From assembly GCA_965287045.1 (NCBI GenBank), contig OZ336876.1, positions 82,460,001-82,524,000 on the forward strand: 64,000 bases of DNA, read 5' to 3'. Position numbers and translations under genes: made by a program. Positions within the stretch are counted from its first letter, which is position 1; the number at the start of each line of letters is the position of its first letter. Positions 1-64,000 of the stretch are shown piece by piece. Source of the DNA: Carcharhinus amblyrhynchos. Its lineage: Eukaryota. The notes under the pieces are model-generated. The model made no database searches. It saw nothing but the letters and a program-made list of their open reading frames with translations, and was not told the origin of the DNA.

Positions 1-48
1 GTAATGGCTGTACGTTCTATTAATTGCATTGTGTGGTAACTTTAACAG

Positions 49-340
49 GGCTTCCTATTGGAGAAACATGGGCTCACAATCACTACTCTTTTGGATTTTT
101 CATCATTCCATGCATACGTGGAGTCGTGGAATTGCTGCCAGTTTCAGTAAATACTGACAGCTTTACCATCACTATCATTGTGAAACTTGGCCAGCATATG
201 TCCTGTGTGTATCATTTTAATCTTGTATTGCCCAATGTAATCTTACAAAGCCAAGGTACAGGCAGAAACTTCATTGTAACGAAGTGCAACACAATGGGGA
301 AAGCCATGTTGATGAAGCGCACTTCACTGGAATCAACAAG
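49..340 (+). other. Candidate host-gene exon with a short reading frame (GFLLEKHGLTITTLLDFSSFHAYVESWNCCQFQ*, 49-150); gene not recognised
   Basis: Acceptor tttaacAG at 47-48 and donor AAG|gtagag at 340/341. Non-repetitive sequence with a protein-like phase-0 frame ending TAA at 148-150. No homology established. Confidence 0.35.
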
Positions 341-394
341 GTAGAGGCAAAAATTGTTTATTGGGTAAATCTTTTGGAACCACAATTATAGATT

Positions 395-690
395 TCATAT
401 AGCATAGAAGGTGTCATTCATCCAAGTCTGCACTGACTGAGAGTATCTTACCCTACTCTCTTCAACCACCCAATCCCCATTAATAATAGACATTTCCCAT
501 GGACAATCAAAGGTGCAATTTAACATGGGCAGTCCATCAAGCCTGCACATCTTTGGAATTTGGGAGGAAACCAGAGCACCAAGAGGAAACTCATGCAGAC
601 ATGGGGAGAATGTGTGTAAACACAAACAGTTATCCAAGGCTGCAATTAAACCTGGAGGTGTGAAGTAGCATGCTAACCATTGTGCTGCCC
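395..690 (-). mobile_element. V-SINE (HE1-like) tRNA-derived SINE
   Basis: Reverse complement of the V-domain core (cacatctttgga...gggaggaaaccagagcacc...gaggaaactcatgcagacatggggaga), with tRNA-like head at the right end; matches the copy at 8862-9155. Confidence 0.8.
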
Positions 691-2339
691 CAAATGCTTT
701 AGCTATGTAGTGCAAGTTAATTGAACTTGTACGCTAGCTTCCTTCTAATTACAATTAATAGATGTGAGCAAAGTATTTGAAATAGTAAAATATTTAAGGC
801 AAAAGTTATTGTCCCGATTTTGTGGAAGTTTCTTGAAGCTTGGATGCTGGCTGAATGTTAATTGTTTTGCTTAACTTGGCAGCATCTTGGAACGTAGTTC
901 ATGTTAAAAGTTGTGCTTTCGGATCTGAAAATCCACAGCAGAGCTGTGAGGGAGCACCCTTTGCCAAATTCTGCTGTGTCGCAAACTGGTACCAGTTACT
1001 GGTAAATGCAGCTGTTTCTTTTGAGTTTATTTTTAAGACCGTTAGAAAGCAAGCAGATTGGCACAGCACGTGAAGTTTCTTTTTAGTTTAGGACAAATAA
1101 CTCTAGTTCAAGACAGAAATGGCACTATGCAACAACCATGCAAAATACATTAGTGTTTAAAAATTCAATTTCTTCCTAGACTGAGGTCAAGTTTGAGGGG
1201 TTTGGGGTGGGGGTGGAGGGGAGGTGCTAGGGTAGTTGTTGCAACTTCCTTTCAAACAGCTGCTGGAACTTTAAAATCAGATCATGTTATGAGTCATAGT
1301 TTCTATTATTTTAAACTGCAGTTTGTACCAAGCTCTGGCTGCATATAATACTTTGTCCAAAAATGCATTATGATTCAGATGCTCATGTAGAACTGAGATT
1401 AGATGGTTTGTTTAGTTTGGAAGCCAGTGATACAAAAATCTCAACAGTAATATTGAAAAGTTGTGTGAACCTTTACAGGCCCCTTGTGGGTAAGTTGATT
1501 TTGAGGAGCGTTATTAGATGAAATACACTTGCAAACCAATTGATTTCCTCCTAAGCTGAGTACCACTGAAAACACCACATTTTTTTAAGTGTGCCTTGAA
1601 ATTTTGGTTGCAGTAGCATTGTTGGAGTGAGGGAAGGGCAGATAAACATAGCTTGTTACAAGTCTAATAAATGTTGCTTCACATTACTTACTCCTGACTC
1701 TACATTTAATGACTGTATACCACAAGTTTTGATGAATTCCATTTTGGGGTGTCATGTTGAACTTTTGGCCTTGTAGTATGGTGACATTCCAGAAACTGTT
1801 CTAAATAGGGTAAATTCTAGAACTTATTCCACTCCACTTTTGAACCCTGCCTCAAGCTTTCCCACTGCTGCTGTTTCTTTGATTACAACAGCTGAGGAAT
1901 TATCATTCATGATTCATTTGTTGACAATCTGTTCCATTCTAAAGCAAATGTTTAGTTTTTAATGGAGTGCAGATTATCTCCTTAATCTTTTCAGTTTTGC
2001 TAACAGAAATTCTATTGTGTATATTTCAAGTTCCATTGCTGTCACGAAACCATATTAACCAGAACAAGTGGTAGCACATTTATATTTGGTGTTTTTTGAG
2101 TACCTTGGATATACTTGAACCTCTGCTTCCCATCTAAGCACGTTCCAAAAGATTAACATGAATGCACATAAACGTACACTTTTTGGGTGGAATTTTCCAG
2201 TCCCGCATTTTGGGTGGCCAATCAACCAAACCCACACATCTTTGCATCTTTAGATTTTCACCAGTGGCTCCCCCCTTCAAAACAGAACAGCCTCTAGCCA
2301 TCCGGGACTATGGTTACTTTACCTGGGTGGGGTGGGGTG

Positions 2340-2620
2340 TCGATTATCTCTGGCTGAATGGCAGGTTTGTAATGTGGAGCAATGCCAACAGCACAAGTTC
2401 AATTTCCGGACTAGCTGAGCAATGCGAGCTTAATCCCTGTATTGACCCAGTTAGTCAAAGACTCTGCCTTCTCAAGTTTGCCCCTTGCCTGTGGTGTGAA
2501 AAGTATCAATACCCTAGTTTGGTTGGAGGTGAGCTCAGTGCTCAATTAGTGGTGAGAACTGCCTGCAGAAGGCAATGATAACTGGTAGCCACAATGAAGG
2601 TCTCTGTTGCCTTTGCCAAA
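2340..2620 (+). mobile_element. Degraded tRNA-head SINE
   Basis: B-box-like gttcaatttcc and body ctgccttctca..ttgcccct shared with 8690-8860. Confidence 0.45.
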
Positions 2621-3809
2621 GAGAGCAGGCACACCTAATGAGAGTTAGTAACCTATGTGAATATGAAAGTGGCAAGATCACCAAATAGAAGATAATGCAC
2701 AAGATCCTCCAGATCCCAAGATGTACTTTTTGTTTTTGATACAAAATCTTTCCTCTCATTGAACTTACAGCTGTACTTTGTGCTTTGCCAACTTTCTCCT
2801 TGCTCCTGTAGCCTGTTAACAAACTACTCGGACTTTACAGGCCATTAATTAGAGGCAGGCAGTTCCTAGTCCCACCCACAATTTAGAAAATTAGAGTATG
2901 TCCAGGAGGCATTGGGATCCATAAATGAGATGCTTCCAAGAATGCAAATTTTGCCCTCAACAGCTCTCTCACTGCTGATACTGGCACTCGGGTGGAGTGT
3001 TTCTGCCCTTTTTTTTGTTATTTCAAATTTCCAGCATCTGTAGGGGGGCTGCTGTGTAAATTTGCTAGAGTATTAAATTCCACCTACAATTGGACCTTAT
3101 TTTTAATCCTCATCTTATGATACCTACAATTGTGGGTTAGTTTTTCAATGAATATTCCAACTTGTGTTGGCAGGAAATCTGGCGTGGGTTCTTTCCTGAA
3201 CAGAATATCCTGTAAGTGCAACTCAAGTCTTACCTTTGGGAGCTACCAGCTGGTTGTACTGATCTCTCAGCAATGAAGATGGTGCACATATATAGGAGGA
3301 ACAGAAAATGGAAAAATGCAATTTTAAGAAAAAGTGCAATTCAATACATTGAATTCCAAATGTGTGCAGCAATATTTTACTGTGATTGTGAAGCTGTCCT
3401 TTCATGGATCTCTTTTTCTAAACTTATGCAGGTTATTTATACAACTGAATGTCCTTATTAGGTCTCCCAGTCCCAATGGCATTCAAGGCTATCAAGCCTT
3501 CTCAATCAAGCATTCTCCACCAAGAATGCATCATTTTTAGTGATGGACTTGATTTTATCAGCTGGGCTGTAACATCGTTACCAAACTTCAGCCTATGGTT
3601 ATGGTAATAAAAATGAGTTTTTAAAAATACACTAGGATTGAATTATCTATCATTTGCACAAATGCCTATTTTCAATAGACTGAACTGAAAATCTGTCAGG
3701 CCAATCGCATTTAAATGCTGCATTTAAAAGCTAGAGGTTGAGTACGTTGCCTGCCTGGACAATCCATTGTTCCTCTTGGTTTCAACCTGGAAGGACGCAA
3801 GCAGGAAAG

Positions 3810-4070
3810 TAAATCCACAGGGATAAAATGGGGGCAGGAGGAAGCGTGGTTAGGAATGGGGGAGATGAAAGTTACAATGAGAATGCAGTAGCACTATTGT
3901 AATTCTGCTCTCTTAATGGATTTACAAAAGTGTCTGAGGAATGACTTCCAGATAAAGTAGTGGAAGCAAAAATATTGAAATGATTTGAAACAATCAGATG
4001 CTACAGTGGGTGGATGTCAGGATCTCTGGGTGGATCAGCTAGAATGGGCCATATTGCCTGCCTTGTTCAT
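3810..4070 (+). mobile_element. Old CR1 LINE 3' fragment
   Basis: Degenerate RVVxxWNxLPxxVVEA-coding stretch followed by a CR1-type 3' UTR (gaatgggcc..ttgcctg). Confidence 0.55.
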
Positions 4071-6050
4071 AATTAGTTTTGAATTTTGCAAACTAGGCAG
4101 ATCCAATGAAAGTATTTTGCAAGCTATTGTGTACAATAAGATTTTAATCTATTTTAAATTGTGTTTTAAGGTGGCTGTTAATCATTTTCAAAAGAAAATA
4201 ATTATTGAGCTGTAGTCGTAAGGTTAAAAGGGATGTTTTTATTTCAAGAACACCACATGTGATCCATCTGGATTATTGCAATTCTCTGCTTTATAACTCA
4301 AACTTGTGTACCATATGCTGTTCACATTTCCTTTATTCTAAGTTCTGACTTTTATGGGCTGATTTTTTTTCACTGAATTCCATGGCATTCAAGGGGCTTA
4401 TGGCTTTCCCTTTTTTTTGAGAAGTGCTGCACAATAGATTTTTTTTCATACTGCACCAGTAATGTGCAGCACATTAGTCACCTCAAAGTGACAAACTAGT
4501 TCCCTATAATATGGATGGTTGCCTCTGAAAGGCATTTTTTTCCATGAACAGATGTGACAATTTGCCACTTCCTTCTGGGCACCTAGTTTCTATGTCCAGC
4601 TGTAATAGTCAGGAAGGCTGTGAGTCTGTTCCTAGAACATTCCAGTTACTTTGGAAGGTTCTGATATCATTTGATTGCCTTTCTAACAAAGCTGTTCCAT
4701 TTATGCTGTATGTGGATTCAGCAACGTTTGTACAGCTGCTCTTAAGTGAATTTTGCTCCTGTTCAGTTAAATGGAGATGTAAATATGCTGTGATGCCACA
4801 CCCCATCCCTCCCTTTGCAGGGAGGGGGAGCATGGTATTGCGCTTGATTTTCAGGGGAACGCTACTGCAGTCAATGATTTTAACCTCTTCAGGAAGGTCT
4901 ACATGGGACAGTAATGATGAAGGAACGTTGCTGGTCTGCACAGTTGCACTGAAAACTCAAATCTAAGATGATGAATTTTGGTCTAAATGGACTATCAGTT
5001 GCAGCAGCTGTATATTTACTGTCCACTTGCATGTAGTGGTTGGAAATACGAGGCAAAATACCCTCAGAAGGTTCTTTTATTGCTTCCATTAACACAGATG
5101 GCACTCTACAAGATTGTCCCAATGCTAACTAATCTGTTCCCTTTAGCACTAGTGGACCTTGTGATATTTTTTAAGATTATATCCTGCTTTTGTTGCTATC
5201 TATTATTTGCAAAGATTTGTTTGATCTTGCAAATGATGATTGCAAGTTGTTGATGCTTTTGAATTTGTGCAGGGAACATATTTGAGCATTTGACTTTCAA
5301 ATCATACAGAAATTTCATGGTCAGCTTTGCTCCCTGGTAAGAGGGAACCATGGTTGCTTCCTCTGGGTGGAATGTGATTTTTGCTTATAATACACTTTCT
5401 GATGGTTGGCCTTGTGAGAATGCTTTATAAAATTAAGGATTTTAAGAACCTGTTCCTTGCCATTGTTGATTTTAAATTTATTTGTGGATATAAGTTTTGA
5501 AGCTATGTCTTTATATAATGTGAATTATAAAGTGGAAACAGAATACTACTTTTAAGCCTGACTGTGTTTTACAATGATCAGTTATAGTATATCAGAGTGA
5601 AATGATTAACCAGTCTGAGTTGTCTACACTTGAGTAAACAATGGCTATTGTCTAAGTTTTGACCTCTTGAAAAAAGGTGAAATCTAGCAAAATGCATGCA
5701 TCCAAGTAGCATTTCTATTTGAACTTCGAGGCGTTAAAGAAATGAGGAAAATTTAAATTCAGCCAGAGCTATAAATGTGATGCAATTGGCATATGGAAAT
5801 AATGAGTTCATACTAGTTGTAGCCTGCACCATAAATATTTCGGTCCTCGTTTTTGTTTCTGGTCATGGAAAGGACCTGTAAAATTGTTTTCATTTATAAT
5901 GAAGTGCTTTGCATAGGTTTTAAAAAGACAGTAGGGGGAGGGGGGGTGGTTTGTGGGGGAATAATGACAATCAAGCACTGGAGGGAGGCAGAGGAACACT
6001 GTCCCATTAGCTGACCCTTTTTTTTCCCCCCTGCATACAATTTTTGTATA

Positions 6051-6468
6051 CTATAGCCAAGTTCTGCACAGGATGGCCTCAGCTGGGATCTTGGGTTCAT
6101 GTTGCACTATCTGTAAACCCCCCTGCCCCCATGACTTGTCTGGGTTCGCAAAACCTCACCTACTTTACTGTTTGGAGACAATACACATCTCTTTAACTTA
6201 TGCCTAATGTTCTCTCCACCCACATTGTCTGCATCTTTTAAGGCTTGAATAGCGGGTTAGCTGTAAAGACTCGTATTCGAATCAGTATTCTGTAAACTGT
6301 GTGTGCTGTTATATACTGTGTCTGAGACCAGAACTCTCCACTCACCTCACGAAGGGGCAAACCCTGAAAGCTTGTGGGTTTGCTATCAAATAAACTGGTT
6401 GGACTTTAACCTGGTGTTGTGACACTTATTGTGTTTACCTCAGTCCAACACTGGCATCTCCACATCAT
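6051..6468 (+). mobile_element. Penelope-like element 3' end: GIY-YIG endonuclease C-terminus plus pseudo-LTR with a degenerate hammerhead
   Basis: 6053-6116 reads IAKFCT/DGLSWDLGFMLHYL* across a small frameshift, resembling the PLE '..GLNRD.G' terminus. ctcacgaaggggcaaaccctgaaagc at ~6346-6371 is a mutated CUGANGA..GAAA core. Then AATAAA and the gttggactttaacctggtgttgt...agtccaacactggcatctccacatc tail. Confidence 0.8.
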
Positions 6469-6479
6469 TACAATCTTTT

Positions 6480-8690
6480 TCATTCTCTGTCAAGATGTGG
6501 TTACTACTGGCTAGGCCAATATTTATTGCCCATGCTTTATTGTCCTTGAATTTGGCGGTGAGCCCCCTTCTTGAACTGCTGGAATCTATTTGAAGGTAAA
6601 CCCAGTGTGCTGTTAAGAAGTGAGGTCAAGGATTTTGACTCTCTGACAGTAAAGGCATAGTGATATAGTTCCAAGTCAGAATGGTGTGTCTTGGAGGGGT
6701 ACTTGCAGGTATCAAATCAAAAATGCTAAACTGAATCAAATGCTGCCTTTATGTCAAGGGCAGTCACTCTCCTGTTCCCTCTTGGGTTCAGCTCTTTTTT
6801 TTCATGTCAGAAACTAACTGGCCCTGGCAGAACCTAAACTGAAAGTCAGTACAAGTGTTATTATAGAGTAAGTAATCTTTGATAGCACTGTTGATGATCC
6901 CTTCCATCACTTTATTGACTATCAAGAGTTGACTAATGGAGAGGAAATAAATTGGGTTGAATTTGCCCTTTGTTTGTGTACAGGGCATATCTGGGTAATT
7001 TTCCAAATTGCCAGATTGATGCCTGTGTTGTAGCTGTCCTGGAACAGCTTGGCTAGTGGTGCAGCTAGTTCTAGAGACAAGTCTTCAATGCTGTTGCTGG
7101 ACCAAAAGGACCTTGGGGTGCATGTCCAAACATCCCTGACGTAAACGGGACAGGTAGAAAAGGTGGTTAAGAAGGTATTAGGAATTCTTGCCTTTCATTT
7201 TAGCTGAGGCATAGAACATAACAGCAAGGAGGTTAGGACAAAACTGTGAAAAATGCTTATTAGGCCACAGCTGGACTACTGTGTGCAGTTCTAGTCTCCA
7301 CACTAGGAAGGAAGTGATTGCACTAGAAATGGTGCAGAGGAGCTTCACCAGGATGTTGCCTGGGCTGGAGCGTTTCACCTATTAAGATATTCTTTGGAAC
7401 ATAGAAGACTGAGGGGGACCTGATTGAGGTATACAAAATTGAGGAATATGGTAGTTAAAAAGAAGCCTTTCCCCTTAGTAAAGGGGTTAGTAACATAAGG
7501 GCTGTAGATTTAAGGTAAGGGGCAGGAAATTTGGAAGGGATTTGAAAACATTTTCACTCAGGGTGGTGGGAATATGGAACTCACTTCCTGAAAGGGTGGT
7601 CATGGCAAGAATTTTAAACATTTCAGTGCTTGAAATGCCATAACATACAAGGCTATGGACCAAGTGCTGGAAAATGGGGTTGGAATAGATAGGCAAATCC
7701 TTCCAATGCAGACACGATGAGTCAAAAAGTCACTTGCTGTGCTGTAAAACTCCATGGTTCTAAAGTTGTCAGGGCCGATAGCTTTTACAGTATCCAGTGC
7801 CTTCAGCTGTTTCTTCATATCACATGGAGTGAATCAGATTGGTTGAAAGCTGGCATCTGATGCTAGGATGTTTGGGAGGAGGCTGAGATCCATTTAGCAC
7901 ATCTGGTTGAATATTGATGCAAATGTTTCGGACCTGTTTTGTGCTGAGGTGCTGAACTTTCATCATTGTATATGGGATTATTTGTGGAGACTCCTCTAAT
8001 GAGTTGTTTAATTGCTCCCATCATCTATGACTGGATGTGGCAAAACTGCAGAACTTAGATCTATTGGTCATGGAATCACGGACCTGTCTGTCACATTCTG
8101 CTTAGTTTTGAAGAGTACGTGTTGTAGCTTTATCAGGTTGTTACCTCATTTTTAGATGTGCTGGCCGCTGCTCATGGTATGCCCTCTTACAGCTGCCTTT
8201 GAACCAGGGTCGATCCTGGCTTGAACATAATGGTAGACTGGGGGAAATGCTGGTTTATGAGGTTAAAGATTGTGGTTATACAAACCTGCTGCTACCACCG
8301 AAGGTCCACAGCATCTCGAGCCTTGTCTTGGGTAGCTAGATCCATCCGGAATCCCATTTCAGCATGGTGGTACTGCTAAACAATGTAACGGATGATGTCC
8401 TTGATGTGAATATGGGACTTCACGTCCCCAAGAACAGTGGTGTGGTCAGTCCTACTAATACTGTCATGGACAGATGCATCAGTGACAGATATATTGGTGA
8501 GGATAAGGTCAAGTAGGTTTTCCCTTCCTGTTGATTTCTCTCAGTGCCTACTGCAAACTTAATCTAGCAGCAATGTCTTTTAGGTCTTGGTCAATATTGG
8601 TGCAACTCTTAGTGATGGACAAAGTCCCCTAACATTCTGTGCCCTTGTCACTCTTGATGCTTTCTTCAAATGATGTTGAATGATGCTGGG
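6480..8690 (-). mobile_element. Old CR1/L2-like LINE ('family B'), interrupted by a CR1 at 7103-7760
   Basis: Minus-strand peptides KVMEGIINSAIKDYL and KKQLKALDTVKAIGPDN (RT-proximal motifs). The sequence resumes collinearly after the nested CR1. Confidence 0.75.
7103..7760 (+). mobile_element. CR1 LINE 3' fragment nested in family-B LINE
   Basis: Encodes degenerate RPQLDYCVQF..VQRSFTRMLPGLE..FTQGVVGIWNSLP and has a CR1 3' UTR. Confidence 0.85.
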
Positions 8691-8860
8691 GTTGGGCAGC
8701 TAAGTTGATTGGACAGTTGATTTTGAGGCAGAATGATACCGACAGCAAGGGTTCAATTCCCATACTAACTCAGGTGATTTGTGAAGGCCCTGCCTTCTCA
8801 CTCACTTGCCCCTCAGCTGAAGTGTGGTGGTCCCTGGGTTAAATTGCACCAGTCTGCCTA
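8690..8860 (+). mobile_element. tRNA-head SINE fragment
   Basis: gggttcaattccc B-box; body similar to 2340-2620. Confidence 0.45.
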
Positions 8861-8861
8861 T

Positions 8862-9155
8862 AGGGTGGCTCAGTGGTTAGCACTGCTGCCTCATGGCGTC
8901 AGAGACTCAGGTTCAATTCCGGCCTCAAATCACTGTCTGTGTAGACATTCTCCCCATGTCTACATGGGTTTCCTCTGGGTGCTCCAGTTTTCTCCCACAG
9001 TCCAAAGATATGTGGGTTAGCTTGATTTGGCCATGCTAAATTGACCCGAGTGTCAGGGGATTAGCAGGGTAAATATGTGGGGTTATGTGAATAAAGCCTG
9101 GGTGGGATTGTGTTCAGTGCAGATTCATGGGCTGATGGCCTCCTTCTATGATTCA
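8862..9155 (+). mobile_element. V-SINE (HE1-like)
   Basis: A-box gtggctcagtggttagc, B-box ggttcaattcc, V-domain ttctccccatgtctacatgggtttcctctgggtgctccagttttctcccacagtccaaaga, and a CR1-like 3' tail. Confidence 0.9.
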
Positions 9156-9654
9156 ACATGGAGTACTGATTCACCACCAGTGGTAGGATGCATTTTGTAG
9201 TAATTAGGTGATTTATCCTTTCATATCTGACCTGATAAGGTAAAACATAGGAGCAGAATTCGGCCACTTGGCCCATTTGAGTTTGCTCTGTCATTCAATC
9301 GTGCTGATATTTTTCTCATCCCCATTCTCCTGCCTTTTCCTAATAATCCCTGCTCCCCTTATTAATCAAGAACCTACCTATCTCTGCCTTAAAAACACTC
9401 AATGACCTGGCCTCCCAAAGCCTTTTACAGCAAAAAGTTCCACAGATTCACCACTGTGGCTCCTCATCTGTTTTAAAGGATCTTCCCTTTTTAGCCTGAA
9501 GTTGCGCACTCTGGTTCCAGTTTTTCCTACTAGTGGAAATATCCTTTCCATGTCCACTCTATGCAGGCTTCACAGTATCCTGTAAGTTTCAATCAGATCC
9601 CTCCTGAATCTTCTAAACTGAGTGCAGACCCAGAGTCCTCCTCATTCCTCATAA

Positions 9655-12600
9655 GAACATAAGAAATAGGAGCAGGAGTAGGCCATCCAGCCCTTCGAGC
9701 CGGCCCGCCATTCAATAAGATCATGGCTGATCTGTCGCTGCTCAGTTCCACTTTCCCGCCCTCTTCCCATAATCCTTAATCCCCTCTCCTATCAAAAACC
9801 CATCAACCCGCGTCTTAAAAATATTTAGTGAGGCAGCCTCCACCACTTCAACGGGCAGAGAATTCCAGAGATTCACCACCCTTTGAGTGAAGAAGTTCCT
9901 CCTCAACTCCGTTCTAAACCGCCCTCCTTTTATCTTGAGGCTGTGCCCCCTAGTCCTACTGTCTGTTTTGAGCGGGAAGAGTCTTTCCACCTCTATCCTA
10001 TCCATCCCATTTATCATCTTGTACGTCTCAATGAGATCTCCCCTCATTCTTCTAAACTCTAACGAGTACAAGCCCAGTTTATTCAGCCTCTCGTCATAGC
10101 TCAACCCCCTCAACTCCGGTATCAGCCTAGTAAACCTCCTCTGCACTCCCTCCAAGGCCAAAATATCTTAGCGCAGGTGCGGCGGCCAAAATATCTTTGC
10201 GCAGGTGCGGCGCCCAAAACTGCACACAGTACTCCAGCTGCGGCCTAACCAATGTTCTATACAGCTGCAGCAAGACCTCCCTACTTTTATATTCAATCCC
10301 CCTCGCTATGAAGGCCAGCATCCCATTCGCCTTCCTGACCACCTGCTGCACCTGCAAGCTGGGTTTTTGCGACTCATGCACAAGGACCCCGAGGTCCCTC
10401 TGCACCGTCGCCTGCTGCAGTTTTTTGCCCTGTAAGTAATAGTCCTTCCTACCATTATTCCTACCAAAGTGGACCACCTCACACTTGCCAACATTAAATT
10501 CCATTTGCCATTTCCTGGCCCATTCGCCCAGCCTATCTAGATCCTTCTGCAGACTCTCCACACCCTCCGCACAATTTGCCGTTCCCCCAGTCTTGGTGTC
10601 ATCAGCAAATTTCGACACTCTACACTCGGTTCCCTCCTCCAGATCATCTGTATAAATGGTAAAAAGCTGAGGCCCCAGCACCGACCCCTGGGGCACTCCA
10701 CTAGTCACCATCCGCCAATCCGAATAGCACCCATTGACCCCCACTCTCTGCCTCCTATTTGACAACCAATCCTCTATCCACGCTAACACCCTACCCCCAA
10801 CTCCATGTCCCTCGACCTTCTGCAATAACCTCTTGTGAGGTACTTTGTCAAACGCCTTCTGAAAATCTAGAAAGACCACATCCACCGGCTCTCCTCTATC
10901 CACCGCCCTAGACACATCCTCATAGAACTCCAGTAAATTTGTCAGACACGACTTCCCTTTAATGAAACCGTGCTGCGTCTGCTCTATCAAGCAATTCCCT
11001 TCAAGATGCCTCGCAATTTCCTCCTTAATGACAGATTCTAACATTTTACCTACCACAGACGTTAAACTAACCGGCCTATAATTCCCCGCCTTTTGCCTGG
11101 CACCCTTCTTAAACAACGGCGTAACATTAGCCGTTTTCCAATCATCCGGCACTTCCCCGGAATCCAGCGACGTCTGGAAAATAACCACCAAGGCATCCAC
11201 TATCACCTCCGCCATTTCTTTCAGAACCCTCGGATGCATTCCATCCGGTCCTGGGGACTTGTCCACAATCAGCCCCTCCAGTCTGTCGAGCACTGCCTCT
11301 CTAGTAACAGTAATGTCATTAAGACCCTCCAGTCCTACCACCTTTCCATCGCTAACACCCGGCAAATTATTCACGTCCTCCTCCGTGAAGACAGAAACAA
11401 AAAAGTTATTCAATACCTTAGTCATATCCCCATCCCCTACCACTAGGTCCCCTTTCTCATCCTCTAAAGGACCAACATTCACCCTAGCCAGCCTCTTCCT
11501 TTTTTATATATTTATAAAAACTCTTGCTATCCTTTTTTATATTAAGCGCTAGCCCAGCTTCATAGTTTCTCCTACGCTTCTTTATCAACTTCTTTGTCAA
11601 TCTTTGTTGACATTTAAACCTCTCCCAATCCTCTTCTCGCCCACTACTCTTAGCTACTCTAAATTCCTCTGCTTTTAGTTTAACACTTTCCTTCACCTCC
11701 TTCGTTATCCACGGCTTATTACCTCTCCTCCTACTATCCTTTTTGACCATCGGAATAAATTTCCGCTGAGCACCAAGAAAGATCTCCTTAAAGATCCTCC
11801 ACTGCTCCTCAACAGACCCTCCCTCCAACGCGCTCCCCCAGTCCACATTCGCCAATTCTTCTCTCATCCTACCATACTCCCCTCTATTCAAACAAAGTAC
11901 GCGTGTCCGGGAACCCACTTTCTCCTCCTCCATCTGCACCAGAAACTCCACCATACAATGATCACTCTCCCCAAGAGGATTCTTCACCGCAAGGTCCCTA
12001 ATTCTACCCGCCTCATTACATAACACCAGATCCAAGATAGCTCGCTCCCTCGTCGGCTCCAACACACACTGTTCGAGGAAACTATCCCGGCAGCATTCCA
12101 AGAACTCTTCCTCGAGCCCCCCGCGTCCAACATGGGTCGACCAATCAATATGCAGATTGAAATCCCCCGTAACTACGGCCGTCCCATTCCTGCACGCCGC
12201 ACTTATTTGCGCGTTAACAGCCCGCCCCACCTCCAGATCATTATTCGGGGGCCTATAGACGACACTCACCAGCGTCTTCCTCCCTTTGCTGTTCCTAATC
12301 TCCACCCACAATGATTCCACCCTCTGCTCCTTGGCTCCAATATCATCCCTTGCTACCACCGTGATGCTATCCTTAATCAGCAGAGCTACGCCCCCCCCCC
12401 CCCCCCCCCCCCCCCAATTAGTTTAAAGCCCTGTCTACAGTCCTCTTTACTCGATTCGCCAGCACTCTGGTCCCAGCACGGTTCAGACCAACCCCATCCT
12501 GCCCGAACAGGTCCCACCTACCCCAATAATGGTGCCAATGCCCCATAAATTCAAACCCATTCCTCCCACACCAATCCCTGAGCCACCCATTCACTTCCTT

Positions 12601-12715
12601 AATCCTGTCAACCCTACGTCCGTCTGCACACGGTTCAGGCAGTAGCCCAGAGATAACCACCTTGTCGGTTCTACTTTTTAATTCCATTCCCAGCTTCTCA
12701 TACTCCCTCCCCAGA
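9655..12715 (-). mobile_element. Young CpG-rich CR1 LINE, 5'-truncated: ORF1 esterase tail plus ORF2 (APE endonuclease + RT), disabled
   Basis: ORFs 11484-12359 (YRPP, GDFN, SDH endonuclease motifs), 10127-11482 (NYRPVSLTS, LDFQKAFD, GVPQGSVLGP, FADD) and 9742-10161; (TTCTTATG)n tail; 9-bp TSD tcctcataa at 9646-9654 and 12716-12724. Confidence 0.97.
12418..12715 (-). pseudogene. CR1 ORF1 C-terminal SGNH/GDSL esterase-like fragment
   Basis: VVISGLLP...VNGWLRDWCGRNGFEFMGHW...DGVGLNRAGTRVLA...ALN* matches the CR1 ORF1 esterase end; the usual DGLHL motif reads DGVGL. Confidence 0.85.
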
Positions 12716-13229
12716 TCCTCATAAACTAAGCTCTTCATTCCAGGGATGATTCTTGTGAATCTCCTCTGGACCCTTTCTAAGGCCAGTACATCTATCCTTA
12801 GGGGGCTCAAAATTGCTCTCAGTACTCCCAAATGGGGTCTGACCAGAGCCTTGTATAGCCTCAGAAGTACATCCCTGCTCTTGTCTTCTAGCCCTCGCAA
12901 CATGAATGTTAACATTACGTTTGCCTTCCTAACTGCTGACTGAACTGGCACGTTAACCTTAAGAGAATCTTGAACAATGACTCCCAAATCCTTTTGTTTC
13001 TGATTTCCTGAACGTTTCCCCATTTAGAAGATAGTCTGTGCCTCCATTCATCCTTCCAAAATGCATAACCTCACACTTTTCCATATTGTATTCCACCTGC
13101 CACTTTGCCCACTCTCCTAACCTGTCCAAGTCCTTCTGCAACCCCCCACTTCCTCCAATAATACCTGCCCCTCCATATATTTTTGTATCATCTGCAACTT
13201 AGCAATAGTGTCATCAGTTCCTTCTTCCA

Positions 13230-13810
13230 ATGATGCTATGAGACTTCATGGAGTCAAGAGTTGATGTTGACAACTTCTAGGGCAATGCCTTACTGCCACC
13301 ACTCTTCGGTGGGTCTATCTTATTCTGTTGACAGGACAGCAATCGTGATGATGCTGTCTGGCATGTGTATGGAATTGTACGTTATAAACAATGCCAGGCT
13401 GTGGAACAATCCTTGAGATGTTCATAAGGAGGACTTTATGGGATCAATGATGATGAATTTGTCATTTTTTTTCTGGTGTTTAGGAAACTGTGAATGATCC
13501 ATTTGGCTTCATTTCTTTCTGTAAACTTTTGTAGTAATTTAATACAACTGAGTGACTTGATAGGCCATTTCAGATGTCATTTAAGAGTTGACCACGTCAC
13601 TGTGCATCTGAAGCCATATATATAGACTAGACCAGGTCAAGACATCAATAAATGAGATGGGTTTGTATGCGAGTTATCATTGGTTTCACGGTCACTGCTA
13701 CTGAGACTAGCTTTTAATCCCAGAGTTATTCATTGAATTTGAATTCCAATTGCTTTGGTGGGATTCAAACCTATGGATTATTTGGCCAATGACATCACTC
13801 TGCCAACACC
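13230..13810 (-). mobile_element. Family-B LINE fragment followed by a SINE
   Basis: tgatgctatgagacttcatggagtc is shared with 54743-54768; 13540-13810 is the reverse complement of the 18097-18460 SINE type. Confidence 0.55.
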
Positions 13811-15879
13811 TCCCCAAATGGATGATTTGACAGCTAAGGTTGGGGAGAAATTCTTGTCTTGCAAAAAGCTGCTTTCCTTGCCTCCAGCTGCTGAGAATTC
13901 CAAGCCTGACCAGGAAAATTTGTGACCCTGCTAATGAGGATAGCATAGTATCTTATTCACTTGAGCATTCTGTTGTTATTTAGAATGACATTTAATTATA
14001 TTCTTAACAAAGCTCACTTCATTTATCTGTACGGTAAAGCAGCTTAATCTGTGGTCTCCAATTCTCCTATGTGTGCAAGACATGATACTTAGGTCAGATG
14101 ATAAACTCTTAGGTTGTTTTTACATATTGTTGACAGTCAAGTGAAACTCTTAGCATATTGATGCTTGAGGCTGTCTTGAAATCTAATTTTTGTACCTTGG
14201 GTGGATACAAAGCTGGAAAATATTACTGAATGTGAGAATTGGACCTCATCAAAATTGAGCTACGTTCACTATAGAATCTTGCAGGATTGACTTGACTTAT
14301 TTGGCCCTTGGATTGGTCTGTTAATCAAATACTGGGGTGTTAATTGTAATTGGCTAGCTTGTCAAATTAGGCACCTGAGTATTCGTGGTGAAGTTTTGAG
14401 CCTTTCTGGTGGAATGCCTTGAGGACAGATTGTGAACAGATTTGGTGCACTTGTTAATTATGAGTGGAAAATAACTGCAGGAATTGTATCTTGTGTATGA
14501 GCTACAGCTGTGTGTGCTAGAAATTCTAAGCATTGGCTTTATTCATACCACTGGCGTTGCTGCTGCAGAAATAGAAAACCCCATGAAGGGCAGTATTCTC
14601 AACTTGGAATGTGCCGTTCGGAAATAAGACTGTTGGTTGTAATCTCAATTTGCTAGGCTGAGCAGTTACAACTTCAGTTGCATTATGTCATTCAGAGTAT
14701 CTATGATAGTCTGTGTGCAGCCATAATATCACCTTGCATAGCCTGAAGAATTGATTCACTTGGTCAGTGCTTCTCTTTCATATTCTGTGTGTATCTTGAT
14801 GCATTTTGTAGGACAGTGTTTTGATTTGGGAACAATTATTGATTCAAAAGCTTTTAAATCCAGGACATTGTGATCTCCATCATTTGGGAGGACACTATAC
14901 CTCTGCAAAATGCATGTGTTAAGTACAAGATGGTTACAATTGTAAATGTTTTCTCATCTTCTGTAAGAGACAGCGGAGAAAACATTGCAAATTTTGAACA
15001 AATGTTTGTCTGGATTGTAATGAAGCACTGCAAGTGGTTAGATGAGGGAAAAGATTAAGTTACGGAAACTTCTTTTTCCGAGGCATCCAGGGTTATTTGT
15101 CTATCCAAGCTGAGCATAATTTATCAGATTAAAATAGTTTACATATGTATTTAGCCAATGTTGCCAAGGCAAGGAGTTAATGTTTTATTGTGGAAATTAC
15201 GTGTCAGCCATTAGGAGATGAATATTTATGGACCTCACCCAAGCCACATGCATATGGCTGTGTTTGCATATTTGCCTGTTGAGACTGTCAAAGTTGTCCT
15301 TAATTTCCCACGCTGAGATTGCCAAGCCATCTTTCAGATTTCCCTGCCTCCTGATGTGGTCAGACTACTGACTCACATGGGGTTTCTGCTCCAACACAGT
15401 TGCTTGTCCCTTTTTAGAAGAATATTTTAATAACTGCTGGCTTTGTAATTCCTGTAACTATTGGGAATAATGCAAAGAATACAAATCCTTTTTAGTAGTG
15501 ACTTATACAAAAAGCAAAAGAAATTACAGAAATTTCAAATGCCAGAAACACACTGAATGCAAGGTGTTCAACATGAGCCCTTTTCATGTTTTTCTTTATC
15601 ATGAATTTTGTTAGAAACTTGTATCGCTAAACTTCTACCTCCATTTCCTTTTTCCATCAATACCCTGATTCAAGTTTAATTTTCCATCTGCCAGCATTCT
15701 CCATCAGACACCAATGCTTGGTTCGAAGAGTGCAAGGAGAGAAGGTTCATGTGAATAAATCTTTGACATAGAGTAGTTAGCCAAGCGTAAAGGATCTTGG
15801 GCTTCACAAGTAGCAGTATTGATTTTAAAAGTCGGCAACTTCTGAGCCTGCATAAATCTCTAGTGATTTCCCCAGCTAT

Positions 15880-17210
15880 AGAACACGACAGCATAGAAAC
15901 AGGCCTTTTGGCCCTCCTTGGCTGTGCTGAACCACTTTTCTGCCTAGTTCCACTGACCTGCATCTGGACCATATCCCTCCACACCCCTCTCATGCATGTA
16001 CCTGTCCAAGTTTTCTTTAACTAAAAAAAAATGAGCCTGCATTTACACTTCATCTGACAGCTCATTCCACACTCCCACCACTCTGTGAACTCCCCCCCCG
16101 CCCCCTGCCAATATTCCCTTTAAACTTTTCCCCCTTCAACCTTAACCCATGTCCTCTAGTTTTTTTCTCCCCTAGCCTCAGTGGAAAAAGCCCGCTTGCA
16201 TTCTCTCTATCTACACCCATCATAATTTTATACACCTCTATCAAATCTCCCCTCATTCTTCTACACTCCAGGGAATAAAGTCCTAACCTATTCAACCTTT
16301 CTCTGTAACTCAGTTTCTCAAGTCCCAGCAACATCCTTGTAAACCTTCTCTGCACTCTTTCAACCTTATTAATATCCTTCCTGTAATTCAGTGACCAAAA
16401 CTGCAAACAATACTCTAAATTCAGCCTCACCAGTGTCTTATACAACCTCACCATAACATCCCAACTCTTGTACTCAATACTTTGATTTATAAAGGCCAAT
16501 GTTCCAAAAGCACTCTGACCCTATCTACCTGTGACACCACTTTTAGGGGATTATGTATCTGTATTCCCAGATCCCTCAGTTCTACTGCACTCTTCAGCAT
16601 CCTACCATTTTACCTTGTATGTTCTACCTTGCTTTGTCTTTCCAAAGTGCAATACCTCATACTTATCTGCATAAAACTCCATCTGCCAATTTTCAACCCA
16701 TTTTTCTAGCAGGTCCAAATCCCTCTGCAAGCTTTGAAAACCTTCCTCGCTGTCCACTCCACCTTCAATCTTTGTACCATCAGCAAATTTGCTGATCCAA
16801 TTTACCACATTATCATCCAGATAACTGACATAATGACAAACAACAATGGACCCAACACTGACCCCTGTGCACACCACTAGTCACAGGCCTCCGCTCAGAA
16901 GCAATCCTTCTCTATCACTCTCTGGCTTCTTCCATTTGAAAAAATCTGACAACACCAGGTTTTAGTCCAACCGATTATTTGATAGTAACTATCAAATAAA
17001 TCATTTACTATCAAATAAATCGGTTGGACTAAAACCTGGTGTTGTCAGACTTTTTACTGTGTTTACCCCAGTCCAACGCCGGCACATTCACATCATTCTT
17101 CCATTGATCCAATGTCTAATCCAATTTACTACCTCCATGTATACCTAGCAACTGAACCTTCCTAACTAACCTTCCATGCAGGACCTTGTCAAAGACTTTA
17201 CTGAAGTAGT
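15880..17210 (-). mobile_element. CR1 LINE ORF2 3' portion, with nested PLE mini-insertion
   Basis: ORFs 16062-16499 (LYKTLVRLNLEYCLQFWS..RMRGDLIEVYK), 16602-16877 (SKFADGTK) and FSKVFDKVLHGRL. Confidence 0.92.
16937..17095. mobile_element. PLE mini-insertion, head-to-head hairpin plus 3' tail
   Basis: ~50-bp inverted arms (aaatctgacaacaccaggttttagtccaaccgatt../..aatcggttggactaaaacctggtgttgtcagacttttt); 10-bp TSD ttcttccatt at 16927-16936 and 17096-17105. Confidence 0.88.
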
Positions 17211-17214
17211 ATAG

Positions 17215-17650
17215 TGTCCAGTTCTTGTCACCAGACGTGCAAAGTTTGAGAGTCCTTAATAGGATGGAAAGAGGAGATTTAGCAGAATGTAACAAAAAAT
17301 ACCCCACCCCGGCACCAAAGTTAGGGTGCAGAAGTTGGAGTTGTTCTCCCTGGATCAAAGGAGGTTGAGGGAAGATTTGATAGATGTATCAACTAATCTT
17401 GTGTATATAATTTCTGTTGGGCATTAGGGCAAGGCATGAAGGGGTGGTAATAACCTTGAATCCAGTGCTTATGAGTGGTGGAAACAGAGTGAATGATTTC
17501 AAAAGGAAATTGGGTAGGCACTTGAGGGAAGTAAACTAGCAGGGCTACGAGAATGAAGTTTGAGAATGGGACTGCCTTGATTGCTCTGCAAAGAGCTGGC
17601 ATGGACTCTGGACTGAATGGCCTCCCTCTGCCATTTTGACTGATTCTAGG
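17215..17650 (+). mobile_element. Old CR1 3' fragment
   Basis: Degenerate VQFWSP..RRLREDLIDVY and a 3' UTR ending ctgaatggcctccctctg..tgattct. Confidence 0.7.
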
Positions 17651-17825
17651 CACTATTCGAAACTAGGAAAAGCAAATGCATGAGCAGTTTGTAAAAGTGA
17701 CTGCTGCGTGAAGTAAGACAAGTGACGCAATTCAAATCTCTATGTAGGCAACAGTAGGAGATTGGAATGTTTGCCTGTTGGCTGTGCTTTGACAATGTTA
17801 AAAACATCTTTTTTCTGCAACACAG

Positions 17826-17933
17826 GATGTTCCTCAGAACTTTTACCAGTAACAGCAGACCAACTGTGACAAAGAGTACTGTTTCACCTGATGGATTGTT
17901 TCTTGATTATATAAGCATGCAATAGATTTCAAG
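17826..17933 (+). other. Candidate non-coding or terminal exon (108 nt)
   Basis: Acceptor ttttttctgcaacacAG and donor AAG|gttggt in unique sequence; stops in all three frames. Confidence 0.3.
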
Positions 17934-18096
17934 GTTGGTTGTTCGTTTTAAAGTGAGAGAACTACAGAACACAGACAACAGTATTTCCAAATGGAGCAAT
18001 TGTTAGTCTTGCATTAAGCATTTTTAAAATTGAATCATGAAGCCAATTAGACAATTCACATTGTTGTCATGTAAATGCAACAATGTGTGAAAGAGG

Positions 18097-18460
18097 AAGG
18101 TGATGGCCTAGTGATATTGTTGTTAGACTATTGATCCAGAAACACAGCTAATGTTCTGAGAACCTGGATTTAAATTCCACCACGGCAGATGGGATTTGAA
18201 TTGGATTAATTCCAGATTTTTTTTCAATCTACCAAGACCATGAAACCATTGCTGATTGTCAGGAAAAACCCATCTGGTTCACTAATTTATTAAGGCAAGG
18301 ACGGAAATCTGCTGTCCTCAGCTACTTCTGACTCCATTGCCACAGCAATGTGGTTGACTCTCAATGCCCTCTGAAATGGCTTAGCAAGACATTCGGTTTC
18401 AAGTTGAGCAATAAACGTTGGTCAGCCAGCAACACCCATGTCCCACGAACAAATTTTAAA
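18097..18460 (+). mobile_element. SINE sharing a 3' end with family-B LINE
   Basis: tRNA-like head (gtgatggcctagtg..ggatttaaattcc), body aaaacccatctggttcactaat..ggaaatctgc..gcaatgtggttgactct, and tail aataaa..cagccagcaacacccatgtccc resembling the LINE 3' end near 6490-6540 on the minus strand. Confidence 0.7.
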
Positions 18461-19039
18461 AAGGGGCATGAGATGAGGCCGAGTAGATAAGTGTTTCTGT
18501 GACTATTCCTGGTCAGCTAACCAGTGGCGTAACTTCAGGGATCGTGCAAACCATAGAAAAGTTACAGCACAGAAGGAGGCCACGTGGCCTATCTTGTTCA
18601 TGCCAGCCTGAGGACACCCAGGTGCCCTTTGTAATCTTTCTTTCCTGCCCATAACCCTGTAGGGCTTTCAGTAGAGGAAAGCAGCTGGAGTAGAAATGCA
18701 CTACACCTGTAAAAACAATCAACCAATGACAAATTGCTATTTTGGGCAAAAATGCAATTATTTCTTATGTAAATGAGGGCTGATAGACAGTCAGCAACTC
18801 CTGGAAGAATTAGAGAGGTGGAGGAGAACTTGGATGCATTCAACAGCATCCAAAAGTTGGAGAGAGGAGGACCTGGAGACAGCATGATCTGAGCAATCCA
18901 ATCCAGTTTGGCTCTTGTACTGATAGAGAAAAATTGAAGAACGATTTCATAGGAAACAAGTGGTTGATATTTGCTTGTTTAACTTCTATGTAATTTATTT
19001 GTAATATTAGGTTTGCCAACAGTCATGAGAAAAATTTAA

Positions 19040-19590
19040 CATAATAAAGATGACAGGGCAAGTAACATGAAGTGACTGCAGAATTTGGGAGCTATTGGAT
19101 GCAGCTGTGATCCACAACACACACATCTGTAGCACTGTATATGGCTTGATGAGCTTCAGCTCAATGAACAGGAGACTGAACTGCGGACTCTGATGCATCA
19201 GAGGGGCAAAGTTACTGGACGCTTTGTACCAGGAGGCAGTCACAACCCCTATGATAGGATTGTTGGATTTTGGTCAATGATCAGGAACAGGAGGATGAGT
19301 CTAAGTGAGGTGAGGCAGGTATGGGGATCCAGAAGGTAGAAATGGTGAAGCCTCAGCTTTGCAATTGTCCAACAGATTTAAAATGTGTTTGTAATCTGCA
19401 TGGATAAAAATGGGGCATCAGGATGGATCAGTGAACTGATTATAACAGCTTGGTGCAGGCAGTGGGGGGCATAAATAGAAATGTAGTGGTAATTGGAGAC
19501 CATATAGCTGGTCGGATAGACATGGCTTTCTGTGGCTGAAAGTGTGAATCCAGAACGCTGTGTCGCCTACCTGGTGCCAGGACTTGGGTC
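19040..19590 (+). mobile_element. Decayed CR1 ORF1 remnant
   Basis: Degenerate ELRTL..LDALYQEAVT..LSNRF..VVVIGD..YLPGAR, the layout of the CR1 ORF1 coiled coil and GDS esterase start. Confidence 0.65.
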
Positions 19591-19689
19591 ATCTGCAGCA
19601 CCTCTCCCTGTCACTCCTCAGCTGGGTGGGACTACTCTTGCCTTTTTTCATTCTTACCTAATCATAGCCAGAGTATATTTTATACAGTA

Positions 19690-20372
19690 CAGTATACAGT
19701 TAATGGCAGAATCCTTGAGTAGAGGGATCTGGGTGTACAGGTACACAGATCAAAAGTGGCAACACAGGTGGAGAAGGTAGTCAAGAAGGCATATGGCATG
19801 CTTGCCTTCATTGGTCAGGGTACTGAGTTTGCAATATGGCTTGCCGATTTTTAGCTTTATAGAACCTTAGTTAGGCCACGCTTGGAATATAGTGTTCAAT
19901 TCTGGTTGCCATACTACCAGAAGGATGTGGAGGCTTTGGAGAGGGTACTGAAAAGATTTACTAGGATGTTGCCTGGTATGGAGGGCATTAGTGATGAGAG
20001 ATTGGAGAAACTCTGGAACAGCAGAGGCTGAGGGGTGACCTGATAGAAATCTACAAGATTGAGGGACATGGACAGAATGGATAGTCGAAGCTTATTCCCA
20101 GGGTGGAAGAGTCAATTACTAGGGGGCATAGGGACAAGATTTAAAGGAGATATACGAGGTAAGTTTTCTACAGAGGGTGGTGGGTGCTTGGAACTCGCTG
20201 CCAGGGAGATAGTGGTAGCAGATATGATAGTGTGTTTAAGGGGCACCTTGACAAATACATGAAAAGGATGGGAATGGCAGGGATACGGTCCCCAGAAGGG
20301 TAGGGGATTTTAATTAATGCATAGTTGGTGTAGGAGTGGAGGGCCGAAGACCTGTTCCTGTGCTGAAATTTT
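19690..20372 (+). mobile_element. CR1 LINE 3' fragment
   Basis: VVKKAYGMLAFIG..LVRPRLEYSVQFWLPYYQKDVEALERV; same subfamily as 45025-45985 and 62300-62970. Confidence 0.9.
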
Positions 20373-20389
20373 TAGTTTTATATGCTGCT

Positions 20390-23300
20390 GTTGCCTTTCG
20401 AGCGAGTGGTTGCAGATTTGGAGGGTGCTGCCTAAGGAACCTTGAGTTCCTGCAATGCATCCTCTAGGTAATGTACATGGTTGCCATTGTTCATTAGTCA
20501 TGGAGGGATTGCCTGTTTGTGGAAAAGGTAGCAATCAAGCTGGCTGCTTTTGTCTTGAATGGCATTGAGCTTCTTGAGGGTTGTTGGAACTGCAGTCATC
20601 CAGACAAGCGGAGAGTATTCCATTACACTGCTGACTTGCTCCTTACAGATTGTGGACAGTTTTGGGGAGTTGGGAGGTGAATCAGTCACCATAAGATTCC
20701 TAATCTTTGACCAGCTCTGGTAACCACTGCATTTATGTGGCAAGTCCAGCTCAGTTTCTGGTTGATGGTAATTTCGAGGAGGATGATTGTGGAGGATTAA
20801 GTGATGGTAATGCCATTGAATGTCAAAGGGTGATGGTTAGATCCTCATGTCAGATGGTAGTTATCTGGCACTACTAGGGTGCAAATGTTACTTGTCAGTC
20901 CGAGCCTGAATATCATCCAGGTCTTGGCTATATTTGGATATGGACTGCTTCAGTATCTAGGAGTGTCAAATGGTGCTAAACATTGTGTAATCACTTGCAA
21001 ATATTCCACTTCTGATCTTATGTTGGAAGGAAGATCATTGAAGCAGCTGAAGACAGTTGAGCCTAGGGCACTCCCTTGAACATTTGCAGTGATGTCATGG
21101 AACTGAAATGATTAACCCCAAACCATCACAACAATCTTCCTTTGTGCCAGGTATGATTTTAGTGTCTCTTTAAGAAAGGTTTTTTTAAAAATCATGCTCA
21201 CAGCCTTGGTGGGAGGAGAAAAAGTATGCTGGTCAGGTGACAGGGGTTTTTAGTTTTGTTTTGACTGCAGTGTTAGAAGCATTGCTGAAAGAAGTCTTTT
21301 TTTTAAGTTTTACCAACTAGCTGAAAGCACAATTTGCTGTCCTGCAGTAAAGAATCTGTTTTGGTTTTGAGGAGCTGACGACTACGAGGTGGAGGTTTTC
21401 AAGATCATTTGAAATCAACTTTCAACCTAGGGTACTGGATTCCAGCATCATGTGAGCTTTAGCTTGTGCAGTGATAAATCTATTGAAGAGTTTTGTTTAT
21501 TAAATGTTGGTTTTGATTGGTTAAGAGTTATACATTATTGTGACAATGTTGTTTTCACTTGTAATTGATAAAAGTTCTTGTTAATTTTCTTACTATACAT
21601 GTTAACTATATTCTTTGATAGAAGCTCTCTCGTGGGTTACTTGAATTATACCTGAAATGAAACATTTCCTGCCTATCCTAGCCAAATACAAGATGCAAAA
21701 CTTGTAGTTCAGGTAAGTTTCATGAAACACTTCTTTGTAGTTTCTGACCTATACCATAACACAGATATGACTTCAACCAGCAAAGGGTTTTCCCCCGATT
21801 CCCATCAACTCCTGCTTTGCTGTGATTCTTGTTGCAATACTGGGTCAAATGCTACCTTTGTTGTCAAATTAAGTCACTCCCATCTCACCTTTTGACATTC
21901 AGATCTTTTCTTGATATTTGAACCAAGGCTATAATGAGGTCAGGAGCTGAATGACCCTAGCAGAACCCAAACTGAGCATTCATAAGCAGGTTATTGCAAG
22001 CTTGACAAGACTGTTGGTGACCCCCTCCATCACTTGCTGATGGAGAATAGACTGATGGAGCGCTAATTGCCTGGGTTGGATTTGTCCTGTTTCTTGTATG
22101 CAGGACATACCTGGCAATTTTCCACTTTGCCAGGTAGATACCAGTATTGTAGCTGTATTGGAACTGGTTGTCTGAACTTAAAATGGTGAAGATGTGGACA
22201 GAGTAAATTTTGTTTGTTTGTTACAAGTTCTTAGGCAGTCATCAGCCTCTGCAAACTCGGAACTTCGAATTGATCTTGGAGACAAAACCCATCTTCACAT
22301 TGGAGTATATCCTCCACTGTGTTGTGTAGCACAAACAGTGTGCTAAATGGAGAGACTTCCAGGTCTAACAACTCAAGACTGGGCAACCATGAAGTGTTGT
22401 GGGCCATTAGCAACAGCAGAAATGTATTCAACCACAATCTGCAGCCACATGGTCTGACATATCCCCTACTCTGCCATGACCACCAAGCTAGGGAAGCAAC
22501 CCTGGTTCAAATAAGAGTGCAGGAGGGCATACCAGGAGCAACACCAAGTATATCTAAAAATGAGGCGTTAACCTGAAGCTACAGCACAAGACTACTTGAG
22601 TGCCAGACAGTATAAGCAGCAAGTAATAGAGAGCTAAGAGCTTACAAACTAATAGCTTGGCTTGGGGCATGGCAAGTTTTGGAGTGCAAGTCTTCAGTAC
22701 TATTGTCAGAGTCCAAAACTTTTGCAGAATCCAGTTTTTTTAGCCATTTCTCAATAGTGCGTGGAGTGAATTGGATTTGGCTAAAGACAAACACTGGAGA
22801 TGCTGGGGACCTCTGGAGGAAGCCCACTTGGTGCTTCTGGCTGAAGTTTGTTGCTAATGCTTTAGCCTTGCCTTTTTCACAGATGTATTGGACTCCTGCA
22901 TCATTAAGTAGATAGATTCTTGTGGAGTCTCCAGTGAGTTGTTTAGTTGTTCACCACCATTCATGGCTGGATGTGGCAAAGCTTAGATTTCAGCTATTAG
23001 TTTGGAATCTCTTAGCTCTCTCTATTACTTGCTGCTTATACTGTTTGGCACTCAAGTAGTCTTGTGCTGTAGCTTCAGGTTAACGCCTCATTTTTAGATA
23101 TACTTGGTGTTGCTCCTGGTATGCCCTCCTGCACTCTTATTTGAACCAGGGTTGCTTCCCTAGCTTGGTGGTCATGGCAGAGTAGGGGATATGTCAGACC
23201 ATGTGGCTGCAGATTGTGGTTGAATACATTTCTGCTGTTGCTAATGGCCCACAACACTTCATGGTTGCCCAGTCTTGAGTTGTTAGACCTGGAAGTCTCT

Positions 23301-23390
23301 CCATTTAGCACACTGTTTGTGCTACACAACACAGTGGAGGATATACTCCAATGTGAAGATGGGTTTTGTCTCCAAGATCAATTCGAAGTT
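20390..23390 (-). mobile_element. Family-B CR1/L2-like LINE, interrupted by an LTR-like insert and an inverted duplication
   Basis: Peptides QVSSVMEYSPLVW and IEKWLKKLDSAKVLDSDN; homologous to 6480-8690 and 38070-39380. Confidence 0.75.
21157..21763 (+). mobile_element. LTR-like insert
   Basis: Starts near tgtctctttaagaaag and ends ..cataaca; flanked by the imperfect repeat ggtatga/gatatga, across which the host LINE is collinear. Confidence 0.55.
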
Positions 23391-23488
23391 CTGAGTTTGC
23401 AGAGGCTGATGACTGCCTAAGAACTTGTAACAAACAAATAATATTTACTCTGTCCACATCTTCGCCATTTTAAATTTGGACAACCAGT
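22163..23488. repeat. ~495-bp inverted duplication (arms 22163-22657 and 22992-23488, spacer ~334 bp)
   Basis: Identical mirrored ORFs 22319-22576(+) and 23075-23332(-); arms aligned by eye to both ends. Confidence 0.95.
23398..23474 (-). repeat. Internally deleted 3' LTR (23398-23458) and polypurine tract (23459-23474) of the Gypsy element
   Basis: Termini tgcaga..tccaca; shares acttgtaacaaaca..tatttact with 28071-28098; the minus strand reads ttaaaatggcgaaga|TGTGGA. Confidence 0.6.
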
Positions 23489-25159
23489 AGTGTTGAGATG
23501 TGATAGAATATGTGAACAGTAACTGGGTCCAAACCATTTTATGCTATATAGATTGAACAAGCTATCATTGCATAATTATTTGTATTTGTTGAAACACATA
23601 TTAAGCTGGTGCATAGTTTGTCTCCTTTCACCCTTACTCCTTGAGTAAAGATGAGATCTAAAAGATAACAACTTAATTGGTGACATAGTGCTGGAACCTT
23701 TTCTGTATGGTCACGTGCCCTGAGGATGAGAGATTGTGTTGGTTGGCTATGCTATAATTTTACTCAAGCTGGTGTCCTTAGTGTGGACCACCTGCAGAGT
23801 TCCATCAGTGTACTAGTGGGTGCAAGGCTCATTATGTAAGTGCTGGAGGTACCTCCGTGTCCATTAGTGTAGGAGGCCTGTGCTGTGGGCTAGATGATTG
23901 GGGTGTTGTGGTATCTGTTCATGCTGGTTCTGATACCTGTAATAGGTGACCGCAGTTTATAATTGGCACTCTAAGGCTACTGCACAACTATTAGTCTGTG
24001 GGGCAAGGCTATCTATTACTGCCAACTTATCATGGTCACATGTTCTAGATCCTGGCTATTTTCCTAGGTGTTAAAGGGGCTGAGTCTATAGGTATTGTGA
24101 TCATAATATGTTTTGCTTCTTAGCATTCCATGAGGATGCCATTCACATTGGTTTCGGGTTTTGGCAGTCAGAATTGTGGTCCTGGTGTCCCTAGAAAAGA
24201 GTCATTGTGCTGCCTTGGCAGATTTTTGCAGGCCATGAAGTACAGCATCTGTGCAATTCTGGCATATTTCTCTGAAGATGCTTAGCTGAATCTGCCCATT
24301 CCACCAGGCTGTTGGTTTGTGGGTACAAGGGGCTATTCATGACGTGCTCAAAGTCCCATTTGTGTGAGAAGTTTTGAAATTCAGTAGGGACAAATTGGTG
24401 AGAGTTGTCTGAGGGGTGCAGTGTGTGGTGAGGTGTAACTTTTTTTATTGCTGACTGTTACTCAATCATATGTGGTAAGTAGTTGAGATCAAACCACCTG
24501 GAATATGAGCTAAGACCAAATGTTTATCATTCCATTTAAAAATGTCAGCTTCTGTGAATGACCATAAGTGGCTTGGGACTTCATACACATGCAGTGGTTC
24601 TTTCACTTGATGCAGCTTGACTGCATTGCGTTGTGCATATCTGGAAACTTCCTTCTTCTTGTCAGCTTGTGTGGAGGGCCAGTATATTGATTCCTTGGCA
24701 CTGTATCTGGCTGCTTCCATCTCAAGGTGCAGTACCTCTAAAGGTAAGTAGAAATGATGAATTGCTCGCTGAGAGTTCTTGTCATGAAGACCACTCTGCA
24801 GTGCTCTTGTCAGCAGTATTAGATGTCCTGGTGCAGGCACTGAAGTCCAGTGATTTCACCACAATGAAGTTAGAAAGATAGTTTGCCCTTCCAAAGGAGT
24901 GTTGTAAAGCATGCTTGCCCACCAGATGGCCGTCGGTCACATGGTGGTTGTTATGTCTAGATCTGGCTTTGTATCACCAACTGAGAGTAAGTCACCTACA
25001 TAAGGAACCTTATTCACTCTACATTTTGCAGAGTTTTCAGCTGCATGATCCTGATTCTGTCGAACATACATAAGGTGTATCATGTTTTTGCACAGTATGA
25101 CCCCAAACCAAGATGTCATTTAGCAATGATTTTGCATGGCCTGCACAGGGTTGTTTCAT

Positions 25160-25737
25160 TAAGAACATAAGAACATAAGAACATAAGAAATAGGAGCAGG
25201 AGTAGGCCATCTAGCCCTTCGAGCCTGCCCCGCCATTCAATAAGATCATGGCTGATCTGTTGTGGCTCAGTTCCACTTTCCCGCCCTCTCCCCATAACCC
25301 TTAATCCCCTCTCTTATCAAGAACCCATCAACCCGCTTCTTAAAAATATTTAGCGAGGCAGCCTCCACCACTTCAACGGGCAGAGAATTCCAGAGATTCA
25401 CCACCCTTTGAGTGAAGAAGTTCCTCCTCAACTCCGTTCTAAACTGCCTCCCCTTTATCTTGAGGCTGTGCCCCCTAGTCCTACTGTCTTTTTTGAGCGG
25501 GAAGAGTCTCTCCACCTCTATCCTATCCATCCCATTCATCATCTTATATGTCTCAATGAGATCTCCCCTCATTCTTCTAAACTCTAACGAGTACAAGCCT
25601 AGTTTATTCAGCCTCTCCTCATAGCTCAATCCCCTCAACTCCGGTATCAGCCTAGTAAACCTCCTCTGCACTCCCTCCAGGGCCAAAATATCCTTGCGCA
25701 GGTGCGGCGCCCAAAACTGCACACAGTACTCCAGCAG
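25160..25737 (-). mobile_element. Young CR1, 5'-truncated, inside Gypsy RT
   Basis: ORF 25267-25722 is near-identical to the 9742-10230 region; tail (taagaaca)x3; no TSD visible. Confidence 0.95.
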
Positions 25738-25811
25738 CGAAGTCTTCTAGCAGTGCGAGATCCTCATGGCGCACACAAAGAAAATGATATCTGCTTACTG
25801 GAGACACGCAT

Positions 25812-26520
25812 TGTGAGAAACGCAGCTCACAGTCAAGCAATTTAGTCAAGTCAAGTTCTGAAGGAGCAAGATATTTTATTTAACGTTCTTGCAAGACCGG
25901 GTGTCCAACAAAATAGGCACGCCTTACATCGATTTGCAGCACATTTTTATACTTTTTTACAAGCATTGTAATGGCTTTGCAATGTGTTGTTCTCCCCTAA
26001 TTGGTGGTCCCTGTCCCATCTATGCGTTGTCATTCCCCTATTGGCTTAAGGTGCCCCAAGTTTCCATCCCCTCTACTCCCCATCTAACAATGTCTTCTGT
26101 TATCACAAGAGTGCATTAGTAAACTCATCCATCTTATCCAACACTGTTACATGTCCAGTTCAGATTGGCGGTAATCAATCCTTTGCCAACTTAATCACTG
26201 CTGTCCCGATTATCTCAGTGACCTTTTCCCCTTTTTATGCTTAGTTGTAGAAACAACACATCTTGTATACCATTTGCTTTTTATAACTTGGACCCACACA
26301 TCTGGTGTTATTCCTACACCACAGGCAGTCTTTTTATTGTCCCTGACTATTGCTCTGTTAGCAGCAGTGAATTTTATGCCCTATGTTTGTGACTAAAATC
26401 ACAGTTGTTTCCATAATGTGGGTTATCAATGTGCCTGACTATATCCAGTCTACCTAACTTTATGCTATTTTTCTATGGTGTACAGATATGTGTTAACAGC
26501 ATCTTTACCTGTTGCTCACA
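25812..26520 (-). mobile_element. Solo LTR (709 bp) with 5-bp TSD
   Basis: Termini TGTGAG..CTCACA; TSD cgcat at 25807-25811 and 26521-26525; minus-strand CCAAT x2, TATAAAA (~25945) and AATAAA (~25875) in the correct order; Gypsy RT is collinear across it. Confidence 0.88.
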
Positions 26521-26654
26521 CGCATGGTAAGTTTTTGAGGGTTCTTCACCTAATGGGATCCTTCAGAACCCACATTTTTGCATAAAGGATGGTGAAAGTA
26601 TTAGCATTTGGCATGTCAGCTATCACCTGTTCCACTGTCTCCATAAAGTGATGA

Positions 26655-26801
26655 GATCAAAGATAGGAGAGGGGATTAAGGGTTATGGGGAGAGGGCGGG
26701 AAAGTGGAACTGAGCAGTGACAGATCAGCCATGATCTTATTGAATGGCGGGGCAGGCTCGAAGGGCTGGATGGCCTACTCCTGCTCCTATTTCTTATGTT
26801 C
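26655..26801 (+). mobile_element. Young CR1, extreme 3' end only
   Basis: Reverse complement of 9655-9795; ends ttcttatgttc; interrupts Gypsy RT. Confidence 0.93.
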
Positions 26802-26903
26802 ACTCTGCTCAAATGCACTAGATTAATGCATTTCCTGACTCTGCCATTTTTCTTCACTGCGGACACCATTGTTGAAACTCATCCTCTGGTTTCATTTATG
26901 TTG

Positions 26904-27042
26904 TAAAAAGTCTGACAACACCAGGTTTTAGTCCAACCTATTTATTTGATAATATACTCACTAGCTTTCGGGGTTACCCCCTTCGTCAGGTGTTGTCAGA
27001 CTTTTTACTGTGTTTACGCCAGTCCAACGCCGGCATACCCAC
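26904..27042. mobile_element. PLE mini-insertion with inverted arm carrying a hammerhead core
   Basis: 13-bp TSD ttcatttatgttg (26891-26903, 27043-27055); inverted repeat taaaaagtctgacaacacc/ggtgttgtcagacttttta; 3' tail. Confidence 0.9.
26958..26992 (-). ncRNA. Minimal hammerhead ribozyme core (PLE-type)
   Basis: Minus strand reads CAC-CUGACGA-AGGGGG-UAA-CCCC-GAAA-GCUAGUG: conserved CUGANGA and GAAA boxes flanking a GC stem II, with a short self-complementary segment in place of stem III. The 5' strand of helix I is truncated by the junction. Confidence 0.72.
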
Positions 27043-28019
27043 TTCATTTATGTTGGCCATGATATCTAGTGTCATCATCTGATGCAGCTCATTGACTGAC
27101 TACTTTCTGCCTCATGACTGTTGATGCTCTTCTTTGAGCACAAAAAATGTTGATAGCACCGAGTCACCTAGTTTCATGCCATTGTGGTGGTATTTGTAGT
27201 TTCCCAATGAAGTCATAATTGCATTCTATCATTTCTGGGGCCTGTTGTTACACAGCATGCATTTCTGACCAAGTTGGATGAGCCCCAATGTAATGCTGTC
27301 CCAAAGACCTAGTAATGCTCGTGCATTCTCAACAAGTGTATAAAACTTGAAATGACCCTGTGTGCTGTGCGCAGTGGCCACAACTTCCGTGTGGATGGTT
27401 TGTCCACCATAAGCCACAATGTCTGTCTGAGGGCTGGGTTCTGGTACTGCACATGTTTCTAATTCTTGTAACTTACAACTGTTTACGACTTTGCTCAACT
27501 GTCAATGTTTATTTTCAGTCTTGCTGCAAATCATGTTCAGGATTGTGAAAATCTCCCCCTTTTTCTGTGATGTTGACACTCTCTCAATATTGTTGTTTTG
27601 AGGCTCAGCAATTTGGTTACTTTAGCTGAGCTCCAATATGTTTACCTTGTTGATGGTCCCAACCTTGGAGGACTGACCTAGCTACAATGTGGCTTGTTGC
27701 AAAGGAAGGATGCAAAGGTTTCAATGTGCAGCATTTTGTGAAATGATTCCACTTGCCACATATTGGCATCACTTACCATGTGCCAAACATGCGGTTCTGG
27801 TGTGATGGCTACCACATTTGGGATAGTGCCTGAACTGCAAAAACTTGTTTCCTGCCTAAAGTAAGTTTAGAAAGGTGTAAGCTTTACCTTTTTTTCCAAG
27901 TTGTCAAATAATACAGCAATGCAGTAAATGTGACACTCTTTCTCACCTTTGTCCAACCATAATATTTTGTTGAAAAAGAAGCAGGTTGATGCGGCAAAAC
28001 TCTTGTGTACCTATTGTCA

Positions 28020-28032
28020 ACTCCTGACACCA
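28020..28032 (-). promoter_or_regulatory. Primer-binding site, tRNA-Leu(CAG)-like
   Basis: TGGTGTCAGGAGT directly follows the LTR end ..TCTACA on the minus strand; complementary to a tRNA 3' end ..ACUCCUGACACCA. Confidence 0.75.
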
Positions 28033-28134
28033 TGTAGAAGTGCAGACTTCCCAAAAACTGGCCACGAATGACTTGTAACAAACAGAACTTTATTTACTAG
28101 TTGAGCAGCTCTCTGTGCTTGTACTCTGCCTATG

Positions 28135-30696
28135 TTTAATGTTTCAGGATGCTGCAGAAAAGATAGAATAGGAGGGAAGAGACGAGGGGGAGTTGCACTT
28201 TCAGCCACTGAGTCTATATGGGTAGAACTGAGAAATAAGAAGGGGGAAATCACTTTGATAACGTTGTACTATAGGCCCCCAAATAGTTGGGAAATTGAGG
28301 AGCAAACATGTAAGAAGATTACAGATAACGCCAAGGAAAATAGGATGGTAGTAGTAGAGGATTTTAAGTTTCCCAACATTGACTGGGGCATCCATAATAT
28401 TAGAGGGTTGGATAGAAAGAGATTTGCTGAGTATATTCAGGAGGAATTTCTTCAGTCTGTGGATGGCCTGTGAGAGAGGGGGCAAAACTTTTCCTTTTGG
28501 GAAATAAGGAAAGGCAGGTGATAAGTGATCCCTCACTAACACTTTGGGACCTGTGACCATAATTCCATTATTTTTAAGATGGCAATGGAGAATGATAGGT
28601 CCGACACAAAAGTTAAAGTTCTAAATTGGGGCAAGGCTAAATTTGATGGTATCAGGCAGGAACTTTCAAAAGTTGATTGCCTCCAAAGAGACGTCTGGTA
28701 ATTAGGAAGCTTTCAAAAATGTGTTGACCAGGGTTCAGGGTAAACACATTCCTTTTTAGAGTGAAGGGCAAGGCTGGCAGAAGTTGGGAACCCTGGATGA
28801 CTCGGGATATTGAGGCCCTGGTCAAGAAGAAAGAGGCACATGATGTGCAAAGGCAGTTGGGATCAAGTGAATTCCTTGAAGAGTATCGGGGATGTAGGAG
28901 TAGAGTTGAGGGCAAAAAGGGACATGAGATTGGATTCTCCTTTGCCTTTTCTACCAAAACAAAGAGCTCCTACAAATACATATAGGGCAAAACAGTAACA
29001 AGGGACAGAGTAGGGCCTCTTAAGGATCAACAAGGTCTATGTGCAGATTCACAAGAGATGGGTGAGATTCTAAATGAATATTTCTTATCAGTATTTACTG
29101 TTGAGAAAAGCGTGGATGTTAGGGAATTTGGGGAAATAAATAGTGATGTCTTGAGTGCACATTTTACAGAAAAGGAGGCGCTATAAGTCTTAAAGCGCAT
29201 CAAGGTAGTTAAATCTCTGGGACCTGATGAAGTACATCCCAGGACATTGTGGGAGGCTGGGGAGGAAATTGCGGGCCCTTGTGCAGATATTTGAATCATT
29301 GATAGTCATGGGTGGAGGGTGGCAAATTTTGTGCCTTTGTTTAAAAAGGGCTACAGGGAAAAGCATGGGGACTATGGGCCAGTGAGCCTCACATCTGTGG
29401 TGGGGTAAATTGTTGGAAGGTAATTTGAGACAGGATCTACAGGCATTTAGAGATGCAAGGACTGATTAGGGACAGTCAGCATGGCTTTGAGTGGAAAATC
29501 ATGTCTCTCAAATTTGAGTTTTTTTGAAGGGGTAACCAAGAAGGTAGATGAGGTCAGTGCAGTTGATTTTGCCTATGTGGACTTTAGCAAGGCCTTTGAC
29601 AAGATGCCGCGTGGTGGTTGTTGCATGAGGTTAACTCTCATGGGACCCAGGGTGAGATATCTAAATGGATACTAAATTAGCTCCTTGACAGATGCCAGAG
29701 GGTGGTTGCAGAGGGTTGTTTTCCAAACTAGAGGCATGTGACCAGCAGTGTGCCTCAGGGATCGGTGCTGGGTGCACTGTTATTGTCATTTTATATTAAT
29801 GATTTAGATGAGAATATAAAGAGGCATGGTTAGTAAGTTTGCAGATGTCACCAAGGTTGGTGGCATATTGGCAGTGAAGGTGATCTCGGATTGCAATGAG
29901 ATTTTGATCAATTGGACCAATGGGCTGATGAATGGCAGATGGAGTTTAATTTAGACAAATGCAAGATGATGCATTTTGGTAGACTGAACCAGGGCAGGAC
30001 TTACTCAGTTAATGGTAGGGTATTGGGGAGAATTAAAAACAGAGATCTAGAGAGATGGGTTCATAGCTCCCTGAAAATGGCGTCACAGGTGGACAGAATG
30101 GTGAAAAAGGTGTTTGGCATGCTTTGTTTTGTTAGTCAGAACATTTGAATACAGGAGTTGAGACGTCTTGTTGTACAAGACGTTGGCAAGGCCATACTTC
30201 GAATACTGTGTACATTTCTGGTCATCCTATAATAAAGGATATTATTAAACTAGAAAGAGTCCAGAAAAGATTTACTAGGATGCTTCTGGGACTTCCTTGT
30301 TTGAGATATAAGGAGAGGATGGTAGACTGGGACTACTTTCTCTGAAGTGTAGAAGGCTGAGGGGTGATCTTATAGAGGTCTATAAAATGAAGGCACAGAT
30401 CAGCTAAGTAGTCAATATCTTTTCCCAAAGGTAGGGCAGTTTAAGGTGAGAGGGGAAGAGATACAAAAGTGTTCAAAGGGGCAATTTTTTCAGAGGGTAG
30501 TGAGTGTCTGGAACGAGCTGCCATAGGGAGTAGTAGAAGTGGGTACAATTTTGTCATCTAAAAAGCATTAAGATGGGTATAGAGGGATATGGGCCAATGT
30601 GGGCATTTGGGATTAGCTTAGGGGTTTAAAAAAAAAGCAACATGGACAAGTTGGGCTCAAGGGCCTGTTTCCAAGCTAGAAACCTCTGACTCTATG
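28135..30696 (+). mobile_element. CR1 ORF2 (endonuclease to 3' end), decayed, inserted in the Gypsy 5' LTR
   Basis: RRGGVAL..ESIWVELRNKKG..YYRPP; PWMTRDIEALVKKK; GKSCLSNL..VDFSKAFDK; WQMEFNLDKCK; tail ctctgactctatg. Confidence 0.93.
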
Positions 30697-32484
30697 CTCC
30701 AAAGCAAACTCCTGTGCCCACGTCACGTGATTCTTTCAGTAGCTGTGTTGTCATATAATCACATGACCACTCAGATCTACAATGGGGGAAGGAGGATTTG
30801 TTTAAATTTAAGATGACCAATTAAAACAGAAGCTGATCCTTATTAATGTATTTGGAGGTTTGCAGACACTTTGATTTCTCAGTGTGCGATTCAGCTCCCC
30901 AGATCCTGCTTTGCCATTCTATGACTGATCTGTACCTAACCTCTATGTACCTAGTGTAAGGGTGCCAAGGGGTATGTTGTTACATACCCCTTGATGCATT
31001 TACTTAAGAGTATCTACAGCCTTTTGCCAAAGTGAGTTCACGATTTCTGCCAATCCTTTGGCTGAGATTGTATGGGTTTTGAGTTGGCTACAATGACACA
31101 GTTGACATTGGGTCCTTCTATGTGGAAGAAGTACTTTATTGTTGAATGCGGCCAAGCTGTAATTTTTACATTATGCTCCCTTATTTTGCATTTTGTCGCC
31201 ACAGGAAATTGTGTATAAAGACTTCAGTCAGGTCAACCACTAAACTTGCAACATCAAAGTTTCTACAAATGTCCTCCTAATTTAATCCCATAAAGCCCTG
31301 ATATTCGACTGAGTCTGCACTCATCCTACCCCTGGTTAACGTATCCTTCCTGACCTCTGGTGCTTTAAGCTAAACACAGTAGAAATGGAATCTTAACTGA
31401 GGCCCTATCCAACTGAAACATTAAATTTTCACCCAAGTTTTTAAACCCATAAACCACATCAGGAGCAATGTAGCACTTTACAGAAAGTGCAGAAAGCTTT
31501 GTTGCATTTACCTCAATTTCTTGCCAATTATGGACTGCCTTGTACAGGTCACTGTTTAGCAATTGGGTTTGCTGTCAGCGTGATTTCTTGCTGGTATGAC
31601 ATAAGATTTGGAAGGCCTGATGGGACACTGGCAAACAAGAATAATGAGCATTCATGAAATGCAAATAAATGTAAATGGCATTTGTGGCAACTGAAAACAG
31701 AATGACTCGCAGTTGCACAAATTGTAACCGTAATTTTACACCAGGCTTCCAAATTTTTGGTTTTCACTGGCTTCTTTGTGCCCATCATAGAGGGTGAGAG
31801 AATTCTGCCCTTAGTTTCTATACATCCTCTTTCTCCAATTCTCTTGCATAATACGTATTTGCTCTTTAAAACTGACTCACATGTTGAGGATACCATCCTC
31901 TGTTGTCAGAATTGCTCTTAATGTCCCTGGTTTGCAGTGTTGTCTCCCAAGGTCCTCCGCTGTCTCAAATGTTTTTTTTTCTTGGCTCCATTCTCCATTT
32001 CTCCATCTGCGTTCCTCCTATAATTTTATTCTCACCATGCTTCCATCAACTTTGGTGTCCATTTTAATTTTTGCTAGAAATGTTCTATGGTATCTTTCTG
32101 GCATGAAAAAAAATGAGGACATAAAATAGAAAGTTTGCTATTTGTAATCCATCCTATTTGCATTTGTATTTTTTGACCACATTTCATGGAACATTTCCCA
32201 AGTAGCTGCTATGCAAATTGATTTGCATAATGTGAATTATTTTTGATAAGCATGAAAAAGCAAGCCTATTAGTAGAAAACAGCTGTTTGTCCTAATCCAG
32301 TAATGATGGAAAAAGTGACTTTCATAAATTAAAATGCTGGAAACACTTGCTTCAGGCAGTATCTGTGAAGAGTATTTTACATTCAGGCACATGGCCTTCC
32401 TTTAGAATTGCTTTCTTTTGCACTTTAGGATAAAAATGTTAACAAAGTACTTTACACCCCTGTGTATCTGTGTTTTTAAGCTAT

Positions 32485-32640
32485 GGAAGAAAGAGCCCTG
32501 CATTATATAGCTCCTTTCACAATCTAGGATGTTCCAAAGCGGCCTACAGTTAGGTCACTATCTCGATTGTAGGATACAATTTGTGCATAGCAAGATCCCA
32601 CAGTCAGCAATAAATTAATTAATTATTTTGCGGTGTAGGC
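32485..32640 (-). mobile_element. Deu-type SINE fragment
   Basis: gcattatatagctcctttcaca..gatgttccaaagc..gcatagcaagatcccaca, shared with 46915-47260 and 49310-49610. Confidence 0.55.
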
Positions 32641-33889
32641 TTTCTTGCTCTCACCAATTTGCCTTTTTTTTTTACTCCTGTGTTCTCCAGCCTCTCCATT
32701 CTACAAAATTGAATCACGATGCTTAACAATCCCACTGTTCTCCATGGCTAGCCTTTTTTAATCTCATCTTCACCATCACCATTAAACACTTCCAGCCTCT
32801 TAAACTTCTCCACTAATGAAGTTGGCCCATGTTCTTCAATCTCCCATTGTAATCTCAGAAGTCAGAGGGAATTCTAAATGTATAAATTATTGGTTAGGTC
32901 ACTTTTAGAACATAGTCAATGCAGGAATCTTCCTCATCAGACACTAGTCCAAGGCATAAACTAGACCTGTAATTTTAAGTTTGAAATATGAACAGAACAC
33001 CACATCATAGAATAAATCTACACAATATTGTGCAGCTACAATGTAAGAAGAATTATATATTATCTTAAACATGTTCAGTGCAGTAGGATGGAGTTCCAGT
33101 AAGATGATCAGATGTTTATCTGGCAGGAAAGCTGACAGCAAAAAGAGGAGAGGAGCAGATAGGGAGAGATCATTATTGGGTAATGAGGAAGGAAGGGAGT
33201 GTCTCGTTGCAAGGTAGATGGTTGGGGCAGGGTTGAAACGGTTGGGGAAGGGGGTCTGATCACAGTAGTGGGAATAGAGAAGATTGCAAGGGGTGTTGCT
33301 TATGGATATTGTTGTGCTTGGGCTGGCTTACCATGACTGCTATAATGGTATTTGCTTTTTATAAGTATAGCCTTTCTCTCTTCCTTTTTTTTACCTGGCA
33401 GATTTCTTGAGCCTTGGGAAACCCAGCCAAGTGTGATTAAAAGATGGAATCACTGTCAAAATAGGGAGACACAGCCTTCAAAAAGATTTCAACACCTGAC
33501 CTGCCTCCTGGGAGTGTATAGGCAGGATGAGAAGGAGCAATTGATTTAAAACCAAAAGCGTGTGGTGGATTTGAAATAGGCTGAATTGTTTCTTCCATTC
33601 ATTTTTAATTTCTTTTAACTTAAACCAGACTTGCCTGCTTTTGACGGGTTAAAGTTTTCCTTCTATAAATTGACTGTTTATTTTCCCTTCATTTCCAATC
33701 TTAAATGTGTAACTAAAGAAGAAAGAGATGAAGGGCATGCACATTGAGCAATTGCTATAAATTTACAAGAGCTAAGCTGTCCATGGTCTGAATGGAAATA
33801 GAATTACTTGTTTATGACTGAGCAGTGTTATGAAGCAGAATTGGATCCCCCCCCACCTTTTGAGAACTAACACTGACTCACCCATAGAT

Positions 33890-34311
33890 GAGTACCTCAC
33901 CCTATAATCTGAAAAAAGTGTGCATGAAGTGATGTGACCTGTTCTTCAGCAACTTCTAGTGGTTAAATCAAAAAAATCCTTGACACTCGCTCAAGTCAAC
34001 AAGTGACAATTTATTTATCTAACAGTGAACAAATTAACTAAACTAGTAAATCGAATAAATCCCTCCTAACTATTAACTATTCTTAAATAAAACAAGATTC
34101 TAATGGTATGCTGTTCTAATAAATACAATTCCCATTCATTAATAAAAATAGAATTTAGTCACTCTAAATTACAACCAGATTTTTGTCTTTTGGAATATTC
34201 TGGGGTTTCTTGTTGATTCTTCTGTCTGGAACTTATTTCTTCTGTGGTACCTTTTACTATCTAGATGGTGCTTTCTCTAAGACATAGATGAAGCTATGAG
34301 AGCCAGTGACA

Positions 34312-34345
<34 letters not shown>
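33890..34345 (-). mobile_element. LTR-like fragment ending in a (CT)n microsatellite (34313-34343)
   Basis: tttatt poly(A) signal on the minus strand and compositional resemblance to 21157-21763; termini not resolved. Confidence 0.35.
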
Positions 34346-34347
<2 letters not shown>

Positions 34348-35289
34348 TTGAAACATACGTTATCACATTTTTAAAGTTGTTATACACGTTTATGTCTTGG
34401 GCTTTGTGCTCACTTTAAATTGTTTGTCATTGGAAGCATTAAGCTTCAATGAAATATCCCACATTTTTATAGAGCTGGATGCCCACCATCTGGGACAGTC
34501 ACACATGCCAGATTATGAGGAGACTGTTCAGCAGTTGGAAATGGAAATTTGTAGCAGGCATATTGCCCAGGATCTCTAAGGATGTTGGTTAAATTGGGAG
34601 CTACATCAGACGAGTACCATAGTTTGGGGCTTCCCTTTGCCATACTTCAGCATGAAAGGGGGCTAACTGAGGAGTCCAATTTGTTTACCTTGTACAATCA
34701 TTTTCGGTGACAATTGCAAATTGTTTAAAATAATACTAAGATTTCTGGACTTGCTTGAAAGAGGTGATGACAGTTAAATGAATTAAAGTAATCTAGGAGG
34801 TCTCCGTTTGCACTTGTTTCTATTTAATAAAGTTGACTTAATATGTATCCTGAGGTGTATAATCTGTCTGTGTTTTGTTAGTCAGCCAGAGGGATCAAGC
34901 TCTTGTGACGGTAATTCTTATTATTTCCATGTGCATGTAATCTGTTGAACCTTTCCTTGTTTGCTTGTGGCCTGCAGTTGTACTGATGTTGTGAAGTTGT
35001 GTTATATTGAGGTTGTATAGTGGCACCAACATAAGCAAACCTGGATAAACTGAGCAATTGCAATAATAAATCTTAATTTTTAAAATACTTTTAAAATTGA
35101 TGGGTATACAAATTCACCATTATTCCCTGTCCTTCATTCCCATATTTTTCTTGATGTTTTGAGAAGTGATTTTATTGGTACTGCAATAGCTGAATGTTTA
35201 AGATATTACGTTGTCTATAATGCAGATTGCACAACAGTATGGTGGAAATCCACATCTTGTTGCATTGTAGATATATTCAGTTTGTTGTA

Positions 35290-36140
35290 AGTGACAATGT
35301 TATTATAAATGTTTAGACAACTTTGTAGTGTTTTTCTGAATTAAAGTAAAATGTGACACTAATTGTGGTGGTTGTCCCTTTAACAATGTACAGTAACAAA
35401 TATCATCTTGCGTGGAACTCTTCCATACAAGCTTGTTGCTTTTCTATTTGCATGACCAATTCAGCAATCTTGTTCTTGTACGTATGTTTCTTTCTGTCTG
35501 AATTGCTGATATTTTGCAAACAATTTCAATGTTTTAGCCTCTACAGTTACATTGTCAAGCTCCCTTCTTCATGCTCTTATCCTTCAGATTCAATTCTTCA
35601 ACAGACGACTTATTCTCTGCTTGCTTTTTCATGGAGTCGGCTTATTTTCCGTTGTCTCATTAACTTCTCCTTTCACTTCACTCAATTTACAAAATTATTT
35701 TTAGGTTTGGTGTTTAGTGCCTTTTGCATACACGAATATATAAATCAAAGCTTTGAGTGGTTTTTCTGTTCCTGGTAGAAGTGTAATTCTGTAGTCTTGA
35801 GATGCTTCCACTGGATCGACATTATCAAGAACTGCAATATCAGATCCCGCTTCTGGCACAGGCAGTTCACCACTACTTATTTACGTAGAAACATCTTTGT
35901 CTATAACAGGTCAATCAAGTACTTCAATATTTGTAGGTTCAAAAACGTTTCTTGATGGCTTACTGCTGAGATCTTGAGGCTTCTGCATCCAAAACAAACA
36001 CTTTAATGGTGAACAAAATAATTCAGCCTAACTTTGGTTCAGTGGTCCATAAAGTGTCTCATGAATTCCAGTGTTCATGATAGGATTCTTGACCCACTCC
36101 ACAGAATTCACTATGTGAAGGACTATATTGTAATAACATT
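35290..36140 (-). mobile_element. Possible LTR-element remnant with coiled-coil/gag-like coding relic
   Basis: Strongly A/G-rich minus strand (E/K/Q-codon-like), as in 57500-58260, followed by LTR-like sequence ending ..taataaca. No catalytic motif seen. Confidence 0.3.
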
Positions 36141-36159
36141 TTTAAAATATAACACACGA

Positions 36160-36400
36160 TTGTTGCTGGCAAGGCCAGCATTTATTGTCTAACTTTTGGT
36201 TGCCTTTGAAAGTGGTAGTAATATGCCTCCTTGAGCCTCTAGTCTTGTGGTTTGAGTGCATCCATAATTAGGGAGGGAGTTCCAGGATTTTGATCCACTC
36301 AGTGAAGGCGCTATTACATTTCCAAGTCATGATAATGTGTGATTTGAAGGAGAACTTGCAAGTGGCAGTATTCTGATGCTGTCCTTGTTCTAAGTGGTTT
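36160..36400 (-). mobile_element. Family-B LINE 3' end
   Basis: gctggcaaggccagcatttattg..gagttccaggattttga..ttccaagtca matches 6505-6710. Confidence 0.7.
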
Positions 36401-37559
36401 AAACTTGTTTATACTTGCTCTGTGTGCATCCACCTATAGTTACTTTCAATACTGTTTACCAGCTTGCATCCCTGTAATATAGCTTCTGAATCACGTTGCT
36501 TTTAAGTATTTTTTTTAAATAAGGCTCGATCTTAACTCGGCCCCTGAGGGATAATCTTGAGCTACATCCAATCCTCTATCTTGTTGTTCAGAACTGGACA
36601 CGACCTGACAAGTGGTTTTGTTAGTATTTCAATTTCTAATTCTACTGGGTCAATTTCTGTTAAACCTTGGACCTTAGATTGAAATATACCAAGAATAATT
36701 GTGTTAATCACGAGTAGTTAGCAGCTTGTTTTCCCCTATTTAATGCAATTTGTTTTGACAGAACTATGATACTGACTCCAAATAAATTTTAGCTGTCTGC
36801 CTATATTTAAGCAATAGGCATATTTATGCTTACTTCACTCTAGTGGTGGTGCCAATTTTGTCACGAAGATGTTTTACTGCCTGCTGTTTATAGCATGGTG
36901 ACGTACTTGATTATTACCATATTGAAACAGTGGCAGGTTTTTTTGTTACTGTCAGAATTTGAATTACAAGCCATAATATCTATAGTGTGTTCTTTTGACT
37001 AAATTGCAAAGTTGAAATAGTAATTTAAAGACTAGTGGAAATTTTCGGGTTGAGGTTTGTACCAAAGCCAAGAAGAGCCTCTTGAAAACTTTTAAGTACA
37101 ACTATGCTACACAAGTGAGCCAATTATTTTATTGTATGGTTTAACTTTTAGCATGCAACTTCAAGATGTATGTAGTCACTTGGGTTTAATCACTTGGGTA
37201 AAAACTTTCAAATAATGTTACTCAAAATGTAAGGAATAGTTTTTAATTACCATTTTGCTAAAATACACTAAAACATCCAAGACCCAGAAATTATATGGAA
37301 AGAGGTATTGGGATTGGTCCATTATGTTGGAAGTTGAGTGGAAATAGAAAGAAAGCTAGCCTCTTTCATATCAAAAATTGCTAAACCAACTCTTTATGCG
37401 TGCTATGAGCTTGACCATGATCGGACTACTTACCTCATTGCTGTAGACCACCTCAGAGAGTTCTTGACATGATACATATATTTGGGCATCATTGTTCTTG
37501 TCTGTCACTTCAAATTTCAAATTGTCTAAAGTTCTGGGTGAAATGTGCTGTGAAGGGGA

Positions 37560-37934
37560 ATGGCCAGGACCAAACAGCTCGCAAGTCCACCGGAGGCGAA
37601 GCCCCCCCGCAAGCAGCGCCCTGGTGACCAGCGACGTGAAGAATCCTCACGCCCCTGCACTGTAGCCCTGCGGAAGATCTGCCGCTACCAGAAGTCCACT
37701 GAGCTGTTGATTCGCAAACTGACTTTTCAGTGCCTGGTGCGGGAGATGGCCCAGAATTTCAAGAATAACTTGTGCTTCCAGAGGTCAGCCATCATAGCCT
37801 TGCAGGAGGCCAGTGAGGCTTACCTGGTGGGGCTCTTAAAGGACACCAACCTGTGCGCCATTCACGCCAAGCGGGTCACCACCATGCTGAAGGACGTTCA
37901 CCTGGCCTGCTGCATCCGTGGGGAGCATGCCTGA
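37560..37934 (+). pseudogene. H3: Histone H3 pseudogene (isolated; canonical H3.2-like ancestry)
   Basis: MARTKQ start; [53 protein letters not shown]. Frameshifts and a deletion in the N-terminal tail, many CpG-type substitutions (R>C, R>H), no intron, no 3' stem-loop. Confidence 0.95.
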
Positions 37935-38069
37935 ATCTGATGTTAGCTGCATAGAAATAACAAAATGTGCTGTGGTGGGGGAGGGAAAATTGAGTGTTTC
38001 CTGCTGCGGAACCTGGCAAGAAAACATTCTAATCTTCTAACTCAGCTTCATTAATTATGTACCCAGGTG

Positions 38070-39380
38070 TTTGATGCTGTATTCCATGGCTGGGCAGGCC
38101 TGGATGGTATGTAATCTGCCATTGTCTAGGTGCCAAATTGAAAAGGAGCTGCATTCATCCAGGCAAGGAGGAAGTATTCTATTACACTCCTGATGTGCCT
38201 AGTAGATGGTGCACAAGCTTTGGGGATGGGGGTGGGGGTCAGCAGGTGATTTGCCCTCGCCATAAGATTCCTAACCTTTGACCAGCTTTGGCAGCCATAG
38301 TATTTATATGGCTGGTTTAGTTTCTGCTCAGTGGCAATGTGCAGGATGTTGATAGTGGGAAATTCAGCAATGGTAATGTAATTGAATGTCTGACGTGGTG
38401 ATCATATCCTCTCTTGTTGGAGATGGTCGTTGCCTAACACTTGTGTGATGCTAATGTTCCTTGCTACTTGTTAGCCTAAGCCTGTGTATTGCTTTATTTG
38501 GACATGGATTTCTGCAGTATGTGAGGAGCTGTGAATGGTGCTGAAAATTGTGCAGTCATTTGTGACCATCCCCATTTCTGACATGATAGAAGTGAGGTCA
38601 TTGAAGCAGTTGAAATTGATTGGGCCTTGGATGTGACTGTGAGGAACTCCTGCATTGATGTCCTGGAGCTGAGATGATTGACCCCCAATCATGACAGCCA
38701 GCATCCTTATGCCAGTTACGATCTCAGCCAGTGGAGGATTCTCATTAACCTCAGTTTAGCTAGGGCCCCTTGAGGCCACACATGGTCAAATGCTGCCTTT
38801 ATGTTGAGGGCAGTCGCTCTTGCCTCATCTTTGGCATTCAGGTCTTTTTGTCTATGTTTTGAGCAGAACGAGATCAGGAGCTGAGTGGCCCTGGCATAAC
38901 TGAAGATGAGCATCCGTGAGCAGGTTTATTGCTAAGTGCTGCTTAATAGCACTGTTCATGGTCCCCTCTGCCATTTGAATGGGGCAGTAATTGGCTGGGT
39001 TCTTGTTTCTTGCATACAGGACATAGCTGGGCAATTTTCCATTTTTCCAAGTAGATGCAAGTGTTCTGGCTGTACAGGAACAGCTTAGCTAGGGGCACGT
39101 GGCAAATTCTGGAGCACTTCAGGATTATTGCTGTAATATTGTCAGGGAGCATATTCTTTGTAGTATCCAGTGCCTTGAGCCATTTCTTGATGTTATGTGG
39201 AGTGAATTGAATTGGCTGAAGATTGATGTCTGTGATGCTGGGGACCTCCAGAGGAGGCCAAGATGGATCATCCACTAAGTACTTCTGGCTGAAGTTTGTT
39301 GAGAATGTGCTAGGCTCCTCCATCACTTAGGGTGGGGATATTCATGGAGCCTCCCCCTCTAATGTGGTGTTTTAATTGTG
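38070..39380 (-). mobile_element. Family-B CR1/L2-like LINE RT region
   Basis: NPANYCPI, LNIKAAFDHVW, AGVPHSHIQGP and IKKWLKALDTTK peptides. Confidence 0.85.
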
Positions 39381-40139
39381 TGTAAAACAAGTATTTTGGC
39401 CAATCCTGTCAGTTTTCTGACCAGGTGGTCTGGGTTGACATTGCCCCCATTTTGCAGGTGTAAAATCAGTTCCATTGGATCCCATGGGGCTTCCCACTTG
39501 GCAAGTTGGATTAAAACTCCCACTTGGTTTCCTGAAGAAATAACTTTATTATCTTTACTTGAAAAGATAGATTCATTTGCAATATTTCAGGAAAAGTACA
39601 ATTAAAGAACCTATAGAAAGCTAATGAGTAATAATTAAGACATTGTCTTAATCATAGCTGATTTGATGTCTGACCAGCCATATTTTAGAATATCATAATT
39701 GAGATACACAATGGTGAAATCCCATATATGGTATAGTAAATTACAGCATAGAAGGAAGCCATTTGGTTCATCAAGTCTTTTTTGAAGATTCATCTAGTTA
39801 ATCCCATTACTTGTTCTTCCTCATATCCCTGCAATTATTTCTGCTTGCAATGCTTAGTTGGAACCCTCTGCCTTTCCAAAGTCCTTTCTCTTCTCTTTGG
39901 TAGAGCAAACATGATGGACTGATCTACTTCTGTGTTTTATGGTTTAGTCAACTATAAAATATAAGGATGCCAAGAAAACAGGGAAAGAATATCCTCCTCT
40001 TTTTGATCTTTGGAATCTTTGTGCACTCTTAGTGGACCTGAAATGTGAATCAGAGTGCAAGAGGTAAATCCAATTCCAAACAAAATGGTATTTATGATTT
40101 ACTATCTTTGTGCCTGGCGTTTTAAAAATAAAATTAGGC

Positions 40140-40400
40140 CAGGGTGGCACAGTGGTTAACGCTGCAGCCTCTCAACCCCCCAAGCCAGAGACCTGGGTTC
40201 AATTCTGGCCTTGGGTCACTGTCTCTGTGGAGTTTGTTTGTTGTTCCTGTGTCTGTGTGGGCTTGCTCTGGTTTTCACCCACAGTCCAAAGATGTGCAAA
40301 TTAAGTTGTTGAGCCATGCTAAATTGTCCTTTAGTGTTCCAAGATTTGTAGGTTAGAAGGATTACTGGGGTAAATGTGTGGGGTTTATGGGGATGATTTT
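40140..40400 (+). mobile_element. V-SINE (HE1-like)
   Basis: gtggcacagtggttaac A-box, ggttcaattc B-box, V-domain cccacagtccaaagatgtgc. Confidence 0.85.
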
Positions 40401-43044
40401 GAACCATAGCAATCTCTATATTACTGAGCAGCAACGTTTTGAACCTCTTCAAATAAATTGGTGCTAGTTTTTTGAACTTTGGTTATGTAAACAAACAACA
40501 TTAGAATAAAAGGGGACAAACATAGTTTGTATCTAACATTTTGGAAGAATGCTCCCAAGGGTTTTCCCACATGAAAATGGCAAATTTTACAAGTGATTTT
40601 GTTGGCTTGAATTCCTAGTTATGACCTTGTGTAATTAATTGAACTCAATTAGTGGATCATGATAAAGTTTAATCTCTTGTGCATTGTTTGGGGACTTTTG
40701 TGTAATTAATTATTATAGAAATTTCCAAGTGATTTACAATTCTTTGATTATTCATTCCTATTGCTTGATGTGCAGCGATGTGGAACAGCAAATGGACTAG
40801 CAACTGCAGGCAGTTTACAGAATGTCTTAACAGCTGCTGCTGTCTTTGAAACAGAAAAATGATTGGATTCAGAGGGAATTGCATTGAAGTTTGTTTTATT
40901 CACTTATTGGATGCAGGATCTTTGGTAAAGCCAGCATTCATTGTTCATCACCTTTTGGCAAGGTGCTGGTGAGCTGCTGCTACCTTGACAACTAAGTGGC
41001 TTGCTAGGCCTTTTCAGAGGGCTGTTGAGAGGCCACATTGTCTTCTCAGGTGCATCATTTGTGGCTGTCTTCAGTGGGCTATAATGTAGGAGTTCCCCAT
41101 TCATCCTCACAGTTGTAGCATTTACATTGTGGAGAGAGCTTAAAAAGTTAATTATTCAGTGAGTCTCAAACTCTAATTTTTTTTTAGATTTCTTCTATAG
41201 TTGCTGTTTTAAATTTCTGTCACAAATGAGATTTGAAATGCAAGTATAGCAAATTAAATTTAAAGATGCCAGAGAAGCAACCCAATAAAACTCAAGACTT
41301 CCAAATGATTATCTGACCTTTTCCCCAGCTGTCATTTTTTTCTTCCTCTTCAAACATGGACTCATTTTTGCATGCTCCAAAATGGAGCTATTGTAGTTTT
41401 GTAGTGTTGCATTCAAAGGGGCTGCTTTCACCTTCTATACACATTGAAACTATTTGACTTGCACATAAATCAGTATTGCTCAGGATTTGGTTTTGTGACT
41501 AGTTTGGAAATCATTTAATCATACACTGTTATAAATAACTTGGCGATTTTACTTTGACAATCATTGTATTTGGTGTGCTTACTACTTTGCAACTCTAAAT
41601 TCCTTATTCATCTTCCTGACCTTTTGAACTGCTTTCAGTGGAGAATTTATATAGTTCAAATGGGGGAAGAGGGAGGGCAAATTGAATTGTCATTTTGGGA
41701 GATGATCTTCTTGCTGACTTAAGTTTGTGATTTTTCCTGAGTACGAAAGGAGTGTTATTTCCTCCAGAGTCACATATGGGGAAACGTGTCAATGATCAAA
41801 CTTGTTTTGAACTCTAGTGATGGTTACAACATTTTTTTAGAATTGACTGGTTAACTTTTCAGATGTTGTCTTGATTTCTAACTGTGAATGAACTTTGCAA
41901 GCAGTGACCAGTAAAATTTGGCTCATTGTTATAGAAGAGCACGTTATTTCCAGCTGCTGACTTGTGAAATGAGCAGAGGACTTGCAATTTAATCAGCGAT
42001 GCAAACCTCTTGACTAATTAGGCTGATGCCCCTTCAATATTTTAACCATTGGCAAAATTATGAATGGAAGTTGAGAATGTAGTTAAGATCACCAAGGATT
42101 ATTTGTTTAAAAGTTGCAAAACATCATCCTCCAACAATTCTTGTTGCAAATTTTACTTCAATCAGTAATGATAACACTTGCATAGGAAAGTCAGAAGGGT
42201 ACTTCCCAGTCAGGGACAAAGAATATTGAAGACTTATCGCATTTGTTGGAATATCGCATCAAATTGAAACTTATAACAAAATTTCGGTGCAAGCAGGTCA
42301 CTTAATTAAACACATTTAATTAAGATACTATGGGAGAGCTATAAAAAGCTGATTAGAAAATGCAAAGCAGAGCAATTGGTTGCTGAGCAACAAACAGGTA
42401 TGGCAATAGAAAGGCTTTGTTGTAGGTTCATCAGTAGTAAGTTAGGCAAAGTAGTGTTCCTGCTTGAGCTCAATGGATCTTTAGTTCACTGAAAATTTTC
42501 TCTCTCTCCTGCTGCAGTAACTGCAGTGAGAAGAATTTCAGCCTAAGTATCTGAGTTCAGCTTTCAGAGGAGGTGTATAACCTAGAAGCTATTATATGGG
42601 ATAAATCAATATTTACTTGGAATTATTTGAGAAACCTAAAGGAATGAATTGATTTAATACTAGGTCTCGTGCAACTGAATTTTGAGGAACTACTTGAAGA
42701 TGCTGATTAGGAGCCATGTTAAAATTTAAGGCATGCTATTGAAGGATGGAAAATAAATCTGTTTTTCTTCCTCATCCATCCTTGATTCTTTGTCTTTCAC
42801 CCCTTTCTCTGGATTTTCTTTGTTTTTTCTCACTTTTCTCTTACTCCTCCCTTTCATCTGCCCACACATGCTGCCCCCAGTTGCCCAATTTCTCCTGTAT
42901 GAAAGAATGAGTCGGATATATTCATTCACATTAGATATTTGACACAGAAACAGCTTGATTGGCCCATGGTAGTATTTATACTTCTCTTGAGCCTTCATCA
43001 CAACCATCTCTTCCTTGAATTTGTCTGATTTCCCCATAACTGTA

Positions 43045-43350
43045 TGAGCTTTATAGCACCAAAAAAGACACCCTTCGGCCCATGTCTGCACTGGCCATCA
43101 AGCACCTATCTGTTTTAATCCCATTTTCCAGCGCTTGGTCTGTTGCCTTGCACACGTGTTTTAAATGTTCATCTAAATGCTTCTTAAATGTTGTGACGAT
43201 TCCTGTCTCTGCCATCTTTTTAGGCAGCGACTTACAGATTCCTACTGCCCTCTGGGTGAAAAGGTTTTCCTAAAATCCCTTCTAAATCTCCTGTTCCTTG
43301 CCTTAAATCTATGCCCCCTACTTACTGATCTCTCTAAGGGGAAAAGTTTC
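43045..43350 (-). mobile_element. CR1 3' end
   Basis: cccttcggcccat..ccattttccagcgcttggtc..ctctgggtgaaaagg..ccttaaatctatgcccc is the reverse complement of a CR1 terminus. Confidence 0.8.
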
Positions 43351-43889
43351 ACTGACTTGGCCAGTGCCTACATTTTCACCATTCAAATATATTTCAAATC
43401 CCTAGTGAATTACTTGGTGATTACCTTATCCCACATGAGGGAACATTCTTGCTATGTCCACTCTCTCAATATCTTTTGAAATTTTTATGGCTTTTATTGA
43501 AAAAACACTGGTGGGTTACCTAATAAAGAAACCCATCCTATCAATTCTGACCTGATATGCATACCCCCATATTTCTGTTATCCTCGTATCTTCCTGTCAA
43601 CCTTATTCTCCTTTTTACAATATGGCAACCAGAGCTACATGTGACCTAACCCTCAATACAGGTTTAGCTCAATTTCCCTACTTCTCTAACCCTCTAGATT
43701 GTCCATCTCTTTTGGTCGCCTTTACCATAGCCAAGGAATGCATAGAAACATTAAAAACAGTCGGTGGCTGTTTAAAATTCACTGACAGAAATCAGAGTAG
43801 GTTGCTGCTGCTACTGGTCCTCTACTACAATTGGGTGTGTGCCTGCAAATGGCACATATGTGATGAATAGCACATGCAAACTATAATTT

Positions 43890-44045
43890 AAAAAAACTCA
43901 GCAATGCCTCTACTTTCTCAAGAGGCTAAGGAAATTTGGCATGCCTGCTATGACTCCAACTTTTACAGATGCACCATAGAAAGCATTCTTGGTGGAAGCA
44001 TGATAGCTTAGTATGGCTTCCACTCTTTTGGGGAAGACTACTGCA
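43890..44045 (+). mobile_element. Rex1/Babar-type LINE fragment
   Basis: QQCLYFLKRLRKFGM..NFYRCTIESIL..A*YG motif. Confidence 0.8.
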
Positions 44046-44239
44046 AAAAGACAATGGGAGTGGGGGGGAGGGGTTGTGGAATTCTCCCCATCTCTCGATT
44101 GGGTGACTTTTTTTTTGAACTGGGGCTCCTTATTTTGGACTCTCCCACAAAAGCAAACATCCTGTTCATATCCATGTCACCTGTTGCAGGCAACATCAGA
44201 TTTTCTGTTCCTCCAATTTGATTTGAAATAGTACTGATT

Positions 44240-44770
44240 TATAAAATGATGAATGGAAATTTGCAAATTGTACAGAGCTTGGAAAAGTAGTAGATAGTGA
44301 TTGTTCTTGACATCGCAATTAACAGGATGGTGAAGTGAGCAGAAACATGGTAGATGGAGTTCAGTATGAAGTGATACTAGAGCACCAGAAGAAAGATCAG
44401 TAAATTATAACTGAGATGACTCTCTAAAGGTGTAGATGAATAGAAAGACCTTGGTCTAATATGCATTGTGATGACAGGATAAGGTGATAACGTGATGAAA
44501 AAGCTTATGGTCACTTGAGTTTATAAATTGAACAATAGAATATAAAACCAAAGAGATCATGCTAAACTTTTATCAATCACTGATTTGGCCTCAGCTGGCT
44601 ATTGTGGCAAATTCTGGTCATAAAAAAAATTGTAAATACATTGGGATTGGGAAAATTAAAATGATTACCTAACATAACGGTTCAAGATGATAGGTTTTGA
44701 TGGACAAAAATTATTCCCTCTGATGTGGGCTAATAACTAGAGATCATAAATACAATAAATGCATAAAAAG
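44240..44770 (+). mobile_element. Highly decayed CR1 fragment
   Basis: W.MEFS..IEYKTKEIMLNFYQSLIWPQL remnants. Confidence 0.65.
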
Positions 44771-45024
44771 GTCTCGAAGGGACCAGAGGCCTTGCTGAGT
44801 TGTCAGGATTTGAAATGCTTTGGAAGCTGATAGTTAATTTCAGAAGGAGCAAGTACTTGGGGTGATATGGACAAAAAAAACTGGCCAGGTACCACTCACC
44901 AACACTGGCATAATGTACCAGATTACTTGCTTTAGGCTTTTCTGCCATGGAAGTTTTAATTGAGACGAGATTCAGTTGACATTTTAGAAGGTGAAGGCAC
45001 ATGGGATCAGAGGTAAGCTGGCAA

Positions 45025-45985
45025 GGTAGATACAAACTGGCTCAGTCAAAGACAACAGACGGTAGCAGTGGAAGGGTGCGTTTCTGAATGGAAAAGTGGA
45101 GTTCCTCAGGGATCAGTGCTGGGACCTTTTGCTGTTTGTAATATAAATGATTTGGAGGGAAATGTAACTGGTTTGATTAGTAAGTTTGCGGATGACATAA
45201 GTTGGTGGATTTGTGGATAGTGATGAGGACCATCAGAAGATATAGCAGGATATCGATTGGTTGAAGAGATGGCAGATCTAATACAGACAGGAAATATACA
45301 GTAAATGGCAGAGCCCTTCAGAGTATTGATGGGCAAAAGGATCTGAATGTACTAGTACACAGGTCACTGAAAATGGCAATGTAGGTGGAGAAGGTAGTCA
45401 AGAAGGCAGGTGGCATGCTTGCCTTCAGCCAGGGCATTGAGTTTAAAAATTGGCAAATCATGTTGCAGTTTTATAGAACCTTAGTTAGGCCACACTTAGA
45501 ATATAGTGTTCAATTCTGGTAGCTGCATGATCAGAAGGATGTGGAGGCTTTGGAGAAGGTACAGAAAAGATTTACCAGGATGTTGCCTATTATAGAGGGC
45601 ATTAGCTGTGGAGGAGAGGTTGGAGAAACTTGGTTTGTTCTCATTTTAACAATGGAGGTTGAGGGGTGACCTGATAGAAGTCTACAAGTTTTATGGGGGG
45701 GCGTGGACAGAGTGAATAGTCCAAAGCCTTTTCCCAGAGTGGAATACCTAATTACTAGGGGGCACAGATTTAAGGTGTGAGGGGCAAGTTTTAAAGGAGA
45801 TGTACAAGGCAGATTTTTAAGAGGGTGGTGAGTGCCTGGAACTCGTTGGGGGAGGTAGCGGAAACGGATACAGTGACTTTTGAGGGGTGTCTTGACAAAT
45901 ACACGAATAGTTAAGTCGGGCAGCATGGTCGGTGCAAGGCTTGGAGGGCCAAAGGGCCTGTTCCAGTGCTGTAATTTTCTTTGTT
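45025..45985 (+). mobile_element. CR1 RT to 3' end
   Basis: SGVPQGSVLGP, SKFADD and LVRPHLEYSVQFW; 3' UTR gggccaaagggcctgttccagtgctgtaa. Confidence 0.92.
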
Positions 45986-46164
45986 CTTTGATTTGACATC
46001 GGTAACCTATTGTGAGTAGAGTTCTAGATTCTACAACTTTATTGGATGAAGGAATGTTTCTGATTTTCACTTAAATGTACTAACTGTAAGATTATGCCTG
46101 CTTATTCCAGGTCCCCATTAGAAAAGATCTTTGGCGCACATCTTATTAAATTTCTTTAATTTTT

Positions 46165-46626
46165 TAAATTTGATTTACTATTGTCACGTTATTAGAGAGT
46201 GAAAAGTGGTGTTTCTTGAGTGCTGTACAGACCAGCATACCATTTGTAGAGAAGGAAAGGAGAGTATAGTGTTAGTCATAGCTAGGGTGTAGAGAAAGCT
46301 CAACTTAATGCAAGGTAGGTCCATTCAAAAGTCTGGCAGCAGAGAAGAAGCTGTTCTTGAGTTGGTTGGTATGTGACCTCTAACGTTTTTGAATGTTTTT
46401 GCTGATGGAGAAGGTGGAAGAGAGACTGGGGTGTGTGGAGTCCTCAATTATGCTGGCTGCTCCACTGAAGCAGCGGGAAGTGTAGACAGTCAACGAATGG
46501 GAGACTGGTTTGCGAGATGGATTGGGCTACATTCACAACCCTTTGTAGTTTCCTGCGGTCTTGGGCAGAGCAGGAGCCATACCAAGCTGTGATACAATCA
46601 GAAAGAATACTTTCTATGGTGAATCT
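46165..46626 (-). mobile_element. Rex1/Babar-type LINE 3' end
   Basis: Minus strand reads IESILSDCITAWYGSCSAQDRRKLQRVV.VAQSI..KNSFF; same family as 43890-44045. Confidence 0.82.
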
Positions 46627-46914
46627 TGTCTCTATGGCTCCCTACTGAGTTATCCAAATCATTAGTAATTCCAAAAGGATAGCTGAGACCATGAAGGCAC
46701 TCGAAGGAGACTATACGAACAGACTCGAGACAATTGTGGTATGTCTATAGAAGTGGAAGGGATTGAGGGATACAGAGAAATGATAGTAGTAAAAGGACAT
46801 AACTTGTTGATTGTAACAGCTTTTCCTTGTTTAAAATTTCTGATTTTGTATGTTCTACTTTGAGACCTTTTTTTAAAGAATTGTCCTTTTGTGTAATTGC
46901 TAATTGACTAGATT

Positions 46915-47260
46915 TGCAGTCACTGAAGTACTTTTTTTGGAAAGGGCTATTATCATCGTAATGAAGGCACCTGGCAACTGACGTGCACAGCAAGATGTCA
47001 CAAATAATCAGATCTGTTTTAGTAATATTTCTGAGGGACAAATATTGGCTAGGACACTGGAAAGAATTCTTTAGTTCTTGAAAAAATGGCACCATGGGAC
47101 CAAAGTCTTGGTTCACCATCTTATCTGAAAGACAGTGTGACAGACATGCAGCACTCCCTCAGTTTGGCTCTGAAGCTTCATTCTGGATTGTTAACTCCCT
47201 GGAGTAGGCTGGAACCACAACTTTTTGACTTGAAAGTGAAAGTACAACTACTAAGCAACA
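46915..47260 (-). mobile_element. Deu-type SINE
   Basis: tgaagtacttt..gcacagcaagat..gagggacaaatattggctaggacac..ccatggga..tgaaagac..tgcagcactccctcag core, with tRNA-like head at right. Confidence 0.75.
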
Positions 47261-47659
47261 GTAACATAAAATCAGGAAGAAGTGGAATGAAATGGCTTCA
47301 AAGACAAATTTCAGCACTTTTTTTGTTGCCTTGCTGAATCTTGTTGTGTGAAAACAGATTGTGTCATATCTGCCCAACAATGACAGCACTTCCAAGCCTA
47401 ACTCTTGTGAATTGGATATCTGATGCTAGCTATATTTGGATTGCATTGATGCATTTTTCCAGTACAATTGTCTTTTTTCTGTAATATCAGAGCTACATAC
47501 AGTATTCCAGGTATTAATTTACGATTTTGCTGAGTTCATGGCAATGTTATGATGCCATCAAGGAATGGCTACAAAGGGGGCATGAAGTGAACACCCAAGA
47601 TAAGATGAATCATTAATTTTGCTTAAAATTAATGAATTAAAGGTAATTTATTGACCTAA

Positions 47660-47936
47660 AGTTTGTTTATTAATCACAAGTAGGCTTATATTCACACTGC
47701 AATGAAGCTACTGTGAAAATCCATGAGTTGCCACGCTTCAGCACCTATTTGGGTTCACTGAGGGAGAATTTAAAATGGCCAATTCATCATCTAACCTGCA
47801 CATCTTTGGACTGTGGGAGGAAATTGGAGCACCCTGAGGAAACCCATGCAGACTCCACACAGACAGTGACCCAAGCCAGAATTGAACCCAGGTCCCTAGT
47901 GCTGTGAGGCAGCAATGCTAATGACCGTGCCACCCT
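47660..47936 (-). mobile_element. V-SINE variant
   Basis: ctaacctgcacatctttggactgtgggaggaaattggagcaccctgaggaaacccatgcagac..gaattgaaccc. Confidence 0.85.
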
Positions 47937-47999
47937 TAGTTGAGTGGTAGAAGACCTGAAAACTGGTGTGTGCTTGAATTGGAAAGTGGTTGGCAGAGT

Positions 48000-49190
48000 C
48001 TTTGGGGTCTCGATTATCCTTTTGTAATTATTAATAATTTGAATAACTCAGAGCCATAGAGACAAGATTCAAGAATTAGAGAAAGTGGTGAAGACAGCAA
48101 CATAAAATTAAAAGCAATGTTGATAAATTTTAGTGAAGGGCAAAACTGTGATAAATGGATTTACAGATAAATGTGAGGTCATCTATTGATGACCAAAAAC
48201 AACAGATCCAATTATTTAACCGTTTAAAAAAAAAAGTAGGAACAATGGAGATCCAAATGGAATTGTAAGTTCATTTACACAGATGAGGAAATGCTGAAAT
48301 ACTCAGCAGTGAAGAGAGAAAGAGTTAATACTGCATGTCTGACTTTTTGACAAAAGTATCTACCTGCAATTTTAGCTCTTCTTTTCTCCAAATATGCTTC
48401 CAGATCTGTGTTTCCAGCATTGCATTACCTTTTTTTTTGTACTAAAATGTATTAATTAGCTGGGTAATAAAAGTCTAATGAAATGTTGGTTTACACAGGT
48501 TAAGTTTGTATTCCCTGGGATACAGTGTAGAAGATTAAAGGACGATTTTGGAAGGAATTTGTAGGAAGGAATTTTTTTTGGGGAAGGAGACATGACCTTA
48601 AAACCAGAATCTGTCTGTCAAGAGAGATGTAATGAAACATTCGTGATTGTGTGCCTCCGTCCCACAAAAGGCAATAGATGCAAGCTCAATTAATTTAAAA
48701 TAGCAAGGCTATAAAAGGATGTGGAGCCAAACTGTATGAATTGAGTGATGATGCAGATCAGTCATGATCTCTTAATGGTCTATTCCTACTCCTACATGTG
48801 CATAACACCATTGGTGTTGAGAAGAATGAGATTATCTTTTGAAACATACAGGATCTTGAGAGGACTTGATAGGGTAGATGGAGGGAGGCTGTTCCTAATT
48901 GTGGGAGAGACTAGAACCAAGTGTACAGTTTAGGAATAAAAGGGCTACCATTTGAGACAGATTAGGAGAAATATTTGCTCCTAAAAGATCATTGGTGGGT
49001 AGAATTCTCTGGAGGTTACATAATTGAATTCATTGAAGTCAGAATTAGGAAGTGTTTTGATTGGTGAAGGTAGTGGGAGGGTAGAATGCAAAGTGAAGTT
49101 CAGACCACAACCAGATCAGCCATGATCTTAATGCCAAAGCGGGCTTGAAGGTCTGAATGGCTTACCCCTCTTTAATTCTACATTCCTGTA
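48000..49190 (+). mobile_element. Several decayed CR1 fragments
   Basis: DKCEVI and RRMR..FETYRILRGLDRVD peptides; two 3' UTRs with gatcagccatgatct..gaatggc. Confidence 0.7.
48285..48430. mobile_element. Old PLE-derived inverted (hairpin) remnant, second family
   Basis: aaatgctgaaatactcagcag..gagagaaagagttaa opposed by ttagctcttcttttctcc..tttccagcatt; related pieces at ~3000-3042 and ~32330-32420. Confidence 0.5.
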
Positions 49191-49309
49191 TATAAGTGGG
49201 GCGAATGTTTTGATTAGGTTGTCCAGGGAGGAGGATGACTGTGATTAATGATATTGGTTGATGACTGTACTAGCTATTACACCAGTGAATTAATTAGGTA
49301 AATGAGACA

Positions 49310-49610
49310 GCAGCTCATTATGCACAGCAAGGTCCCACAACCTGTAGCTGAGATGACTGATCAGTTGATCTGTTTTCATTGAATGCTGGCTAGGAGACTG
49401 AATTCCCTGCTGCTCTTCCAGTAGGCACTTTGCCTATCTCAGTGAATAAAGATCCAAAGGGGCTGGCTGATGGCCTCTGGGATCTGTTGTATATCATGTG
49501 GAAGATAGCACTTCCAACAATGTAGCACACACTCATTATGCGTGTACATGCAAGCCTTAATTTAAAGTTAGAGAGTGGAATTTGAACATCCAGTTTCTGA
49601 TTTGACATTC
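49310..49610 (-). mobile_element. Deu-type SINE, degraded
   Basis: tgcacagcaaggtcccaca..gatctgtttt..ccctgctgctcttc core, as at 46915-47260. Confidence 0.6.
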
Positions 49611-49889
49611 CTGCAGACTGTCACCTGAATTTTGCAAAGGAATTGCTTGGCATTCATTGGGGAGAATCAATTTGAAAACCTCATGCAAGATGGATGGTGC
49701 TTTATATTCTTGAAAATGAAACTGTGGCCATAATAGGGGAACTTGTGGAGTTACGATTTTTAAAATTGATGAAAAGGCCCCTGACAATTACCCAACTTAT
49801 TTGATTAACAAAGAAACTGTTGAGCAAAAGGGTTTTGACTTCCAAAAATCATCCTCTTTTTTGCCATGTGCCGTCCTCCAAGGTTTCCT

Positions 49890-50492
49890 ATACAGCTATT
49901 TAGAGTGCAAGGGCAAAGAGGTTATGCTGAACTTGTACAAGACACTAGTTAGACCTCAGCTGGAATATTGTGCACAGTTCTGGGCACCACACCATATAGG
50001 GAGAATGTGAACCCATTGGAGTGCAGAAGAGGTTTACAAAATGATTCCAGGGATGAGAAACTTCAGTTGAGGATAGATTGGGGAGATTAGAACTGTTCTC
50101 GGAGAGGAGAAGGCTAAGAGGAGACTGATAAGATGCTCAAATTATGAGGGGGTTGAAGATAGTAGTTGGGAGAAACTGTTTCCACTTGTAAAAGGATCTC
50201 GGAATGAGGGGGCAGAGAAGAATCAAGATCAAGGGGACGCAGATTTTAAAGTGATTTGCAAAAGAAGCAAATGTGATTCTAAACTTTTTCATGCAGCAAG
50301 TGGTTCAGGTCTGAAATGCAATACCTGAAATTGTGATTGAGGCAGGTTCAACTGAAGAATTCAAGGGGGTTTTCGATTTGATTATTTAAACGGATACAGG
50401 GAAAAGGCATTAGACTATGATGCTTGTTTGGAGAGCCTGAGTAGATGTGGTGGACTGAATGATCCCTTTCTGCTGTGTAGCAATTCTGATTC
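49890..50492 (+). mobile_element. CR1 3' fragment
   Basis: KGKEVMLNLYKTLVRPQLEYCAQFWAPH; tail ttctgattctga. Confidence 0.88.
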
Positions 50493-51249
50493 TGAGCACT
50501 AATACTTTTGGACTACACTCTCACCAGCCATGTTGAAGTAAACCTAACATTGGAAAACTTGCGTCCTAACCTTTGGATAAATTGGAGCAATTTTCATTGC
50601 TCACTAAATTATTGACTTTTATTCTTGCTCATTGTGAATGTCAATTGTAAAAGAAATATGAATGCAATTTGCTACTGTCATGATTAATAGTTATATAAAT
50701 ATGTAAGACGTACTGCAATTGAGTCAACTATTCACCTTTTGCATTTTTATATTCTGACTGACTACTTGAATCATTAAAAAGTGCATGTAGGTCATGAATG
50801 GTGTAATGACCAAGGAATTGATGAACACCAAGAGGAGTAAATGGACAGGACTGAACGGTGACTATATATGTAGGGCAGTAATAAGAGAGCTCAAACTCAC
50901 TAACTCCCAGATTCCAACTGTCAAACATTTTCCCCTCTGCAGTTGATCCAGTGAGTCATGTGACTGCCCCCCCACCCCCAAAAACAACCCACTCCCCTCC
51001 TTAAAAGTGACCCAGATGGTTCATTGATTTCTTTATTATTTTGCTTGTGAATAAAACTGAAAAATATTTAAACATTTCACACAACAGCTTTGAATGTAAT
51101 TAGAGAAAAATACAATAATAATAGGTGGGGGGAGATTTTTATGACGGCCTTTCAAAGGTGAATTTAAAATTCTAATATTTTAGAGGGCTGAGGCTGTACA
51201 AAACACCTACAGTAATTCACAATGATTTAGAAAACAAAACATGGCTGCT

Positions 51250-51600
51250 TCAGTTACAACATTAAGGGATGATTTGATGGAGATGTTTTATGTTATGAAA
51301 GGATGGGATGTGAGGTAGAAACTGGACTGTTCGTTCCCAGCAATTGAGGCCAGGAATGAAAGGATATGGATGCAAGATGAAATGGAAAAGATGCATGACT
51401 GAGAATATGAGAACTTTGTCTTTTAATTGAATTGGGAATGGAATAAGTTACCAGAGTTGGTAATGGTCTCTGTTATTCTTGAATGTTAGCAGCAGTTGAG
51501 GTGAAGGGAGTAACAGGTTTTGGGAAGACATGAACTACTAATCCTGTAGAGCATAAATAGGAGTATGGATTGATGGGGTTGAATAATCTGTTTCCACATA
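51250..51600 (+). mobile_element. Very old CR1 3' fragment
   Basis: LRDDLMEMF.VMKGWD..WNKLP remnants. Confidence 0.55.
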
Positions 51601-52442
51601 TAATTCTATATAATTACTTAAACCAGTAAGCAAGAATGATTGTACTAATTGCTTCCTGCTTTTACTCACTAAAATGCTCCATTTTAATACAAAAAAATTA
51701 AATTTGTTTGACATGCACCTGAAGTGTAACTCCAGTTGATACAACACTGGGGTGGGTATACATTCGGAAGATATGGATGCAAATTGAAATTACTGCCTCC
51801 TTGAAGCTTACTTAGCAGGAGGAGATCGCTTATGGGAAATGGGAGACCAGGAGCTGAGCAACATGGTTGGAGCCCAAAATAAATGTCAGTGAACAGGTTA
51901 TCATTAAACAAGTGCTGCTTGATGGCACTGTTGATGACTCCTTCCATCACTTTACTGATGGTAGGAAGTGGACTGATTGGACATTAATTGGTCAGGTTGG
52001 ACTTGTCCAGGGTATATCCAGGACATGAGTAAGCAATTTTCCATATCGCCAGGTAGAAGCAATGTTATATTGGAACAGCTCGGCTAGGGGGCACGACAAG
52101 TTCTGGAGCTCAAGTCTTCAACATTTTGTGAATATTGTCAGCATCCATCAGCTGTTTCTTGATTATCATTTGAAATTAATTGAATTGGCTGAAGACTGGC
52201 ATTTGTAATACTGGAGACCTCCAGAGGATGCTGAAATCATTTAGTTTGCATGTCTGTCTGAAAGTTGTTGCAGATGCTTTTGTGCTAGTGAGCTGGGCTC
52301 TCCCTCATTGAGGTTGGGAATATTTATGAAACCTTCTCCAGTGAGTTGCTTAATCATTTTAAATTAGGACCCTCTTTATTCTGCGACTGCCCCTGGTCCT
52401 ACATTCTTCCATAAGTGGAAACATCCTTGGAGCATTTACTCT

Positions 52443-53899
52443 GGAAGTGCCGGAAGATTGGAAAACGGCTAATGTTACACCGTTGTTTAAGAAGGGTGGC
52501 AGGCAAAAGGCAGGGAATTATAGGCTGGTTAGTTTAACGTCTGTCGTAGGTAAAATGTTAGAATCCATCATCAAGGAGGAAATAGCGAGGCATCTTGAGG
52601 GGAATTGCTTGATAGAGCAGACGCAGCACGGTTTCGTTAAAGGGAAGTCGTGTCTGACAAATTTACTGGAGTTCTATGAGGATGTGTCTAGGGCGGTGGA
52701 TAGAGGAGAGCCGGTGGATGTGGTCTGTCTTGATTTTCAGAAGGTGTTTGACAAGGTACCTCACGAGGTTATTGCAGAAGGTAAGGGGACATGGAGTTGG
52801 GGGTAGGGTGTTAGCGTGGATAGAGGACTGGTTGTCAAATAGGAGGCAGAGAGTGGGGGTTAATGGGTGCTATTCGGATTGGCGGATGGTGACTAGTGGA
52901 GTGCCCCAGGGGTCGGTGCTGGGGCCTCAGCTATTTACCATTTATATAGATGATCTGGAGGAGGGAACCGAGTGTATGGTGTCGAAATTTGCTGACGACA
53001 CCAAGATTGGTGGAACGGCAAATTGCGCGGAGGGTGTGGAGAGTCTGCAGAAGGATCTAGATAGGCTGGGTGAATGGGCCAGGAACTGGCAAATGGAATT
53101 TAATGTTGGCAAGTACGAGGTGGTCCACTTCGGTAGGAATAATGGTAGGAAGGACTATTACTTGCGGGGCGAAAAACTGCAGCAGGCGACGGTGCAGAGG
53201 GACCTTGGGGTCCTTGTGCATGAGTCGCAAAAACCCAGCCTGCAGTTGCAGCAGGTGGTCAGGAAGGCTAATGGGATGCTGGCCTTCATAGCGAGGGGGA
53301 TTGAATATAAAAGTAGGGAGGTCTTGCTGCGGCTGTAGGCCGCCGCTGGACTACTGTGTGTAGTTTTGGTTGCCGCACTTGCGCGAGGATATTTTGGCCT
53401 TGGAGGGAGTGCAGAGGAGGTTTACTAGGCTGATGCTGGAGTTGAGGGGGTTGAGCTATGAGGAGAGGCTGAATAAACTAGGCTTGTACTCGTTAGAGTT
53501 TAGAAGAATGAGGGGAGATCTCATTGAGACATATAAGATGATGAATGGGATGGATAGGATAGAGGTGGAGAGACTCTTCCCGCTCAGAAAGGACAGTAGG
53601 ACTAGGGGGCACAGCCTCAAGATAAAGGGGGGGCGGTTTAGAACGGAGTTGAGGAAGAACTTCTTCACTCAAAGAGTGGTGAATCTCTGGAATTCTCTGC
53701 CTGTTGAAGTGGTGGAGGCTGCCTCGCTAAATATTTTTAAGACGTGGGTTGATGGGTTTTTGATAAGCGAGGGGATTAAGGGTTATTGGGAGAGGGTGGG
53801 AATGTGGAACTGAGCCACGACAGATCAGCCGTGATCATCTTGAATGGTGGGGCAGGCTCGAAGGGCTGGATGGCCTACTCCTGCTCCCATTTCTTATGT
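52443..53899 (+). mobile_element. Young CR1, 5'-truncated RT to 3' end
   Basis: ORFs 52447-52806, 52676-53338 and 53370-53813 are near-identical to 9742-11160; two small deletions break the frame; tail ttcttatgt. Confidence 0.97.
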
Positions 53900-54547
53900 A
53901 AACGCTCCCAAGAATCATGTATGTTTCAATTGTATCACCCCTCAATTTTCTGAACTGCAAGGAGTACAGACCCAGCCTGTTTAATTCTTTCTCTATTTGG
54001 GAATCACTCCATCCCTGGGATGTTTGGTAAATGTGGTGCTGTGTTGCAACTCCACCAGGTTAACACCTCATTTTTAGGTATGTCTGGTATTGCTGTATGC
54101 ATGCTTTCCTGAACACTTCATTTTAACCAGCATTGAACCTATGGCTTGGTGGTCATAATAGATTGGGAGATATGCCAGGTTATGAGGTGCTGCTAATGGC
54201 CCACAATGCCTTATGAATGCCCAGTCTTTTTGAAATAAATCCCATTTGGCATGATGGTACATTTGGAACACTACATCCTCAATATGTGAAGATAGGACTT
54301 TGACTCTGCAGTGACTTTCGCTACTAACAAATTGTCAGATGTTGCCCAATCTGTTAAAAATATATCCCATTTAGCACACTAAATCCAGAGCATGTGAAGA
54401 TAGGACTTTGTCCCCATCAGGACTGTCACTCTTGGCATACTGTCAGATGCACCTGTGGTGGGCAGGTTGGTGAGAATGAGGTCAAGTATATGTTCCTTCG
54501 CCATCTTCCACAGACACAATCTCGCAGCTATGTTCTTTAAGACGCTG

Positions 54548-54591
54548 TAAAAAGTCTGACAACACCAGGTTTTAGTCCAACCTATTTATTT
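54548..54591 (-). mobile_element. 44-bp PLE mini-insertion
   Basis: taaaaagtctgacaacaccaggttttagtccaacctatttattt is identical to 26904-26947; 7-bp TSD gacgctg (54541-54547, 54592-54598). Confidence 0.9.
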
Positions 54592-56576
54592 GACGCTGCC
54601 AGCTCAGTGCTACTGAGCCAGTCTTGGTGAAGGACATTGGGATCCTCCACTTTGATTTCTGTGCCCTTTCCACCTTCAGTGCTTCCACCAAGTGATTTTC
54701 AACATGAAGTACTGATTTATGGATGCTTGCCCATGTTTAATCTGATGCCATGAGACTTCATGGAGTCCATTGGCAGTGTTGAGAAATCCCAGGCCACTCC
54801 CTCCTGACTATATGGGAACCTCCAAAGGATACTGAGATCATCCACTCTGCATTTCTGACTGAAAATTGCTGCCATTTTTTCTGGCTCTATCATATTGGTG
54901 GGATGGTGGTGCCTGAGATATTATCTGTAAGATATGCTTCTGCCAGCATTTGTGTTGCTACATTTGGACAATTGACAGTGACTTTTAATGCCATTTTTTA
55001 TTGAATTCAAGTTTCACAATCTGCCCTGGTAGGATTCAACTTAGTCCAAAGACAATACCACTACTACATCACCTTTTTTAGAATGCCATCTTTTGTGTCA
55101 GAATGTAAGTGATTGAATTGACTATGCTAAATCAAGTAGAAAGTGTATAACCATAGAAGAATAGTTGTTTTGTATATTTTGTATTATATTTGTACAATAC
55201 TAACAATCATCTGCAAACAACTTGATCTAAAAAAAACTTTTGCCAAATGTTTGTAATGAGAAATTCTGAAAGCAATTGTTTAGCTTTGAATCTTTACACA
55301 GTACAAAACATTACCATAAACTTTGCAATTGTCATTATTCACCAGATGCCAGTTATGTATTGTGCTCCTTTCCGTTGTGCTGAAATTTCCCCAATTACGT
55401 ACTACGCAACAGAGCAATCTTTACAAGTGCTCAGACTTCCTCGATCCAATTCCAGAAATATCACCAATGTTCTTCAGTCCTTAATCTTTCAAATGAAAAT
55501 ATAAAAGAAAATTCCATCCCATCCTTGTCACCATCTATTGTGCATTATGTCCACAGCAAGCAGTCATTTTTAAAGAACTTTATTTACACCTTCCCAATGA
55601 CAAAAGATGACATAATGCTCAAATCATGCAGTATACTACACGGGTAGTATCAGCACAGATAACTAACTACTTCTGCAAGCAAAAAATGAAACTTGTCATT
55701 TGAAAAATGTTTTTTGACATAGTGTCACAACTGTGCTTTTAGCTTGGATTCCTAGAGTGAACATTGCGTGAAAGCAGAAGCTAATTACTTTGCAAAATCT
55801 CCTTTCCTTAAAAATCAGCTTTATAGTTTAAGACACAAATAATCCACAAGGATACAGTTCTCAAACTTCTAATTTAGAACAAATTTAAAACTTAAAATCC
55901 AGGGCATCACTCCTAAATTGTTTAAATGTTTTAATTTTGAAATTGTATGCAATCTAATTGAATAAGAGTCTGAGAGTAGATGAGAATATACAAGACATGG
56001 ATGAAATGCACTTTTCTACTTGAAATGTTCATTTTTGTTTGAAACCCTCTCTATAGTTGTGCAGACTGGTGAATATCTAATGGTTTAGATCATATTGGTA
56101 CTGAAATAAGGGCCAGTTATTAAGGGGAGCATAATAGCCTTTTATTCATGATATGCATGCATTCCTCTCACATGGAAGCACTGGGTAAAAATAGGGGCAC
56201 CCCTCTCCCTTTATTGTGGCTTTCTTCCTCCCTTGCTGAGAACATGTTTTATCACGCGCCATCAATAACTTCAAGCTGGAAAACTTTCAGAGGGACTGTT
56301 GGCTTGTCTCCACCTAAAAGGGGCCATTTGTACTTTGGCTATTTAAATGCTGATTTGAGATGGTCTAGTGCCATTTGCCAGAATTGTTGCGAGTGTACTT
56401 GGTTCTTTTGTGTCAATGAAATCCAAAAGCCATACTAAAAAAAAGTCTGTTAGAACATTTTCAGGTGCAGCAGACAATGATATAAGAAAATAGGCTTGTT
56501 TCATCTCCTATATACTGTAATCATTTAATTTGCCACCAAGCACAACCATATGGTATTGGGAACAGAATAGTCACAC

Positions 56577-58979
56577 TGTTACTTGCCTGCATGCATTGTA
56601 ATGAAATGGTGCACAGCAGAGCAAGAGTTAACTTAGGACCGGAAAACCACACCTCCCAAAGTATGATGCAGAGCATCACAAGCGTCTGGAGAGAGAACAT
56701 TCTAGAACCAGACTTTAATCACCATGCATGAGCAAACCTTAACTATAAAAATACCAATGAAAGGTTCATGTTTAAACATTCATGACTCAAAATCTCCTGA
56801 CTGAGACATCTAAAGAACCCTTATTGCAACATCTTTAGACCTTCTAAAAGATAACCAAATCAGCAGTAGTACCATAGAGCATTAATCAGCCATGATAAAG
56901 AAGATATTTTAACTGATGAAATGAAAACCACATCCCAAGAATGAACAACCAAAGCTGAACTTGAGATGCATACCTAAGAACCATTGCAAGACCCTAATAT
57001 GATACAGCTGAGCAAAGCTACAGAAAAATTGCAAAACCTATGTCAGCATGCATAAGACAGCTAAGCAATAGTAGCTACATAGATGGCAGTCCCAAATGGC
57101 TCAGCAGATTGTAGAACCTGAATGAGTTGCAAGTTTAAAAAAAAAGTTTAAAAAAAACCCTGCAGAACAAAAGATTGGAAGAGTTAAGTTCCTGTAGAGT
57201 TACAGCCACTGAGTTCAATTTTACTGAGCATTCAAATCTTAATTTTAGAAGCTCTCTCAGCTGAAAGAAAATAGCTTCACTCTATAAGGTGAGCAGATTC
57301 CAGCTCCAATCCAGTGCAGTACAGTTGGAAGCTAGAACACTTTGAATCTTTGCTACATTTGTTGCAAAATACAACACCTACATGGCTTTTTCCAAGATCT
57401 GCCCAGTAACAAGACAAAAAAAAGCCAGCTGTATCCTAGCAACTGCAGCCCATGTTTAAAAAAGGTTACCACACTCTTAAAACATCACATTTAAAGTGTT
57501 AAATACAAGTAGCTATGAACAGAAAATTAGAGAAGCTAGATGTATTAGTGATAAGAAAATGGCTGCACCAGACACAAGTGGTCTAACATACTGAGTAAAG
57601 CACTGAGGCAACAAGAGACTCCAGAAGAAGGGAAGCCAAATAATAGAGTTCATTAGATTGGAAGGACAATTTCAAATGCCTGACCATTTAGCTCCATGAA
57701 GAAAAAGAATTTCCTAAACAGCAGCATGGAAGCTCAACAGCAGACATACTAAGTGATTTTACTGAATTGCAGGAAAGCTCAAGAGCAAGCTTCATAAAAA
57801 GAAAATCTGTTGTCAGACCTTCACACGTTACAAGAATTCCTTGGGTCAAAGGTTATTCTTCTGGAAGATTATGAAGAGCAGCAAAATGAATTTACTGTCA
57901 CACTGAACAAACTGAAGAACCAGCTGGCAAAGTGGATTCCAGGAGGATGCTTAAAACTACAAGAAACAGATTGGAGAGCTGAAGAAGCAGTTGAATGCCA
58001 AAGTGGAGAAAAGTGATAGGAAAAGCTTTTGACATTTATCTGCTTGCAGTTTGGAAATGAAACCATGAGTTGCACAGTTACAGAACTGAAACCATTTAAA
58101 ACTTGACAAGGCAGACCTGGTTAAAAGTAAAACCAAAACTAAGGGCAATGACAAAGTTCTGCTGCTGACAGAAAAAGAAGGCATATGAGCTTGGAAAATG
58201 TAAATATGACGTGCAAATTTGCAAAATGTAAATGTCCAGCAAGAATTTGGTGGGTGTCAAGGGAAAAGAAAACTTGATTTTGCACAACACTGAAGGGCCT
58301 TTTCCTGTGCTATACTGTTCTGTTTTATGTATGATTTTCACCGCCCGCCCCGCCCCCTCCCCCCCCCCCCGCCCCCCCCAAGGAACTACTGGGAGTGCAC
58401 GTTCTTCCTTGGGAGGGACAGGAGAAACTCAGTGTATGCAAAAAGACAAGTTGTTAATCAAGAGAGATGTAACTGAAGTGGAAAAAAAAATCAAATGCAG
58501 ATAGCCAAGTATCAGAAACAGTACCACTGCCATTCTTCCAAATGTGACAGATAAGAACTGTCAAGACTTCCTGAACTTCTAAAGTTAGACTTGAGATGGG
58601 GAGCATCTGCAGCGAGTAGAATTGTAATGTAATACCCCAAAGGGAGGACAGTTTCCTTGGAAAAGGAGGGGGGGGGGGGGGCAGTGGTGATGGCCTGTTA
58701 TGTGCCTGCATGCATTGTAATGCAAAGATGCTTGGCTGAGCAATGTTTAATGTGGATTACAAAATAGCCCATGGTATGATGTACAGAGTCCCATGATAAG
58801 AGTCTCTGGAGAGCGAATGGTCAAGAATAAAAATCTACAAGCAGCCTAACTACATGGAGCAGTTCTATATGATAATACCTCAACTGTAAATGGTTAAAGA
58901 CTACCAATAAAGGGTTCATGTTTTAACATTCAAGCCTCAATCTCTTCTTTAGGGCACCTAAAGATCCTATACTACGACA
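56577..58979 (+). mobile_element. Old pol-less LTR element (LTRs 56577-56831 and 58696-58979)
   Basis: Both repeats begin TGTTA..tgcctgcatgcattgtaatg, share taccaat.aa.ggttcatgttt.aacattca and ctaaaga, and end in ..ACA. Polypurine tract at 58659-58681. Internal coiled-coil-like relic (57810-58016); no RT or integrase motifs. Confidence 0.75.
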
Positions 58980-59631
58980 CCATTATACTGGAGTTCAAAA
59001 TAGTTTTCATGGAAAGATTAACTTCTGTCGCTTTTGTGTATTGTTTTCCCCTTGGTGAGGTCAGGGAAAATGAGGAACTGGAAAAGGAGCTTTCTGAAGT
59101 GTTTGCAAATAGCTGATTTGAAGGGTGACCCAGTCACTAGCCAGCTTATGATTAAGAGGCATACTGATGCCTCGCACCAATGGTACGAACTGTGTAACCA
59201 CTTCAGCCTGATTGGGTAGGATGTTGGTTTCTCAATTTGGAGCATTTTTGGAAGTTAAATGTTAACAAGTTTGTTTAATTTCATGAGTGTTACAGGAAAG
59301 AAACCTGTTAGTTCTGGCTGCTAGGTTTCAATTTTGGGCTAAAAGCAACAACCTGAATGAGTGAGTGACCTGGAGCTTATGGTTCACAATTGCAATGTCT
59401 CATTCTGCAAGCTTTGAGAAAACAAAACCGTTTCAGTTCAAAGGATCTGATGCTTGTCCAGTTTAAACTATCTTTCAAAAAGGGTTTGTTAACAATTCTA
59501 AGAAATAATTTGGTGTTGATTTGAATTTTATTAAGTATGATATTATTAGTATATTTCTGTATTTGCTTCTGTTTTTCCTATGAATAAATTGACAAAGTAA
59601 TTTTAGCTTGTGTACCTTGCACTGTTTACAG

Positions 59632-59684
59632 GTTTCCTTTTGTGCTTTTGAAGATGATTGGATAACTTAGATATCCAGAATATG
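59632..59684 (+). other. Candidate small exon (53 nt)
   Basis: Acceptor ccttgcactgtttacAG and donor ATG|gtttgt; motif evidence only. Confidence 0.25.
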
Positions 59685-60489
59685 GTTTGTCCCACCCTTT
59701 TTTTAAAAAATAAGATCACTATTCTAGCCATTGTAGATAATGTAAGTTTTGGCTCATAAGAGATTGACTTGATTGTGCAAAAATCCCTCTAATTATGGGA
59801 AAATGTTGGGGAGTGGACTGCATGGTGACCATTAACAGGATATCTGGTGCGTGAATGCTCATGGAATGGGACAGTTTTTCATTTGCTTCAGCTACCCTTA
59901 CTGGAGGGTGAATTTGGTAGGATAGTTTATGTTGGTTGGCACTTTTTTAGTTTGTGGCAGTGAGCTGCAGGGTTCTATTGATCTCTCAGTGATTTGCAAA
60001 TTGGAAAGAGATGGCAAAGGTTAGGGCAGATTGAACAACCAGTGGAAAGATTTCTAGAAACTTTGTATTTCAAGTACTTCCTGTAATTATCATCTTGCTT
60101 CATACTTTAATGTATTGGTTTTCTTCTCTCAACTGATGGCTTTCCCTGTCTTTGCGTCTTGCCAGTTGGCATTCCTTTGCGTTTGAATGTGTAAGTTGAA
60201 AGGATAGCATCTTTCGTTTAGGGATAAAAGCTAGGTTGTGAAAGGAGCATATTTCCCTCTGTTCTGCCCAGGTGAGGCACTGGTGAATCCTGGCCCTCTT
60301 CTTTTGTTAGTTAATGAGCAGGTAGTGGTGTACTGTCACTATAGAACTATATTTTCAATTTTAACATCAATCGTATTATTATGTAATCCTAAATTACTAC
60401 ATTTTTCTCTAAAGCAGATATGGGCAGTAACTTCTGAGGTCCAGGGTATTGTATTTGTGAAAGATGTCTAGGACTGTTCCCCCACCTGC

Positions 60490-62270
60490 CTATCCTGCCT
60501 TTTAAATATATTTAGTGATGGAGAATCCACAACCTTCTGGGATAGAGAATTCTAGAGATTAGCAACCCTTTCAGTGAAGTAATTTCTCTATATTTCCATT
60601 CTAAATGACCAGATTTCCCGACCAGTGGAAGCAATCACTCAGTGCTCAGCTTTATAAGAAGCCTTCAGAATTTTCATGGAATCATGTAGCACAGGAGAGG
60701 TCCTGTGGTCCATTTGAGTCCACACTGATGCATTAAAAACACCTAACACCCACCTAATTCTATCTGCCAGCACTTGGCCTGTAGCCCTGAGTGTTATGAT
60801 GTGTCAAGTGCTCATCCAGATTCTTTTTAAAAGGATGAGACAACCTGCCTCCACCACCCTCCCAGGCAGCGCATTCCAGACTGTGTCACTACTGAGTAAA
60901 AAAGTTTTTCCTCATATCCACCAGCATCCCCCCCACCCCCCCTCCCCCTCCCCCCAAACCTTCTGTCCTGCACTTTGAACTTATATCCCCTCATGACTGA
61001 CCCTTTAAGGGGAATAGCTGCTACTTATCTGCTCTGTCCATCTCTCTCAATCTTGTCTCAATCAGGTCACCCCTCAATCTTCTCTGTCCCATCAAAAACA
61101 ACTCAAACCTATCCAACCTCTCTTCGTAACTTAAATGATCCAGCCTAGGCAGCGTTCTGGTAAATCTCCTCTGCACCCCCTCCAGTGTACTCGTATCCTT
61201 CCGATTTAATGTGGCGATCAGAACTGCGCACAGTTCTTTTGCTGTGGCCTCAACATTCTATACGACTTCTCTGCTTTTGTAATCTATGACTATAAATCTA
61301 ATCTATAAATGTAATCTAGGTTGGACTAAAACCTGGTGTTGTCGGACTTTTTACTTTGTAATTTATGCCTCAGTTGATATACAGACTAAATATATGCCTT
61401 TTTCACCACCCTAGATGTCAATGAGATATGTCATTCCTCGAAACTCCAGAAAATATAAGCTCAGTTTACTCCGCTTCTCTTCCTAGGACAACTCTCATTG
61501 TGGGAACAATTTCATGGAATCTTTGCTGTACCATCTCCAATATGAGTATACCCTTTCTTGAATTTAAAGACCAAAACTGCACATCAGTGTCCCGCCAAAA
61601 GCCTGTAGAACTGTAGCAAGACTTAGTTATTCTTTATAATCACCTTTCAATAAAGTACATTTGTCATTACTAATTCCATTTTTCTTCCAAATTTGTAGCT
61701 GCACTTGCATGCTAACCTTCTGCATTCCTTATACAAGTACATCAAAGTCTCTTTGAACATCAATTCTTTAAGACTTATACTTTTTAAAAAAAAAGCTGCT
61801 TTTCTATTTTTACCACCAAAGTGAATAACTTCATATTTTCCCTACGTTATACTCCATCTGTCATCTCACCTAACCTGCTTGTTTCTCTGCAGTCTATGCT
61901 GTCCCCAAAGTTTACCTTCTGTTGTAGCTTGGTGTCAAATATCTCTTTATCCAAGTCATTAATATAAATTGCAAATAGCCATGGCTCTGACACTGATACT
62001 TGTGGCACCCCAGAAAGCACTGCCCGCCAATCCTTTTTATGTCCACTCTCTATATTCTTAACTAATCCTCTATCCATACTGATATATTGTCCCCAAATCT
62101 AAGCCCTTATTTTGCCCATTAATCTTTTATGTGGAGCCTTACTGAATACCTTTTTGTTTTTGAAAATCTAGATCTACAACATCCGCTGGTTTCCCTTTTT
62201 CTAGCATGCTAGCTACATACTCAAAAACTAATACCTTTGTCAAACACCTTTAGTAAAATTATGTTAACTT
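60490..62270 (-). mobile_element. Nested decayed CR1 fragments
   Basis: SGVPQVSVSEPWLFAIYINDLD (61847-62077); a second CR1 3' end at 60675-61410 is nested in the older copy. Confidence 0.8.
61317..61354 (+). mobile_element. 38-bp PLE mini-insertion with filler DNA
   Basis: taggttggactaaaacctggtgttgtcggactttttac; imperfect TSD ttttgtaatctatg / ctttgtaatttatg. Confidence 0.82.
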
Positions 62271-62299
62271 GTTCTAAATGAATTAATACTTTATTTGAT

Positions 62300-62970
62300 A
62301 TAGTGCAGCATACAGTAAGTGGCAGAACCCTTCATAGGCAGAGGGATCAGCATGTATTGATACACAACGCAAGTGGAGAAGATAGTCAAGAAGGCATACG
62401 GCATGTTTGCCTTCATTGGCTGGAGCATTGAGTTTAAAAATTGGCAAGTCATGTTGCAGCTTTATAGAACCTTAGGCCACACATGGAATGTAGTGTTCAA
62501 CTCTGGTTGCCACACTACCAGAAGGACATGGAGGCTTTGCAGAGGGTACAGAAAAGATTTACCAGGACGTTGCCTGGTATGGAAGGTGTTAGCTTTGAGG
62601 AAAGGTTGGAGAAACTTGGTTTATTCTCAGTGGAACGACGAAGCTTGAGAGGCAACCTAATAAAAGTCTACAACATTGAGGTCCTGGATGGAGTGGATAG
62701 TCAGAAGCTTTTTCCCAGGGTAAAAGAGCCAATTAGAAGGGGACATAGGTTTAAGGTGCAAGGGACAAGGTTTAAGAGATGTGCGAGGCAAGTTTTTTTT
62801 GTATACAGAAGGTGATGGGTGCCTGGAATGTAGTGGAAGCCGATATGATGGTGACTTTTAAGGGGCATCTTGACAAATACATGAATAGGACAGGAATAGA
62901 GGGATATGGTCCCTGGAAGGGTAGAGGATTTTAATCCAGTTGGGCAGCATGGTCAGTGCAGGCTTGGACA
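62300..62970 (+). mobile_element. CR1 3' fragment
   Basis: ORFs 62373-62648 and 62483-62815 (KKAYGMFAFIG; LQRVQKRFTRTLPGME). Confidence 0.92.
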
Positions 62971-63434
62971 TGTAAACATGTAATCATGTTTTTGTAATGG
63001 TGTTTAGATCCAAGTCATTTACCCCTTTGTGCCACTAATTCATCAATCTTATTGCAGATACTTCATGCATTCAGATAAAGAATGTTTTAATTTCATTTTT
63101 TATTCCATCTACCACAAATTTGCTGATGTACTTTTTTTTGTTAACCTCTGTCCCTTTCTAGCCACTCTTTTTTTGTATTTATTCACTACTTCAACCTTTC
63201 TCTTTGGACTTGAGTCTTCCTTCACCCCAACCCTTTCCTTCCACCCCATGTTGTTTTAAAAATCCTGCGTACAGCCCTAGTTATGATGGCCAGGATGCTG
63301 ATTGCAGCTTGTTTCAATGGATTAGCTCACTTTTCTCTGAATACTGGTGCCAGTGATTTATGAATTGAAAGCCCTTCTTCCCACACCAATTTGATCAAAG
63401 TGTTGGATTTAATCCTATACCAATTACATAAATA

Positions 63435-63650
63435 CACATTTGGACCAGGAGTACACCAGTCAGCCCCTCATACCTTCTCCGTCATTCAGTGACATCATGG
63501 CTGATGTGATTAGAATCTCAGTTCAATGTTCTGCTGTGATATCTTTCAACTCCCCCCTGCTTTGTTCAGAAAAATCTATCCCTCTGCCTAAAAAATCTTA
63601 AGACACTGTTTCCAATGTCTTTGAGGAAGTGTTCTAAAGACTTGGAGGCC
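63435..63650 (-). mobile_element. Old CR1 3' end
   Basis: ggaccaggagta..cagcccctc..cattcagtgacatcatggctgat resembles 9665-9735. Confidence 0.65.
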
Positions 63651-64000
63651 CTCAGTTTATCCCGCTCTCAATTGACCTGTGGCTCATGTTGCAATCCAGA
63701 ATTGATTACCTTTTTGATGTTCTGCATTTTAATTTGGAATGCAACTCCTCAAATTATCTTGAAGAATTAGGAAGGATGATTTGTCATGTTGGTCCCCACA
63801 GGTGCCATAACAACTGGACCCTCCACTTCCCACTTCTAGTTACTTAGAGATGTCTTTAACCCTGGCACTGGGCAGGCAATGCAATCATCGCAGTCCCTAT
63901 TATGGTCACAGAGAACTGATTTATATTGTCTCCTATCACTATCAGTTTTCTTTGCTCCACTTGAATAGCATCTTTCACCATGATGCCATGATCTGTCTGC

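Follow-up and report, generated by a model that had tools for sequence, protein, structure and literature searches.

Insertions and their target sites

The window is a 64-kb stretch of DNA from Carcharhinus amblyrhynchos (contig OZ336876.1), and it contains four short young insertions (I1 to I4) and one old copy of the same element. Arms of the element were searched with nhmmer and blastn using four element queries. Seven arms were detected in the window, with no other fragments of the element and no long copy that could show a partial-tandem arrangement of direct pseudo-LTRs (pLTRs) around an ORF, as known from PLEs (Penelope-like elements). The features are listed below with their strands; TSD denotes a target-site duplication, and the hammerheads are predicted from sequence.

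6050..6116 (+): ORF-like remnant, 21 residues, frameshifted
6051..6468 (+): old 5'-truncated copy, candidate ORF end and pLTR of ~350 nt, finishing at the distal site
6340..6379 (+): decayed minimal type-I hammerhead of the old copy, with 1 core mismatch and a helix I of 6 bp; cleavage predicted after 6373
16927..16936 (+): I1 left TSD, paired with 17096-17105; allowing a 1-nt indel extends it to 12 bp
16937..16988 (-): I1 inverted arm, finishing at the internal site
16989..17003 (+): I1 junction filler, in which 14 nt of the arm start are duplicated
17004..17095 (+): I1 direct arm, reaching the distal site; tail of 38 nt at 17058-17095
26891..26903 (+): I2 left TSD, perfect 13 bp, right copy 27043-27055
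26904..26992 (-): I2 inverted arm, running back from the internal site and including an intact minimal hammerhead
26959-26992 (-): I2 minimal type-I hammerhead, exact core, uncut; cleavage predicted at 26962
26989..27042 (+): I2 direct arm with a 34-nt tail
54548..54591 (-): I3 single tail-less arm, 2-nt microhomology at the 5' junction
61289..61316 (+): I4 filler of 28-29 bp preceding the arm, partly target-site pieces
61317..61354 (+): I4 single tail-less arm, within a CR1 fragment

The TSD is 10 bp long in I1 (16937-17095), 13 bp in I2 (26904-27042) and 7 bp in I3 (54548-54591; TSD at 54541-47/54592-98), and these coordinates and TSDs match those of the initial annotation. The fourth insertion is also real, but its extent had been given as 61317-61354, which is too small; I4 covers 61289-61354 and is flanked by a 13-bp TSD with 1 mismatch (61276-88/61355-67; 4/2000 in a chance null). 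TSDs are present in all four insertions and their length is variable, from 7 to 13 bp. For I1 to I3, chance was estimated with equal slack at four spacings, from 3000 random position pairs each. Repeats of at least 7 bp were found in 0.3-0.6% of the random pairs, of at least 10 bp in 0-0.07%, and of at least 13 bp never. I1 lies inside a CR1 RT-coding fragment. When the insertion and one TSD copy are removed, I1, I3 and I4 are colinear with paralogous LINE copies in the window; no paralogue spanning the I2 site was found there. I1 to I4 are completed, extremely 5'-truncated insertions bearing TSDs, and their description as abortive scars was not borne out. It is plausible that they are very abundant and recent, with a density of 62 per Mb (95% CI 17-160) in one 64-kb window only; between core arms, 0-1 of 37-48 sites are different. 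It is doubtful that annotation would easily miss them, because the diverged old copy alone, used as query, recovered 5 of the 6 young arms at E<0.01.

Arm ends, tail and predicted ribozyme

A fixed internal breakpoint had been claimed for the family, and we could recover it: 4 of the 7 arms finish at the internal site within a span of at most 3 nt. The distal site, 34-39 nt beyond, is the end of 3/7 arms, and none finishes elsewhere. Were four ends uniformly distributed, a span below 3 would have a probability of 1e-3 (40 possible positions) to 5e-5 (100). The 5' ends are ragged and lie 20-90 nt upstream of the internal site (~380 nt for the old copy). At its internal end I1 differs by a few bases, as had been noted; we count 2-3 edits. 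The tail, said to be about 40 nt, exists but is slightly shorter (38, 34 and 39 nt), and it is one-sided in both two-armed copies. A predicted RNA hairpin spanning both sites was not more stable than shuffled sequences (z -0.6 and -0.9). A motif match at 15350-15365 was rejected as chance (0.7 expected; nhmmer gave no extension).

Two of the four insertions, I1 and I2, consist of head-to-head arms, as proposed. In I1, the filler and the left arm form a palindrome with a 3-nt loop. Its arms have private variants in common, stop no more than 1 nt apart, and both halt a few nt before the predicted ribozyme cut, whose position was read off from an alignment with the old copy and I2. In I2, the arms share a 4-nt microhomology (26989-92); the tail-less arm is 90 nt long and the tailed arm extends only 20 nt past the internal site. 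Because the tail-less arm reaches further upstream, it is not a fold-back copy of the tailed arm. The same 20 nt or 53 nt were copied twice in these copies (n=2 in the window). Since the arms overlap by this much, their synthesis would need two RNAs, a pair of pLTR units in tandem, or a first cDNA that was displaced. The overlap suggests that each target strand was copied from its own template or from its own repeat of one template. The other two insertions, I3 and I4, are the internally ending arm alone, again as described, with the addition of the filler in I4, which contains two 8-mers identical to TSD sequence. These single arms lack a tail and bear TSDs, showing that the internal site is used without a tailed partner.

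The hammerhead motif occurs twice in the window and in none of 20 composition-matched random 64-kb sequences. The minimal type-I hammerhead of the pLTRs of Penelope-like elements (PLEs) has an extra nucleotide after position 9, a G10.1-C11.1 pair and a palindromic helix III (PMC4209133), and the intact motif of I2 has these characters; the motif of the old copy is a 1-mismatch match. The I2 arm spans the predicted cut, and only 1 of the 4 young insertions retains the ribozyme. The two motifs are isolated, with no tandem hammerhead array in the 64 kb. An Rfam scan reported no ribozyme and no other family above the gathering score, so that the I2 hammerhead was not reported.

Relation to Penelope-like elements

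The insertions are likely the extremely 5'-truncated pLTR ends of an endonuclease-bearing PLE, made by target-primed reverse transcription. They show several PLE traits: a 30-40-bp tail that is optional and frequently one-sided, an inverted 5'-truncated copy adjoining the 5' end, and variable TSDs. The tail of 34-39 nt agrees with the 30-40 bp described for PLEs (PMC8557442, PMC3846280, PMC2377424). In inverted-pLTR Penelope copies of Drosophila virilis and Adineta vaga, pLTRs are also head to head with a one-sided tail of 31-37 bp, TSDs are 8-10 bp, and junctions have palindromes or overlaps similar to those seen here (PMC2377424, PMC3846280). Those copies contain ORFs or host DNA, whereas the arms in the window are reduced to 38-92 nt.

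The PLE origin proposed by the initial annotation is supported by the minimal hammerhead and the tail, and also by arms lying head to head and TSDs of variable length, but not by the remnant that it had linked to GIY-YIG. The old copy has 352 nt after the stop codon, both CpGs of its tail are decayed, and it has a possible weak 10-bp TSD with 1 mismatch (6036-45/6469-78), offset from the 5' end. The remnant at 6050..6116 may resemble the C-terminus of a PLE GIY-YIG domain. This link was not confirmed: 21 residues are too short for a fair test, and they gave 0 Pfam matches and no homologue, with no candidate in a word-indexed protein search (weak evidence). Pfam was run on 129 translated stretches, namely 128 of the 145 open stretches of at least 75 aa and the remnant. 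No RT or GIY-YIG ORF tied to the element family was found by Pfam (0 matches) or by protein searches; the RVT_1 matches among the 129 stretches are CR1-type. Pfam also found no host gene among them; its matches were confined to LINE domains, a histone H3 fragment and two hits below threshold. The stretch 46748-47158 had no Atlas protein match. A 30-residue natural frame across the pLTR end had 3 matches among 1.84 billion proteins. One of them, P0121 (80% identity), lacks any domain and probably represents a spurious translation from a further copy of the element. The other two look like chance, and follow-up among longer proteins gave none. The bacterial and archaeal genome collection gave 0 matches, as expected. 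Four short element motifs had no match in paper text, and we found no paper joining Penelope, twin priming, inverted copies and GIY-YIG.

Proposed priming at two sites

The closest system is PAc (Poseidon_Ac) of Anolis carolinensis. According to Frangieh et al. 2024 (PMC11167929), reverse transcription of PAc starts in vitro at two sites that bound the tail and are both internal to the RNA. Both target strands are cut and extended, the protein is a predicted dimer, uncleaved RNA serves as template, and extra 3' sequence left the main product unchanged. In both PAc and the window element, two fixed ends separated by the length of an optional tail lie downstream of a hammerhead, and the I2 arm, too, extends over the predicted cut. 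The distance from the hammerhead GAAA to the distal site is 97-102 nt here and ~86-93 nt in PAc, measured by eye on the printed template. The two differ in sequence family and host; an ORF start within the pLTR could not be shown here; PAc prefers AT-rich targets, whereas the I3 flanks have 53% GC; and PAc initiation is reported as homology-independent, whereas at the window junctions 1-4 nt may match between target and RNA. The accessible text on PAc does not treat two-armed inverted products or copies of 40-160 bp.

The pathway that we consider likely is the following. The endonuclease would cut the target with a 7-13-nt stagger, as the TSDs suggest. Reverse transcription would start at either of two fixed RNA sites flanking the tail, a kind of initiation seen in vitro in PAc only. 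A single arm, as in I3, I4 and the old copy, would result from extension of one target end, and end joining through microhomology or a templated filler would close it. If both target ends are extended, one per site, the cDNAs would meet head to head and their 3' ends would anneal, as the 4-nt overlap in I2 suggests, leaving an inverted pLTR with a one-sided tail. Two defined priming positions, as initially proposed, fit the window data and are not new, given the PAc precedent. Their description as internal plus terminal is probably wrong. Because both PAc sites are internal and added 3' sequence left the main product unchanged, the supposed true 3' end is probably where reverse transcription starts, rather than the terminus of the RNA. 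An explanation of I2 requires that opposite strands were primed, but I1 also agrees with fold-back self-priming.

Fold-back is the basis of another model within a PLE origin (PMC3846280, PMC8557442), in which the inverted arm arises by self-priming, and the breakpoint and tail reflect endonuclease cuts resolving the intermediate. The junction palindrome, the same arm stop and the shared private variants of I1 agree with it. We regard it as unlikely overall, because the I2 tail-less arm has ~70 nt absent from the tailed arm, the single arms bear TSDs and show junctions typical of 5' truncation, and the PAc start sites coincide with genomic tail ends. A different template, a short non-autonomous hammerhead RNA derived from a pLTR and copied by a PLE protein in trans, would leave priming unchanged. 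Like non-LTR retrozymes, the window element is non-coding, pLTR-derived and has a type-I hammerhead; the chondrichthyan retrozyme consensus averages 363 bp (10.64898/2026.07.22.740005), near the 352 nt of the old copy, every young arm is at most 92 nt, and both I1 arms stop just short of the predicted cut. However, retrozymes form tandem units and the window has none, the I2 arm crosses the cut site, and the old copy continues into the ORF-like remnant, which makes this template quite improbable.

In the L1 twin priming model, cDNA is primed by both target ends, giving an inversion inside one TSD. Head-to-head arms within one TSD and microhomology at the inversion junction resemble L1, in which the second priming adjoins the end of the first cDNA with a 1-10-bp deletion or duplication (PMC11702581). 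Here, there is no poly(A), and the second primer has a fixed place close to where the first cDNA begins, with overlaps of 20 and 53 nt in place of adjacency; it is also used alone in I3 and I4. L1-style priming of one RNA at chance internal microhomology is thus very improbable. A MITE or DNA transposon, with the shared motif as terminal inverted repeat, is hardly credible. I1 and I2 resemble short inverted-repeat elements, but the 34-38-nt tail sits between repeat and TSD, so that on one side the inverted repeat does not reach the end of the element; the TSD length is not fixed, the single arms have TSDs and ragged 5' ends, and a hammerhead is present.

Returning to target-primed synthesis from two sites, a dimeric PLE protein may divide the work, with one subunit priming at the distal site on one target strand and the second subunit at the internal site on the opposite strand, from separate RNAs or tandem units. 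This is tentative, and we hold it somewhat doubtful. If true, it would explain the inverted pLTR with one tail in one step, and sharks or rays would hold tens of thousands of countable miniature products. The priming mechanism itself is already published and the window's own addition is modest: TSD-bearing tail-less single arms and the doubly copied 20 or 53 nt, unlike L1 twin priming. The origin of inverted pLTRs is still described as open (PMC8557442, PMC11167929). Miniature copies have both junctions and the TSD within 160 bp, and are suited to a genome-wide comparison of dual priming and fold-back. Two-armed miniatures may also be misread as microRNA precursors or MITEs, as the I1 hairpin scored E 4e-9 against a microRNA model in Rfam, yet below the gathering score.

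Short insertions and their common ends

Four queries revealed seven arms (stretches of the element end) and no further piece of the element within the window. They belong to four young insertions and one older copy.

16937-17095: I1, two arms head-to-head (left inverted, right direct), perfect target-site duplication (TSD) of 10 bp
26904-27042: I2, two arms head-to-head (left inverted, right direct), perfect TSD of 13 bp
54548-54591: I3, single arm, perfect TSD of 7 bp
61317-61354: I4, single arm of 38 bp
6051-6468 (+): older 5'-truncated copy

The coordinates and perfect TSDs that the initial annotation had reported for I1, I2 and I3 were recovered, and among random position pairs repeats that long occurred at rates of 0-0.07% (I1), 0 of 3000 (I2) and 0.3-0.6% (I3). 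I4 is real but had been under-called; it extends further left and has its own TSD, a 13-bp repeat with one mismatch (61276-88/61355-67; null 4 of 2000), which encloses a 28-29-bp filler and the arm. Two 8-mers of the filler are identical to target-site sequence. Modelled empty sites were compared with paralogous LINE copies, which are a proxy for, and not equal to, true empty alleles. Colinearity was observed for I1 (n=5), I4 (4/5 paralogues shown span the site) and I3 (one paralogue, small gap by the junction), and no paralogue among the LINE copies spanned the I2 site. A CR1 frame runs on across I1. Young insertions reached 62 per Mb (95% CI 17-160) in this single selected window.

As had been proposed, four arms (I1-left, I2-left, I3 and I4) end within 3 nt of one internal site, a common T-run/AC position whose exact base is ambiguous through a shared C and where I1 carries 2-3 edits. 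The other three end at a distal site, 38 (I1-right), 34 (I2-right) and 39 nt (older copy) further on; the sequence between the sites is called the tail. The 5' ends of the arms are scattered. Core arms of young copies show 0-1 differences over 37-48 positions, the two young tails differ at 4/53, mostly close to the distal end, and identity falls to about 82% in the older copy, where neither tail CpG survives. Young-copy differences concentrate in the final 10 nt before the distal site (17075-17095, 27030-27042), and the start of the I2 TSD matches the element's next bases at four of five positions. Slippage or annealing when reverse transcription begins may account for both. TG stands at the target end of three internal-site junctions (TSD ends 26903, 54547 and 16938, the last with a 1-nt indel); the I4 junction is unlike these, and the sample is too small for calling a preference.

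Probable origin from a Penelope-like element

A minimal-hammerhead descriptor for Penelope-like elements (PLEs) matched exactly two sites in the 64 kb, intact in the I2 inverted arm and decayed in the older copy. In random sequences it gave no match in 20 when the core had to be exact, and none in 8 when as many as 2 core mismatches were allowed. The insertions show three structural features of endonuclease-bearing PLEs: a hammerhead, a 34-39-nt tail, and an inverted adjacent copy with variable TSD. Because hammerhead, tail, head-to-head inversion and variable TSD are all present, a PLE origin is very likely. The proposed link of the older copy to a GIY-YIG C-terminus gained no support: the ORF-like remnant (6050-6116) is only 21 residues with a frameshift, and with this query Pfam and homologue searches were empty. 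The remnant may resemble PLE endonuclease ends. One unnamed record, P0121, is a translation of another copy of the element's pseudo-LTR end (80% identity), with no domain. The structure is like that of Drosophila and rotifer Penelopes as described in PMC2377424 and PMC3846280. The family may already be catalogued (Repbase/Dfam).

Proposed priming of the two arms

The insertions are well supported as PLE-derived, and the mechanism is known for the most part. According to PMC11167929, the Anolis carolinensis PLE, PAc, cuts and extends both target strands and initiates reverse transcription at two internal RNA sites, one on each side of the tail. PAc is predicted to be a dimer and does not depend on cleavage by the ribozyme. 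The insertions are like PAc in their way of working. Two-site priming, as first suggested for this DNA, had already been published (PMC11167929), but with both start sites internal to the RNA, not one internal and one terminal. Single-arm copies would arise when one target end is primed, and two-armed copies when both are. Insertion 5' ends are ragged and joined by 1-4-nt microhomology or filler, and the predicted ribozyme cut site in the I2 inverted arm is present and uncut. Dual-strand priming was not found stated as the origin of inverted pseudo-LTRs in the literature searched, which includes few subscription papers.

I2 is the informative case for dual priming versus fold-back. Its tail-less arm reaches ~70 nt past the end of the tailed arm, which rules out that either arm was made from the other by fold-back; the 3' ends of its two cDNAs are complementary over 4 nt. 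Self-priming accounts equally well for I1, where the junction is palindromic, the arms have equal stop points and variants are common to both. Three further points count against dual priming: there are only two two-armed copies, the I3 target is not AT-rich, and an RNA hairpin around both sites was not significant. In L1 twin priming the offsets are 1-10 bp (PMC11702581), but here the two arms share 20 nt in I2 and about 53 nt in I1; a single RNA copied once is therefore insufficient, and the test for L1 twin priming failed. Tests for an inverted-repeat DNA transposon (MITE) and, in the window, for the tandem units of a retrozyme also failed.

Other repeats in the window

On each strand, the I1 inverted repeat (16941-17053) scored 59 bits (E 4e-9) with the MIR5070 model, below the gathering score of 100, and it is a likely cause of false microRNA calls. 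The window has 41% GC and many LINE fragments. For the longest CR1-type RT frame of the window, cartilaginous fishes gave the top named identities among the best 120 of 7371 matches, with Chiloscyllium at 69%, Callorhinchus at 68% and Hypanus at 60%, and named bird, turtle and other proteins, including one of Scyliorhinus (54%), showed 41-57%. These identities suggest that the host is a shark, ray or chimaera. A young CR1-type LINE family (9650-12422 (-), 25174-25746, 26662-26801, 52363-53899; 92-96% identity between copies) has endonuclease and RT frames and 3' tails of short tandem repeats. A 497-bp inverted repeat of LINE-like sequence (22163-22657/22992-23488; 97.6% identity, 334-bp spacer), at which a clean TSD was not seen, is possibly a recent fold-back duplication. 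A diverged, intronless histone H3-like frame (37554-37934 (+); Pfam Histone, E 5e-31) is probably a processed pseudogene, and 24194-24855 (-), with a weak integrase-core match under the cut-off (E 0.008), is possibly a decayed LTR-element fragment. Directly upstream of I3 lies an 82-bp direct duplication (54260-54341/54368-54449) of 75% identity.

Follow-up and report, generated by a model that had tools for sequence, protein, structure and literature searches.

The insertion and its surroundings

Between positions 26904 and 27042 of the window, the whole 64,000-nucleotide stretch of Carcharhinus amblyrhynchos DNA that was analysed, lies a 139-bp insertion flanked by target-site duplications, as an earlier note on this DNA had claimed; the duplications are 13-bp direct repeats (Table 1). 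It is built of two head-to-head arms, one read on the minus strand from 26992 to 26904 and carrying a hammerhead core, the other read on the plus strand from 26989 to 27042. The minus arm is identical to an older copy of the same family near 6.4 kb in 72 of 89 aligned columns. Five copies of the family with seven arms are present in the window, and the insertion under study is referred to below as the 27-kb copy.

Table 1. Features of the 27-kb insertion and other family copies, in window coordinates.
Feature	Position	Strand	Basis or remark
Left target-site duplication, 13 bp	26891..26903	+	Single copy in the empty site of run X5
Inverted, tail-less, 5'-truncated pLTR arm with hammerhead	26904..26992	-	3' end at the family's inner end hotspot
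AAUAAA in A/U-rich stretch 3' of the hammerhead	26941..26946	-	Sequence
Helix I 3' strand GUGAGU, complete	26956..26961	-	Pairs with the family's 5' strand
Predicted cut site, between N17 (26962) and G1.1 (26961)	26961..26962	-	Descriptor match and variants
Catalytic box 2 GAAA, then GC and U16.1	26963..26969	-	Sequence; dimer model as in PMC4209133
Unpaired A, then stem II GGGG/CCCC (4 bp) with loop GUAA	26970..26982	-	Pair probability 0.96–0.97
Catalytic box 1 CUGACGA (C3–A9)	26983..26989	-	Sequence and descriptor
GGTG, 4-nt overlap of both arms at the inversion junction	26989..26992	.	Sequence
Forward arm, 20 nt, perfect inverted repeat of 26903–26922	26989..27008	+	Repeat search
Remnant of helix I 5' strand, CAC (positions 2.3–2.1)	26990..26992	-	Family letters from loose ends (4 of 4 runs) and 6340–6345
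34-nt 'tail', plus arm only	27009..27042	+	Second end hotspot at 27046–27047
Right target-site duplication, 13 bp	27043..27055	+	Direct-repeat comparison
Older tailed copy ('6.4-kb')	6046..6468	+	About 300 nt upstream of the hammerhead retained; degenerate ~10-bp duplication
Second inverted copy ('17-kb')	16937..17095	.	Tail on one arm, palindromic junction, 10-bp duplication
Solo tail-less arm, 7-bp duplication	54548..54591	-	Repeat comparison
Solo tail-less arm, possible 6-bp duplication	61316..61356	+	Repeat comparison

The inverted arm ends 3 nt upstream of C3, and the GGTG at the junction is common to both arms, just as the earlier note described. The letters TCAT that follow the T of the right duplication also match the end of the family tail, which leaves an uncertainty of ~5 nt as to where the element stops and the duplication starts; the family tail extends to ~27047 if this overlap is included.

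Contigs from 4 of 24 sequencing runs (X1, X5, X6 and X7) were aligned on 26810–27260. The X1 contigs span both insertion junctions without a mismatch, and X1 may be the sample from which the window derives. In X5, one contig (record 9) joins 26810–26890 directly to 27043–27260 with a single duplication copy, and record 24 of X7 likewise skips the insertion; for X6, a piece of the right flank alone is listed at this site. The empty site was seen in two other organisms, with flanks diverged by about 1–2%. The X5 flanks differ at only 4 letters and 3 gaps in ~300, suggesting that the 27-kb insertion is young. Small depth bumps at 27082–27129 and 27210–27260, present in all four runs, suggest that the right flank contains additional low-copy repeats.

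Elsewhere in the window, 77 open frames (12 of 24 long and 65 of 121 shorter ones) were compared with Pfam, which revealed no host gene, only histone and LINE domains. With its CR1/L2-type LINE remnants the DNA has a vertebrate appearance. The histone match (37554–37934, plus strand; Pfam Histone, E 5e-31) is a degenerate H3-like frame with many substitutions and no correctly placed start, and is probably a processed pseudogene. Young CR1/L2-type LINE copies, 92–96% alike, occupy 9650–13023 (minus), 25174–25746 (minus), 52363–53899 (plus) and 26662–26801, and the first of these retains long endonuclease and RT frames. A 497-bp inverted repeat, 97.6% alike with its halves 335 bp apart, lies at 22163–22657 and 22992–23488. 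A 129-residue frame at 24466–24855 (minus) gave no Pfam match; we take it to resemble a decayed LTR-retrotransposon integrase region.

The hammerhead core

The minus strand from 26989 to 26961 reads CUGACGA-A-GGGG-GUAA-CCCC-GAAA-GC-U-A-G, and the letters of CUGACGA and of GAAA-GCUAG are those given by the earlier note. Its stem II is also present, but its division of the stem was off by one: the stem is GGGG/CCCC with a 4-nt GUAA loop and a preceding unpaired A (26982, directly after A9), rather than GGGGG with a UAA loop, and G26981 and C26970 form the G10.1-C11.1 pair. The stretch A15.1-G-C-U16.1 is palindromic, and a 4-bp helix III is possible only between two copies. The assignment to the minimal type-I hammerheads of the PLE pseudo-LTR kind, whose palindromic 15.2-16.2 step permits a dimer helix III, was borne out. 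The NUH triplet is CUA, compared with CUU in most relatives. The core had been called intact, which applies to the catalytic boxes but not to helix I, which the junction has cut from the 5–6 bp of the family to 3 bp; family positions 2.4–2.6 are replaced by the complement of the other arm.

The published minimal-hammerhead descriptor (PMC4209133 Fig S7) was scripted and run on both strands of the window. The full descriptor gave one match, the 27-kb core, and any match appeared in 4 of 1000 dinucleotide shuffles; the bare boxes CUGANGA..GAAA occur at chance level (6 found, 5.9 expected). The 3-bp helix I is the descriptor's minimum (range 3–7 bp), and the 4-bp stem II also falls within the 3–7 bp that it allows for that stem. 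The hammerhead-model scan proposed in the earlier note had a divided outcome: the descriptor matches the core but the Rfam covariance models gave no hammerhead among 6 matches with E up to 5. Rfam hammerhead models need a helix III.

Family consensus and variation

The search for helix I and the cleavage triplet in the family consensus, also proposed earlier, located both: a helix I of 5–6 bp, and CUU or CUA. The loose ends of contigs behind 26992 (56–89 contigs per run, in 4 of 4 runs) read U, U, A at positions 2.4–2.6. These letters pair with A, G, U of the 3' strand, which, together with ACUCAC/GUGGGU of the 6.4-kb copy, gives the family its helix I of 5–6 bp. The decayed core reported for the 6.4-kb copy, CUCACGA and CCCUGAAA at 6346–6369, was found as described, with G5 changed to C, C11.1 changed to U, and a 6-bp helix I in which ACUCAC stands opposite GUGGGU.

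Variant tables were drawn from contigs at least 80% alike, and are weak near alignment ends, with low power near 26989. At N17 (26962), A is replaced by U in 75, 74, 43 and 96% of depth in X1, X5, X6 and X7, and this position varies only between A and U. Two loop-II sites vary, the variant at 26977 accounting for 83–99% of depth, and the family's majority loop starts with C. In stem II, 10.4 changes from G to A in 29, 20, 44 and 17% of depth (X1, X5, X6, X7), with no partner change listed. Helix I varies at 1.2 (13% of depth, X1 only) and at 1.6 (12, 28, 0 and 46% of depth in X1, X5, X6 and X7), again with no partner listed, and its variants are wobble-type single changes only. Compensatory double changes in helices I and II are absent from the table, which lists sites and not haplotypes, for copies at least 80% alike. 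Across 26956–26989, listed variants fall on 0 of the 13 fixed core positions and on 6 of the 21 others, a weak difference (Fisher p 0.06 two-sided, 0.04 one-sided), and none is listed at 15.2-16.2, at the A after A9 or at G10.1-C11.1. The metazoan PLE hammerhead consensus (PMC4209133 Fig S3) matches the family's letters at every position.

Copies and abundance of the family

On 26810–27260, 7,104–13,974 records per run were aligned in the four runs. The insertion is covered four to five orders of magnitude more deeply than its flanks, a figure that is not a copy number, and the family is very abundant. Long, mutually unlike loose ends (median 255, agreement 0.34–0.41) pile up at 26903 and at 27046–27047 in all four runs; these piles are the family's two 3' ends, without and with the tail, and the same two 3' ends recur across the five window copies. 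In the 17-kb copy, neither arm reaches the hammerhead, each stopping just 3' of it. This copy is a near-perfect hairpin plus a short tandem duplication, and it yields a spurious Rfam match to MIR5070 (59 bits, below the 100-bit threshold). Family sequence patterns gave no matches in the viral contigs, metagenome contigs and prokaryote genomes searched.

The 6.4-kb copy retains a frameshifted peptide remnant of 20 residues at 6053–6116 (IAKFCT in one frame, followed in the next frame by DGLSWDLGFMLHYL and a stop), which we presume to be like a PLE C-terminus. It showed no homologue and no Pfam family, and its motif is absent from the PMC8557442 supplement. No RT or GIY-YIG ORF was tied to the family, this frameshifted remnant being the only candidate coding sequence. 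An ATG lies directly after the tail end in the family's loose ends (27036–27050) and is a candidate ORF start at the pLTR-ORF junction.

The block GUUGGACU after AAUAAA is complementary to AGUCCAAC of the tail (26923–26937, minus, with 27020–27034; 6397–6456; 17022–17085), and all three tailed copies preserve this complementarity, with variable sequence in the interval. The block that follows, CUGGUGUUG, could pair with the bases immediately 3' of it, which would create a pseudoknot or switch around the inner RT start site. Such a structure would resemble the stem-loop at the start sites of the anole PLE. The first arm-tail stem is predicted, but its stability is not above that of shuffles (z -0.5 to -0.7).

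Origin of the insertion

We consider it very probable that the 139 bp represent a minimal insertion by an endonuclease-positive PLE with a standard minimal type-I hammerhead, of which this copy is a passenger. According to PMC3846280 and PMC8557442, PLE insertions have an inverted truncated pLTR, an optional tail of 30–40 bp, duplications of 8–10 bp and junction palindromes, and a 34-bp repeat is described in PMC2377424. The 27-kb and 17-kb copies show this layout, with an inverted 5'-truncated pLTR and a tail on one end, and the variable duplications (13, 10 and 7 bp) and the empty site in X5 and X7 fit it as well.

The element's protein would nick both strands of an A/T-rich target, 9–13 bp apart. 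Two cDNAs would then be primed from the family's two initiation sites in pLTR RNA, 34–39 nt apart, by analogy with the anole PLE; in anole Poseidon, the tail is the interval between two RT initiation sites, and cutting and extension take place on both target strands (PMC11167929). Different initiation sites for the two cDNAs would explain why one arm is tailed and the other tail-less. Both cDNAs would be cut short and joined head to head at the 4-nt overlap, the longer one having traversed the entire core on an uncleaved template before stopping within helix I. The minus arm crosses the cut site, so its template was uncleaved. The family hammerhead (helix I of 5–6 bp, stem II of 3–4 bp, no helix III, NUH of CUU or CUA) would cleave at most weakly, with dimer or protein help, in tandem full-length copies. 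The 27-kb copy, with its 3-bp helix I, its lack of a same-strand partner in the window and a predicted arm-arm hairpin holding C3, would merely be carried along.

The simplest reading of the junction is ordinary 5' truncation followed by joining at a short overlap. An unlikely alternative, compatible with insertion by a PLE as proposed above, is that the template RNA had its 5' end at or slightly upstream of helix I, at a start or processing site, and that RT ran off this end, the product being trimmed to the GGTG overlap. The 27-kb arm does end 3 nt upstream of C3, and an intron of D. virilis ends at the 5' edge of helix I (PMC4209133), but only one of the seven window arms ends there. Loose-end agreement is lower at 26992 (0.50–0.52) than at the internal break 26989 (0.60–0.68), and the consensus fades after ~17 letters; such fading, however, is also expected from contig bias. 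Moreover, the loose ends at 26992 are short (median 14–21) and run on into more family sequence, which the true ends (median 255) do not, and 26992 behaves as an internal point of the family and not as an end. We regard as unlikely the more specific proposal that the micro-insertions come from a short pLTR-only RNA that starts at or just upstream of helix I, with the hammerhead marking the template's 5' head, uncleaved and perhaps clamped by protein. If it were true, the 5' ends of copies would map the short pLTR RNA and test the role of PLE hammerheads directly.

The earlier note had instead proposed that RT fell off at the hammerhead structure, and this does not hold for the 27-kb junction. 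The arm copied the cut site, stem II and both boxes. RT, moving 3' to 5', meets the 3' strand of helix I and stem II first, and by 26992 all partners of the structure had already been copied, so that a stall is unable to explain the end of the arm.

That copies of the family are more generally shaped by RT halting at the folded hammerhead, or reaching the end of an RNA that the hammerhead has cleaved, is improbable. The 5' limits of the seven arms include two that cross the cut site, in the 27-kb minus arm and the 6.4-kb copy, against five that lie wholly 3' of it and start about 6, 7, 13–15, 22 and 40 nt after. The two nearest, at the foot of helix I, are both arms of the 17-kb copy, but these represent one event. 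One contig joint in X1 falls at 26961 (1 of the 12 listed of 131), which is too little to count, whereas the 15 joints listed of 176 all leave the arm at 26924–26943, at least 18 nt short of the cut site, and share 0–4 letters. No pile of loose ends occurs at 26961–26962 among the 24 listed of 860, depth shows no step across 26960–26962 in any of the four runs (contigs blur by ~31 nt), and the anole study detected no ends at its cut site (PMC11167929). For the 17-kb copy, RT stalling at the outer foot of helix I, or a cleaved template, may be conceivable.

Activity of the 27-kb copy

It is very improbable that the 27-kb copy is itself a working ribozyme when the minus strand is transcribed. 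All 13 fixed core positions are intact, the NUH triplet is CUA and stem II is perfect; the 3-bp helix I lies within the descriptor, several published examples have 2–3 bp (PMC4209133 supplement), and the helix is predicted at a probability of ~0.7 before the second arm is transcribed. In the fold predicted for the whole insertion RNA, however, the probability of helix I is 0.00, and positions 2.3–2.1 and C3 are held in a 20-bp arm-arm helix at 0.96–1.0 (C3 at 0.96), so that the finished RNA folds into an arm hairpin. Helix III is lacking and would have to come from a second molecule, yet the 64 kb contain neither a second descriptor match nor a same-strand partner: the 6.4-kb copy lies on the other strand and has G5 changed. 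For two core pieces, the dimer hammerhead form is predicted at -20.5 kcal/mol and the best joint fold at -27.0, placing the former 6.5 kcal/mol higher. Because of the fold prediction and the lack of a same-strand partner, the 27-kb copy is probably inactive.

Published work points the same way, and it bears as well on the earlier note's inference that self-cleavage processes the family's RNA, which stays hypothetical. Minimal monomers did not cleave and dimers cleaved poorly (PMC4209133); the dimer model of minimal hammerheads is stated in a review (PMC6765202). Of nine Xenopus dimers, one cleaved and eight did not (bioRxiv 10.64898/2026.07.22.740005). For the anole PLE, the one tested together with its protein, cleavage by the motif requires protein, mutating the hammerhead leaves insertion normal, the main substrate is uncleaved RNA, and RNA-seq gave no ends at the cut site (PMC11167929).

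A MITE-like DNA transposon or a chance hammerhead look-alike is scarcely credible, both being largely refuted: the 20-bp perfect inverted repeats plus duplication could recall a MITE, but the right repeat lies 34 nt inside the element end, duplication length varies (13, 10 and 7 bp), 3 of 5 copies are one-armed and junctions differ between copies, while the silence of Rfam and the chance level of bare boxes are outweighed by the rarity of the full descriptor in shuffles (only 4 of 1000) and by the family's upstream letters, which were not used in detection and complete helix I.

Comparison with known systems

In fishes, coelacanth and frogs, a genome carries thousands of minimal hammerheads in its PLE ends. 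The 27-kb find is an ordinary one of this known kind (Cervera and de la Pena 2014). A literature search by title and abstract returned the motif class and the layout as published and no description of this family; Lunse et al. 2016 and repeat databases lie beyond that search. A single copy matters little, and its value is as material for PLE hammerhead function in vivo. The family is very abundant and was recently active, as empty sites in relatives show, and its tiny two-armed insertions preserve the start and stop points of RT; counted across the genome, these ends would distinguish templates that are cleaved from templates that stall RT or have their 5' end at the ribozyme.

The core shares with the minimal PLE hammerheads (Cervera and de la Pena 2014, PMC4209133) the CUGANGA box, the extra nucleotide after A9, the G10.1-C11.1 pair, GAAA, the palindromic 15.2-16.2 step, the NUH triplet, the short helix I and the A/U-rich 3' flank. 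There, too, most motifs are solo ones in truncated copies. The turtle entry in its Fig S3 shares the GC-U-U step, and its sequence context on both sides is similar. Stem II is 3–4 bp here and 4–8 bp in most listed examples, and the 27-kb copy has lost helix I positions 2.4–2.6. Cartilaginous fish are absent from Table S1 and Fig S3 of PMC4209133, and PMC6155905 mentions sharks solely in connection with motif shape.

The non-LTR retrozymes (bioRxiv 10.64898/2026.07.22.740005), reported in the one chondrichthyan sampled as well, also have a type-I hammerhead and derive from pLTRs. They are described there as head-to-tail tandems, whereas the 27-kb copy is a solo inverted unit; a retrozyme tandem was rejected as its identity, there being no second descriptor match or tandem copy in the window.

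The insertion units of endonuclease-positive PLEs (Penelope of D. virilis and A. vaga Pen2a; PMC3846280, PMC2377424, PMC8557442) share with the shark insertion head-to-head truncated pLTRs, a tail of 30–40 bp on one end, duplications of about 7–13 bp and an overlap or palindrome at the junction. Unlike these units, the 27-kb insertion has no ORF or direct pLTR pair between its arms, and consists of only the last 89 and 54 nt.

In the Anolis carolinensis Poseidon PAc (Frangieh et al. 2024, PMC11167929), too, the tail is delimited by two end hotspots, with the hammerhead ~85–125 nt upstream of them, and A/T-rich targets and copies made from uncleaved RNA are common to both. The PAc ORF starts at stem II, whereas the shark family has no ATG there and carries one after the tail end in its loose ends.
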